A DNA stretch of 64,000 nt, taken from the NCBI GenBank assembly GCA_950097015.1, contig CATNEN010000001.1, positions 16,368,001 through 16,432,000 of the forward strand, written 5' to 3'. Shown here in pieces: positions 1-64,000 of the stretch. Every line of letters begins with the position of its first letter. The stretch's first letter is position 1. A model generated the notes under the pieces. It was not told the origin of the DNA. It saw nothing but the letters and a program-made list of their open reading frames with translations, and ran no database searches. This DNA is from Macrostomum hystrix (Eukaryota > Animalia > Platyhelminthes). The position numbers and the translations under genes are program-made.

Positions 1-1223
1 GTAAAATCATATTGGAGCTTAAACAACTTCCTAAATTTTATAAAGAATGTAAGACTACATTGTGTGTACAAAAAATATAAATTAAATTATATATAATTTC
101 TATCTATATTTATATTGTATAGAAAGAAACAATATAAATACAATATATATAAATTGTCAATAGACAAGTCTACTAATGTTATATGCAAACTTATAAGACA
201 TTACAATAATCATATATGAAGGGATGCAGCACAATTATCACATATATAGGCCTGAATATATAAATAAATATGTACCTTAACAGTATAGTAGAGATAGGGA
301 TCTGACCATGGCTAAAATAGGGACACAAGAGACTATACTAATTAGTCTAGCAAAGCATAATAAATATAGATATATAGATAACATAATTAAATAATAATAA
401 CTAATCAAGGAGCAATAGTACTGAAGGTATCATATGGCTATGGCGATAGGAAAATACAACAAAATAATAGTCAAAAGAAAAACCCTTGAAAGAGAATATT
501 TAAGTCTAGGTGGCATCTTAGAAATTAGACTTTTGAATGGGCTTAGAATTGGCATAATGCTGGGATTTGCTAAGGTAGCAAGAATAGTATTCTATAATTG
601 TTATAGAATATATAATTGTTAGGCCTATGTGCCACAAAGTCAGAGTTGCGCAGTGCACCGAAAATATATTGCGATGAATTGCAGCGAGTATGGCCCGAAA
701 CTTATTATGGTCTTGAAAATATAAACAATATTCCAGAGCACAAAACTCTAAGAATGCAAATAATGAAATTAGTTCCGCTGTAGAAAACACAAGAGAAAGA
801 CGCAATAACAGACGACAGTCTAGGGATAAAGAAATCACGGCACGAGCAATTTTGAAAAATCAGTTCAAAACATTATAAAATTAAAACATAAAACAAATTC
901 TAGGGGATTCAAGTGAAATTGATAAATATATTTGTAAATATTTCTTACATCGTGAGATTTAGACATTAAATAGATATTTTAATACTTGCTAAAAAATTGA
1001 CACACGTCTAATGAAGCAGCGACGTTTTACTGTTGTGAAAACAACTCCAATTCAACGTTGTGCAATAACAACGCTTTCTCAACGGTGACAAACATATGCA
1101 GTGTATTGCATAAATGAATAAAGGAATCGCATAATTTTCATTTCTATGCATGTTTCAATGCACTCTGCATTGATCTCTCCTCCCAACGGTTTTCTGACCA
1201 GCTTCCGTTGGAACTCCGTTGGA

Positions 1224-3362
1224 TCAACGACGCCTTTCCCACTGGGCGTGTTTCATCACTTCCTTCGCAGCCGATTCAACTAAATTCTCCTTTGTGTTGA
1301 TGCTGCGCAACGCTGCTCCCCGCACGATAGTCCACAAGACGGTGCCTCGGAAAGCTGCTTTCTTCCGCCGCCCATTGAAACTAAAAGTTGCCATGGCAGA
1401 CGGAGCCAGCAGTCTGCGCAAAACCCGGCGCACGACACCCTGAACACTGCTGCCACCGACACAGGTCAGCTGTCGCTCCTGAAATACAGTTGAAGCAGTT
1501 TTGCAGTTTGGCAACAAAAAGCGAGAAATGACAAAGCGCGTAAAATCGCTGAGTTTTACAGGCTGATTTGATTTAGCATGAAATGCAAAGCTTAAAAGTA
1601 AAAATCAAATTAACTTACAAGCGCTTCTGCATCAGCAGGATTGGAGTTCAGATGCTCGACGAGCTGCCCCAGATCATCCAGAGCGCATGGTAGATCAACA
1701 GGCAGACTAGCAGCAGGCGCGTTCTTTTGCGCTGCCATTGCAGACACTGTGCGCTCAATGCGTTCCGCGTACTGCCGGAGGGAGGCCAGCTCCCTTAAAA
1801 GAATCCTTTCGAACGCTGCAAAGACGAAATTTATTGACTGCCAGATCACAATGCTCCGTAAATTTTACGCAAAAATGGCTGCACAGTTCGAGACCTTTAA
1901 ACCAGGACACCCTGGATTAGGATACCGCAGCTTTAAAATTTCACAGTTTTTTGGTCATTTTGACTACTCACTTGAGCCAGTTGCAGAATCTCGCACAACC
2001 GAACCTGCCCCACTTGTGGCTGCCTGAACTGGAGAAGCGTGACTTGGCTCGTCAGCAGCAGCTGCAGTTGGCGTCTGCTGATGTGAATCATCCTGTCGCA
2101 GCTGGGATGACGTAAACAACGTGTTGTACCTGTGGTAGCGTGGCACACACAATTGGTAAAAATAACCAAGACAGGAACTAGATTCCGAGAGAGAGAGTAT
2201 CCGGCCTCACACTCAGATGCTTCCTAGCAGAGGAACAATCCGGGAGTCAGGCTTAGACAGCTAAGTTCTCCCGTGACCTCTTCTACTTTAGTCCACGTCC
2301 TAGCTAAACTCTCAGATCTTATGCTTGATCGGGTGACACACCAAGCTTCTAAATGCAGTGTGTGACCTAGACCAACAAGAATTGTCTAAGACCTTAGAGC
2401 CAAAAGAATGGACACAGAATGTAAGCACAAACGGTTCCGAGCGGCATGAAGACTGGAGACAAGAAACGTGCCATATTCATACAGAAGTTGTGCTACCACG
2501 GCACTAACACGATCTCAAGGATTCGTCGGACTGTGCTCTACTTATAGTAGGAGCATTTGAGCGTTGTAATGCCAGTCTTCTTCCGAACTTAAGCGATTGC
2601 ACCATGGTGTGCAATGTGACTCAGTGCGCAGACAGAGCTGGAACAAGAGAACGAGAGAGGAGGGGGGTGGCGAGCGGAAGTGACAGTGCACGGGAAACAC
2701 TAACTACCAACCAACCCTAGCCCTCCCACAGACCTAGAACAGCCTGACTCACAGATTGCCTGGAGGCTGCTCAGCAGTCTACAGCACATCAAACGGAACT
2801 GTACGGCAGACCGGCATTGTTCCTGATGGCCGAGGTGTGTCGCCTAATTCGGCTGTAGAAAGAGAAGTTTTGCAGATGAGTGCGTGCTGTATGTACTGTG
2901 ATAAATGCGAGTCAAACCTGACATTGCTCATACTTACGCAATCGCGGAAATGGTGGCGGCAGATCGTCGTCGCTGCTGCTTGAATCCGAGTCCAGTATAT
3001 TGGCTGTCCTCTTTGCCTTCGTACTCAGCTGATTTCTGGCGGTCTCCTGTGGTTCGTCAATAAATCTGGCAGGTGCAGCGCGCTTTCTGCTTGTCGCTGC
3101 CTCCGCATCAGTCGATAATTCATTGGCGCCGCCTGAAGCACGAGCGAGTCGGCATCGAGCTGTGCACTCGTCCGTTGTCGTCGACAAAATCTCGCAGTTG
3201 TGCAGCTCCCAGTCATCATTTGGGGTTAAATGCTTCGATCTGAATTTTGTTACCTTTGTCATGCTTGTCGGCGGCCAACGGCAGCGCGTCCGGCCCACAA
3301 GCCAAACCTCGCTGATGTACTCGACGGAACCGTCCGCAAATTTGACAACGCAAAAGCTGGCC
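1224..3362 (-). pseudogene. Spliced DUF4806/BEN-like transposon accessory gene, interrupted by a probable solo LTR
   Basis: An N-terminal exon (about 3360-2918) reads FCVVKFADGSVEYISEVWL...CRWPP...PNDDWELH. The last exon (1478-1224) reads LTCVGGSSVQGVVRRVLRRLL...FSFNGRRKKAAF, typical of DUF4806 proteins carried by animal CACTA-type elements. GT-AG sites lie at 1972, 1815-1619 and 1478. A coding exon is split by the 2131-2730 insertion. The start codon was not located. Confidence 0.6.
2131..2730. mobile_element. Probable solo LTR (~600 bp)
   Basis: Begins TGTGGTAG and ends CTCCCACA (TG...CA, 7/8 inverted match). Flanks gtacc / g-acc look like an imperfect TSD. Removing it restores a continuous minus-strand frame (...ESGCSR|YNTLF...). 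Confidence 0.55.
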
Positions 3363-4832
3363 TGCAACAAAATTAAAGCAGGAATCTGAAGAAACATGGG
3401 AGTGAGGACAATCTTGTCGGCGACAGGCAAACCGTAAAACTTTCTCTTCACCTCTGTAATTCTTAATGTGTAGAGGTCAGCAACAAAGCTGAACATTAGG
3501 ACATAATGGTAACATACAGTATAATCAAATTTAGCCAATGAGGTGTTGAAAGCACTAAGAACACTGAGCTTTAAAAAAGATATTTGAATATAAAAGACAA
3601 CTTGAAACACTTGAGACAACTTAAGATTATTCGAAATCTAAATAGTATTAACATCTTGTTTTTTGCTTTGTAATATAACTTAATGAATACATATGTACCC
3701 AGACAGCCATTCTGTTTCTTTATATTGACTTAATTGCAACTTAAACAGTGACTTAGGCCTAATACAATACTAGCATTATGCATCATAAATTATTGTTCTA
3801 TAGAAAATCTAATATAAGCAGTGATTGCAAAATGCTAGGGAGTTTTTCCTTGTTATATTTCATGAAGCTTTAGAATATTCTGAAACAGTTTAAACAAGTG
3901 ACTGTTTTGTGACAAAACATTATGAATAATGCAATAGTTGTTTTTAATATCCAATATACTGATAGCTCCATGTTGTCCATATTGAACTTTTCCTCCAGTT
4001 TATAAAATTAGGTATCTACAATAAAAAAACAAGACAGTTTATGTGCATAACCTTTTAAATGTGCATTTTAAAGCAATGTGTTTGTCCCAATATGTCACAC
4101 ATTTTACGATTGCTAATATATATCACAACAAACATTTATATATTATGCTTTAAAAAAATAATGATATAAGATGATGACACTGAATCCTAAATGCAGGGCA
4201 GGCTTGCACTTTTGTGAATTGCTTTCATTCAAATTTATTTGGTTTTGTGTACAATAGGCTATATTATTTGATGCAACTAACAATGTTATGCCATAAGTGC
4301 TGATACGAATATTGACTTCAAGCTACAAAGATGTGGCCAAAAGAGCAAAAATTCTATCATAAACATGATATGCGAAGACAAAAAAGTAAGCTAGGTCACT
4401 TGATAAATTATACCCTTATTATAAATTATAGGCCTACTGAATCAGAATGCTAATGCTAATTAAACTTTAATTCACCTCCAAGCAGAAAAGATTGCACTTG
4501 CACTTTAAGTTATTGCGCTGGTCAAACATGTGAAAATAGTTTCATATAGTACTAAAGGAAATATTCCCAGTGTGTCGTTGCATGTTCCCATTGCTTATAA
4601 AATTTTGATTGCAGTTCCAGAAAAATATGCTGAATTAATAGCGCACAAATGCAGATTCAAAGCAATCAGCAATCGTTTAAAGCATCAAAAACTCAAACGA
4701 AACTATACTGTTTTCAGTTGTTTGCTTTGAAATCTGCTGCAGAGCTGCAGAGTGGTAACGCTTTTGGATTCGAATTGAGTTGACAGAGACTCTGTCACCC
4801 GTGTTGACAGAGATAGGGTCTAAGAAACGGTA

Positions 4833-5230
4833 ATCGAACATGCGCGACGGTTGCCTAACGGGCAAATCAGAACATGTTCTTTGTTCCGAGAACATGTTCT
4901 TTTTTATTTATAAGGCTTCGTAATGTAAAAAATATAAAATAAAAAAAAAATAAAAAATCTCAAAAAAAGTTGAGAGAAAACTATATTGCTGGCTAATATG
5001 TACATTAAGTGCTGGTGAACTAGGATATTACTAGACATAGTATGGCCGTTTAACTCTGTCTTGTTTGTTGACCTCATGCCAAGGAAGGCATAGTTTTTTC
5101 TTCATTATTTTTTCTTCACCTAGCGGTATTTAATATACATTAAGTAGCCTTATTAATTTTAAAGAACATGTTCTCGGAACAAAGAACATGTTCGGAGTTG
5201 CCTATTAGGCGACCGTCGCGTATGTTCGAT
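4833..5230. mobile_element. MITE-like element with ~70-bp terminal inverted repeats
   Basis: 4833-4903 is the reverse complement of 5161-5230 with about 6 mismatches. The interior is AT-rich and non-coding. Both sides are flanked by gta. Confidence 0.7.
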
Positions 5231-5754
5231 GTAGCCTAAGAATCGTCAACACGGCTGAATTGAGAGACGTGGAGCAGTTCGTTTTAACTAACGCATGCCA
5301 CGAAAGAAATAACTCCTATTAATAATTCACTCAAGTAAATGAATCGTGAAACCACTTATCATTTGCTAAATCTAACACGTATTGTAACATAGTGAATTAT
5401 ATTACGTTCCTCTGGAAAAGTCATTTGTAAAATACTTTTAGGACTTAGCACCCGCAAACAATTAAAGGTGTCATAAATTAACTAGCACAGCCTAGGTTTG
5501 GGGCTATATTCGGATCATCTAAGTTTGTTGCTACACATTTAATAATACCAACCGTTTTAATTACACTAAAAATTTATGTTCATGCACAAAATTAGTAAAA
5601 CTGCGATGCATTTTTACCGTTTTACGTGGCAATGCCAATTTCAATCGCCATCTAAGAAATCTAGAGGCAATACGTATTGTAGATGGCATACACTGTCTAA
5701 TTAAAGGTATAACAGGTTGATGTAGTCAAATTCCAATGTTTTTTGATGCTTTGA

Positions 5755-5871
5755 TTTCCGACGTTTTCGCGACGTTTTCGCGACGTCAAAGTCTTACGAA
5801 AAAAGGACGCGACTTTCGCGACCTACTGCGACGCTTACGCGACGTTGCCGCGACGAAGTGTGCTACTAGGG
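5755..5871 (-). mobile_element. Terminus of an EnSpm/CACTA-type (CMC) DNA transposon with subterminal repeats
   Basis: The minus strand starts CCCTAGTAGCACAC at 5871, followed by about 8 short (c/g)CGACG/CGCGAC repeats. This resembles animal EnSpm termini and points toward the DUF4806-like gene. The other end was not found. Confidence 0.55.
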
Positions 5872-6649
5872 AATATTGAAAAAAAAACTGAATTGAAAGC
5901 AGTAATTGTAACACAGTTGATGGGATAAGTGCAATGATCAATGATTCAATGCTATGCAACACGAAAAATTATGGGCAATTTCAATATTTGAAAAATGCAA
6001 GTTAGAATAACAAATATGCTATTTACGACAAAAACCGGCATCGACCTGATGTCCAAGGTGAACTATCGAGCTTATTAGCTCATACCGATGGTTGTACGCT
6101 CGTAGTACTCGATATCGTAATGCAAGTCAAAACTTGTTCTGTTCTTGATTAATTCATTTTGGCCTTGGTCTAGCCTATGCACGGGACAGGTGGCGCATTT
6201 TGAGGCCATCTGTTATGGATGCATCGGCCGGCACGACAACTTGAGTACGGGACGTCGGCAACCTCTGATGGATGCAGCGCCGATCTTACAAGCTGATTAA
6301 GCTGTTGACCGTCAGCTGGCTGCACTACGAGAAAATACTCAGTTAAGCCTTTTGGCGTAGCAAGTGCACCATAGTGCGAAGTCGCAAAATTTTTTACTTT
6401 TAGAGACTACTTAAAAAGGAAAAGCGGGAAATCAGTTGTAATCAGTGCGAAAAACCTCTAGTCAGGACTGGAACTGAACACATGGCTTCAGTGTTAGAGG
6501 CACAAAGAACTCGACGCAGTCGTGGAATTCGTTCACGTCCAGTTGACCTTCGACGCAGCATTCATTTAGAGCTAGATTAAACGATGATTCGCTGAAACCT
6601 AGTGCGTTCTGATAAAGCTGCAGAAACGGTGTTAATACTGGAATTTTAC

Positions 6650-7600
6650 CAGCGTAGTCCGATCCCGACGTATTCCGATTTTTGTCTGAACTGATGAAAT
6701 ATGTGAGCGCGATAGCTGCGACACGCTAGAGCAAGTAGCGACACTCGACGAAGGAAACAACGTTGTGTCGACCAGCTATATTTGTGACGATAAAGTTTCC
6801 AAGAGTCTCATTAAAAGTCACTTTTGTTTGCCTCTTCTAGCATCCGAATGCGGCTCGTGTTATCAATACTATCATCTACTATCATCATCTCGTAGACAAG
6901 TCCGAATCGGAAATCCAGTTCTGGCTGAAGAGGAGTCTGGAACAGGTGCATCTTCCATAGTTAAAGGCGTGCTATTAGGGAGCGGCTGAGCTCTGCCTGT
7001 CGAACTTATCTGTTCGATAGAGTCCTGCATGGCATCCGTGTATGAAGTTAGATGAGCAACATTCACGTCGATTGAGGATACCACTGAAACTTGACGAGCG
7101 GAATGCAGGCTTACTGTCGAACCTCTCTGTAAGTGGGCAATAATCTACTCAATCGAAATTGTTAGTGATAGTGTAACACTGTCTGGCGTTAGCCTTAAAT
7201 AGTAATATTCTTTATTAAGAACGAAATTCCCAGTCAACAGAGACCGCGCAAAATCTCATTCTTGTAGTACACAAAAATTCTACATAGATGGATGAGGCAG
7301 TCGTCAAGTGCCACTTGCTTGAAATTTTGCATCCGTTGTAGGACTTCATTTAAGGACTCTGGCTGATTTTGCGTGACTCCGGTAATTGGACAATAGAATG
7401 ATCCAAGCAGCCACTTGCCAAAAAACTTCTGGATCAAAGGGTGCACATACTTCTCAAAGTACTTAGCAAAACCAGCATGCCAGTTTTTCTTGACTTCTTC
7501 GTACTGCTCTATGTACTCCTCGTTGTCTGACTTTAGCAGAGAAAGTAGGTTTGACGACAGGATATGCTGCTCATACAGTTCCACCGTGCTTCCGTACCCA
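6650..7600 (-). pseudogene. Decayed Mutator/MULE-like transposase fragment with degenerate SWIM finger
   Basis: ORF 7234-7584 has F..YF...., GVTQNQPESLNEVL and YYKNEILRGL. Downstream (~6765-6685) TTLFP...TCSS...SHISSV resembles an eroded SWIM motif. Frames are broken. Confidence 0.5.
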
Positions 7601-7884
7601 AAATCTGACGTCTCTCCTCAGATGGTTCCAGCAGCCAAAAAACTTAATGTTAGGTAAGACTGACTTCATTGCCGTCCTCAGTGCAACTTCGCCATCCATG
7701 ACGCAGGCAAGATCAACTGTTAATAATTCAAGGAGGCTTTAGCTTCCTCCCAAAGTTGCCTGTCGAGCTTCATGTTTACGGTCATGAACGAGAAACAACA
7801 CGGGGCAAATTGGGTTCCCATGAAACAGGGAGACGCATGACAAGTGGAGAAGCAAGAGCATCACGGTGTAAATGTCATCGTCCG

Positions 7885-8430
7885 CCGGACGTCTTTCGGA
7901 CCCCTACGGTCCCATTTTGGCCTTCGTCAGCTCAGCTAAAAAAATCGAGTTAGCTGCTGAAAGCGTCTTAAGAGGTTTTGATTTCAGTTATAAATGCATT
8001 TAAAATATGAAAAAATGTGTTCTTCGTACAGTCCGATTTTAGTCCGAAAAAGGCCGACGCGTCGGCCGGCTCCGAAATGGTCCGATTTGAGTCCGAAAAA
8101 GGCCGACGAGAAGGACGATGTTCCAAAAAAATTACTCGTGAGTTAGCTGCTGAAAACGTCTTAAGAGGCCTTGATTTCAGTTATAAATGCATTTAAAAGA
8201 TGAAAAAATGTGTACTTCCAACAGTCCGATTTCAGTCCGCAAAAGGCCGACGCGTCCGCGGTCCGTTTTGAGTCCTCAATAGGGCGACGAGGAGGACGAT
8301 GTTCCATAAAAAAATTACTTGAGTTAGTTGCTGAAAACGCCTTAAGACGCTTTATTTTCAGCTACTTATGCATTTAAAAGATGAAAAATGGTGTAATTAT
8401 AACAGTCCGATTCCAGTCCGCAAAGGTCCT
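7885..8430. repeat. ~180-190-bp tandem repeat (about 2.7 units) with internal gtccgattt(g/c/t)agtccg motifs
   Basis: gagttag(c/t)tgctgaaa recurs at 7947, 8140 and 8321. The sub-motif also appears at ~8853. It may be the subterminal repeat of the adjacent MULE. Confidence 0.8.
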
Positions 8431-11277
8431 TTTTTGATCTACTGTACAGAACCTAACATGCTTGAAATACTACTCGTATTTAAACGTTAGTAGTGCAGCA
8501 AGTCAAATGTTCGGTTTGTATAATCGAATATTTAGTTTTGAGATATAACTTATTTACAATACATATCCTTACTGTTTTAATGATCAGTGAGAGCTGAAAA
8601 AAAATTTGTGTGCACATTCAGTGAGACAATTTACGAGTATATAGTGGAATCATCAAAATATTCTGAGCGTGTGTACAATTCGATCTTCTGGTCGGCCATG
8701 CATATTCCGGCCGTCTGCAGTAAACCGCTCAATTGCCGTATAAAATGATTGATACTGCCGCAACTGCTTTAACTGCATTACATCTCGAATAGCTATGTAT
8801 TTAGGATTATATAGAATAGGTAGAAATCGCATCGTTGTGATGGTCCGTTTTCCGTCCGATTTGAGTCCGTAAAAAGGCGACGTGAATATAAAATTTAACA
8901 ACACATGCATTTTGACCGCAGGCAATAAAAAGTTTTGTCTCAGAAGAAGCCAGTTACACTAAACTTAATAAGAAGTCAGAATCAAAAGTAATAATTTAAT
9001 AATTTAATATTTAATAATTTTAAATAATTTAATAATTTAATTTAATTCAATAATTTAAGAAGATATTCTGAATTTTAGGTTCATGAAGGAACGGACCTTA
9101 GCAACCACGGGACAGAAAGTTAAATTATTTTAAACTACTCGCTCGTATCAAATATTTTGTCGCCATTGTAAGTAGCAAGCCATTACTGGTATTGTTCTAT
9201 TGTTTCTACTGTTAGTGAAGTCTTAAACGTCTTTGAAACTCTTGTATCCATGCCAATAATCTGGCATCCGCGTGTGGCCTAACAAAATACAAGGACTCCA
9301 TCACTCTCACTCTGATGACGTCTGATGACGACCAAATCAGGTTTACCTCCATTCCGATTGGACAACCGGGTCCAGACTGTCTAATTGGAGGTAACTGGCT
9401 AAAACTAAACAATAAAACGGCCATAGAGGTCGAACTGCCAACTCAGCACAACTATCTGAGATCTTCTACAAGCACGAAAAAATGGAACAACCGGTCCGTC
9501 GCATTGTAAAGGATAAAATCATCCACCTCGTTCTTTACCGAGGACCAGGAAGCCGGAAGCCCGTCTACCCGAGCCCGAATACTTACTGGAAGTACATTGT
9601 CAAGGGCCTAAAGTTTGGTCCTATTTCAAGGAGGCAGGCCATTCAAATGTCGCCTGTTATGCTCGCCTTTTGGAAGTGTTCCTTTCAAGAGAGGCGACAA
9701 AACGCCTTCCAGTGAATTGACCGATTGTCAAAGACTTAACAGTAGAAGTAATCGCTTGTTACTTACAATGATTTTTTATTGTATTCTTTTCTATTCGTAT
9801 CGCTTCCATGCTTCTAATGTTTTTGTATTTTTACTTTTATTTGAACACTGTATGTGCTGAGCACATTGTGCTAAAAGAACGGAAATAATAATGCTAATCG
9901 TTAATTGCTTTTCATAATAAAATGTCTATATGTAATTAGTCATTGTATTTTACAGGCTAATAAAATACAGTCGCAAACGAAAATAAACCATCATGTGTGT
10001 ACTAATGTACTTGTGCAATTGTCTAGTAGTCACTTTTCAGTTTTACTTTTTTAATTAATTGCAAATAGGATTGGATTTTCTACAAAGGCAAATAAATTGT
10101 CGAAATTCTTCTAGCTGTCAGTATCAATTGTCGATAGATAAGTTGATAACTAAATTGTTCAGTACACTGAGACGAAAATCACGAAATCACGAAAACACAT
10201 ATTTAATAAAAAGCAAATCATCAATCAAACATTATCAGAAAAACTTACCTATCGTCATGTATGGAAGATTTCAAGTTAAAAAACTGCAAAGCAAACGGTA
10301 CAACGATACTCAACTCAATGTACAGTATGTTCACATGATTTTAAAAGTCCAGGTAAAGAGAATATGCAGTTTATGTCCTACTATGCTATCTTAACTCCCA
10401 GCTGAGAAAAACCTATTGCTAATAGCATAGCTATGGGGATGCCTATTTGAGCTCCAGGGGAAGCTAAATGTGATATCTGACACGAGTTCGTATTTGGGAA
10501 GGAAGAACCGGTTATAAGTCTATTTTGTTATTTTAGCATTTCAAATAATCAGATCATCTCAAGGGTGAATAAGCAGGGCAATACGTGTAGCTTTTAAAGA
10601 AGGGGCAAGCATCACTGGCAGAACGAAGTGAAGATAGGGCGGGTTTGTACCATAGACTAAACTTCAATGCGTGTCACTAAATGTTGCTCAAACGCATGCA
10701 AAACACCGATGCATAAAAATTCAAATGAGAATTTGTAAGATTTGAAATCTTAAGACAAAGACAGCAGTTTGTGTGCCGTATTATGCCATTTGTGCAACAT
10801 ACTATGAAAAACTTACTACCTATTGCAAAGCTATGTATAGAAGCTCTAGGTGAGGATGAGGGTTGCTGACAGTGACAGTGAGGATCAGTGACAATAAAAT
10901 CAGTAGTGAGGTGGGGGTTGAGCAGATGCTTCTGCAGAGTTTGCCACCAGCAAGACCAGAAACCCTGCACAGTTTGATCAAATGGATCTATTATCAGGTT
11001 TCAGTCTTTCTGCTTGCTGGCTTCAACTCCGCATCGTGGGAGACATACATGGGGCTAAGCAATGCACTCAGCACACTCAGCAGCTGGGAACAGCTGGGGT
11101 TTTTGCTGGGGTCAGCAAGGGTTTTTGGTGCCACTGTAACAGGATTTGAACTGATATGCCTTCCTTGGGCCCTTGGTGTTAAACACCATTCACATATCAG
11201 GTGGCTCTACTTGTGCTGGCTTCACTTCAGGAACCTTAGAAGTATGCAAAAAGAATTCATACCGCTAAATGTGCTCC

Positions 11278-12722
11278 TCAACCATCTGTGGACATCTGTG
11301 ACGGGTCAGTGATTTGTGTCGACATTGGTAGGCCCGACTGAGTGAAGACTGCTGCGCGCCAGTCTCGAATGAAAATTATCTGCGGAAAAGGTAATTTGAT
11401 GAATTTTAATCATTTAACTTCAGACTGTATAGTTTAGAGGTATACTTATTCATACTTATTCAGGCAAACTTATTCGCTAGCGGGCCAAAGAGAGAATCTA
11501 AAAAAACAATTTCTACACATTGACTGTAGAAATAGAAATAGGGGTGATGTGAAACAGACAGAGAAGTTGAGACAGGAACAGATGAGACCGGGGAGAGCTG
11601 AAAGGATATACTGTAGGTGTCGGAAGGGGCAACATGCTCCTTTTCAATCTTCAACATAAATTAAGTTGACGGAGAATTGAGAGCCGCATCTGGTCCGCGG
11701 GCGGAGTTTGACTCAAAGCTCATAGCTCATAGGAAAGAAAAAGGCATACCTCTTTGCCTCGACAACGCACTCGTATTTTATTTATGCTCTCGTAGCCCGC
11801 AAACATGCGGTCGGAGCACTGCAACACAATTTCATCATGTGCAGCTTGGCTCGCATGCTCAGTTGCTTGGGCATGGACACGGACCGACTCGAAGCATTGC
11901 TGGCTGGACAGCGCCTCCTCGAACCATTCCGTCAGATCTGAGTCGTTGGCATGGAGGTGGCTAACATCTGCTTTAGAGCAGTTCAGCGCAACCGCTTGGC
12001 CATACGCTTGGACCTGGGCCCCTTGAATTTCCAAGGTGTCGCCTACGGCCCAGTTGTTCACCTGAGCCGAGCTGTTTGCCCAGAATGTGCAGGATACGGA
12101 GGACGCGGAGTCGTCGACCAGCGTTACTTTGGCCAAGTTGACGGGAGGCCCTCTTCTTCTCTGGACCTCCTTTGGCGGTTCAGTGCTCTCTATCACACCT
12201 CGGATGTCAACTTTCCTGTTTGGGCAGGGCGAAAGTGCACTATTAAGCAGACTGCGTCAGTAATAAAAGACTTGATATATTCTAAAACACTTACTTCTGC
12301 ATGGCAACAGCAGACAGGTCACCAATTTTTTTGTAGACCGCAGGTGGCCGATCCACGCTCTCTTGGGTCGCCATGAGGGTCGCATTCTTGTCTACTGACA
12401 GAGTCATCTCGAACTCGTTGTCAGCAGAATTGTAGGCCGGATTCGCGGACTTCACCCAACCACCAGACACTCGTACAGCGGTTGCGTCTTGGCACAGGTC
12501 GTGGTGATTTTTCAAGTCGCGACCGAAAACACTCACGCGAATTTCCTTCTGGTCATCCGCCAAAACGAAGGAAAACACCTGGCCGTTTCCTTTGGCGTTG
12601 GTGTAGTCCTTGAGCTCCGTCACTCGGGACACCAGGCCGATTACAGCACCGTCCATCAGGCCGGGCACGAGAGCCGCGATGCTCAGCTTGCTCTTCTTCG
12701 GAGTTGTGCTGCTGGTTGCCAT
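11278..12722 (-). CDS. Helitron-borne RPA70-like ssDNA-binding protein (DBD-A + DBD-B OB folds), subfamily 1; exons 12722-12295, 12215-11750, 11379-11278
   Basis: GNGQVFSFVLADDQKEIRVSVFG, VKSANPAYNSADNEFEMT, VDIRGVI and VTLVDDS..VSCTFW match RPA1 DBD-A/B. Three exons splice in frame at GT-AG sites. Confidence 0.88.
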
Positions 12723-13586
12723 TGCTAAAAAGAGAAAAGAAATTGTATGAAAATTTGTTGAAAAAATGAAATGAAAAGTTTGAACGGTTGAAAAACGACT
12801 TAGCTTGAATGCTGATTTAGACAGAGAGAAAGATGGGTTTGAGTTGCAGTTTGACAAGATCAGAACTATAAAAACAGTTTTCAACGGCCATAAAAGCTTA
12901 TCAGTTTTAATTGCTGTACTTGACAATTTGCACCTGTAATTACACTGCGGCGGGGCAGCGGTTTAATTCTTTGTATTATGAAAGCTACTTTAATTTGATA
13001 GCTAATCAATTATTGAGATCAGTCAAATAAAAAACTTTTCTCCTGCAATAACTTATCAGTTTTGATTGGCTGAGCCTGGACTACGTGTACCTGTAACTGT
13101 TCGGACTAAGGTAGGGCAGAGGCTAAAATGGTATGTCAAAACATTGCCTTTTAATCAGATAACAGATAAATTAAGTTGGGAAAGCGAAAATTTTCTACCT
13201 GGCCATGATTCACGATCTAATTTTATGACAAATTAATTACGTTGGAAAAGCTAAACGTTTTTACTTGACCATAATCAGCTCTTAGACCTACCAGCTTTAG
13301 CGGTTGCGGTAAGTCGCCTCATTCTACAGCCAATCAGTAAAGCTCAGTAATAAATCACCACAAAGCTCACCTTTATAACTTAACACCTGATACATGCTGT
13401 ACCTGTTAGATCAAAGTCATTAAAGACTAATTTATGTAATGATAACAGCAAACAAAAATTTCAACCCACCCCGCCAAAACTGCGCTCGTGTGCCCCATAT
13501 AAGAGCTCGTAACAAGGCAGCCGCAGCTAGGCGCACATAAAGCATCATTCAATTTCTTTTTCATTAAGTTCTTTTGTTATTTGAAA
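12723..13586. promoter_or_regulatory. Putative bidirectional promoter between the RPA-like and zinc-knuckle genes
   Basis: Head-to-head ATGs ~865 bp apart. CCAAT/ATTGG boxes (~13074, ~13330), an E2F-like cccgccaaaa (~13469) and catataag (~13496) precede the plus-strand gene. Confidence 0.55.
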
Positions 13587-14068
13587 ATGAAAATTATTAA
13601 TAACGTTTACGGAGGCCTAGTTGACGGACGCCGCCGTCGCCGTGGAGGCCGAAAGGCAAAGAAAAATAGTAAATCTTTTATTTTGCCGATTTTTGTTTTG
13701 TGATCCGCAAGCTTATTTGCATTGAGGTACAACTGTTCATGTTGTTTCTCTCTTACTCAACAGTTAGCTGCTATCTTTGTGCCGGGCCGCATCCGGTCCG
13801 GCGTTGCCCGGCCCTGGCTGAGCAGCGGCAGCAGCAGCAACAGGCACCTCAGCAGCAGCAGCAGCATCATTAGAGAAAGCAGAAAAAGCAACAGCCACCT
13901 CAGCAGCAGCAGCAGCCAGCTCAGAAGCAGAAGCAGCTAGCTCAGCAGCAGCAGCCGCCAGCTCAGCAGCAGCAGCCGCCAGCTCAGCAGCAGCCTTCTC
14001 AGCAGCAGCTGCCGGATTATGAGGACGAAGAAATGTTGCTTCACTTTGCTAGTTGCTTTCCATGCTAG
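13587..14068 (+). pseudogene. Basic/Gly-rich + CCHC knuckle + poly-Q gene, copy 1 (exons 13587-13668, 13764-14068; in-frame TAG at 13871)
   Basis: MKIINNVYGGLVDGRRRRRGGRKAKKN|ISCYLCAGPHPVRRCP-polyQ...YEDEEM. It has a phase-1 intron like the other copies and a premature stop (TAG where the 43-kb copy has GAG). Confidence 0.72.
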
Positions 14069-14136
14069 TGATTTATTTGTGTCAGCAGATTAAACTGATT
14101 TAAACAGATAAATGCAAAATAACAAAAGCAAGTTAC

Positions 14137-15249
14137 TCACATCTGCTCAGCATGTGCTCCAGTGTCAGCACATGAGCTGGGGCTGTCAGCTGGCATCGAT
14201 CTCGGGCCCTTGGCTTTCTTGGCCCTCTTGGCAGGAGTTTCCTGCCAGGCTTGGGAACTCGGCATCTGTAAAGGCTTGCAAATGCTCTTGAAGTCTCGTA
14301 ACTCGTAATGTTCATGGCGCAAGAGCACGCGCACAATGGCATTAGGAGGGTGCATATTAGCCCTGAAATACTGCATCACATTACCATTGGCCTGGTAAAT
14401 GACCAGGTCAACATTAAAGCAGCGGCTCAACAAAGAGGCAACTTCGTCTGAAACATAAGTTCCTGTTTGAAAAGAGGAATTCACAATGTCATCAGCATTC
14501 TCAGGTGCGATGAGGCCATCTGCAACCAACTGTGGCATGAGTTCTGCAACACGGCAAGACAAATCCTGCCGCAAGGAGGCTGCGTCAGTTTCCAGCGAGG
14601 TTCCACGCAGCTGATCACACACAGCATAAAAGAAGCAATTGCAATCACCAATAATAGGGATTACCTGCAACTGCTCAAAGGGTACAATAGCTACCGTACC
14701 TTGCTGCTGGGTGTCAGACCTAAGTTGGCAATGCAGTGAAAATAAAGCACAGCTGCATTTACAGACTTTTTAAACCAATTGTTGGACTGCAGGTTAAATT
14801 ACTCAAATCTACAGTAAAAATCAACACTTATGAGGCGATTTAGAAAATAAACTAAATAAAACCATAATTATTTTATGTAACGTTATTTTATAGAGCCTCA
14901 TAAAACTCACGTGGAAACCAAAGCTCTACGGCGACGAATCTGCTCGGCTTCCAGTCGGGCAGCCCGCTCAGCCTCGGTCTCGGCCTCTGCGCTGAGCATC
15001 TCGCTGCCGCTGTTCCTCCAGTCGGGCAGCCCGCTCAGCCTCGGTCTCGGCCTCTCTGCGCTGAGCATCTCGCTGCCGCTGTTCCTCCAGTCGGGCAGCC
15101 CGCTCAGCCTCGGTCTCGGCCTCTCTGCGCTGAGCATCTCGCTGCCGCTGTTCCTCCAGTCGGGCAGCCCGCTCAGCCTCGGATTCAGCTTGTCGCCGTC
15201 GCTTGGCATCCCGGCTTTTCTTTAAACTGCTTGCGCCGCGTCGAACCAT
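14137..15249 (-). pseudogene. Truncated Helitron RepHel 5' part: STPR-repeat exon + OTU protease exon
   Basis: 23-aa repeats ETEAERAARLEEQRQRDAQRREA. OTU motifs GDCNCFFYAV and HEHYE. Frameshifts are present, and no Rep or helicase exons follow. Confidence 0.85.
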
Positions 15250-15849
15250 GATTGAGAATTGAAAAGTGAAATGAAATGATAAGTTGAGAAATAGTGTAAG
15301 GCTTGAAAGAGAGATAGGTTGTGAATTTGGATTTGAATTTGGATGTCTGAAGAATCAGATAAGGTGTCTTTATAACCACACTAATTTGCAAGCTATATAT
15401 CATCCCAGTGGGCTGAATTGGATCTTATCTTAAGACCTACGGTAAAAATCGATAAAACGGACCTCTGACCGCTTGAAATCTTGAAAACCGATGGAATGGG
15501 GTGTGGGCTCTCCGGCCCGTGCGTACACATTTCGGAACAAGGGGGCGGATAATGTACATTGCCTGCGCCAGCCTAAAATAGGACTTGGCTTGGGTGGGCC
15601 AGTGCGCCCAAATTTCAATATGATAGAGTCTAAGTTCAACTCTCAATAGATGCGAAATAAATGCGTCCACGGTCCACTGACCGATTACCACATCGTGATA
15701 GCCTTGAGTCTTGATGAGACTTGTATGTCACTGTTGTGCCTTGAAATATGACAGTGCTGTGCCATCGAATCAGTCATTATTGTACCTTACATAAATTTCA
15801 GTGCTTTTTTACAAATTCGGAGCCTATGTATCTTATCAATTCTAATTTC

Positions 15850-16380
15850 TGAGCTTAGATATCTATCCATTCCGAGCCTAGATTTCTATAAAAATGTTGA
15901 GCCTCGAAATCTATCAATGCTGTGCGTACATATCTAAAAAAATGTTGAGCCCAAATATGTATCGATTTTGAGCCTAGGAATCTATTAATTAATGCTGAGC
16001 CTAGATAACTATCAATGCTGATCCTAGATAACTATCAATGCTGAGCCTAGATAACTATCAATGCTGTGCCTAGATATCTATCAATGCTGAGCCTAGATAA
16101 CTATCAATGCTGAGCCTAGATAACTATCAATGCTGTGCCTAGATATCTATAAAAATGTTAAGCCTAGATAACTATCAATGCTGTGCCTAGATATCTATCA
16201 ATGCTGAGCCTAGATAACTATCAATGCTGAGCCTAGATAACTATCAATGCTGTGCCTAGATATCTATAAAAATGTTAAGCCTAGGAATCTATCAATTCTG
16301 AGCCTATATATCAATCAAATCTGAGCTTGGATATCTATCCCTTTTGAGTCTAGATTTCTATCGATTCTGAGCCTGGATTT
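15850..16380. repeat. 23-bp minisatellite type B (gagcctagataactatcaatgct)n
   Basis: Period 23 (cctag at 16023, 16046, 16069), with degenerate edges. Degenerate copies also at ~47135-47250. Confidence 0.92.
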
Positions 16381-16894
16381 GTATTTATGCTATCTGGCTG
16401 TGTCATTGTTGTGCCTGGAAAATGGTTCAAACGGTTTGGTTCGGTTCGCTACGCTCTGCTTGGAAAAAATAGTTACTTGCTGCCAAAAAAGGCCAATCAC
16501 TTGGATCATTTCAGTTCTCAGCTGTAGCCTTTTCGAGTATGCTGTGAAGCCATTTTGGCTGAAAAAACTCAATAAATAAAATAAAAAATATCTCAGTGCC
16601 GAACAGATAACAGAAGCCAGCTCAGCCTGCGCACATTGGACAGTAATTATCTCGCCAGTGGGGTTGACACAGCTATGCACATTTGGGTGAGAAATTCCTT
16701 ATCAGTACGCTCGGCTAACAAAACTGGCTCTGATGCAATCATTAAATTTGGCACTGGAGGCCTCACTATGCACAAGCTGAATAAAAAAAGCATTAGAAAA
16801 GCCTATTCAAAACAGTTTTTCGAATATTTAATCGAAATTATCCCCTTCGGGGAGCAGAAATAATTTTAATTCGTCTAGTATACACTAGAGGTAC

Positions 16895-17351
16895 ATTGAT
16901 CCCCCAGATGACAATGATCCCCCAGTTGACAATGATCCCCTAGATGACAACGATCGCCCAGTTGACAATGATCCCCCAGTTGACAATGATCCCCCAGTTG
17001 ATGATGATCCCCTAGTTGACAATGATCCCCCAGTTGATGATGATTCACGAGTTGACAATGATCCCCCAGTTGACAATGATCACCCAGTTGACAATGATCC
17101 CCCAGTTGACAATGATCCCCCAGTTGACAATGATCCCCCAGTTGATGACGATCCCCCAGTTGACAATGATCCCCCAGTTGATGATGATTCACCAGTTGAC
17201 AATGATCCCCCAGTTGATGATGATTCACCAGTTGACAATGATCCCCCAGTTGACAATGATCACCCAGTTGACAATGATAACCTAGATGACAATGATCGCC
17301 CAGTTGACAATGATCCGCCAGTTGACAATGATCTCCCAGTTGACAATGATC
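16895..17351. repeat. 18-bp minisatellite (gatcccccagttgacaat)n
   Basis: About 25 tandem units directly inside the Helitron 3' hairpin. Confidence 0.95.
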
Positions 17352-17739
17352 TATTTACATACGAAATTTTCGGTCTCGCAGTTTGCAATGTTTCGCAAGC
17401 TAGCTTATGGTTTTTTAGTCTAAACGAGGCTATGGTACGTCTCAACGATTCAGACTCTGGTTTGGCCATGATTAAAACTCTGGTTTAGCCATGATTCAGA
17501 CTCTGGTTCTGAATCTGTACATATATATCTGTTGCTTTTGTCGTTGTTAACCGGAAATTAATTTAGTTCTGTTGCATGGCAACTACTACATGTAGAGTGA
17601 GTCGACATGTAGTAGGTGGTCTTGACTTACTTGACTTAGCGGCAGGGGGCCTCCATGACGGACGCAGCGAGGAGGCGGCTGTTGCCGCCCATATCGCTAA
17701 CCCCTGGCAGCCAGACGGCCTCCAGCGAGGCGGTGCCGC

Positions 17740-20700
17740 TCAGGGTGGTCCGTCGGTCGGTTCCGCCGCGCGATCTTCCTCGCCATAGGCTGGGAAGAAA
17801 TCAGCTCGGCCGGTATCCCGGAGGAAGTGGGCGAGCTGAGGGATGTTCTCGGGCGAGCAGGCTTCGGCAAGAGTCGGTGCCGGCCCGAGGTGTTTTAGCC
17901 TAGCCCGGGTGAAGGCCGGGCAGTGGCAAATGAAATGCTCGGCGTTTTCACGGCCGGAGCAGCAGAAAGGACACGTTTCCTCAGGCACGTGGCCTTGGAG
18001 GTAGCGGTGTCTGGTGAAGCAGCCATGTCCCGAAAGGGCCATGGTGACTGCTCTCAGGTCTCTGCGGTTTAGCCTGAGTAAGGCCTTACGCAGGTTACTA
18101 GAGGGGGTTGGCACCGCAGCCCTGGACTGGCGACAGTTCAGGGTGCTGGACCACCTCCTCCGGTGCTGGGTCTCCATCCAGTGGTTGATGCTGGAGTTGA
18201 CAACGGAGGCGGGGATCGGGGATTCCGGGCCCGGGCCCATCAGGGAGCTGGCTGCTCCAGCCTTTGCAAGCTCGTCCGCCATCTCATTCCCTGTGAGCCC
18301 GGCGTGCCCAGGGATCCACATCAGCTCCACCTTGTTAGACTGCGCCAAACCGTTTAACTGGGTGTTGCAGTCCAAGGTGGTTCTGGAGCGAGAGGTGCAG
18401 CGACTGAGGGCCTTGAGGGCTGCTTGACTGTCGGAGTGAAAAAAGATCCTCCGACCAGCCAGCTGCCTCTGGCGCAGCTCAGCCGCACAGAAACTGATGG
18501 CGAGCATTTCGTTTTGGAAAACGCTTGAGCTCTTGCCACAGTGTTGGGAGTGGGTCCAGAGGACCTCGCCACCCGAGGCGACGCACACCCCGAATCCCGA
18601 TTTACCGTTCATCAGGGAGCCGTCAGTGTAACAGTGGACTGCGGGGTCATCCCAGCAGTCCTTTACCTCATTACGAGGGAAGATGCTGACTTTGTACCTG
18701 TGGCTCCGGAGTAAAGTGGCCGGGGCCCCGTCCGAAAGGATGGTGAGCCCTCCGCACTCGCCCAGAGTTTTCAGGCAGAGGTCAGAGTGGGGCAGAAGGG
18801 AGCGCTTCGAGAAGGCTCGCGAATTCTGGAAGGATACACCCGCATCAAGGAGACGACGGGTGGACTTTGCCGCTTCCCCCTTAACAAAAATGTCAATGGG
18901 TGTAGCGTTGAGGAAAGCGTTCATGCCTTCAAAGGGAGTGGAGGGTGGGGCGCCCAGCGTCATGCGACAGGCTCTGCCCTGCACCCTATAAAGCGCCTCC
19001 AGGTTTTTCTGGATGCTCATGGCACTGGCCCAGATGAGGCCAGCGTAAGCGACTGACGGTCTAATGATCGCCGTGTAAATCCACCAAAGGTTTTTGGGGG
19101 TAAGCCCCCAAGTGGTGCCCACGGCTCGCCTGACTTGCGCCAGAATGGCCAGGGCCCTCTTGGCCTTTGTGGTAATGTGCGGGGTCCAGTTAAGCCTATG
19201 GTCTAGCAGGATACCAAGGCACCGGACCTGCTTTTCCATGGCAATATTCTTGCCATAGAGAGTCAGAGGCTCAATGGTCCAGCGCAGCCTGCTGGTAAAC
19301 ATAACCGCAACGGTCTTGGACTCAGAGAGTCGGAGCCCGCATTGGTCCGCCCAGCGCACCGCCCTGTTGATAAAGCCCTGAATGAGGTCCCTGGTGGTTT
19401 CCGCCGAGGGGCCCGCGCAGATGGCGGTCACATCGTCGGCATATCCCACCTTCAGGACTGGGTCAGGCCGAGTGCTTTTTAGCAGCTCATCCATGACGAG
19501 ATTCCACAGCAGTGGGGTGAGGACGCCACCTTGGGGCCCTCCTTTTAGGACAGGTGCCGAGAGCACTCTGCCTTCGAGGTGGGCCACCACGTGGCGATTC
19601 CGGATCATGTACATGACCCAACGGACGAGGTGGGGGTGAGTGGCCCTGGAAACCAGGGCCTTCTCAAAGGCTTCGAAAATAACGTTATCGAAGGCCCCCT
19701 CAATATCAAGGAAAACAGCCAGGGCAAAACCGCTGCCCAGCACTGCCTTCTCGAGAGTCTCCACAATGCAGTGGAGGGCGCTCTCCGTGGACCGGCCCGC
19801 CCGAAAGGCGTGCTGGTTTGGTGAGAGCGGGGCCCGCCCTAGCTCTACAGTAAGAAGGCGCCAGAGCACCAGTCTTTCCATGAGCTTGAGGCAGGTGGAA
19901 GTCAAGCTTATCGGGCGATAAGACTTGACCGAGCGATAGTCGCCTTTGGCGGGCTTCGGGATGAAGACGACCCGGGCTTCATGCCACCGCGCTGGTACGT
20001 AGCCCAGCACGATGCAGGCCCGTAGAAGTCTGCAGAGGAGATGGAGGAAGCGGCCATTTTTAACCGCTTCATGCAGAAAGGCCGGATATATACCATCTGG
20101 CCCAGGTGCTTTAAAAGGATTGAATGACTTAGCCGCGCGAACGATGCGGTCATTCGTAACGAGTGACTGAGCCAGGCCCTGACCTCCACGCGAGTGGTCG
20201 TCTGGGCCGAAGTGCGCCGGTACACTCGGGAAGAAATGCCCTAGCATAAGCTCGAGCGTTTCCTCCGGGCGCTCAGTGATCGAGCCGTCCGGCTTTTTAA
20301 TCGATGAGAGCTTGGAGAAGCGGTCGTTGGTGAGCGCCTTTACCACGCGGGCCGTGGGCCGCGAGCCCTCAAGCCCTTCGCAGTATTGTCGCCACTTGTC
20401 CGCTTTTGCCCTTCTGACCCGGCCCTTAAACTCATGGATGGCGCGAGTATAGGCCTCTTTGTCATCAGGGTCGTGCGAGGTTTTCAGCTTCCTCTGGAGA
20501 GCCTTAGCTCGGCGTCTTAGGACTCCGAGCTCGGGGTTCCACCAGGGGGCCGATTTTTTGCCTTTGTAGGCTTTGAGCGGGCAAGCCATTTCGTAGGCCT
20601 CTGTGATGGCGCCGCCCAGCAGGGCAGCCACTCCATCCAGGTCCTGCGTGGTTTCCATGGCCATGGAGGGGTCAGAATCCCGAAGGCCCTCATGCAGCTT

Positions 20701-21444
20701 TTGGCTGAACGCGGGCCAGTCGGTATTTCTGACATTACGCCTCCAAATAGGCTTTTGCTTCTTATCGGGGGTGCCGATGTTGAAACGGATGAAACGGTGG
20801 TCCGAGAGCGAGCTTTCGGTCTCCCACACCTCCCACCCCAGCATCCTTGGGAGGATGCCGGGTGAGGCCAGGGTGACGTCAAGCACCTCAGCCCACCGCC
20901 CATTGTCGAAAGTGGGCGTGTTGCCCACATTGCAGAAGTTTAGAGGCGTGCCGCTGACGAAGGCCAGGAGCTCTTCGCCGCGGTCATTGATTTTTGAGCT
21001 ACCCCAGTGGGTGTGATGCGAGTTTACATCTCCCGCGAGGAGCAGCTCGAAGTTTCGTGCCCTGGCGAATTCACAGAGGGCGACGAGGGTATCGCTAACC
21101 ACGGGGGCGTCGCCTGCCAGGTAGGCGGATGCCACGAGGGTCAACTTGTTAGGCACAATGTGTGCAGATTGGATGACGCAGATGTCCCCGTTAGAGAGAT
21201 CGGGTCTCATCCACGCATTTAAGGCTTTTGCGGCATAGATCAGTGATCTAGGGCGGACAGAGTCTGCCATGCAGAAGCAGTCATAGCCAGCAGGAATGTT
21301 GCTTGGCTTGTTCTTTGATAACCAGGGCTCCTGCACAAGTACAAGGCCCGGCATCATGCGCTCTGTCGTGCGCATCAGATTGACTGATGCTGCCACGCAG
21401 TACTGGGTGTTAACTTGCAGACATGATATTCCGGGGATCATCAT
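17740..21444 (-). CDS. LINE ORF2: AP endonuclease, reverse transcriptase, RNase H, C-terminal CCHC finger
   Basis: VQEPW, GDVNSHH..WGS and SDH (APE). [26 protein letters not shown] and YADD (RT). YTDGS and [16 protein letters not shown] (RNase H). CPFC...[10 protein letters not shown]. Confidence 0.96.
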
Positions 21445-21456
21445 GCAGGCAGAGGT

Positions 21457-23004
21457 CTACTTGGAGGGTGACCCAGCCAGAAGGCGGTCCTCCTCCTCCG
21501 GGTCGATGTCGGTAGCCATGGGCTCCTCCGTGCCCAGGCCCCGAGCCGGAGACGGGAACTCGACGGCGTCAGCCGCCCAGTCCCCGCCCCCGGCCCCGAG
21601 CCCAGGCCCAGAGTCGCCCTCAACTGGAGCCGATACCGCTCCCTGGGCCGTGGGAGGGGCGCTCGAAGGGCCCTGCTCGATGGAGCTGGGCACCTCTGAG
21701 GCCTCCCCCGTAGCCCTTGGTTGCGGCGCCTGCCCCGGTGGGCCACCGCGCATCTCAGCGCGCAGCTGGGCCATCTTGGCGGTTCGCACCACCTCGGAGG
21801 CCCGCTGGAGAAGGCCCCGGCGCTTTGTGACACGCGCGGGGCGACGCTCAGAGCTGCCAGCGATGGCACGCTCTGGCCTTTTTTGGCGGGACGACTGGGC
21901 CCTGCCCCCAGTCCCAGCCTTGGGGTCCGAGGACCCTTCATTGGCCGGTACGGTGGTGGGCCCGGTCTGACCTCGGGTTTTATCCGCCTCGAAGGCGAAG
22001 ATTTTGGTCTTCCACAGACCAATGCAAATGTTGGCGCCATCTGGGTAGCGGCGTGTCCATTGCTCGGACAGGCCCAGAATGGCGGTGAAACCAGTGCCGT
22101 CGGGGCGCAGGATCGTGCGGTGCACGATCAGGCCCGCTGTCGGCAGCTCCCGGTTCATCGCGATGAGGCCCCTGCGGAGGTCCTCAGCGCTGGTGACGAC
22201 ACTTTTCGCCGGGACGAAGATACGGTGTCGCTTGGTCTTTGGTGGCTCGTTCTCCCGTAGGAACTCGAGGCCAGCCGCCCAGCTCTGCGTGGGCAGCAAC
22301 TCGAGGAGCCGCCGCCCCGATTCCGCATCGCCGGGCCAGACGACGAAGCACGATTCCCTGGTAGCGCTTGCGCCGACCGCCAGGGGCTCGCCCTTCAGTT
22401 GAAGTTGCCACAACATAGCATCTATGTTGCGGCAAATGTCGCTGAGCTGTTCGCTGCTCAGCCTTTTCCCGTCTCTGCCGGTGATGATGACGGCAGGTTG
22501 CCTACGTGCGATGGCGGCGTAGGTAGCTTGTGGTCCCGGGCCCTGTCCGGTGGCGTCCCCACCCTCGGGATCTGCGTCGGCGGTGGGCACAGGGCCCTCC
22601 GCCTCCGCTTCTCCTTCGGGCCGGGCAGCCGTCCGGATGGGCGCCGGGCCCTCCTTGGCCCGCGACCCTGGCCTCGGGGCGTCGTGGGCTCCGCCCCGTG
22701 CAGGAGCCTGGGCAGGAGGCACAAGGCCCCCCGCCCCAGCCCCCGCCCTAGGCAGAGCCCCTTCGGCCCCTCTGGCCTGGGCCTGGTCCTTGGTCAATGG
22801 AGCCGACGTGCCGTGGGCCAGCATGCGCCTACGGCGTTTTGCCGCTCCAGAGGTGGTGGAGCGCTTAGCGCCCCGGTCATCGCGCGAGTTGGGCAGCGCG
22901 GCATTTGTGGCGGTCGCGGGGCCAGCTAGCCCGGGCGCCGCAGCGTGTATGGCCTCAGGCACCATGGTGTCCTCGGCCGGAGCAGTTGAAGGGCTAGAAG
23001 CCAT
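21457..23004 (-). CDS. LINE ORF1 (gag-like; DUF4780-type)
   Basis: Open ~515-aa frame ending 12 nt before ORF2. SGAAKRRRR and TYAAIA motifs. Low-complexity flanks. First ATG at 23004. Confidence 0.85.
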   Translation of the reverse strand: MASSPSTAPAEDTMVPEAIHAAAPGLAGPATATNAALPNSRDDRGAKRSTTSGAAKRRRRMLAHGTSAPLTKDQAQARGAEGALPRAGAGAGGLVPPAQAPARGGAHDAPRPGSRAKEGPAPIRTAARPEGEAEAEGPVPTADADPEGGDATGQGPGPQATYAAIARRQPAVIITGRDGKRLSSEQLSDICRNIDAMLWQLQLKGEPLAVGASATRESCFVVWPGDAESGRRLLELLPTQSWAAGLEFLRENEPPKTKRHRIFVPAKSVVTSAEDLRRGLIAMNRELPTAGLIVHRTILRPDGTGFTAILGLSEQWTRRYPDGANICIGLWKTKIFAFEADKTRGQTGPTTVPANEGSSDPKAGTGGRAQSSRQKRPERAIAGSSERRPARVTKRRGLLQRASEVVRTAKMAQLRAEMRGGPPGQAPQPRATGEASEVPSSIEQGPSSAPPTAQGAVSAPVEGDSGPGLGAGGGDWAADAVEFPSPARGLGTEEPMATDIDPEEEDRLLAGSPSK

Positions 23005-24414
23005 TGAAAGCTGCAATGAAGAGAGGGGCTTCCTGTAGACACAGGCAGGAATAACCCGCTCAGCCGCGATCCCAAAACTGAGCGGGGGCAGCCAAAAAAG
23101 ACAAGTTACAACCCGGGGTGGGATGCCAGGACCACCGGGAGGAACCGTAAGAGACCAGACTACTCCCTGGCCAAGCGTCCATCAGCACGGTCAACACTGG
23201 GACATTGGAGGGTGCCATTGAGCCGGCGCCGAGGCCTGCGGGCTGGCCGCAAACCCTGTTAAGGTCAAAGGGTGACACCTGTCCCTCAGGGCCGTAGCCA
23301 GAGGTACCTGATCACGCACAGGTGCACGAAAATTGCGGACAAGCCACATACCCTGTTAAGGTCAAAGGGTGACACCTTTCCCTCCAGCCGGGGCTAGAGG
23401 TACCCAGTTTGGCCGGAGGCCCTGGATGGGTCATCCAGCGCTGTTGCCCATTCTGTCCGGCTGCCCTAGGGTCAGCCTTGAACACTCGCGGGACGTGTAC
23501 CCATGGGTCAGCTGACGGGACAGCGTTGGAGGGATTCCTGCACCCGAAGGTACAGGTCTCCTTCCTGCCAGGCCTGCTCAAAAAACGGCTGCAGGTGTGA
23601 GGCATCGCAGACCAAAGCCCGTGGGCCTGGACTGACTCATACCTCACAGGCACTGTGTCCCGCCGGTGCGAGCAGTAGTAGGTGGTCATTCAGAGGTGGC
23701 CCCGCTGAATGACCAGGTGCTGGTAGGTCGAAGGCTCGGAAAGGGGCTCGATGTGCTTCGCTGCTTTACCTATACTGTATACTTCTCGATCTATTATAGG
23801 CCATCTGCTCTACAGCTCTAACAACTCCAAACTACTCTAATCTAGGCCACTGCATGATATAGGAGAAAATCAGCGCATAATGTAGTTTATATCTTAAATG
23901 CATATGTCTTGTCTACGATTGGGATATGCGTAGGGCATGAGTAGGATTTGTCTAGCTGTGTTTGGTCTATCTACTAAGCAGTACTCGATCTACAATGTCG
24001 CAATTCCTCCGATTATTTTCCTATCTTTTCATTCGCGTCATTCGGAAACAAATAAATTACGAAAAGCCACAAACCTTGTGGAGCTCAGCTGTCCTGGTGC
24101 CTCAGAGCAATTGCTCTTTGTCTTTAAGTCTCTTATATTTTCTTAGTTCGCGCCTTGCCCTTACTTTCCCAAATGGCGCCCCCTTCGGACCAGCCAATGA
24201 AAAATCCAGCCCATGCCACTTGGTGGCCACATGCTACAGGTACAGTAGTTATGTCGTGTAGTTATTGTTCATGTAATAAAGCCTCTCAACCTCGCGAGCC
24301 TCTCGCACGATGTGCGGGCCACCAGAGTTGCAGGCGTCTGTTTCGATGACGATCCTTCTTGCATAGCGAGACCAAGGAAAGTAGAGCGCAACTGAAGACT
24401 GTAGGCTCCAAGCT

Positions 24415-26022
24415 TCAGTAGCTGCTAGCTGTAGAATAACTGGACTCGTTGCTCCGTCTGCAAAATTAATTTGTTGTTCAACATATGGTGTTGAAGGGGG
24501 CTAATATTTGTGATTGCTGAATTCTATACATGTACGTCTTCATTTAGTCGTTTCGATTACTTACTGTGAGCTGCCTTCGTTCTCAATGCAAATTGTTGTC
24601 TGAAATTTAAGGTGGCGTTGCTTAACTACATGTATATAAAGATTCGGTTTTAAAAAATTAACATACCTCCCAACTTCCTCTGCGGAGGCGAATACGCCGA
24701 ACCGACAATGGCAGGTCCAGGACAACTTCGTCTGTAGCCAACTCTTGGCTTCTTGCAGAGCTTCGACGGGATAGCGGCGGACTAACCAGTGACGCTACTG
24801 GAGTGATTTGAAGCATCTCCTTCGATTGCCAATACCAGCTTTGCAGCTCTTCAGTTTCTGGTACAAAGGCCGGCTCTAGCACGCACAAAGCGTAGGATCC
24901 GATAAGCGAAAATGCGTTAAAATCGCTTGTTCTAACTCCCTTAAGAGCTAAAACTTGGCCAACAGCCCACTTCTCGACTTGAGCTGCGCTGGAGCCCCAA
25001 AAAGTGCAGTTGATGAAAGCACTGCTTTGGTCAATCAAGCCAATAGTCGACTTCATTTGCGGACCGTTTCTGGTTGGTATCGTTCTCGGCCCATCAATTG
25101 TCGTTACGACAGCGACGACGTCGACTATGGCACTGATTAAAAAGTAGAGAAGGAATGAAATTCGAAATCGAAATCAATATAAGTAGGTTGACATGTAGCT
25201 AAATGCGAGAGTGCTTTTCTGCAGTGCATTAGAGTGTAAACTTTTTGAACCACAGAGAGCAGGCTGTTTGAACAATAGAGTGCAATCTGTTTGTACCATG
25301 GATGGAGGAGTATCATGGATTGCTCATCTGCGAAATATCTGTGGCCACGACCCAGTCCCATTCTTGGGGTAGCCCCCGCTTCAATTTCATTGGCTGATTG
25401 AATGTATAAATATTCCCACTGAAATATTATCTAATTCGAAATAAATTCGAAGTAAAGCTACTTCACAAACGGCATCCTTGTAATTACCCATTTGTTCCAA
25501 GTGTAGGAAGTTCTGATATCGGCCGATATCGAGTAAAGCGAGGATTTCCGATGACATTCGCCTCAGAGCTTTGCACAGCGACGCCATCCGAACGCAGATC
25601 CACCTTGATTTCCATTTTACTGCTAGCAATAGACCAAATTACATCAGCCGTCTTAGTTTTGCCACCCAGAATTATTATGCTCCTTCCTTCCTCGCACAAA
25701 GCCCATGCATTGTTAATCGACTCCAAGGACCCGTAGAAAGTCGTACGCACATCGTCAGTTTCGTCAGCTAGGAGAATAGTAAATAGTTGACCAACCACGC
25801 CATCTCGGTTTTTGCATGGACGTCTCTGTAGTAAAATAGTGTAGTTACTTTTATTTAAAAAATAACTGTATTAAGGATAAAAATACATGTATGCACAAAG
25901 CGTGTAACTTCGGCGTTATTCAAATAGTTTGCATTTCGACTGACCTCAGCTCGATGAAGCACTTTGCCGTCAATAGCTGGTAGGTTGAAATCCAAACAGA
26001 AGGAAATTTCGTCAAGTTTCAT
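24415..26022 (-). CDS. RPA70-like two-OB protein, strongly diverged subfamily 2; exons 26022-25945, 25825-25488, 25132-24667, 24599-24565, 24457-24415
   Basis: GQLFTILLADETDDVRTTFYG, VDVVAVV, LIDQSSAFINCTFWG and VLALKGVRTSDF. The two introns seen in the other RPA copies occur at the same positions and phases. The last two small exons are less certain. Confidence 0.8.
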
Positions 26023-27126
26023 TCTTTGGTGTTTTACGATCGTGGTTTTTCCAAGGCCAATTAAGGCTTAAACCAAGAAGCCAATCCCGATTTTTGCTCA
26101 ATACAGAATTTGTGCTCTATTATACTCAAGATCCGTGCTAAAAGGGCAGCTGGAGGCTACACGCAAGTTCATAAACTTCCACCCCAATAGGACAGAACGT
26201 ACATTATTTACCTTTTGGCATTCAAAAGAGCGCGCAGTGAAATGGAGCCAACAGTATAAGAGGCTAGAGAAAGGACTCAAGCAACAACTCAATATGTTAG
26301 GAGCTAGGTTAGCTTCGTTCCCCCAAGGAGCGACTGGGGTTGGTCATTCCGAGCCAATCAACGACGAGAATTGGGTTAGGCAGGGTGCTTTGCAGGGGTT
26401 GTAATAAGTGCGTAGTTTGGAGTTATCGATTTTTCAGAACTGCGCATCACTCAGCTGGGCCTGATTTAGAACTACGAGTACAAGTACAAGTTCAGTACAT
26501 TCATCCAAAATCAGACCCTGTGCAAGAAAAGTCACACTGTACACCAACAATCATTTTCAGCCAATCAGAAGTCAATAGCTCGTAGAGCTGAGGAATATTA
26601 TTCCAATTGGAGAGAGAAAACAGAAAATTGCACTATGTATTAAATAATAAAAACTAAAATTCAAACCAATGCCACCAGTATACCATAATTGAAAAAAATC
26701 TTGCCTTGATTGAGTGTCTAAGTACATATTTTTCCTGGCAGGCTCTGCCCACTGAAAATACCAGGGGCGGAGCTAAGCTATCATGTAGTCTTGTGAATTT
26801 ACAACTCCAACTCTAACTCGCACGCTGGCGTGACATACATACCTTTACATACATTTACATTTTTACATACCTTCTGTCTCAGCCTTGGGACTGAAGGAAC
26901 AGCCAACCAATAGCGTGGCGCTGTAGGTCTATCTTTCTACCTCTCTCGTGGTTACTGGCCAATCCTCGCAAATGCTTTAAACTACAGTAAAGCGTTTACC
27001 AACCAACTACAGTCTGGCAGGCCAAGGTATTTAGCGAAGTGAAAAGCTAATTGAATCATTCGCATTATTTGAGTTTGTGCTGGGCTTACACTACATTTCT
27101 GTACCTATTTTTGGTAAATTAGCACC

Positions 27127-27938
27127 ATGAACCCCTTTTTTTCTATCCGGCATCTTTTTTTCCTCCCCCAACCCCGCCCTACTACTGTCTCCCATATGCT
27201 GCTAATCAGTCTGCATGTCAGCTTCCGTTGCCTGCTGCGTATCAGCCTCCATATCATCCAACAACTCAGCCTCCGCTGCCGACTGCTGCGTATCAGCCTC
27301 CATATCATCCAGCAACTCAGCCTCCGCTGCCGACTGCTGCGTATCAGCCTCCATTTCATCCAGCAACTCAGCCTCCGCTGCCGCCTGCTGCGTATCAGCC
27401 TCAGCCGCCCGCTACGAATCCGTCGCTAAAGGAAAGGATAGAGCGGATTAGAACTGTCCGCTCAGAAATACGCGCTCGTAAGTCTACTAAGCTTTTACTA
27501 AGTTTATATATGCACTGTGACGCTGCATTTAAGACCCTGACAGCGTATTTTGTTGTTGTTGTTGTATATATGCAGTATTACATGCACTTTATTTAATCTT
27601 CTGATATAGAAGGACCAAGTAATTTTAGTTTCCTGTAGCGTAAGCGTATTTATCCTTGTAACTATTAGAGAAATTTCACTTCATCTGTAGACTTAGAAAA
27701 TGCTTCAAATGCAAAACCGAACCACCGCTCGATCTTGCATTTGCCAAAGGCTTCGTACATCCCAACATGGCCCCAATTTTGTCTTTCAGTTGGTCTCTGT
27801 CGATTTTGTCTGCGGCGAGGTCATGTCGCCTCCGAGTGCAATGCCGCACAATTCGAAGTGAGGAGGCAAAGCCGAGGCCAACGCCGCAATCGAAGCCGAA
27901 GCAGAAGCCAAAGTCCATTCAACTTGATTGATAATTGA
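27127..27938 (+). CDS. Pro/Tyr-repeat + CCHC zinc knuckle + RS-tail protein (exons ~27127-27477, 27691-27938; frameshift in a T7 run near the start)
   Basis: 17-aa repeats PTAAYQPPYHPATQPPL. A phase-1 intron joins in frame to ...GLCRFCLRRGHVASEC...RRNRSRSRSQSP. It lies head-to-head with the RPA-like gene. The ATG at 27127 is out of frame with the repeat region by a homopolymer indel (lesion or assembly error). Confidence 0.68.
27229..27401 (+). repeat. 51-bp coding tandem repeat (~3.4 units)
   Basis: atcagcctc recurs with period 51 (27241, 27292, 27343, 27394). Confidence 0.9.
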
Positions 27939-28799
27939 AGAATAAAGTAGGACAATAAATAATTCAAGAAGAGGAAGAGCGTAATTCAAGATCGGAATGC
28001 TTTAAGCATAAATGGCTGAATTGCAAATACAAATGCGTTTTCATTTCCATTCATGATAAGATTGTATCATTTTCGTGTTATTTATTCATGCATAGAATAG
28101 CTTCTGGAAAATTGATATCTATATAACAAATAGCATAGTGTCGAAGGAAGATGGCTGTCTTGAATACGTAGAGAGGAAAGGATGATTATGATTGGATGGT
28201 TAAGTTGCCCCTCAATATATAAATTAACTGGGTTTTTCTAATTATCCCCAAAGGTTGCAGATAAACATAAATTTATCCCCCCAGAAACAAATAATTAATG
28301 CAGTGTGCGGCAATCCATAACGTATTTATAATTCCCAATTTATAGCCCAGCAAAAATTCCGTACTAAATCACCAGGTATGAAAATCAGCACAGTTAACAA
28401 TTATCCTCGGCTTCAACAAGTTTCCACATTTCCTAGTTTCCGCAGTAAACAATTATCCCCTGTTAACAATAATTTGCAGTTAGCAACACCTTCCTTTAAA
28501 GTTTAAACTAAAACAGCTTTCTTAGCAAAGCTGTGGACTCAGAAAATGCTTCAGAAAAATATGCTTCAGATAATATATATATTTTAGTTCGTAGTTTCCG
28601 AAAATCAAAAAGTACGAGCTAGATCCACAGATTTCCATAGATTAAGTGGCTCGTAATATGGATAAATCCCTTGATATGTCAATTTGCCCATGAGAAGAAA
28701 AAGGTCTTGCGATACGCTCGTATTTTACAGATGTACAGTAAATTCAAACAATGAAAAACATTCACCATACAGCCAGCCCTGATCTTTGACAGCCAGTCA

Positions 28800-29380
28800 A
28801 AATAGCAAAGCATACCTGCAACTTTCGCCCCAGACAGCAAAGCAAAGTAAGTCTGCAGTTTCCCCTTAGACAGCGAAGCAGGTCTGCAGTTTGCCCTAGA
28901 CAATGCATATTTGCAGTCCCCCCATACGAAGCAGGTCTGCAGTTTCATCAGTTTCCCCAGTTTGAAAATATTCTTTCCAGCCTGCAAATAATCTCCACAG
29001 ATTGCAGACAGGCTGTGGGATTTTTTAAGTGTGTAGAAAATCTCATCTATGAATTTAAAGCTAATCACCCCATCCCCGTTCGCAGATAATCTCCCAATCT
29101 GCAGATAATCTCAGTTTGTATGTAATCTCCCCAGTTTGCATATAACATCCCAGTCTGCAGATAATCTTCCAGTTTGCTGATAAATGTCCCCAGTTATCAG
29201 ATCTAACTCATATTTAGCAATTGGCAGATTTGCACTTCCGCTAGACAATAAAGCGAGTCTGAAGTTCCCCTGCTCTTGACAGCAAAGCAGATCTGCAGTT
29301 TCCCTATGGACAATAAAGCAGGTATTCTGTTTCCTCCCCCAGAAACTAATGCGGATTTGCAGTTGCCCATACACATGGAA
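28800..29380. repeat. Degenerate short repeats (gcaggtctgcagtttcccc / atctccccagtttgcagata)
   Basis: Recurrent ctgcag(a/t)tt(t/g)ccc and ataatctccc motifs. Probably an old eroded minisatellite. Confidence 0.55.
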
Positions 29381-32300
29381 CTGCGAATCCCTCCGGGTCG
29401 CAAGCACAAATAACCACTTTATTTAATATTAATTATCATTATGGTTACAATCTATCAATCTATCAATATACATATACATGACCATAACAATTAGAAACAA
29501 TAAAAGTTAGGCCCTGCAAAAATACAATTGCGAAAGCTAGGCCTTTTGACATTGATAGCTTTCACCAACTTTTATTCAATTCCCTCTCGTCGTGACTCAG
29601 AAGCAGACAATCGCAGTGTTGCTTTAGATGATTTTCTAATTAAATGTAGTTTAACTAATGGGGCTATGATGCAAAACGATTCGTTTTACCAAATTCGCTA
29701 CAAATTTTTTAATCAGAAGAGTCAAGTCCTTTTAGGTTCGTAGATTTTTATTGTCTGCTTCCTTTTTGCCCTGGCTTCTGTCATCAGGGGTTTTTGTTAA
29801 CCGAGAGGGAGGCCCTTCCCTGATGCAGCAGCAAGCAAATCATAAATCAGGAGCTTGTTGGATAGTTCACTAACGTCTCGAATTCTTGAAATTATTTTCA
29901 AACATTTTAAACTGTCTTCTAATAGTTATTAGGGAAGTAAAGATGATGCTTGCTGCTGAAAGCTCAAGGCTAAGTCACCAACTTCACAGAAATGTGCAAA
30001 ATAGCACATTAAAATAGTAGATAAAAATTAACATGAAGAATTCTTTCCGAACGTATTAATTAAAGTATTAATATTTTAGAATGGGCCATAAAGTACATAA
30101 ACATACTTCCAACTTGCAAGATAAAATGTGTGTAAAACCAAAAGCAAATACATGTGAAAATTACACTCATTCATAATCTGAGTTCGTGGATGACAGATGA
30201 GTGTAAAAACGTGTCATATCTTGTCATATCATGTCAAAGAAGAAATCAATCGATTTTTTAAGGCAGACGAAATCATGACTCGACGCGTCATTTTCTAATT
30301 CTTTTAGAAACTTGCACAACTTGCGCCGGCAGACTTGGGCTTAGTGATAAATAAAGGCGGGAGCAATGGGCGAGTGCTTAGATGTGCGAGTATTAAAGCT
30401 GCAACTCGGTTTTCATGTCTGCCCCCGGTATCGGGTGAGAGTTTGAGTCACTTGCAAGGGAGATCCGAGAGAAGATGCTTACTCGCGCAAAAGGTGGCGA
30501 CTTTTCAATATTGCTGAGTATAAGTGCAAAAGCGAAAACACATCATTACTGTCATTCATGATCAGAGTTCGTTCGAAAATGACAGAAGTGTAAAAAGAAT
30601 GAGATAATCGTTAAATATGATCAAATGGATCTATTCTCAGGTGTCAGTCTTTCTGCTTGCTGGCTTCAACTCCGCATAGGAGACATGCAATGGGGCTAAT
30701 CAGAATACTCAGCTGGGGATCAGCTGTTCAGTCAAGAGTTAAGCATCACAAGGAGCCTACAGGTCTGCTAAGGCTACTTTAGACCATGGCTGCATAGTCT
30801 CTCCAGTTTAAGCAGAAGAAAGTATGGATCATGAAAGTAGCGAACATGTACTTTTCAACTGCTTCTCAGGGCCAACACTATGCAGTGCTCAATTGAAGTT
30901 CGATAATCTCACGAATGTCCAGTGAACAATCTTCTAGTCTTCAGTGAGCACCTCTGGGTACACCACGTTCCTGGTCTTGGTTCCGGAAACCCGGACGCGG
31001 ACATTGGCCGCGTTCTTCGCTCGTGACAGCGCCGTGTACAGCTGGCCATGCGTGAAGCAGCCGACAGCCAGGTCAACTCCAACGGTCTCCAGGGATTGTC
31101 CTTGTGCTTTGTGTATTGTAAGGCAGAAGCTCGGCTTCACCGGAAACTGCAGCCGCTTGAAATTCACTGGTAGATCCGCATTGTTTGGAATCAGCGGAAT
31201 TCGCGGCGGCAGGATCTCGTCTCCAGTGAACTGGCCGGCGGCAATCTTGCAGCGCAGCACATTATCGCCCATCGTGAGTACGATGAGCCGTGTACCGTTG
31301 CACAGCCGCGGCGGGTTGATATTCCGAAGAAGCACCAGCGGCATGCCCACCTTGATCCTGAGCAGATAAGTTGGAAAATTCGGGGCATCCAGCTGGTTTA
31401 GCAACTCCGTCGGGAAATGCTTAGCGGCCTCCTCATCAGCCAGGCTGTCTACAGAGCGATACTCTCGCAGGCAACCCGGTAAAATGCCCAGACACGTCTC
31501 GTTGATGGCATCGTTGTTGCAAAGTCGTTGTACGGCGCCAGTATCGCTCGACTTGCAAAATAGTCGTCCCGCTCCGCTGATTCTTCAAACGATGGGTACA
31601 CGAACTTGATCAGGTCATTCAGCGGAGCCTCTGCAGAAATCACCATCTCAGCGGGAAGGGACACCTTCTCCTCAGCATCCTGCTCGATTGTCCCGGTTCC
31701 GATCTGTGAAAAGAAACGCAATTAAAACATGGAACATGATATTCGCAATGATTCGCAAGAAAAAATGATAAAGTGTTAACCCATTCTCACCTGCATGAGT
31801 AGCTCCGTGAACTTCTGGTACACAGCGCAGACATCCTTGTTGGATCGGAGCAGCCGGACTGGGATCTTGAACCTAGAGTGAAGTTGTCATAGGTAGAATC
31901 GATTAGAAACGCGACTCCATAAAATTCAGAATCATTCCCCTAATCTAAAAAACTTACGTGGAATGCGCCGTCTGTCCACCTGGCAGCAGAGTCGCTGCGA
32001 TTCCAGATGCCGCAACGGCCAGGGCAACTTCACCGCGGCTGCGCACGAAGGCCAGCAAAACCTCCAGAAGGAAAGTCTTGCCAGTGCCAGCGGGCGCGTC
32101 CAAGAAGTGCAAGCCGCCAGAGCCGGCCACAAGATCCGCAGTCACCGACTCGTACACCGCAATCTGCTCCTCTGTCAGCATTGACAGTCTCGCTTCCCTG
32201 ATCTCGGCCTGTTCAACCTGGTCGAACTGCATCGGTCCGACTTGAGGCGGCACGGAGGCCGCAGGCAGGCCGTACTCGGGCAGGCTGTGACCGCCCATGG

Positions 32301-33988
32301 AGGTCAGCATGCTCTGCAGCTCGCGCAGCGCTAGGTCGGTGATTTCCTCAGCGCTCAGATCTCGGTGGTGAAACCGCAGGTCCTCGCACAGATCCTCGGC
32401 GAAAGTGCACCACAGCTCGCTGCCATCCTGAGGGTTGCCCCAAATGAGAATGACAGCCAACAGGTGCCTGAGAGCTCTCGGCATTCGCGACTGGTCTACC
32501 TCGGCTAGGCAGCGCCGCCAGTGGTCGTCTCGTTGCAGCAGACCCAGAGCCGTGCAAGCAGCCTTGGCGCTGGGATACAGCACTCCGTCCAGTGTGCAGC
32601 GCCTCGAAGCTGGTTGGCCCTCTAACCTGCAGGAGGAGCATTCGCATGTAAAACAGATCCCCTGCTCTCGGACTCACCGTGTACATTCGGGCAATGTTCG
32701 TGTTGTGCACAACACCAGGGTGGCCTTCAACTCTCGAACCCTGCTTGGCGCGGCGCCACTCCCTCTCGCTGTGGTGCCACACGAAGTAGGACGGCACCTC
32801 GGTGTACACCAGGCTTCTAGCGAATTCATCAGTGCGGCACAGCTTGGAGAAGGCCGTCAGCGTCGAATCTCTGGGTGACCTGGCCTTTGTGCTCGCATTT
32901 TGCTCGTTGAAATACACGAGCTGCTCGTTAGACTTGTGCACGCACAATCGGATCACAGCCGGAAATCTGTTGTGCACCTGATATGTTTTAGTTGAAAAAC
33001 CAAATCATTATTTTCCCATTTTTTGCTCCTAGCAATGCCTTTAAAACATCGATTACTTACTTCAAAGCCCAAGATGGTATTCACGGCTTCCATTGGGCCT
33101 ATGTAGCGCGCCAGCAGATACTCCTTGATCTCATTTCGCCCCTCCTTCTTGGCTTGAGTCGGAGCCTTGCTAGCTGAACCTTCCTGTCGTTCGCCGTCCG
33201 CAGCCTGCTCTCCTGGCCCGCTCGGCTTGTTTGCCTCGAACTTGAACGACGCCATTTCGCCGCCTTTTAGCAAGTACTTGATCACGTACTTGACCGACTT
33301 GACGGTGGCACAAACTTCAAAGTTCATGTGGCATTCGAAAAGGAGCAACAGGCCCGGGTTGTATGGTACAACCCACCTGTATTTGTGCCAGGAAAAGCAT
33401 TGCTAATTAATGATTTATGTATTCTAGCAATGGTAAATTAACCTACAGTAAATAAACAATTTAGCAATATAAATAAACTGAACACAAGGCTAAACTAAGT
33501 ACTTTGCTTTCGTATTAAAGAATCAACCTTTCAATCAAGTCTGAAAAAACACCAACACCTCCTCACTCACCTGTTGTCCATGCGAATGCTGCGGCCTTTA
33601 AATAGTTTGTCCACCGTAAAGCCGCCCATCTCAAGGGACAGCCTGCGATACAATGGGTAACCAGTATCGCTGGTTAGAGTCGCCTGTTGGAACTCCTTCG
33701 GGAAGCCCTTGCTGCACTGGCCGTCCACCATGCACGGGCAGGCTGGATTTACCACACCGCAGGGGCCATGGATCATGTGAGTCTTCACCAGCTCGTGCAG
33801 CCTCGGCTGCTGCTGTGGGTCCGGGATCTCAGCGGACACGATTTTGTCGTAGCGGTCCGGAGTCACTCTCTGTCCACTGACCAGCCAGAGCAGAAAGTGC
33901 ACATGGGGGAGACCTGTGGAAGAGATTAAAAAGTGATTCAAAGCAACGTATGAGTGATCCCAATTTAGTCTTGTATTAATAAAATTCT

Positions 33989-34433
33989 AAACCAGAGTTT
34001 GAATCATGGCTAAACCAGCGTTTGAATCATGGCTAAACCAGCGTTTGAATCATGGCTAAACCAGATCTTGAATCATGGCTAAACAAGAGTTTGAATCATG
34101 GCAAAACCAGAGTTTGAATCATGGCTAACCCAGCGTTTGAATCATTGCTAAACCAGCGTTTGAATCATGGCTAAACCAGAGTTTAAATCATGGCAAAAAC
34201 AGCGTCTGAATCATGGCTAAACCAGAGTTTAAATAATGACAAAACCAGAATTTGAATCATAGCTAAACCAGAGTCTGAATCATGGCAAAAACAGCGTCTG
34301 AATCATGGCTAAACCAGAGTTTGAATCATGGCATAACCAGAGTTTGAATCATAGCTAACCAGAGTTTGAATCATGGCTAAACCAGAGTTTGAATCATGGT
34401 TAAACAAGCGTTTGAATCATGGCTAAACCAGAG
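33989..34433. repeat. 23-bp minisatellite type A inside a RepHel intron (opposite orientation to the other arrays)
   Basis: (aaaccagagtttgaatcatggct)n, about 19 units, within the intron that splits EYQKR|GLPHVH. Confidence 0.92.
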
Positions 34434-36964
34434 CTCAATTCCGGTCTGCAATGACCCGTTGCATAAAAATATGGATAGCTAAACCTGGAATGTATAGCAA
34501 TGCAATCCTTGAACTCAAAAGTCTGTAATTACAGAATGAAAATTGAAAGCGCAAATTGCTCACTTACCGCGCTTCTGATATTCCAGACAGCAAACATGCG
34601 CGGCCTCCTTTCCAAAGCGCTTCCTCAGCTCGGCAAGCAGAGCCTTCTTCTTCAGCTCGAAAACGCGCGTGACAATATCCGGCCGGTCCTCAGGTCGCTG
34701 TCCAGGCAGCAGCTGTGCGCTGATTTCCGGCCACTTAGGGTTGCACGTCGCCGTGACAAACAGGTCCGGCTTGCCTAACTTTTGTACGTAGGTCATGGCG
34801 TCTTGCAGCCTCTCCATAAGGTACCTTGGCCCGCCAACGAAGCTGGAGGACAGGAACACGGGCGCAGGCTTGCCAATATCTGCCGGATTTGTGTCGGTCG
34901 ACCTGCCATCAGCAGCGAATAGAGCGTCTCGTAGACCGCTGTACGTCTCACTGCGCAGGTCGCTCTGATGGGTCCGCAGATAGAGCAGCCTCTCTGACTA
35001 AATCTTGGCGCACATGTCCACCAGGTACTGTTGGAACAGCCTCCGTCCGTAGTGTAGCAAGCTGCTCTGGCCAGCTCGCACCATGATTTCGCTGGCATAG
35101 TACTTCATCGGCGTCAGCTTGCGGCAATTGCTCATGCGCAGCTCCGGGTGCCAGCCGTCCTCGCCATGGGGGAACAGCAACACGTACTCCAGTGCATCAT
35201 ACGATCGGTGCGTTTTGCTAATCCTCTTGTAGCCGCCACCCCGCAGTTGAATGACAACATCTCGGCTAGTTGCTGGCTCGGCTGAGACTGAGGCAGAGTG
35301 GGCTGCCCGACTGGAAGAACAGCGGCAGCGGGACGCTCAGCGCAGAGAGGCTGAGACTGAGGCAGAGTGAGCTGAGCTGAACCAACAATGAGGATGCCGA
35401 CCTCGTTTGCCGTGGGCAAATTGTAGCCCCTGATTTTTAACGGTAGTAACAAATACTTTTAACAAAACTCTTTAGAACGGAAAAAAGTCTGTGTACGTGT
35501 ACATGTACAATTTTTTAAAGACAGGTTTTAAAATGCATTTAAATCCCTTTTCATTTATTGTTAGCTCACCTAATGTGTTCCCCAGAAGGCCTCCGGTCCG
35601 GGTGAATCACGATTCGCGCATCCACAAGCTCCGGATCCTCCATGATCCGCTGTGCTGCAGCCTTCAGGCTCCGAACGTAAAGGTTGCACTCATGAAGCAA
35701 CGTCTGTAGCAGCTCCTGTAGCTCTGGCTTCACCCTATCGCTCAGACTGCTGGCTTTCGAGTTCGCGGTCAGTAAAGTACACCTGCCAGCCGCGAGGAAC
35801 AGCAGACGCTTCAGCAAACAGCGGCATAGCAGTGTGGTGCAGCTGACCGCTGATGATGTAGCTGGGATTCCAGCCTGGCACCAACCGCGGCTTGGCACTC
35901 AGCGAGGTCAGGTGCAGCACGGAGTTGTAGCTCCGGATGTTGGTCAGGAACTCTGAGCTCATGCCGTGCCGGCCCATGTACAGGTCAGCCAGCAGCTGTG
36001 GCACAGTCCGGGTGGGCAGCTTCACCTTGCCGCCAGCACAGCAGAAATTGCCCGTCTCCATGCGGAACAGCTTGGCACCGCAATGGTTGCATGCCCAGTC
36101 CATTGGCCCGCAGTCATGGGCTGGGGCTTCTGGCCTCGCCATCGTCTCAGGCCTGATAAAAATGGAATGTATCTCTTAGTAACTGTTAATCTTGTGTCAT
36201 TTTACCTTGCAGTAGCGGGTCCGTCTTCAGCGCGGCCCGCAGTCTCATGTTCTGCCGGCATCGCTCTGGGGCCCTTGGCTTTCTTGGCCCTCTTGGCAGG
36301 AGTTCTGCTTGCTGTCAGTCTTGGGAACTCGGCATCTGTAAAGGCTTGCAAAGGCTCTCGAAGTCTCAGTGACTCGTAATGTTCATGGCGCAAGAGCACA
36401 CGCACAATGGCATTAGGAGGGCGCAAATTAGCCCTAAAATACTGCATCACATTACCATTGGCCTGGTAAATGACCAGATCCACATTAAAGCAGCGGCTCA
36501 ACAAAGAGGCAACTTCATCTGAAACATAAGTTCCGGTTTGAAAAGAGCAATTCACAATGTCATCAGCACTCTCAGGTGCAATGAGGCCATCTGCAACCAA
36601 CTGTGGCATGAGTTCTGCAACACGGCAAGACAAATCCTGCCGCAAGGAGGCTGCGTCAGTTTCCAGCGGGGTTCCACGCAGCTGATCACACACGGCATAA
36701 AAGAAGCAATTGCCATCTCCCACAATGGGCATTACCTGCAACTGATCAAAGGGTACAATAGCTTCCGTACCTTGCTGCTGGGTGTCCGACCTAAGGGGCA
36801 ATGAGTGAACGTAAGCACAGCTCCCTTAATTGGCTTTTCAAGACAATTTTAAAAAATTATCCCATTCAAGGCAATTCAGATAAAAAAACAAAAATAAAGA
36901 CTTGTTTTAAAACTTTGCTATAAAACTCACCTAGAAACCACGGCTCCAGGGCGACGAATCCGAT

Positions 36965-37345
36965 CGGCTTCCGGTCGGGCAGCTCGCTCTGCCTCAGTCT
37001 CAGCCTCTCTGCGCTGAGCGTTCCGCTGCCGCTGTTCTTCCAGTCGGGCAGCCCACTCTGCCTCAGTCTCAGCCTCTGCGCTGAGCGTCCCGCTGCCGCT
37101 GTTCTTCCAGACGGGCAGCTCACTCTGCCTCAGTCTCAGCCTCTCTGCGCTGAGCGTCCCGCTGCCGCTGTTCTTCCAGTCGGGCAGCCCACTCTGCCTC
37201 AGTCTCAGCCTCTCTGCGCTGAGCATTCCGCTGCCGCTGTTCTTCCAGTCGGGCAGCCCACTCTGCCTCAGTCTCAGCCTCTCTGCGCTGAGCATTCCGC
37301 TGCCGCTGTTCTTCCAGTCGGGCATCCCGCTCTGCCTCGGATTCT
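36965..37345 (-). repeat. 69-bp coding repeat (STPR-like 23-aa units)
   Basis: ETEAE(R/W)AARLEEQRQR(D/N)AQRREA x5-6. About 4 units at 14.95-15.19 kb and about 2 at 46.0-46.14 kb. Confidence 0.88.
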
Positions 37346-37825
37346 GCCTGTCGCCGTCGCTTAGCATCGCGGCTCTTCTTTAAACTGCTAGCGCCGCGTC
37401 GAACCATGATTGAGAAATGAGAAGTGAAATGAAATAGTTGAGAAAGAATGATAAGGTTTGAAAGGTAAAAGTTTGTGATTTGGATGTCTGAAGAATCAGA
37501 TAAGGTGCCCTTATAGCCAAACTAAGTGCAGGCTATTTATCATCCAGTGGGCTGAATCGGCCCCTTATCTTAAGACGCAGTGTAAAAACTGAAAAATCGA
37601 TAAAGAAGAAAGGGGTCTCAATCTTAAAAACCTATGATTTCGGGTGTGGGCTCTCCAGGCGGGTGTGCACATTCCAGGGCAGAGGGCTAACAAAGTACAC
37701 TGGTCTGCGCCAGCCTGAAAATGAAGCGGGTTAGGGTACTAATGTACATGCTAATACTATACCCAGCAGAGAACCAATGTCGCTGTTGTATTAAACTGTT
37801 GGACACATTTAGAAAACAGACAGTT

Positions 37826-37941
37826 ATTCAAACTCTGGTTTTGCAATGTTTCAGACTCTGGTTTAGCCATGATTCAAGCTCTGGTTTAGCCATGATTCAG
37901 ACGCTGGTTTTGCCAGCCATGATTCAAACTCTGGTTTAGCC
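37826..37941. repeat. 23-bp minisatellite type A (short array)
   Basis: tggtttagccatgattcaaactc units. A further short array lies at ~17445-17510. Confidence 0.85.
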
Positions 37942-38556
37942 GGTGTTCTATGATTTATGATATTTTTTTTATTTACGAAATGAAAAAAATAAATTGAAAT
38001 AATCTTCAATCACTACTGGCTGAAAATTAGTCTAAATGATTTGACGCAGTGCAGAATCGAACCCTAGCCTAGCCTAACCTATTCCTAGTGCCTACACATC
38101 GGCTATTCCGACTGTTGGTTAGTGGGTGCAAAAATCAGCCTTATAAAATGAATTCTCAAAGTTCTGGCTTTGTACAATGAAGTAAGAAAATAGAGTACAC
38201 TCAGTCTCGCGGTTGGTTGTGTACATTTATTTCCAATTTGTCTCCAGAGTGCAGGCTTCAAATTCAATCAGCTAGGGGTTGTTGCGCAATTTGACGATGC
38301 AATTCTAATTCAGTGGCAGTGAGTAAAATTCTCAATAGGCCAAGATGGTTTGACCTTTGAAAGAAATCATGTTTTTCGAATATTTAATCCCCTTAGCAAT
38401 TTAGTTAAGCTTAATAAAAATACGTGTACCGATTCGGGACCATTTGTGATCTTTTGGTGAAGAAATGGTGAAAATCGGTTGAGCCGTTCGGGAGAAAATC
38501 AATTACAACCAAGCAAGCAAGCAAGCAAGCAAACATTTCATTTTTAGTATAGTGGA

Positions 38557-38586
38557 CTAGCAAGTTTTGCCCCCCTTCGGGGAGCA
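38557..38586 (-). terminator. Helitron 3' terminus: hairpin GCTCCCC-GAA-GGGGGGC + 8 nt + CTAG
   Basis: The minus strand reads gctccccgaaggggggcaaaacttgCTAG and abuts the TC 5' end of unit B. Confidence 0.88.
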
Positions 38587-39594
38587 GAAATAATTAAATT
38601 TCGTCTAATATATACCATTTAGCAGGAGTACTTTAAGTGTCTTTCTTAAGCTTAAGCTTAAAATAGGAATTTTTGGAGATCGTTAATAACGCATTTTAGG
38701 TAAAACAAAACTATCAACTTTTTACAGTTTTTTAGTTTAGAGCCCTGTATATGTCAATGTGTTTGATAAAAATTATCTTATTTATTTTTTTCATAAAACT
38801 GTTGCGAGCACTTTTTTAGATGTTACTGAAAATAAATTAAATGTTATTCCAAGAAATTGCACCTTTCCGAGAAATGACTTGCTTTATTCCGATTTTCTTG
38901 TTGCTTGTATTGTTCATGTGTACTAAAGTTTCATACACATCCAGACAAATTTTTTACTTTCTTCATTTGTAAGTAAATTTCTAAGCCCTGCTCATCGTAC
39001 TAACTGCGACTGCAATGTTCCGAACAATAAGTAGCTCAGCATTGCAACTATTGCCCTTAAATGAGGCCCCTATTATTATAATAAATGACTTAAAGAGTCA
39101 GTTCAATGCAGCTATCTCATTGTGAATGGACTTTGTAAAAGCAACTGGAGCTACATCCTTCGACATTTGACGCTTTTAATAAAGCTAACACTGGCTATAC
39201 ATAGCTATGATATATGATAAATTATATTATCATACTAAATTCCCCCCTCACATTTCTAGTCACACTCCTCAGCAGACTTCTCTTTTCTTATATGCCTCAT
39301 TCACATTGTCAAAAATTATTTTGAATCACATCTCAATTTTTAGAAAGGTCTGTTTCGAAATAGATCCCAATTTGATGGGACCTCTTTTTTTAGTAATCCA
39401 TTATGTATCATTCTTCATTACAAATGCATGCCTGACAATTTGTCTTTTAAAATAGAATAAGGCAGGTTCCAGGAGTGTAGATTCATGAATCATGGGACTG
39501 GTCTTTGTCCACTGAAACATTCATTTGTATTTCTTCAATTACAAAACACACTGCAAACAACAAAACAACAACAATTGAATGACTATTAGGCAAA

Positions 39595-40085
39595 ATTATC
39601 GTACAAATTTTTATTCAAATATATTTTCATCACGATGTTATAAGACAACAAAATCAAAGTGTAGAGAATTCAATTCAATGAGAATAGAAAACATTGCTTT
39701 GCGCCTAAAAAATTATTTACAATAACATTACAGACGACGAATTTGCAGAAGGCTCCGCCAACAAGACAGTATCATTGCACAGATCATTGCATTTGACTGC
39801 AAGAATAATGGTGTCAATCCTACTGCTTGTTGGCTTGCTTTACTCTGCACTGCTGGTCAGAGGCATTCACTGGGGCAAGTTAAGTTCACGCACTCAACGT
39901 CACACAAAAAGCTTAGCTATCACAAGTCTCTAGGTTTGCTGGAGCTGCTTCAAACCTCTCAATGGCTGCATACCCTCAGTTTTAGAGTGGAAGAACCTCT
40001 GAATCGTGGAAAAGCAGCGAACACGTTATTTCAACCACTCTCTCAAGGCCCATTGATATGCAGCCAACCTGCTTTATTTACCTAA
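39595..40085. repeat. ~0.45-0.5-kb direct repeat, second copy at ~43900-44350
   Basis: attatcgtacaaatttttattc...caacctgctttatttacct is near-identical in both places apart from one ~40-bp indel. Confidence 0.9.
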
Positions 40086-40678
40086 ATTAATCTCATTTGA
40101 TAAGTTTAGCAAATAGTACAAATTTGTGCACACAAATTTGCACAGATAGTTTCCGATAATAAGTACTCGTAGTTGAAGAGTTTCACTCATGGCAGAAACT
40201 TTTCATTACCTTACAGACACCCCTCTTGCTATTCTTAATTCTGGTATGGAATTACCCCAATTTATTTAGGCCTATGCTATAATTCCTCTTCTTGTTTGCT
40301 ATGATCCTAATTTAATTATTCAACGATTCCAATTTAGTTATTCAATGATTCCCATTTACTTATTCAATGATCCAATTTAGTTATGCAATGATCCAATTTA
40401 GTTATGCAAAATGATCCCTATCTCGTTATACGACGATTCCTATTCTGGTTTGCTGTGATCCCCATTTAGTTATGCAATGATTTAAGTATAGATCCCGTTT
40501 TGATCCCATCTAATTTGAAATTATTAGGCAAATACGGCAGGATTTGCCTGATATGTCTCAGTGGGCAATTTACATATCAGGATACACTACTTGTGATCAC
40601 TATTAAACACAGATACCAGTGCAAAAATGCACACAAGAAATACTCACGTTTATTGCAACTTTATTTGTCTTTCAAGTC

Positions 40679-42097
40679 TTACTCGTCCATGAAATCATGT
40701 GTTGGTCCAGGCTTCTCGGACTCATTGGGAGCCTTAGGGGTTGACATAGCCGGGATCTGCTGACTTCTGTAGACTTGATCTCGAGAAAATGTGACCTGTA
40801 AAATGAAATTAACATAAACTTATATTTTTTCTTTTATTCTAAAATAAACCTCAACTTTAAGGATAAGAGGCCTCATTAAACCGGTTAATAGCAAAGAAGT
40901 TAATTTTAATGATGAATCTAAGAAGTCAATAACTTAATGCTACTTCAGTAGCCTCTGACACCATGTTACTATTTAACGCATACATAATAAAACCAAATTA
41001 CCTCTTTGTCTCCAAAGCGCACTCTAATTCTTCGCACCTCATTGAATTGTTTGAACATTCGCTCTGGGTACTGCAATACCATTTCGTCGTCATGGATAGC
41101 ATTTTTCTCCCGCTGGGAGCTTTGCGTCACGCGTATCTCCTCGAAGCACTGTTGGCTAGAAACGGCATCCTTGTACCACTGGGTAATGACGGAGACATCA
41201 ACAGAGTCTTCTGGCCAATGCTGAATTTCCGCTTTTGAATATCCGAGACTGATTGTCTGGGAATATTCCTGGACTTGAGCACCATGAATCGCTAGAACGT
41301 CGCCCACAGACCAGTCATTCACTTGGGCAGAAGAGCTGGACCAAAATGTGCACGACAAGGAAGACCCGGACTGATCAAAAAGCGTCACTTTTGCCAGGTT
41401 GACAAGTTTTCCGAAACCGGTTTTAACTTCCGTTGGTTTCTGGACAGCAGAAATCGTGCCATATACGTTAACATTCCTGAGATATGTCATGCAAAGGGTG
41501 AATTAAAAAGTATGCATTAACTCATTCACTAAGCACTTCTGTTTCTTCACTGACTGATTTAAATAAGTTTCCCTAGAAATAGTTCGCTAACCTAACAATC
41601 AAAATATATGATACATGAATATATATTCCACATCCTTTCCATGTTATTTTTAATTGCAACAAGCAAACTTACATTTTCATTTCACACTCCGAAATCTCTT
41701 TTATCTTCTTATAGCTCGGTGCACGTCGAGTGACGGTCTCGAGGGTCCTCACAATGGCTCCACTTTGGTCAATTGAAACTGTTAGCTCGTGCTCATTGTC
41801 CGTAGTGCTGTACCTGGGATCCGCCTTCTTCACCCAGCCGCCGGATATGCGGACGGCCACGCCCTCACGGCACACGTCTAGGAAAGGCTTAAGATCCTTT
41901 CCGAACACGCTTACACGAATATCGCCGGTGTCGTCACAGAGGATAAAGGAGAACACTTGGCCTGGTCCTCTTTTGCCTTCAAAGTCCGTGATTTTGGACA
42001 GCCTCATTACCAGGCCAACGATCGCAGCGTGCATCAGGCCCGGAAGCAGAGCAGAGATACACACTTTGCTTTTCTTGGCTCCTTCGCATGACTCCAT
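40679..42097 (-). CDS. RPA70-like two-OB protein, subfamily 3; exons 42097-41673, 41476-41002, 40795-40679
   Basis: GPGQVFSFILCDDTGDIRVSVFG, VKKADPRYSTTDNEHELT and VTLFDQSGSSLSCTFW. Same intron positions and phases as copy 1. Ends ...HDFMDE*. Confidence 0.88.
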
Positions 42098-42943
42098 ATT
42101 GCTCGATTGTTGATTGTCAAAAATATAGATGATAAATTTCACAAATAAGTCCTTTATGGCTTGTAGTTTGATAGTTTCAGCATCAAGGCCAATTGTGCAA
42201 GTTTTTATTGACCCATTTCGGACAACCCCAAATCTGATGACTCATATCAATGGCATGATTCGGTGCTAATTGAGGGTGCCATGTAAAAATCAATAATAAG
42301 ATCTGGCTAACCAATCAGAAAGAGTTTTGTTCTGCAATTTTCTTATCCACCCACTGGGCTACTTGTTGTGGATTGGATGGTGATTGCCTTAGCTGTTACA
42401 TTGCTATTTTATGTACAGTGTCGGGTGTCAGAGTCGATTATGGTGCGACTTGTTATGCAATCTGTTTTCGACACACTTTAATAATAGAACACCAAAACAA
42501 TCTCATATGCACAGTGTAATTGGGGCGCCAGTGCGGCGTGTGGCTAAAAATAGAGGTTTTCAAGTCAGCCAACAGCAGTTAGCTGCATTCATTTAAAGTG
42601 CTTTCATTTAAGTGCCCGTGCCAGACCCACCCTAGTGAGACGGTTCAGTCATCACCAACAGCTAAAGCCTCATGAAGCTTACCAATGAAGCCTCACCCGA
42701 TTTTAACTGGGGTTGGGGTGGCCCTAAGCTGGTAGTCATTTTTGACCAATAAGAAACGGGCTTTAATAAAAATGAAATGAGTTTCGTTTGGTTTGCAAGG
42801 CTTTCAAACCAATCTCGCTAATTCTTGCTTGGCGTGAGTGCGCGTATATAACCCAGAGCCTAAAATATATTCTTCCATTCATCCATTCATTCCTCGCAAT
42901 CCAATCCAATCCAATTTGAAAAAAATTCTAAACAATTAAAGAA

Positions 42944-43179
42944 ATGAAATTCACCAAAAATTTCTATGGCGGCGGCGGGCGGTGTGGAGGCCGTGGAGGC
43001 CGTGGCGGTGGCCAGCGTAAACCAAGTAAGTCTCATTTCTAAGTCTCATTCTCGTAATTACGTCTTTCGAAACCACCTGTGGAGTAAAATTGCACTTTGC
43101 CAAACTTAACAGTGGCCTGTTATCTCTGCGCCGGGCCCCACCCCGTGGCCCGCTGCCCGGAGCTGGCTGAGCTGCGGCT

Positions 43180-43221
<42 letters not shown>

Positions 43222-43459
43222 GGAGCAGCATCTGCATCATGAGCGGCAGCAGGAGCAGCAGCTGCATCATGAACGGCAGCACGAGCAGCAGCAGCAGCTG
43301 CATCATGAGCGGCTCCAGAAAAAGCAGCAGGCACCTCCGCAGCAGCAGCATCATGAGCGGCAGCCACCTAAGAAACAACCGCCACCTAAGCAGCCAGCCA
43401 AGCAGCAGCCAGCCAAGCAGCGGTCGAATGAGGCGGAGGACGAAGAAATGTCCTTCTAA
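42944..43459 (+). CDS. RGG + CCHC zinc knuckle + poly-Q/His protein with acidic tip, intact copy (exons 42944-43025, 43113-43459; 142 aa)
   Basis: MKFTKNFYGGGGRCGGRGGRGGGQRKP|MACYLCAGPHPVARCPELAELRL-polyQ/QLHHERQ repeats-NEAEDEEMSF*. Donor gtaagt, acceptor ttaacag, and TATA box tatataa at ~42845. Confidence 0.8.
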
Positions 43460-44667
43460 TTTGTTCGGTCCATAATTTGACTTCCAATTCAGTCAAAAAA
43501 GTAAAAAAGTAATTGTTTAGAAAAATAAAAAGTAATAACTTGCAACTATATTTTGATTAATTGATTCTCTTTTGTCTTCAATTTGATTTCAGTGACAATA
43601 ATATCATTAGTGAGGTGGGGGTTGGGCAGATGCTCCTGCAGAAATCGCCACCAGCAAGACCAGAAACCCTGTACAGTTTGATCAAATAGATCTATTCCCA
43701 GGTGTCAGTCTTTCTGCTTGCTGGCTTCAAGTCCGCATGGGAGATTGAATTTGAGAAGTCAATATTAGTAAAATAAGAAATGCAGCAATCAATCCACTTT
43801 AGGCCAGTTGATTCGTCAAACTCATTCTCACATACTTCAGTGACAATGAAATCAGTAGTGAGGTTGGTTGGGTAGATGCTTCTGCAGAAATTGCCAAGAT
43901 TATCGTACAAATTTTTATTCAAATATATTTTCATCATGATGTTATAAGATAACAAAATCAAAGTGTAGAGAATTCAATTCAATTTACAATAACATTACAG
44001 ACGACAAATTTGCAGAAGGCTCCGCCAACAAGACAGTATCATTGCACAGATCATTGCATTTGACTGCAAGAATAATGGTGTCAATCCTACTGCTTGTTGG
44101 CTTGCTATACTCTGCACTGCTGGTCAGAGGCATTCACTGGGGCAAGTTAAGTTCACGCACTCAACATCACACAAAAAGCTTAGCTATCAAAAGTCTCTAG
44201 GTTTGCTGGAGCTGCTTCAAACCTCTCAATGGCTGCATACCCTCAGTTTTAGAGTGGAAGAACCTCTGAATCGTGAAGAAGCAGCGAACACATTATTTCA
44301 ACCACTCTCTCAAGGCCCATTGATATGCAGCCAACCTGCTTTATTTACCTATTATTTACCTAAATTAATTTCACAATTGCATAACTAAATTATGATCATC
44401 GCATAGCTACATAAATTCATAAGGCTCATTGCATAGTATAAGGATTAGTACCAGGGGTGTCCGTAAAGTCTTGAAACTTTTCTGCTTCGGGTAAAACTTT
44501 TTATCTACTGCAACAAAACATGCAACATATGTTTGCGGCGCAACTGTGTAAACTTTAAGTGCAAAAATGGAAGCACTATTGTTAAAACCATAAAAATGCA
44601 TGCCCATATTAGTGCAAAGGTATCTAGTGTTACCATGCAGAAGTTAGGAATACGTAGCGAATTCGGA

Positions 44668-46201
44668 GCCTTCAGGCTCCGAACGTAAAGGTTGCACTCA
44701 TGAAGCAACGTCTGTAGCAGCTCCTGTAGCTCTGGCTTCACCCTATCGCTCAGACTGCTGGCTTTCGAGTTCGCGGTCAGTAAAGTACACCTGCCAGCCG
44801 CGAGGAACAGCAGACGCTTCAGCAAACAGCGGCATAGCAGTGTGGTGCAGCTGACCGCTGATGATGTAGCTAGGATTCCAGCCTGGCACCAACCGCGGCT
44901 TGGCAATCAGCGAGGTCAGGTGCAGCACAGAGTTATAGCTCCGGATGTTGGTCAGGAACTCTGAGCTCATGCCGTGCCGGCCAATGTACAGGTCAGCCAG
45001 CAGCTGTGGCACAGTCCGGGTGGGCAGCTTCACCTTGCCTCCAGCACAGCATAAATTGCCTGTCTCCATGCGGAACAGCTTGGCACCGCAATGGTTGCAT
45101 GCCCAGTCCATTGGCCCGCAGTCATGGGCTGGAGCTTCTGGCCTCGCCATCGTCTCAGGCCTGATAATAAAAATGGAATGTATCTCTTAGTAACTGTTAA
45201 ATGTAAATGTAACTGTTAATCTTGTGTCAGTTTAACTTGCAGTAGCGGGTCCGTCTTCAGCGCGGCCCGCAGTCTCATGTTCCGCCGGCATCGCGCTGGG
45301 GCCCTTGGCTTTCTTGGCCCTCTTGGCAGGAGTTCTGCTTGCTGCCAGGCTTGGGAACTCAGCATCTGTAAAGGCTTGCAAAGGCTCTCGAAGTCTCAGT
45401 GACTCGTAATGTTCATGGCGCAAGAGCACACGCACAATGGCATTAGGAGGGCGCAAATTAGCCCTAAAATACTGCATCACATTACCATTGGCCTGGTAAA
45501 TGACCAGATCCACATCAAAGCAGCGGCTCAACAAAGAGGCAACTTCATCTGAAACATAAATTCCTGCTTGAAACGAGGAATTCACGATCTCATCAGCACT
45601 CTCAGGTGCAATGAGGCCATCTGCAATCAGCTGTGGCATGAGTTCTGCAACACGGCAAGACAAGTCCTGCCGCAGGGAGGCTGCGTCAGTTTCCAGGGTT
45701 CCACGCAGCTGATCACACACAGGATAAAAAAAGCAATTGCCATCACCAACAATGGGGATTACCTGCAACTGCTCAAAGGGTACAATAGCTTCTGTACCTT
45801 GCTGCTGGGTGTCCGACCTAAGGGGCAATGAGTGAACGTAAGCACAGCAGCCTTAATTGGCTTTTTAAGACAATTCATTCCTCAAAAATCGTTGTCCGCT
45901 TAATTTATACAGAATAAAATAGATACTACAAATTATCCCCTTCAAGGCAATTCAGAAAAAAAAATAAAGACTTGTTATAAAACGGCCATAAAACTCACCT
46001 AGAAACCACAGCTCCACGGCGACGAATGCGATCGGCTTCCAATCGGGCAGCCTGCTCTGCCTCAGTCTCAGCATGTCTGCGCTGAGCATCCCGCTGCCGC
46101 TGTTCTTCCAGTCGGGCAGCCCGCTCTGCCTCGGATTCTGCCTGTCGCCGTCGCTTGGCATCGCGGCTCTTCTTTAAACTGCTGGCGCCGCGTCGAACCA
46201 T
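44668..46201 (-). pseudogene. 3'-truncated Helitron RepHel (STPR, OTU and zinc-finger exons)
   Basis: Close paralogue of 35660-37407. Homology stops abruptly at ~44667 after NLYVRSLKA. Confidence 0.9.
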
Positions 46202-46689
46202 GATTGAGAAATGAGAAGCGAAATGAAATAGTTGAGAAAGAATGATATGGTTTGAAAGATAAAAGTTTGTGAATTTGGATGTCTGAAGAATCAGATAAGG
46301 CGCCCTTTAGCCAAACTAATTTGCAGGCTTTTTATCATCCAGTGGGCTGAATTGGAGCTTATCTTAAGACGCAGGGTAAAAACTGAAAAATTGATAAAGA
46401 AATAGGGGTCTAAATCTAAAAAACCTATGATTTGGGGTGTGGGCTCTCCAGGCCCGTTTGTCCACATTCCGGGGCAGAGGGCTCGCAATGTACACTGGTC
46501 TGCGCCAGCCAGTGAGAAAAGCTGTGATGTAATCTATTTATAAATTCGCAGACTGTCTCGCCAGTGGGGTTGACACAGTTATGTACATTTGACACACTGA
46601 AATTCTTATCAGTGTTATAACCAGTATCACTGATATAAGTGATATCATTAATATCAGTTATAATCAGTATCACTTTTAAAAAAACTGGC

Positions 46690-47757
46690 TTTGGAACTCT
46701 GGTTTAGCCTTGATTCAAACTCTGGTTTAGCCTTGATTCAAACTCGGGTTTAGCCTTCATTTAAACTCGGGTTTAGCCATGATTCAAACTCTGGTTTAGC
46801 CATAATTCAAACGCTGGATTAGCCATGATTGAAACTCGGGTTTAGCCTTCATTCAAACTCTGGTTTAGCCATGATTCAAACTCTGGTTCAGCCATGATTC
46901 AAGCTCTGGTTTAGCCATGATTCAGACGCTGTTTTTGCCATGATTCAAGCTCTGGTTTATCCATGATTCAGACGCTGTTTTTGCCATGATTCAAACTCTG
47001 GTTTAGCCATGATTCAGACTCAGGTTTAGCCATGATTCAAAGTCTGGTTTAGCCATTATAAAAATTCTTGTTTAGCCGTGATTCAAACTCTGGTTTAGCC
47101 ATGATTGAAACTCTGGTTTAGCAATGATTCAAGCAATGTATATCAATTCTCAGCTTAGAGTTCTGTCGATTTTGAGCCTAAATATCCTAGGTCTGTTATT
47201 GCTGAGCCTAAATTTCTATTAAAAGTTAAGCCTAGATATGTATCGATTCTAGTAATTTTTTAGAAACAGTTTTTAATGAGTCAAAAGTATTTTTAGCAGC
47301 TAACGATCTTAAGTATTTAAAAAATTAAAAATTTTTTAGTTTTTTCTGACGCCCATATAAAATATTTCAATTTATTGTTAGAGATAAGGATTTGTTATCA
47401 GTTGTTTCATTGTTTTCACTGTTTCTGGTTTAGCCATGATTCAAACGCTGGTTTAGCCATGATTCAAACTCTGGTTTAGCCATGATTCAAACTCTGGTTT
47501 TGCCATGATTCAAACGCTGGTTTAGCCATGATTCAAACGCTGGTTTAGCCATGATTCAAACGCTGGTTTAGCCATGATTCAAACGCTGGTCTAGCTATGA
47601 TTCAAACTCTGGTTTTGCCATGATTCAGACGCTTGTTTAGCTATGATTCAAACTCTGGTTTAGCCATGATTCAGACTCTGGTTTAGCCATGATTCAGACT
47701 CTGGTTTAGCCATGATTCAGACTCTGGTTTAGCCATGATTCAGACTCTGGTTTAGCC
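46690..47757. repeat. 23-bp minisatellite type A, two blocks (46690-47132, 47425-47757)
   Basis: Period 23 (ctgg at 47701, 47724, 47747). Confidence 0.94.
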
Positions 47758-48380
47758 GGTGTTCTATGATTTATGATATTTTATTTACGAAATGAAAAAA
47801 ATAAATTAAAATAGTCTTCAATCACTACTGGCTGAAAATTAGTCTAAATGATTTGACGCAGTGCAGAATCGAACCCTAGCCTAGCCTAACTTATTCCTAG
47901 TGCCTACACATCGGCTATTCCGACTGTTGGTTAGTGGGTGCAAAAATCAGCCTTATAAAATGAATTCTCAAAGCTCTGGCTTTGTACAATGAAGTAAGAA
48001 AATAGAGTACACTCAGTCTCGCGGTTGGTTGTGTACATTTATTTCCATTTTGTCTCCAGAGTGCAGGCTTCAAATTCAATCAGCTAGGGGTTGTTGCGCA
48101 ATTTGACGATGCAATTCTAATTCAGTGGCTGTCAGTGAAATTCTCAATAGGCCAAGATGGTTTGACCTTTGAAAAATCATGTTTTTCGAATATTTAATCC
48201 CCTTAGCAATGAAGTTAAGCTTAATAAAAATACGTGTATAATTGTCCCCATATTTGGCGTCTTTTAGTGAAGAAATAGTAAAAATCGGTTGAGCCGTTTA
48301 AAAATCGATCGCGCATACATATATATATATATATAGTTTTCATTTTCAGTATATATTTTTATTTATTTTTAGTATATAGA

Positions 48381-48720
48381 CTAGCTGCCTTCGCTACCCT
48401 CTGGGTAGCCTCCCTGTGAGTTCTTATCAGTACGCGCGTGCGTTATCAAAACTGGCTCTGATGCAATCATTAAATTTGGCACTGGAGGCCTCACTGTGCA
48501 CAAGCTGAAAACAAGAATGCATTAGAAAAGCCTATTTAAAACAGTTTTTCGAATATTTAATCCCCTTGGCAATGGAATTAAGCTTAATAAAAATACGTGT
48601 ACCGATTCCGGCCCATTTGTGATCTTTTGGCGAAGGAATTGTGAAAATCGGTTGAGCCGTTCGGGAGCTAGTCGATTGCAAACAAGCAAGCAAGATTTTC
48701 ATTTTTAGTATATTAGAAGA
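48381..48720 (-). mobile_element. Mini-Helitron 1 (340 bp)
   Basis: 5' TCttctaatatactaaaaatg, (gctt)n microsatellite, aacggctcaaccgattt motif. 3' hairpin GCTACCC-AGA-GGGTAGC followed by CTAG. Confidence 0.88.
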
Positions 48721-49057
48721 CTAGCTGCCCTTCGCTACCCTCTGGGTAGCCTCCCTTGAGTTCTTATCAGTACGCGCGTGCGTTATCAAAACTGGCTCTG
48801 ATGCAATCATTAAAATTGGCACTGGAGGCCTCACTGTGCACAAGCTGAAAACAAGAATGCATTAGAAAAGCCTATTTAAAACAGTTTTTCGAATATTTAA
48901 TCCCCTTGGCAATGGAATTAAGCTTAATAAAAATACGTGTATAGTTGTCCCCATATTTGGCATCTTTTGGTGAAGAAATGGTGAAAATTGGTTGAGCCGT
49001 TCGGGAGAAAATCAATTACGAACAAGCAAGCAAGATTTTCATTTTTAGTATATTAGA
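48721..49057 (-). mobile_element. Mini-Helitron 2 (337 bp), head-to-tail with mini-Helitron 1
   Basis: Same termini, with a CTAG|TC junction at 48721/48720. Confidence 0.88.
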
Positions 49058-49523
49058 TTTTCATTTTTAGTATATAGATTGAGCCGTTTAAAAATCGATC
49101 GCGCATACATATATATATATAGATAGTTTTCATTTTTAGTATATAAGTTTTTATTTTTAGTATATAGAAAGAATATTTGTCTAAATTTTTTCAAGCTTTT
49201 GCTTGCAATTTTCGCACATGAAACGCTCAATTATTTTTAGCCATAATATATCTGCACTGAATTGTCTTTAACGAAAATTGTTATATTTTAGGTGCTAGTT
49301 TTTATATGCTTCAGCTTTTGACTGGTAATAATCTGACTAAATGGCTTTATGGCACTTGTTTTAAAGGTTTTTAGTGCCACTGTAACAGGATTTGAACTGA
49401 TATGCCTTCCATGGGCCCATGGTGTTAAACACCATTTACATATCAGGTGGCTCAACTTGTGCTGGCTTCACTTCAGGCACCTCAGAAGTATGCAAAAAGA
49501 ATTCATACCGCTAAATGTGCTCC

Positions 49524-50979
49524 TCAACCATCTGTGGACATCTGTGACGGGTCAGTGATTTGTGTCGACATTGGTAGGCCCGACTGAGTGAAGACTGCAG
49601 CGCGCCAGTCTCGAATGAAGGTTATCTGCGGAAACGGGTAATTTGATGAATTTTATTCATTTAACTTTAGACTGTATAGTTTAGAGGTATACTTATTCAT
49701 ACTTATTCAGGCAAACTTATTCGCTAGCGGGCCAAAGAGAGAATCTAAAAAACAATTTCTACACATTGACTGTAGAAATATGAAATAGGGGTGATGTGAA
49801 ACAGATAGGGAAGATAAGACAGGAAAAGCTGAGACCGGGGAGAGCTGAAATGATATACTGTAGGTGTCAGAAGGGGCAACATGCTCCTTTTCAATCTTCA
49901 AGATAAATTAAGTTGACGGAGAATTGAGAGCCGCATCTGGTCCGCGGGCGGAGTTTGACTCATAAAGCTCATAAACTCATAGCTCATAAGAAAGAAAAAG
50001 GAATACTTCTTTGCCTCCACAACGCACTCGTATTTTATTTATGCTCTCGTAGCCCGCAAACATGCGGTCGGAGCACTGCAACACAATTTCATCATGTGCA
50101 GCTTGGCTCGCATGCTCAGTTGCTTGGGCATGGACACGGACCGACTCGAAACATCGCTGGCTGGACAGCGCCTCCTCGAACCATTCCGTCAGATCTGAGT
50201 CATTGGCATGGAGGTGGCTAACATCTGCTTTAGAGCAGTTCAGCGCAACCGCTTGGCCATACGCTTGGACCTGGGCCCCTTGAATTTCCAAGGTGTCGCC
50301 TACGGCCCAGTTGTTCACCTGAGCCGAGCTGTTTGCCCAGAATGTGCAGGATACGGAGGACGCGGAGTCGTCGACCAGCGTTACTTTGGCCAAGTTGACG
50401 GGAGGCCCTCTCTTTCTTTGGACCTCCTTTGGCGGTTCGGTGCTCTTTATCACACCTCAGATGTCAACTTTCCTGTTTGGGCAGGGCGAAAGTGCACTAT
50501 TAAGCAGACTGCGTCAGTAATAAAAGACTTGATATATTCTAAAACACTTACTTCTGCATGGCAACAGCAGACAGGTCATCAATTTTTTTGTAGACCGCAG
50601 GTGGCCGATCCACGCTCTCTTGGGTCGCCATGAGGGTCGCATTCTTGTCTACTGACAGAGTCATCTCGAACTCGTTGTCAGCAGAATTGTAGGCCGGATT
50701 CGCGGACTTCACCCAACCACCAGACACACGTACAGCGGTTGCGTCTTGGCACACGTCGTGGTGATTTTTTAAGTCGCGACCGAAAACACTCACGCGAATT
50801 TCCTTCTGGTCATCCGCCAAAACGAAGGAAAATACCTGGCCGTTTCCTTTGGCGTTGGTGTAGTCCTTGAGCTCCGTCAGTCGGGACACCAGGCCGATTA
50901 CAGCACCGTCCATCAGGCCGGGCACGAGAGCCGCGATGCTCAGCTTGCTCTTCTTCGGAGTTGTGCTGCCGGTTGCCAT
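49524..50979 (-). CDS. RPA70-like two-OB protein, subfamily 1, copy 2 (Helitron unit D, ~49170-52606)
   Basis: Nearly identical to 11278-12722. All three exons are open and the splice sites are intact. Confidence 0.88.
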
Positions 50980-51847
50980 TGCTAAAGAGAGATCAAAGAA
51001 ATTGTATGAAAATTTGTTGAAAAAATGAAAGGAAAAGTTTGAACGGTTGAAAAACGACTTAGCTTGAATGCTGATTTAGACAGAGAGAAAGATGGGTTTT
51101 AGTTGCAGTTTGACAAGATCAGAGCTATAAAAACAGTTTTCAACGGCCATAAAAGCTTATCAGTTTTAATTGCTGTACTTGACAATTTGCACCTGTAATT
51201 ACACTGCGGTGGAGCAGCGGCTTAAATCTTTGTATTATGAAAGCTACTTTAATTTGATAGCTAATCAATTATTGAGATCGGTCCAATAAAAAACTTTTCT
51301 CCTGCAAAAACTTATCAGTTTTGATTGGCTGAGCCCGGACAACGTGTACCTGTAACTGTTCGGACTAAGGTGGGGCAGACGTTAAAATGGTCTGTCAAAA
51401 CATGGCTTTTTAATCAGATAACAGATAAATTAGTTGAGAAAGCGAAAATGTTCTACCTGGACATTATTTACGATCTAATTTGATGACAAATTAATTACGT
51501 TGGAAAAGCTAAACGTTTTTTACTGGACCATAATCATCTCTTAGACCTACAGCTATAGCGGTTGCGGTAATTTCGCCTCATTCTACAGCCAATCAGTAAA
51601 GCTCAGTAATAAATTACCGCAAAGCTCACCTTTATAACTTAACACCTGATACATGCTGTACCTGTTAGATCAAAGCCATTAAAGACTAATTTATGTAATT
51701 ATAACAGCAAACAAAAATGTCAACCCACCCCGCCAAAACTGCGCTCGTGTGCCCCATATAAGAGCTCGTAACAAGGCAGCCGCAGCTAGGCTCACATAAA
51801 GCATAATAAAATTTCTAAGTCCTGCAGTTCATTTTTCTTGTTATAAA

Positions 51848-52103
51848 ATGAAAATTATAAATAACTTTTATGGAAGCCCGGTTGGACGCCGCCGTCGCCG
51901 TGGAGGGCAAAAGGGAAAGAAAAATAGTAAGTTTTTTATTTTGCCGATTTTTGTTTTATGTGATCCGCAAGCTTATTTGCATTGAGGTATAACTGTTCAT
52001 GTTATTTTTCTCTTACTCAACAGTTACCTGCTACCTTTGTGCCGGGCCGCATCCGGTCCGCCGTTGCCCGGAGCTGGCTGAGCAACGGCAGCAGCAGCGG
52101 CAG

Positions 52104-52139
<36 letters not shown>

Positions 52140-52151
52140 GAAAAGCAGTAG
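51848..52151 (+). CDS. Basic + CCHC knuckle + poly-Q gene, copy 3 (exons 51848-51926, 52024-52151; probably shortened by CAG>TAG)
   Basis: MKIINNFYGSPVGRRRRRGGQKGKKN|ITCYLCAGPHPVRRCPELAEQR-polyQ. The in-frame TAG lies within the CAG run, and an in-frame EEEEEE tract follows downstream. Confidence 0.68.
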
Positions 52152-52698
52152 CAGCAGCAGCAACAGCTGTTCTGACTTGGGCGCGGTCTGAATAAAGAAG
52201 AAGAAGAAGAAGAAGCAGCAGCAGTACCTAATTTTTTCAAAGGCACTGCCATTTATTAACTTTATTAATAATATTAATATTTTTAATATTACTTTAATAT
52301 TAATAAATAAATATTAATAAATAATAAATCTATTAATAATAAATAATAAATAATAATATATAAATATTATTTATTAGCTTGCGACAATATTTTGAATTAT
52401 TCTCTTTTGTCATTTACCATACAAAGCTAGACAGTTCATTGTCCAAATATAGACTTATTTGGTGCTGATTCAGATGCTTCTGCAGAGTTTGCCACCAGCA
52501 AGACCAGAAACCCTGCACAGTTTGATCAAATGGATATATTCTCAGGTGTCAGTCTTTCTGCTTGCTGGCTTCAAGTCCGCATGGAAGATTGAATTTGAGA
52601 AGTCAACTAGCAAGTTTTGCCCCCCTTCGGGGAGCAGAAATACTTTTAATTCATCTAGTATATACTTTTAGCAGCTGAATTTACAGCTTTTTAAAGCT

Positions 52699-53187
52699 AC
52701 AATGAACCCCCAGTTGACAATGATCCCCCAGTTGACAATGATCCCCCAGTTGACAATGAACCCCCAGTTGACAACGATCCCCCAGTTGACAATGATCCCC
52801 CAGTTGACAATGATCCCCCAGTTGACAATGATCCCCCAGTTGATGAAGTCTCCCCATTGATGATGATCCCCAGTTAACAATGTTCCTCCAGTTGACAATG
52901 TTCCCCCAGTTGACAATGATCCCCCAGTTGATGATGATCACCCAGTTGACAATGATCCCCCAGTTGACAATGATCCCCCAGTTGACAATGATCCCCCAGT
53001 TGACAATGATCCCCCAGTTGATGATGATCCCCCAGTTGAAAATGATCCCCCAGTTGACAATGATACCCCCCTTGACAATGATACCCCAGTTGACAATGAT
53101 ACCCCAGTTGACAATGATCCCCCAGTTGGCCATGATCCCCCAGTTGACAATGATACCCCAGTTGACAATGATACCCCAGTTGACAAT
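52699..53187. repeat. 18-bp minisatellite, left part (split by the BEL element)
   Basis: (gatcccccagttgacaat)n, continuing at 59876. Confidence 0.95.
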
Positions 53188-53520
53188 TGTCGCTTGGGAC
53201 AAAACTTCTTTGCTTGTAATTGACTTGTATATCGAATGTATTTGGTTCGAAGCTCTTGTGGGCTTAGTGCGCACTAGAAGCAACTAAAGGGGAACTGTAC
53301 CGAGAAAGGCATTAGAAACATAGACAACGATTGAGTAACAAGGGGCGGGCAGGATGCGTAGTCTATGGGCTAAAAGGACGATAGAAAGCGAAACAATTAA
53401 AGTGCAGTGAAACGTACTGATTAACTAGTTGGTGAGCAAGAGAGAAAAGAGGAGAGTCGAAGGAAACGATGAGAAGGAGTTCTGGAGGAAGCATTTCCGA
53501 CAGGGTGGGGGGGGGCGAAG

Positions 53521-56500
53521 TTACGCAATGTTAAAAGGAGAGTCACGTAGAAGTTGTCGTCGCATGGCCCGTCGAGCGCGGTTGGTTTGTACCGGATCGT
53601 CCTTGCTGCCAGAAACGGGTGGAACTAGAGTCCTGCCGGCGTTGGCCGCGGTTTGGAAATCGATAATGTCGGCCTCGAGAGGGACGAGATGCGTGATGGC
53701 ACGGCGGGACTCGTGACCGGTGCTCGTTCGGACAGTGACATAACGGGTGATATCCTGACTGTCGGGATGGACTTCGATGACGCGGCACGTCTTCCAGTTT
53801 GACCGCGGAGTCTGGTCGGCGAGGAGGTAGAGCTGTCCAACGAGGGGCTGGTGTGAGTGCTCGCCGTGTCGTCTACGGTGTTGTAAGTGGATCGAGTGGA
53901 GTTGTTGAATGTAGTCGCGGTTCCATCGCGCCCAGAAAGCGTCAATGATTTGCTCGCGGCGTCGATAGAGAGCTCGTAGTTGGTTGCTGGTCGTGGTCCC
54001 AGCAGATGGAAGAAGGTGCTCAGGCGCTGCAGGCAAGTCAAGTCGAGCGCTAGGAGCGATGAGATCGGCTGGCGTTAGGGGGCGCGTATCGCTTGGGTCA
54101 TTCGAGAAAGATGTCAGCGGGCGAGAGTTCAAGACAGCCTCGATCTTTGTCAGCAGGGTGAGGAACTCTTCGTCCGAGATCCGCCGGCGCCAAAGTGCGG
54201 GTCGAAGGCTGGCTTTGACCATCCCAACCAGTCGCTCGACGGCTCCTTGGTGCCACGGAGCGCGTGCCGGTGCGAATTTGAAGTGGAGTTGTCTAGCAGT
54301 GGCGAATGGTTGGAGGTCAGCTAGGAGTTTGTGCTGGAACGTTGGTGTTAGCAGAGAGTCGATGATTTTGCCGGCCGCTTGGAAGGCGGTTGCCTGGTCT
54401 AGGAAGATGCTGGCTTCGGTGAGTCCCCGGCGGGCCCAGAATCGCTCGAAAGCATGGAGAACTGAGTCCGCAGAATAGTCATGGAGGTACTCGAGATGGA
54501 CCGCGCGGCTTGAGGCGCAACAGAGGAGCATTGCCCATCGTTTGTTGATAGTGCGGGTCTTCGTATCGGTCGTCAAGACGGGGCCCAGCTGGTCGACGAG
54601 CAGAGAGCTGAACGCCGGGCCTGATGAGTTGAGGCGCTCTGGTGGTAGCTGGCCATGCTGTGGGGGAGGGAGTGTGCGTCCCTTCGTGAATCGGCATTGA
54701 AGACACTGGCGGAGGCTTGAGCGGACAGTGGAGAGACCACGGACAATCCAGAAACGGTCGCGAAGGCTCCGTAGAACAGATATGGCGCTGCTGTGGCAAT
54801 CTCGTTTGTGGAAGTAGAGTATGAGCAGGTGAGTGAGATGATGATCGGGTGGAAGGAGCATTGGGTAGATTGCGTCTGCGTCTAAGGTTGCGTTTGCCAT
54901 ACGGGAATTGAGGCGGATCAGACCTTCGTCATCCAAGAAGAGGTCAAGCTGCGCGACTATCTTGCAGCTTTTGGGTCTGCCTTCCTGTGTGGCATTGATT
55001 GCGTCAGCGTAGCGCTCTCTCTGTACCCATTTGATCCACAAGTGAAGAGCAGCCTGGCGTTCCGAGGCATCTGGCGCGGTGACTCGGTTTCTTCGCTTGA
55101 CGAAACGGATAACATATGCGAGAGTTCCGAGAAGGGCACTGAGTTTGCCGAAGCGGTTGATGTCCATGTCTGCAGGGGGGACGCATCTGTTCGATGCAGA
55201 CAGGAAAGCGCTTGTCTTCTTGGTCTTTTTCTGGGCTGGTGGGATGCCTTGGAGAATCGTGGAGTTCGTGGGTGTGGGTGTTGTCTGAGATGGCCACTCC
55301 CCATGTGGCTGTCGGAGGAATCGAGGTCCGGTGAAGAAATTTGAATTGAGAAGTTGGCTGAGTGTAAGTGGCCTTGTGCAACAATCGGCAGGGTTCTCAG
55401 CGGTGTTGACGTAGCGGTAGTCGTCAGTCAGGTTGGACTCCAAGATCTCCTGAACGCGACGGGCCTCATAGGGACGGAGCTTGGCCCCATTGTGGATCCA
55501 ATGTAGGACTATCTGACTGTCCATGAAGTGGGTTATGCCACTGAGCCTCTTGCCTAGGTTAAAGGAGTCGCGTAGGAAAATCGCGGCTCGGTTGGCGATT
55601 AATGCGGCCCAGAGCTCAAGGCGAGGAACCGTGATGAGTACATTCTTGCGGCCAGATGGAGCGAGGCGGGCCTTGGCGTTGATGAGGCAGCAGTTGGTGA
55701 GGTCCTTCCCATTCTGATGCAGGTAAATTGTGTACCCGTAAGCTCGAGGTGAGGCGTCGCTGAAGATCACGAGCCTACTGGGTAGTGCCTGGTCTGCGAG
55801 GCAGCGACGAGGAACGGTAATACGGCAGATCTCGTTGAAATCATTGAGGAGTCTGCGCCAGCTCTCAACAGTATCGGTTGAGGCAGGCTTGTTCCATGCA
55901 TCCATAGGACCGAAGCTTTCGTGATATAGAAGACGTCCAGCTAGAAGCAGGGGCGCTGCGTAACCGCACGGGTCGTATGGCGTAGAGATTCCCTTAAGAA
56001 GACTGGCCCGGTTGAGATTAGGGTCCAATTTCAGCTGTGGACTGGCCAGGCTCAGTCGGTCACTCTGTGTGTCCCAGAGGATTCCGAGGCTCTTGACGAC
56101 TGGTTCGTGGATCTGATCTGCCCAGGGCACGTCGCAGAGCGCTCCTGGGTCACTGGCGGCAAACTGGCGGAGGTGAAACCCAGCGGATCGGAAGAGAGCT
56201 CGGGTTGCGGCAACGATACGTGGGCCCTCTTCTTGAACGTCATAGCCCTGGACCAAGTTGTCGACATAGAGGCTGTAGGGTAGCTGCTCAAGCTGTCGAG
56301 AGCTAAGACCTGATTTTCCGGAATCCATGGCATCCAGGCAGAGTTTCCGAATGACGGCGGCAAGGATCCACGGTGATGATCTGGCTCCCATGACGATACG
56401 GGTGAAGCGCCAGACTTGGAAATTGTCACGTGTAAGCGGCAGGTCGATGTTTTTGGGTAGGATAACACGTTGGGCGTCCCGACAATGCTCGTGCACGAGT

Positions 56501-59500
56501 ACTTGGTAAAAGGCGGCCTGGATGTCGCTGAGGCAGATAAACTTTGAGGTTCGGAGACGTAGCTGAACCTTAAAGAGGTTGGTGAGCAAGTTTGGCCCAG
56601 ACTCCATGAGGTCGTTGAGAGAGACGCCCCCTAGAGATGTTGGCGCTGAGGCGTCTACAACTGGTCGTACTTTTGTGGTGTTTGAAGACATCTTGATGAC
56701 GGGAAAGTGCGGCAGGACATGGATGATCTTTCCTTTTGGACTAGTGTCATCGACGATTTCCAGGATCCCTTCTGCTTTGTGCTTTTCAAACTCTCCATAG
56801 TACTCTTGACGCTCCGCCTGTGAAAGACGACGGTGTGTAGCCTGAGCGCGACCCCAAGCTTGTCCGAAGTTTGATGGGAGTTGCTCCGCTCCAGGCTTGA
56901 AGGGTAATGCGACCGAGTAACGACCGTCCGATCCACGTGTGGCCGAGTCCAGGAGGTCTTTCGTCAAAACGTCGCCTCGTGGATTGGGTTGTTCGGCCCC
57001 TCTTTCGATGCCGAGCAGCTCGAGGCTGGTCATTCGGTCGACCAGACATTCAAGGTTGTCGGGACGGGATTGTGACAGAAGTGAGTTGGCGATGAGTTGA
57101 CTAGAGTTGAGAAGCCCACTGGATTTACAATCGTCGGTATTTTCGAGGCAGCCTGTGAGGACGGCACCAAACGGGGTGAGGTGCGCGGTAAGACTTGGCC
57201 GCAGTGGGATTGCAGGAACGCTCGGGCCTATTAACCGCTGGGCATAGTCGTTACCGATGAGCAAATCTAACTCAAGTTCCCCGTCTTGGGAAGGTGGGAG
57301 ATTGGCTATTCCATGGGGCAAGTGTTGCAGAGTGGCCAGAATATCACTTGGTAGCTGGACAGCTGGTATGTGGATTGGTGGAGCGATGTGCTCGGTTGCC
57401 AGAACTCGGAGTGGTAAACGGCGGCCATCGGGTGTTGAGAGTTCGAGTTCGACGATGTCTGCGGTCACTCGGCGTCGAGAGTTGGTGTGACATGAAGAGC
57501 TGTCAAGCGAGATTCGGCGATGTAAACGAAGACCGAGTTTTCGAGCCACATCGAGTTTTATGTACGTGAAACTGCAGCCGCCATCGATGAGGACCGACAC
57601 TCGCGTAGTTCCGCCGCTAGTCGGGTTTACAGCATTGGCAGAGAATGTGGCCATGATGGACGGTCTTATCAACTCGTCGCAGGTGGAGGAGATGCAGGAG
57701 ACGGTATTGATGGTGTTATCGTTCATGGCTTTTAAGTTGGCGAATGCCGTCGGCAATGCGGTCGTCGAGTCGAGGTTGCTGTTGGCTTTCGCTGTTGAGT
57801 CGACGTGAAGAACATGCGGTGGTGGATTGAAACGCGCTCCGTGAAGTGATGTGTGGTGCAATGCTCGACACTCGCGGCATCTGTTCCGGGAGCTACAGTT
57901 TGAGGTGGCATGGCTACGCAGGCAGTTGAGGCACAGGGCCTTGCTTCGAATAACGCGGAGCCGATCATCGGGCTTCGAAATTACGTCGCATGTCTGACTG
58001 GAGTGTCCTGGCCGTTCGCAGTAGACGCAGATCGGTGCATGTGCACGTGTGTGCACGTGACCAGCACTCGGAGTGGATGAAGTTACGGAGCGGTTTGTGG
58101 CAGCGTTGATTAGACTAGCTCCGGCATAGGGGGCGAAAGCAGCTGTTGCGTAGTTGGTTTGCGAGGCACGGATGGCACGAAGCTTGTTGTCGAGGTGTCC
58201 CTTGAGCTCTTGCATTGTTGGAATTAGCGGTTGCAACGCCTTACAACGCACATCCTGGATATCTGATTGGAGCGCCGGTGGGAGCTTTGGCCACAGTGCA
58301 TGCACGTAGGGATCCAGGGCAGCACTGGTTTCACCGAGGCGGGTTAGCTGGCCGACTGTGAGGCGAAGTGTGTCCGAAAATTCCTCCAGGCTCTGGTGGT
58401 CGATGTTGCAAAGCTGCGGCAACGCGAGAAGTCGCCTGAAGCAGGTGCTCTTCTGCTCCCACAGGTCGCCATAATTAGCTTGGAGAATTTGGCAGGCTTG
58501 GTTGTAGGCCCCCGGTTGACAGGCGTCCAGACCACCTAGTTTCCGGAGGGCAGCGCCAGCGAGAAGCCCGCGAAGAGCTTCAAATTTATCAACGTCTGTG
58601 TAGTTGCTGCTGTCGATGCGGTAAGTGAAAGAACTCCAAAATGCAGGGAAACTAGCTGGGTCTTCACCGTCGAAACCTTGAAGTTGAACATTGCGGAGGA
58701 CGGTGTCGCCGAAGAGGGACGTCGGTCGAGGCGTCGGAGGGGCGGGCTGGGATGTGGTCTGGTTTATGTGAAGCTGTTGTACGAGCAGCTGGTTCTGCTG
58801 CATCATCTGAGCCATTGCGCCAATAAGTTGTTGTACAGCGTCCTGTTGGTTAGATACACCGAATGCGATAGAGCCGACTGGACTGGCAGGTGCGGCGAGG
58901 CCGCTGGTGGGTGCGGCGAGGCCGCTGGCAGGTGCGGCGAGGCCGCTGGTGGGTGCGGCGAGGCCGCTGGCAGGTGCGGCGAGGCCGCTGGTGGGTGCGG
59001 CGAGGCCGCTGGTGGGTGCGGCGAGGCCGCTGGCAGGTGCGGCGAGGCCGCTGGTGGGTGCGGCGAGGCCGCTGGTAGGTGCGGCGAGGCCGCTGGCAGA
59101 TGCGGCGAGGCCGCTGGTGGGTGAGGCGAGGGCGCTGGCAGGTGCGGCGAGGCCGCTAGCAGGTGCGGCGAGGCCGCTGGTGGGTGCGGCGAGGCCGCTG
59201 GTGGGTGCGGCGAGGCCGCTAGCAGGTGCGGCGAGGCCGCTAGCAGGTGCGGCGAGGCCGCTAGCAGGTGCGGCGAGGCCGCTAGCAGGTGCGGCGAGGC
59301 CGCTAGCAGGTGCGGCGAGGCCGCTAGCAGGTGCGGCGAGGCCGCTGGTAGGTGCGGCGAGGCCGCTTGTAGGTGCGGCGAGGCCGCTGGCAGGAGCTGC
59401 GAGGCCGCTGGCAGATGCGGCGAGGCCGCTGGTAGTCAGGTTAGTGTATGTAGGTCTTACTCGGCTTTGAGATTTGTGACCGAGCTTTCCACGAGTGGTG

Positions 59501-59514
59501 CTGCGCGTCTTCAT
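53521..59514 (-). CDS. BEL/Pao Gag-Pol polyprotein (Gag/DUF1759, Cys-His fingers, protease, RT, RNase H, integrase)
   Basis: FDG...FPAFWSSF, CVYC...H...C/CLNC..H/CREC...HHTSLH, LIDGGCSFTYI, SDIQAAF, LYVDN, FSDAS..AYG, TVPRLEL, NPAD..TR and PWHQGAVERLV. The order PR-RT-RH-IN fits BEL/Pao. Confidence 0.96.
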   Translation of the reverse strand: MKTRSTTRGKLGHKSQSRVRPTYTNLTTSGLAASASGLAAPASGLAAPTSGLAAPTSGLAAPASGLAAPASGLAAPASGLAAPASGLAAPASGLAAPASGLAAPTSGLAAPTSGLAAPASGLAAPASALASPTSGLAASASGLAAPTSGLAAPTSGLAAPASGLAAPTSGLAAPTSGLAAPASGLAAPTSGLAAPASGLAAPTSGLAAPASPVGSIAFGVSNQQDAVQQLIGAMAQMMQQNQLLVQQLHINQTTSQPAPPTPRPTSLFGDTVLRNVQLQGFDGEDPASFPAFWSSFTYRIDSSNYTDVDKFEALRGLLAGAALRKLGGLDACQPGAYNQACQILQANYGDLWEQKSTCFRRLLALPQLCNIDHQSLEEFSDTLRLTVGQLTRLGETSAALDPYVHALWPKLPPALQSDIQDVRCKALQPLIPTMQELKGHLDNKLRAIRASQTNYATAAFAPYAGASLINAATNRSVTSSTPSAGHVHTRAHAPICVYCERPGHSSQTCDVISKPDDRLRVIRSKALCLNCLRSHATSNCSSRNRCRECRALHHTSLHGARFNPPPHVLHVDSTAKANSNLDSTTALPTAFANLKAMNDNTINTVSCISSTCDELIRPSIMATFSANAVNPTSGGTTRVSVLIDGGCSFTYIKLDVARKLGLRLHRRISLDSSSCHTNSRRRVTADIVELELSTPDGRRLPLRVLATEHIAPPIHIPAVQLPSDILATLQHLPHGIANLPPSQDGELELDLLIGNDYAQRLIGPSVPAIPLRPSLTAHLTPFGAVLTGCLENTDDCKSSGLLNSSQLIANSLLSQSRPDNLECLVDRMTSLELLGIERGAEQPNPRGDVLTKDLLDSATRGSDGRYSVALPFKPGAEQLPSNFGQAWGRAQATHRRLSQAERQEYYGEFEKHKAEGILEIVDDTSPKGKIIHVLPHFPVIKMSSNTTKVRPVVDASAPTSLGGVSLNDLMESGPNLLTNLFKVQLRLRTSKFICLSDIQAAFYQVLVHEHCRDAQRVILPKNIDLPLTRDNFQVWRFTRIVMGARSSPWILAAVIRKLCLDAMDSGKSGLSSRQLEQLPYSLYVDNLVQGYDVQEEGPRIVAATRALFRSAGFHLRQFAASDPGALCDVPWADQIHEPVVKSLGILWDTQSDRLSLASPQLKLDPNLNRASLLKGISTPYDPCGYAAPLLLAGRLLYHESFGPMDAWNKPASTDTVESWRRLLNDFNEICRITVPRRCLADQALPSRLVIFSDASPRAYGYTIYLHQNGKDLTNCCLINAKARLAPSGRKNVLITVPRLELWAALIANRAAIFLRDSFNLGKRLSGITHFMDSQIVLHWIHNGAKLRPYEARRVQEILESNLTDDYRYVNTAENPADCCTRPLTLSQLLNSNFFTGPRFLRQPHGEWPSQTTPTPTNSTILQGIPPAQKKTKKTSAFLSASNRCVPPADMDINRFGKLSALLGTLAYVIRFVKRRNRVTAPDASERQAALHLWIKWVQRERYADAINATQEGRPKSCKIVAQLDLFLDDEGLIRLNSRMANATLDADAIYPMLLPPDHHLTHLLILYFHKRDCHSSAISVLRSLRDRFWIVRGLSTVRSSLRQCLQCRFTKGRTLPPPQHGQLPPERLNSSGPAFSSLLVDQLGPVLTTDTKTRTINKRWAMLLCCASSRAVHLEYLHDYSADSVLHAFERFWARRGLTEASIFLDQATAFQAAGKIIDSLLTPTFQHKLLADLQPFATARQLHFKFAPARAPWHQGAVERLVGMVKASLRPALWRRRISDEEFLTLLTKIEAVLNSRPLTSFSNDPSDTRPLTPADLIAPSARLDLPAAPEHLLPSAGTTTSNQLRALYRRREQIIDAFWARWNRDYIQQLHSIHLQHRRRHGEHSHQPLVGQLYLLADQTPRSNWKTCRVIEVHPDSQDITRYVTVRTSTGHESRRAITHLVPLEADIIDFQTAANAGRTLVPPVSGSKDDPVQTNRARRAMRRQLLRDSPFNIA
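58884..59432 (-). repeat. 21-bp coding repeat (SGLAAP[A/T]) x ~26 at the Gag N-terminus
   Basis: ggtgcggcgaggccgctg(g/a)(c/t) units with period 21, in frame. Confidence 0.93.
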
Positions 59515-59544
59515 TTTTGACTTGGCTGTGTGGATACGTTAGTG

Positions 59545-59557
59545 CGCTCTGCTACCA
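59545..59557 (-). promoter_or_regulatory. Primer-binding site, probably initiator tRNA-Met
   Basis: TGGTAGCAGAG lies 3 nt after the 5' LTR and is complementary to the ...CUCUGCUACCA end of animal tRNAiMet. Confidence 0.75.
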
Positions 59558-59875
59558 ATTTGTCGCTTGGGACAAAACTTCTTTGCTTGTAATTGACTTG
59601 TATATCGAATGTATTTGGTTCGAAGCTCTTGTGGGCTTAGTGCGCACTAGAAGCAACTAAAGGGGAACTGTACCGAGAAAGGCATTAGAAACATAGACAA
59701 CGATTGAGTAACAAGGGGCGGGCAGGATGCGTAGTCTATGGGCTAAAAGGACGATAGAAAGCGAAACAATTAAAGTGCAGTGAAACGTACTGATTAACTA
59801 GTTGGTGAGCAAGAGAGAAAAGAGGAGAGTCGAAGGAAACGATGAGAAGGAGTTCTGGAGGAAGCATTTCCGACA

Positions 59876-60645
59876 ACAATGATACCCCAGTTGACAATGA
59901 TACCCCAGTTGACAATGATCCCCCAGTTGGCCATGATCCCCCAGTTGACAATGATACCCCACTTGACAATGATCACCCAGTTGACAAAGATCCCCCAGTT
60001 GATGATGATCCCCAGTTGATGATGATTCCCCAATTGACAATTATCCCCTAGTTGACCATTACCCCCCAGTTGACAATGATCCCCCAGTTCACAATGATCC
60101 CCCAGTTGACAATGATCCCCCAGTTGACAATGATCCCACAGTTGACAAAGATCCCCCAGTTGACAAAGATCCCCCAGTTGATGATGATCCCCAGTTGATG
60201 ATGATTCCCCAATTGACAATTATCCCCTAGTTGACCATTACCCCCCAGTTGACAATGATCCCCCAGTTCACAATGATCCCTCAGTTGACAATGATCCCCC
60301 AGTTGACAATGATCCCCCAGTTGACAAAGATCCCCCAGTTCACAATGATCCCCCAGTTGATGATGATCCCCCAGTTGATGATGATCCCCAGTTGATGATG
60401 ATCACCCAGTTGACAATGATCCCCAAGTTGACCATGATCCCCCATTTGATGATGAATCCCCAGTTGACAATTATCCCCCAGTTGACCATTACCCCCTAGT
60501 TGACAATGATCCCCCAATTCACAACGATCCCCCAGTTGACAATGATCCCCCAGTTGACAATTATCCCCCAGTTTACCAAGATCCTCCAGTTGACGATTAT
60601 CCCCCAGTTTACCTTGATCCCCATTTTGATGATGACTCCCCGTTT
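59876..60645. repeat. 18-bp minisatellite, right part
   Basis: Same unit, increasingly degenerate, with a higher-order ~180-bp internal duplication. Confidence 0.94.
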
Positions 60646-60654
60646 GACGTTGAT

Positions 60655-60974
60655 TTTTCAAACGCTGGGTTAGCCAAGATTCAAAATCTGGTTTAGTCAT
60701 GATTAAAACTCTGATTTTGCCAGGATTCAAACGCTGGTTTAGCCATGATTCAAACGCTGGTTTAGCCATGATTCAAACGCTGGTTTTGCCATGATTCAAA
60801 CTCTGGTCTAGCTATGATTCAAACTCTGGTTTTGCCATGATTCAGACGCTTGTTTAGCTATGATTCAAACTCTGGTTTAGCCATGATTCAGACTCTGGTT
60901 TAGCCATGATTCAGACTCTGGTTTAGCCATGATTCAGACTCTGGTTTAGCCATGATTCAGACTCTGGTTTAGCC
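60655..60974. repeat. 23-bp minisatellite type A
   Basis: tggtttagccatgattca(a/g)actc units. Confidence 0.93.
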
Positions 60975-62065
60975 GGTGTTCTATGATTTATGATATTTTA
61001 TTTACGAAATGAAAAAAATAAATTAAAATAGTCTTCAATCACTACTGGCTGAAAATTAGTCTAAATGATTTGACGCAGTGCAGAATCGAACCCTAGCCTA
61101 GCCTAACTTATTCCTAGTGCCTACACATCGGCTATTCCGACTGTTGGTTAGTGGGTGCAAAAATCAGCCTTATAAAATGAATTCTCAAAGCTCTGGCTTT
61201 GTACAATGAAGTAAGAAAATAGAGTACACTCAGTCTCGCGGTTGGTTGTGTACATTTATTTCCATTTTGTCTCCAGAGTGCAGGCTTCAAATTCAATCAG
61301 CTAGGGGTTGTTGCGCAATTTGACGATGCAATTCTAATTCAGTGGCTGTCAGTGAAATTCTCAATAGGCCAAGATGGTTTGACCTTTGAAAAATCATGTT
61401 TTTCGAATATTTAATCCCCTTAGCAATGAAGTTAAGCTTAATAAAAATACGTGTATAATTGTCCCCATATTTGGCGTCTTTTAGTGAAGAAATAGTAAAA
61501 ATCGGTTGAGCCGTTTAAAAATCGATCGCGCATACATATATATATATATATATAGTTTTCATTTTCAGTATATATTTTTATTTATTTTTAGTATATAGAT
61601 TTTCATTTTTAGTATATAGATTGAGCCGTTTAAAAATCGATCGCGCATACATATATATATATAGATAGTTTTCATTTTTAGTATATAAGTTTTTATTTTT
61701 AGTATATAGAAAGAATATTTGTCTAAATTTTTTCAAGCTTTTGCTTGCAATTTTCGCACATGAAACGCTCAATTATTTTTAGCCATAATATATCTGCACT
61801 GAATTGTCTTTAACGAAAATTGTTATATTTTAGGTGCTAGTTTTTATATGCTTCAGCTTTTGACTGGTAATAATCTGACTAAATGGCTTTATGGCACTTG
61901 TTTTAAAGGTTTTTAGTGCCACTGTAACAGGATTTGAACTGATATGCCTTCCATGGGCCCATGGTGTTAAACACCATTTACATATCAGGTGGCTCAACTT
62001 GTGCTGGCTTCACTTCAGGCACCTCAGAAGTATGCAAAAAGAATTCATACCGCTAAATGTGCTCC

Positions 62066-63521
62066 TCAACCATCTGTGGACATCTGTGACGGGTCAGTGA
62101 TTTGTGTCGACATTGGTAGGCCCGACTGAGTGAAGACTGCAGCGCGCCAGTCTCGAATGAAGGTTATCTGCGGAAACTGGTAATTTGATGAATTTTATTC
62201 ATTTAACTTTAGACTGTATAGTTTAGAGGTATACTTATTCATACTTATTCAGGCAAACTTATTCGCTAGCGGGCCAAAGAGAGAATCTAAAAAACAATTT
62301 CTACACATTGACTGTAGAAATATGAAATAGGGGTGATGTGAAACAGATAGGGAAGATAAGACAGGAAAAGCTGAGACCGGGGAGAGCTGAAATGATATAC
62401 TGTAGGTGTCAGAAGGGGCAACATGCTCCTTTTCAATCTTCAAGATAAATTAAGTTGACGGAGAATTGAGAGCCGCATCTGGTCCGCGGGCGGAGTTTGA
62501 CTCATAAAGCTCATAAGCTCATAGCTCATAAGAAAGAAAAAGGAATACTTCTTTGCCTCCACAACGCACTCGTATTTTATTTATGCTCTCGTAGCCCGCA
62601 AACATGCGGTCGGAGCACTGCAACACAATTTCATCATGTGCAGCTTGGCTCGCATGCTCAGTTGCTTGGGCATGGACACGGACCGACTCGAAACATCGCT
62701 GGCTGGACAGCGCCTCCTCGAACCATTCCGTCAGATCTGAGTCATTGGCATGGAGGTGGCTAACATCTGCTTTAGAGCAGTTCAGCGCAACCGCTTGGCC
62801 ATACGCTTGGACCTGGGCCCCTTGAATTTCCAAGGTGTCGCCTACGGCCCAGTTGTTCACCTGAGCCGAGCTGTTTGCCCAGAATGTGCAGGATACGGAG
62901 GACGCGGAGTCGTCGACCAGCGTTACTTTGGCCAAGTTGACGGGAGGCCCTCTCTTTCTTTGGACCTCCTTTGGCGGTTCGGTGCTCTTTATCACACCTC
63001 AGATGTCAACTTTCCTGTTTGGGCAGGGCGAAAGTGCACTATTAAGCAGACTGCGTCAGTAATAAAAGACTTGATATATTCTAAAACACTTACTTCTGCA
63101 TGGCAACAGCAGACAGGTCATCAATTTTTTTGTAGACCGCAGGTGGCCGATCCACGCTCTCTTGGGTCGCCATGAGGGTCGCATTCTTGTCTACTGACAG
63201 AGTCATCTCGAACTCGTTGTCAGCAGAATTGTAGGCCGGATTCGCGGACTTCACCCAACCACCAGACACACGTACAGCGGTTGCGTCTTGGCACACGTCG
63301 TGGTGATTTTTTAAGTCGCGACCGAAAACACTCACGCGAATTTCCTTCTGGTCATCCGCCAAAACGAAGGAAAATACCTGGCCGTTTCCTTTGGCGTTGG
63401 TGTAGTCCTTGAGCTCCGTCAGTCGGGACACCAGGCCGATTACAGCACCGTCCATCAGGCCGGGCACGAGAGCCGCGATGCTCAGCTTGCTCTTCTTCGG
63501 AGTTGTGCTGCCGGTTGCCAT
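62066..63521 (-). CDS. RPA70-like two-OB protein, subfamily 1, copy 3 (unit F, runs off the window)
   Basis: Protein-identical ORFs to 49524-50979 at offset 12542. Confidence 0.88.
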
Positions 63522-64000
63522 TGCTAAAGAGAGATCAAAGAAATTGTATGAAAATTTGTTGAAAAAATGAAAGGAAAAGTTTGAACGGTTGAAAAACGAC
63601 TTAGCTTGAATGCTGATTTAGACAGAGAGAAAGATGGGTTTTAGTTGCAGTTTGACAAGATCAGAGCTATAAAAACAGTTTTCAACGGCCATAAAAGCTT
63701 ATCAGTTTTAATTGCTGTACTTGACAATTTGCACCTGTAATTACACTGCGGTGGAGCAGCGGCTTAAATCTTTGTATTATGAAAGCTACTTTAATTTGAT
63801 AGCTAATCAATTATTGAGATCGGTCCAATAAAAAACTTTTCTCCTGCAAAAACTTATCAGTTTTGATTGGCTGAGCCCGGACAACGTGTACCTGTAACTG
63901 TTCGGACTAAGGTGGGGCAGACGTTAAAATGGTCTGTCAAAACATGGCTTTTTAATCAGATAACAGATAAATTAGTTGAGAAAGCGAAAATGTTCTACCT

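Follow-up and report, generated by a model that had tools for sequence, protein, structure and literature searches.

The HELIANO catalogue (PMC11417382) and earlier reviews list canonical Helitrons (HLE1) that have RPA, OTU, and STPR as accessory domains. As characterized there, their RepHel transposase combines Helitron_like_N with PIF1, their ends consist of a 5′ TC and a 3′ hairpin followed by CTAG, and an RPA-like gene lies downstream of RepHel and an OTU-like domain upstream, all of which is also true of the Macrostomum hystrix elements described here. No zinc knuckle appears among the 20 “stably included” domains named in the main text of PMC11417382, where the words “zinc” and “CCHC” do not occur. 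Maps of Helentrons and proto-Helentrons draw hypothetical extra ORFs of 218–266 aa (PMC4067079, Figure 5), which are likewise small, recur in some rolling-circle transposon families, and accompany RPA and OTU.

The clade of A/T-type HLE1 elements examined here differs from the described HLE1 Helitrons in having a constant third small gene, separately transcribed and antisense, and an RPA reduced to a two-OB mini form. On balance, the best overall explanation is that these Helitrons contain three transcription units. The first would be an OTU-like RepHel transposase gene; the second, on the same strand and downstream, a three-exon mini-RPA gene predicted to encode ~338 residues with two OB folds; and the third, on the opposite strand between them and head-to-head with RPA, a small knuckle gene with a predicted product of 95–145 residues. 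Such a Helitron group carries a transposase, its own single-strand-DNA-binding protein, and a selectively maintained knuckle gene. The knuckle gene is real, part of the Helitron, and held by selection. It is invisible to standard domain scans, and we could not find such an accessory described for Helitrons; the Helentron ORFs belong to HLE2 elements of other taxa, have no zinc knuckle described, and are set apart by description only.

Five RPA-like OB-fold genes lie on the minus strand of the 64-kb window (the whole stretch of DNA analyzed), at 11.7–12.7, 24.6–25.8, 40.7–42.1, 50.0–51.0, and 62.5–63.5 kb, as identified by Pfam (REPA_OB_2/tRNA_anti-codon), ORFs, and self-BLAST. A plus-strand CCHC-knuckle gene is situated ~0.85–1.1 kb from the RPA start in four of these five units. 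The original prediction had counted four RPA/knuckle units; its four pairs are confirmed, but the RPA total is five. Because four of the only six CX2CX3-4HX4C matches in six frames of the whole 64 kb fill the predicted slots (13769, 27798, 43118, and 52029, all plus strand), the co-location is far beyond chance. The remaining two matches belong to the Gag of a BEL/Pao retrotransposon. The distance between RPA and knuckle ATGs is 865 bp in unit A, 847 bp in C, 869 bp in D, and about 1.1–1.3 kb in B.

Unit C lies in an internally deleted Helitron derivative (38557–48381, minus strand) delimited by its termini, self-BLAST, and collinearity with the genomic copy L003. Along the minus strand, the 5′ TC (48381) is followed by a leader, 23-aa repeats, OTU, a Zn-finger region, a deletion of the Rep/helicase core, the antisense knuckle gene, the RPA gene, a 3′ region, and the hairpin with CTAG, which at 38557 abuts the 5′ TC of the B element at 38556. 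The mini-RPA gene (40679–42220, minus) is supported by Pfam, by spliced RNA contigs with GT..AG introns, and by its frame and stop. Its coding exons (42097–41673, 41476–41002, and 40795–40679) encode about 338 aa with two OB folds, and its transcript extends to at least 42220 in RNA contigs from runs of three studies. The knuckle gene (42845–43529, plus; predicted protein of 142 aa) has a CCAAT box, a TATA box at 42845, 99 nt upstream of the ATG at 42944, and an AATAAA at 43524, 65 nt past the stop. Exon 1 (42944–43025) encodes MK..N[FY][FY] and an RGG box; beyond a phase-1 intron (43026–43112), exon 2 (43113–43459) encodes the CX2CX3HX4C-P knuckle, a Gln-rich tail, and an acidic end. The RepHel remnant (44743–46201, minus) includes Arg/Glu/Ala-rich repeats, an OTU-like domain (45232–45828), a Cys-rich N-terminal region (44743–45150), and two introns visible in RNA (45161–45235 and 45816–45996).

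Units A, D, and E are copies of one family, 94–98% identical, so that the window contains three independent versions of the arrangement rather than four. The unit A RPA gene (11720–12722, minus; exon 1 12291–12722, exon 2 11720–12196; Pfam) is, at the DNA level, 94% identical to that of D and 96% identical to that of E by self-BLAST. Its knuckle partner (13587–13873, plus; exon 1 13587–13668, exon 2 13764–13873, intron donor GTAAAT) is truncated by a premature stop at 13871–13873, and the 3′ end of that gene directly faces an OTU-like RepHel remnant (14137–14670, minus) whose core is deleted. Unit D pairs an RPA gene (49977–50979, minus; ORFs, Pfam, self-BLAST) with a knuckle gene (51848–52151, plus; exon 1 51848–51926, intron 51927–52023, exon 2 52024–52151) whose truncated ORF is cut at 52151; homology with unit A stops at 52167. 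The unit E RPA gene (62519–63521, minus), absent from the original prediction, is 98% identical to that of D, and its knuckle lies about 565 bases beyond the window end (C1:16432565). Three units had been credited with RepHel sequence, of which A and C keep only the 5′ part (repeats, OTU, and Zn-finger region). OTU-like regions are present, but their Pfam hits are sub-threshold (E 0.06–0.18); an STPR domain receives no confirmation from Pfam, although 69-nt (23-aa) repeats do exist.

Genome-wide, all 32 real knuckle copies lie 0.6–2.9 kb from a Helitron RPA gene, divergent every time, and none is free-standing. A 33rd hit proved on inspection to be without the CCHC. Conversely, of 20 fetched loci whose RPA is at least 63% identical, 19 have a divergent knuckle ~0.85–1.0 kb upstream, the knuckle His being mutated in one of the 19. 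The RPA side can be 91–92% identical where the knuckle side is 67–70%, with the break ~100 nt upstream of the knuckle ATG. Recombination reshuffles the knuckle gene relative to RPA, and this speaks against the two proteins having co-evolved tightly.

The gene has CCAAT and TATA boxes in its promoter, a polyA signal, and a single phase-1 intron (GTAAGT...ACAG). The predicted two-exon structure stands for units A, C, and D, where the models have a common phase-1 intron with ends GTAAGT/GTAAAT...ACAG, but not for B, where no exon 1 start codon could be found. The intron, of 71–130 nt, is unalignable between subfamilies, whereas the ATG context, RGG box, phase-1 intron, and knuckle are conserved, and the promoter-intron-knuckle layout is constant over at least six sub-lineages with near-saturated synonymous sites. 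Natural intronless copies occur in four lineages (L002/5/14, L003/4, L008/9, and L027) and match, base for base, the spliced form that was predicted: removing exactly GTATGT...TTAAG from the intron-bearing sister L028 gives the L003 sequence, which reads ...RRPMACYLC, the predicted spliced product. RNA contigs from runs of three studies bear out the introns of RPA and OTU-RepHel, but not that of the knuckle gene; none of those partly covering the knuckle region (about 43018–43591 in unit C, i.e., exon 2 and the 3′ end) spans a splice joint of that gene, and one apparently still includes the intron. As the contigs are unstranded, this coverage could be antisense read-through from RepHel.

The unseen splice would suit a non-coding block, either cis-acting DNA (an RPA promoter or enhancer, or a RepHel binding site) or antisense RNA, in which the ORF is incidental, as would the short, mostly low-complexity ORF without a Pfam hit and the lack of any such protein among 5.8 billion predicted proteins. 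Such a block is highly improbable given that substitutions cluster at third codon positions of the plus-strand frame, that intron loss preserved the frame exactly, and that every otherwise undisrupted copy has the same four metal ligands and the same Pro after them while neighboring residues vary. Within the knuckle segment, variation affects all 22 third codon positions, compared with 11 first and 12 second positions. Between pairs, dN/dS is 0.10–0.46 (pS 0.3–0.85), and synonymous sites are near saturation between subfamilies; across six independent pairs of the 30 codons on which the test rests, dN/dS is 0.29 (Fisher p = 4e-8), indicating purifying selection.

The same data bear on a neutral-cargo reading, in which a Gag or host fragment was captured a single time and has since been carried between needed parts. 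Helitrons often capture gene fragments, and the main text of PMC11417382 presents accessory domains as thought to derive from old captures; the closest sequence matches are Gag-like knuckles, and many knuckle copies are broken (A, D, L001, L015, and L020). This already disfavored reading is nonetheless very unlikely in view of the selection on near-saturated sites, the fact that each sub-lineage keeps promoter, start, intron sites, and CCHC ligands even though intron and flanks cannot be aligned, and a genome-wide search that found no parent gene elsewhere. The original prediction that the third gene is not random cargo is upheld by its exclusive, divergent placement beside Helitron RPA genes, by purifying selection, and by the architecture kept across sub-lineages.

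Unit B departs from this pattern. Its RPA-like gene (24658–25798, minus; two OB exons) is ~30% identical to that of unit C, is unique in the genome, and has as nearest kin a family without the knuckle gene. The accompanying CCHC gene (27228–27938, plus) encodes Pro/Tyr repeats and a basic helix in exon 1 (to 27477) and, after a phase-1 intron (27478–27789), a canonical CX2CX4HX4C knuckle and Arg/Ser tail in exon 2 (27790–27938). It is not the gene of the other units, is poorly supported, and sits on a chimeric element, although the same intron phase and near-identical intron position suggest that it is possibly a very distant homologue of the A/C/D gene. Its one other genome copy (L036) is diverged and in tandem with an RPA gene, not head-to-head. 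A layout spanning three very different RPA subfamilies was therefore an overstatement: the A/D and C knuckles are clearly homologous, but B has a different CCHC gene. The unit B RepHel region (30937–38556, minus; Pfam, tblastn mapping) contains Helitron_like_N (34563–34997) and PIF1 helicase (30937–32673) with a satellite interruption (33987–34436). Because this RepHel is 95–97% identical to RepHels with the ordinary cassette and the homology ends right after its stop, we regard the element as a chimera. Recognizable termini had been predicted around both B and C; C has both ends, but B has only the 5′ TC at 38556, its 3′ terminus having been sought and not located. The related family L025 has RepHel and RPA but no knuckle gene, and several distant RPA families lack it too, so Helitrons in general do not need the gene to transpose.

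The knuckle protein begins with a conserved MK-x3-N-[FY]-[FY], followed by a Gly/Arg (RGG) box, a single knuckle of consensus C-[YF]-L-C-[AG]-G-x-H-x-[VI]-x-R-C-P, and a Gln-rich tail. Neither this tail nor the C-terminus is conserved, and only the A and C types have an acidic tip. No Pfam model detects the knuckle. Searches of other species found no homologue outside the M. hystrix genome, so the gene may be a lineage-specific addition. Its knuckle probably goes back to either a Gag-type knuckle of a retroelement or an eIF3g-type knuckle of the cell. Among solved structures, the profile matches the eIF3g zinc knuckle best (PDB 2MJC, E 0.007), which has identical CX2CX3HX4C-P spacing and Gly, Arg, and Pro positions in common. 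However, eIF3g, a translation factor of 320 residues, contains an RRM, and since the similarity is limited to ~20 residues, no orthology is implied. In a library of 1.8 billion proteins, the sequences that match most closely are Gag-like knuckles of the same spacing (C[FY]xCxGxHxxxxCP), and the second knuckle of the window’s BEL/Pao Gag has the CX2CX3HX4C variant. Nucleocapsid knuckles of BEL/Pao and of plant and metazoan Gag-like proteins are similarly single, short CCHC knuckles flanked by basic residues. Unlike Gag, the Helitron protein is only 95–145 residues long, carries an RGG box and Gln-rich tail, resides on a DNA transposon, and has no capsid domain, protease, or reverse transcriptase nearby.

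CNBP/ZCCHC-type and LINE ORF1p-type chaperones, whether products of mobile elements or proteins acting on them, bind single strands and join RGG or basic stretches to CCHC knuckles and a helical region that self-associates. CNBP has seven canonical CX2CX4HX4C knuckles and ORF1p proteins have RRM/CTD domains; we propose a functional analogy only. By this analogy, the most likely mechanism, advanced tentatively, is that this small protein binds single-stranded nucleic acid in a zinc-dependent way, much as retroelement nucleocapsid, a CNBP-type protein, or LINE ORF1p does. Together with the element’s RPA, it would act on the single-stranded Helitron intermediate, perhaps by coating it, remodeling the terminal hairpin, or aiding circle formation and re-integration, with the Gln-rich tail supplying self-association. 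An RGG box plus a knuckle is equally compatible with RNA and DNA binding, and RGG boxes, CCHC knuckles, and Gln-rich tails are typical of granule-forming RNA-binding proteins. The protein might instead aid expression or anti-silencing rather than DNA transposition, binding its own mRNAs (export, translation) or small RNAs, or scaffolding a transcript-shielding condensate. Its domain composition, the translation factor origin of the nearest solved knuckle, and the dispensability of the gene in the sister family, as for a modulator, accord with this role, which we consider unlikely: RNA and single-strand DNA binding are inseparable from sequence, and the fact that the gene is always paired with an SSB gene is at least as consistent with a role at the DNA intermediate.

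Because direct repeats of 1.1–1.2 kb bracket the cassette, it may have entered the element by fusion of two tandem Helitrons. Specifically, a non-autonomous RPA-knuckle Helitron positioned head-to-tail behind a RepHel-only Helitron would have been fused to it by a junction deletion, which is conceivable, if somewhat doubtful. This reading concerns origin and is compatible with the three-gene explanation. The repeats on both sides, comprising the 3′ subterminal region and a 31-bp satellite, are 98.7% identical in L003 (494–1716 vs 5383–6606) and 96.2% in L002 (982–2106 vs 5238–6340), and a 5′-leader-like fragment adjoins the inner one. CTAG|TC head-to-tail junctions are common here, a RepHel plus RPA family without the knuckle exists, and in the B element the same RepHel is linked to another cassette. 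Against this, the analysis identified no RPA-knuckle Helitron that stands alone and has a 5′ end of its own, and the high repeat identity may reflect gene conversion or recent duplication. The inner repeat also lacks the last ~525 nt carrying the hairpin and CTAG, which implies that the present elements move as one unit.

Five sets of RPA-type OB-fold open reading frames lie on the minus strand of the window: units A (11.7-12.7 kb), B (24.6-25.8 kb), C (40.7-42.1 kb) and D (50.0-51.0 kb), and a further one, unit E (62.5-63.5 kb), that is absent from the original prediction. All five match REPA_OB_2 (27.5-37.6 bits, cut-off 27), with tRNA_anti-codon OB matches in the preceding exon. Self-BLAST places A (11117-13916), D (49363-52167) and E (61905 to the window end) in one family, 94-98% identical, and sets B and C apart from it. 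On the minus strand of the unit B region, Pfam identifies Helitron_like_N (PF14214, E 4.7e-36, 34563-34997) and a PIF1-type helicase (PF05970, E 4e-19), with Pif1_2B and UvrD_C_2 helicase pieces in 30937-32673; these are the HUH Rep and PIF1-type helicase that make up RepHel, the transposase gene of a canonical HLE1 Helitron. In units A and C the Rep/helicase core is deleted, and what remains of this gene is its 5′ part.

The element ends have the canonical HLE1 form as well, with a 5′ TC and a 3′ CTRR preceded by a subterminal hairpin. On the minus strand, a hairpin and CTAG at 38557 abut a TC start at 38556, and perfect 7-bp hairpins with CTAG-TC junctions occur at 48381 and 48721. The unit C element extends from 48381 to 38557, collinear with genomic copies, and its cassette (the RPA gene and its head-to-head zinc-knuckle partner) is flanked by Helitron termini as predicted. 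For unit B the 5′ TC was located but not the 3′ terminus, and the 3′ ends of units A and D were likewise not found. The Helitron ends seen in the window adjoin other Helitrons head-to-tail (hairpin, CTAG, then TC...ATACTAAAAAT; minus strand, 38555-38560, 48379-48384 and 48719-48724), and the 340 bp between two of these junctions imply a mini-Helitron. Repeated 5′-leader motifs are found at 49051-49163 and 61571-61705.

An OTU-like domain and 23-aa repeats are located upstream of the Rep/helicase region. OTU (PF02338) is the top or only Pfam match in three copies, at sub-threshold scores (E 0.06-0.18, 12.7-14.4 bits, cut-off 23.3), and GDGNCFFY and HYE motifs are visible in the region. The repeats had been labeled STPR; no frame piece tried matches that family in Pfam at E 1-10, and they agree with STPR only in their 69-nt period, as measured by self-BLAST. 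The RPA protein contains the tandem OB folds DBD-A and DBD-B of an RPA70-like SSB. In unit C its spliced coding sequence spans ~338 aa, ending 38 codons into exon 3, which leaves room for two OB folds only; the N-terminal DBD-F and the C-terminal zinc-containing DBD-C of RPA70 are missing, and the description "mini-RPA" is apt. Its protein-atlas neighbors are Helitron-type RPA/DUF223 clusters, and a homologous-protein search with RPA exon 1 returned no matches. With OTU upstream and RPA downstream of RepHel, the window's elements share the layout that HELIANO reports for HLE1 Helitrons (PMC11417382).

A six-frame scan of the whole 64 kb yields six CX2CX3-4HX4C matches. On the plus strand, four of them (13769, 27798, 43118 and 52029) lie 0.85-1.3 kb upstream of RPA starts, in the slots where a small knuckle gene had been proposed; the remaining two fall within a BEL Gag. 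With only six matches in 64 kb and four of them in those slots, the co-location with RPA starts is not due to chance. The plus-strand gene models of units A, C and D (the RGG type) begin with an ATG in a conserved MK-x3-N-[FY]-[FY] start followed by a Gly/Arg box, and a phase-1 intron interrupts them (donor GTAAGT, with GTAAAT in unit A; 3′ end ACAG). The knuckle, C-[YF]-L-C-[AG]-G-x-H-x-[VI]-x-R-C-P, stands at the start of exon 2, and a Gln-rich tail follows it. The unit C gene, with a CCAAT box, has its TATA at 42845, ATG at 42944, intron at 43026-43112, stop at 43459 and AATAAA at 43524, predicting a protein of 142 aa; RGG-type proteins measure 95-145 aa and consist of RGG box, knuckle and Gln-rich tail. 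The C-type protein terminates in an acidic tip, EDEEMSF (43400-43459), and a read-through frame in unit A (14040-14080) would have a similar acidic end; the tails of other subfamilies are basic or Gln-rich, which shows that the tip is not conserved.

For comparison, 36 loci (denoted by L and a number) were fetched from the same genome, with ten short stretches among the sequences retrieved; 20 RPA loci, including the C38 family and one A-type copy, fall outside the whole-locus sample. Single exons and natural intronless copies standing in for the spliced product served as queries, and exons were joined solely to check frame and stop. Among the 20 loci with an RPA exon at least 63% identical to that of unit C, 19 have the knuckle gene at the same position and equally oriented; in one of the 19 the His is mutated. 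Intron length ranges from 71 to about 130 nt, and between subfamilies the intron is unalignable, whereas the flanking codons align. Four lineages are intronless, the RGG box continuing in frame directly into the knuckle. One such copy, L003, equals its intron-bearing sister L028 minus exactly GTATGT...TTAAG, is otherwise identical, and reads ...RRPMACYLC, the product predicted for splicing. A spliced mRNA is expected to leave just such a loss, precise to the GT/AG borders, and we read it as strong, though indirect, support for use of the intron.

RNA contigs from four public runs in three studies were aligned to 40600-46200. The contigs are identified as RNA by minus-strand joints that have GT..AG ends, and the 93-95% identity of the aligned contigs indicates that they derive from other copies of the family. 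Introns of the RPA gene (41672-41477 and 41001-40796, after cut shifts) and two in the OTU-RepHel gene (45161-45235 and 45816-45996) are seen in RNA, a single 1449-nt contig spanning three RPA exons. The knuckle gene is covered by unstranded contigs from about 43018 to 43591 in each of the four runs; no knuckle splice joint is reported among the contigs of these runs, and one contig appears to include the intron. Because the contigs are unstranded and carry no such joint, expression of the knuckle gene is plausible at most.

The codons themselves bear on whether the conserved block is non-coding or the gene neutral cargo, and they speak against both. Across 16 distinct sequences of a 22-codon knuckle segment, third positions vary in 22 of 22 codons, first positions in 11 and second positions in 12. 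Pairwise dN/dS in this segment is 0.10-0.46 (pS 0.3-0.85). Over 30 codons, 8 from exon 1 and 22 from exon 2 with each exon counted separately, six phylogenetically independent pairs have pS 0.38, pN 0.14 and dN/dS 0.29 (Fisher p 4e-8). Every copy that is not otherwise disrupted retains the four ligands and the Gly, as well as the Arg and the Pro that flank the last Cys. A minus-strand Ala-rich ORF overlapping the knuckle region (42951-43367) was considered as the real gene and set aside, as the codon-position pattern and the intron frame fit the plus strand only. We are confident that the knuckle gene is genuine.

Its association with the Helitron RPA gene extends genome-wide. A six-frame search of the 220-Mb assembly with the 48-residue N-terminus of an intronless copy detects knuckle matches at 33 places; 32 lie 0.6-2.9 kb from an RPA exon-1 match and are divergent in every case, as anticipated for a dedicated partner, and no free host copy is found at the sensitivity of this search. 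The 33rd, an orphan weak match at C1:15706545 (C1, contig CATNEN010000001.1), has no CCHC on inspection and was discarded. Nineteen RPA matches, mostly of distant types, have no knuckle gene. In the element at L025, with a RepHel 42-61% identical to the window's, RPA follows after 1.8 kb with nothing between. These knuckle-less cases indicate that the gene marks one Helitron clade and is not a general requirement.

Unit B stands apart. Its RepHel shares 95-97% protein identity with those of elements carrying ordinary cassettes (L002, L005 and L016), and DNA homology ends at 30928-30935, directly after the RepHel stop; the downstream DNA is unrelated and carries the B cassette. The unit B RPA is unique in the genome, 30% identical to that of unit C and nearest to a knuckle-less family. 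Its CCHC gene also differs, with Pro/Tyr repeats, a basic helix, a phase-1 intron (27478-27789), a canonical CX2CX4HX4C (2-4-4) knuckle scoring 13.6-18.2 bits against zf-CCHC (Pfam cut-offs 20.8-27), and an Arg/Ser tail. A second, diverged copy at L036 (exon 2 54% identical) shares the helix, the intron phase and the donor (GTAAGTCT) and resembles it at the C-terminus (LIDN vs LIDI); these shared features make the B-type gene a gene family as well. The intron precedes the first Cys by three codons in the B type and by two in the RGG type, an intron position that hints that the two types may be very distantly homologous. No start codon was found for exon 1 in either B-type copy, and at L036 the CCHC gene sits in tandem behind the RPA exon, not head-to-head. 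Given the different gene, an exon 1 in which no start codon was found and the tandem arrangement at L036, we do not count unit B as independent confirmation of the layout, and the proposal that it holds across three RPA subfamilies is overstated.

The RGG-type gene has no zf-CCHC match (PF00098 and relatives) in Pfam even at E 10, because its spacing is CX2CX3HX4C (2-3-4), not 2-4-4; this also explains why domain catalogs would miss it. The knuckle instead has the eIF3g-type or Gag-variant form CX2CX3HX4C-P, with C, C, G, H, C and P invariant in copies not otherwise disrupted and the Gly placed two residues beyond the second Cys. The best solved-structure match of a profile of the conserved part is the zinc-binding domain of eIF3g (2MJC, E 0.007), which has the same spacing and trailing Pro, and the second knuckle of the BEL Gag in the window is also 2-3-4. 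Retroelement Gag carries a capsid domain N-terminal to its knuckle; the Helitron protein, by contrast, comprises RGG box, knuckle and Gln-rich tail only, and Pfam detects no Gag or capsid family. A profile search of 1.84 billion representative proteins returned 25 weak matches, Gag-like or RGG/knuckle proteins with C[FY]xCxGxHxxxxCP, and no orthologue among them. A homologous-protein search with a natural intronless protein found no relatives, the protein atlas gave nothing above 0.77, and the knuckle protein as a whole has no relative in either. A metagenome scan produced one contig encoding a Gag-like protein, unrelated to Helitrons. Knuckles of this type are known to bind zinc and occur most often in retroelement Gag proteins; for the Helitron protein, zinc binding is predicted from the motif. 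No description of a zinc-knuckle gene in Helitrons was found in the open-access literature; we regard the gene as a real, undescribed accessory of an element class that is itself well known.

The accessory genes of Helitrons, such as RPA and OTU, are usually viewed as old captures of unknown use and have been cataloged through Pfam scans of ORFs; such scans overlook the knuckle gene on account of its splicing and of a knuckle spacing that fits none of the Pfam models. Within one genome, to which the finding is so far confined, the gene displays the clearest functional signs of any part outside RepHel: element-exclusive linkage, fixed position and orientation, purifying selection and precise intron loss. 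As to its role, we are moderately confident at best. The protein may bind single-stranded nucleic acid through its RGG box and zinc knuckle and self-associate through its tail, and the most likely role, which we put forward tentatively, would be that of a nucleocapsid-like chaperone for the Helitron single strand, alongside mini-RPA. An RNA-directed role in expression or anti-silencing ranks next and is somewhat unlikely. If the protein does handle the single-stranded intermediate, it would offer a concrete handle on how the peeled strand and circle are protected and processed, an unclear step of Helitron transposition, and would suggest that the RPA gene does not act alone. Helitron Rep is related to the Rep of Rep-encoding single-stranded DNA viruses. 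It is conceivable, and highly improbable, that the nucleocapsid-like protein and mini-RPA coat and compact the single-stranded circular intermediate as a rudimentary genome-packaging module; such a module would represent a functional step between transposon and these viruses and a possible aid to horizontal spread.

On the element strand of full elements, RepHel is followed by a 31-bp satellite and then by a 1.1-1.2-kb segment; next come the antisense knuckle gene and RPA, after which both the satellite and the 1.1-1.2-kb segment recur, and a further stretch of about 0.5 kb leads to the hairpin-CTAG end. RepHel and the knuckle gene have no additional conserved coding block between them. The two long segments of one element are 96-99% identical, so direct repeats and 31-bp satellite arrays bracket the RPA-knuckle cassette (L003, 494-1716 vs 5383-6606; L002, 982-2106 vs 5238-6340; oriented with RPA on minus). 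A 125-140-nt 5′-leader-like piece adjoins the inner segment. Together with the bracketing repeats, this piece suggests that the cassette entered via fusion of two tandem Helitrons or by duplicative capture; head-to-tail Helitron junctions are frequent here. Several copies are mosaics, 91-92% identical on the RPA side and 67-70% in the knuckle gene, with a break about 100 nt upstream of the knuckle ATG (around 4656-4674 in L003, L011 and L002). This common breakpoint indicates that cassette halves have been reshuffled between subfamilies. The elements also display their own assembly: repeat-bracketed cassettes, swapped among near-identical RepHel genes and recombined at the promoter. Three copies (L008, 3308-3649, minus strand; L009; L032) have a duplicated knuckle-gene start and a chimeric 5′ end, in which the MKINHNYY... 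leader of one subfamily is fused in frame to the front of another subfamily's MKFTQNFF... start.

Other elements share the window. A BEL/Pao LTR retrotransposon (53187-59875) has an intact 1997-aa Gag-Pol ORF and two 316-bp LTRs (53187-53502 and 59560-59875) that are 100% identical; it sits inside a tandem satellite (52699-53187 and 59876-60654), and together these features point to a very recent insertion. Inside the remains of the unit A Helitron lies an apparently intact, GC-rich (about 60%) LINE on the minus strand (17740-23016), in which a 519-aa ORF with no Pfam match precedes a 1234-aa ORF encoding endonuclease, reverse transcriptase and RNase H. A satellite with a 23-bp period occurs at 33987-34436, 46691-47132, 47424-47757 and 60657-60974, within the RepHel region of unit B and, inverted, in other elements' 5′ leaders.
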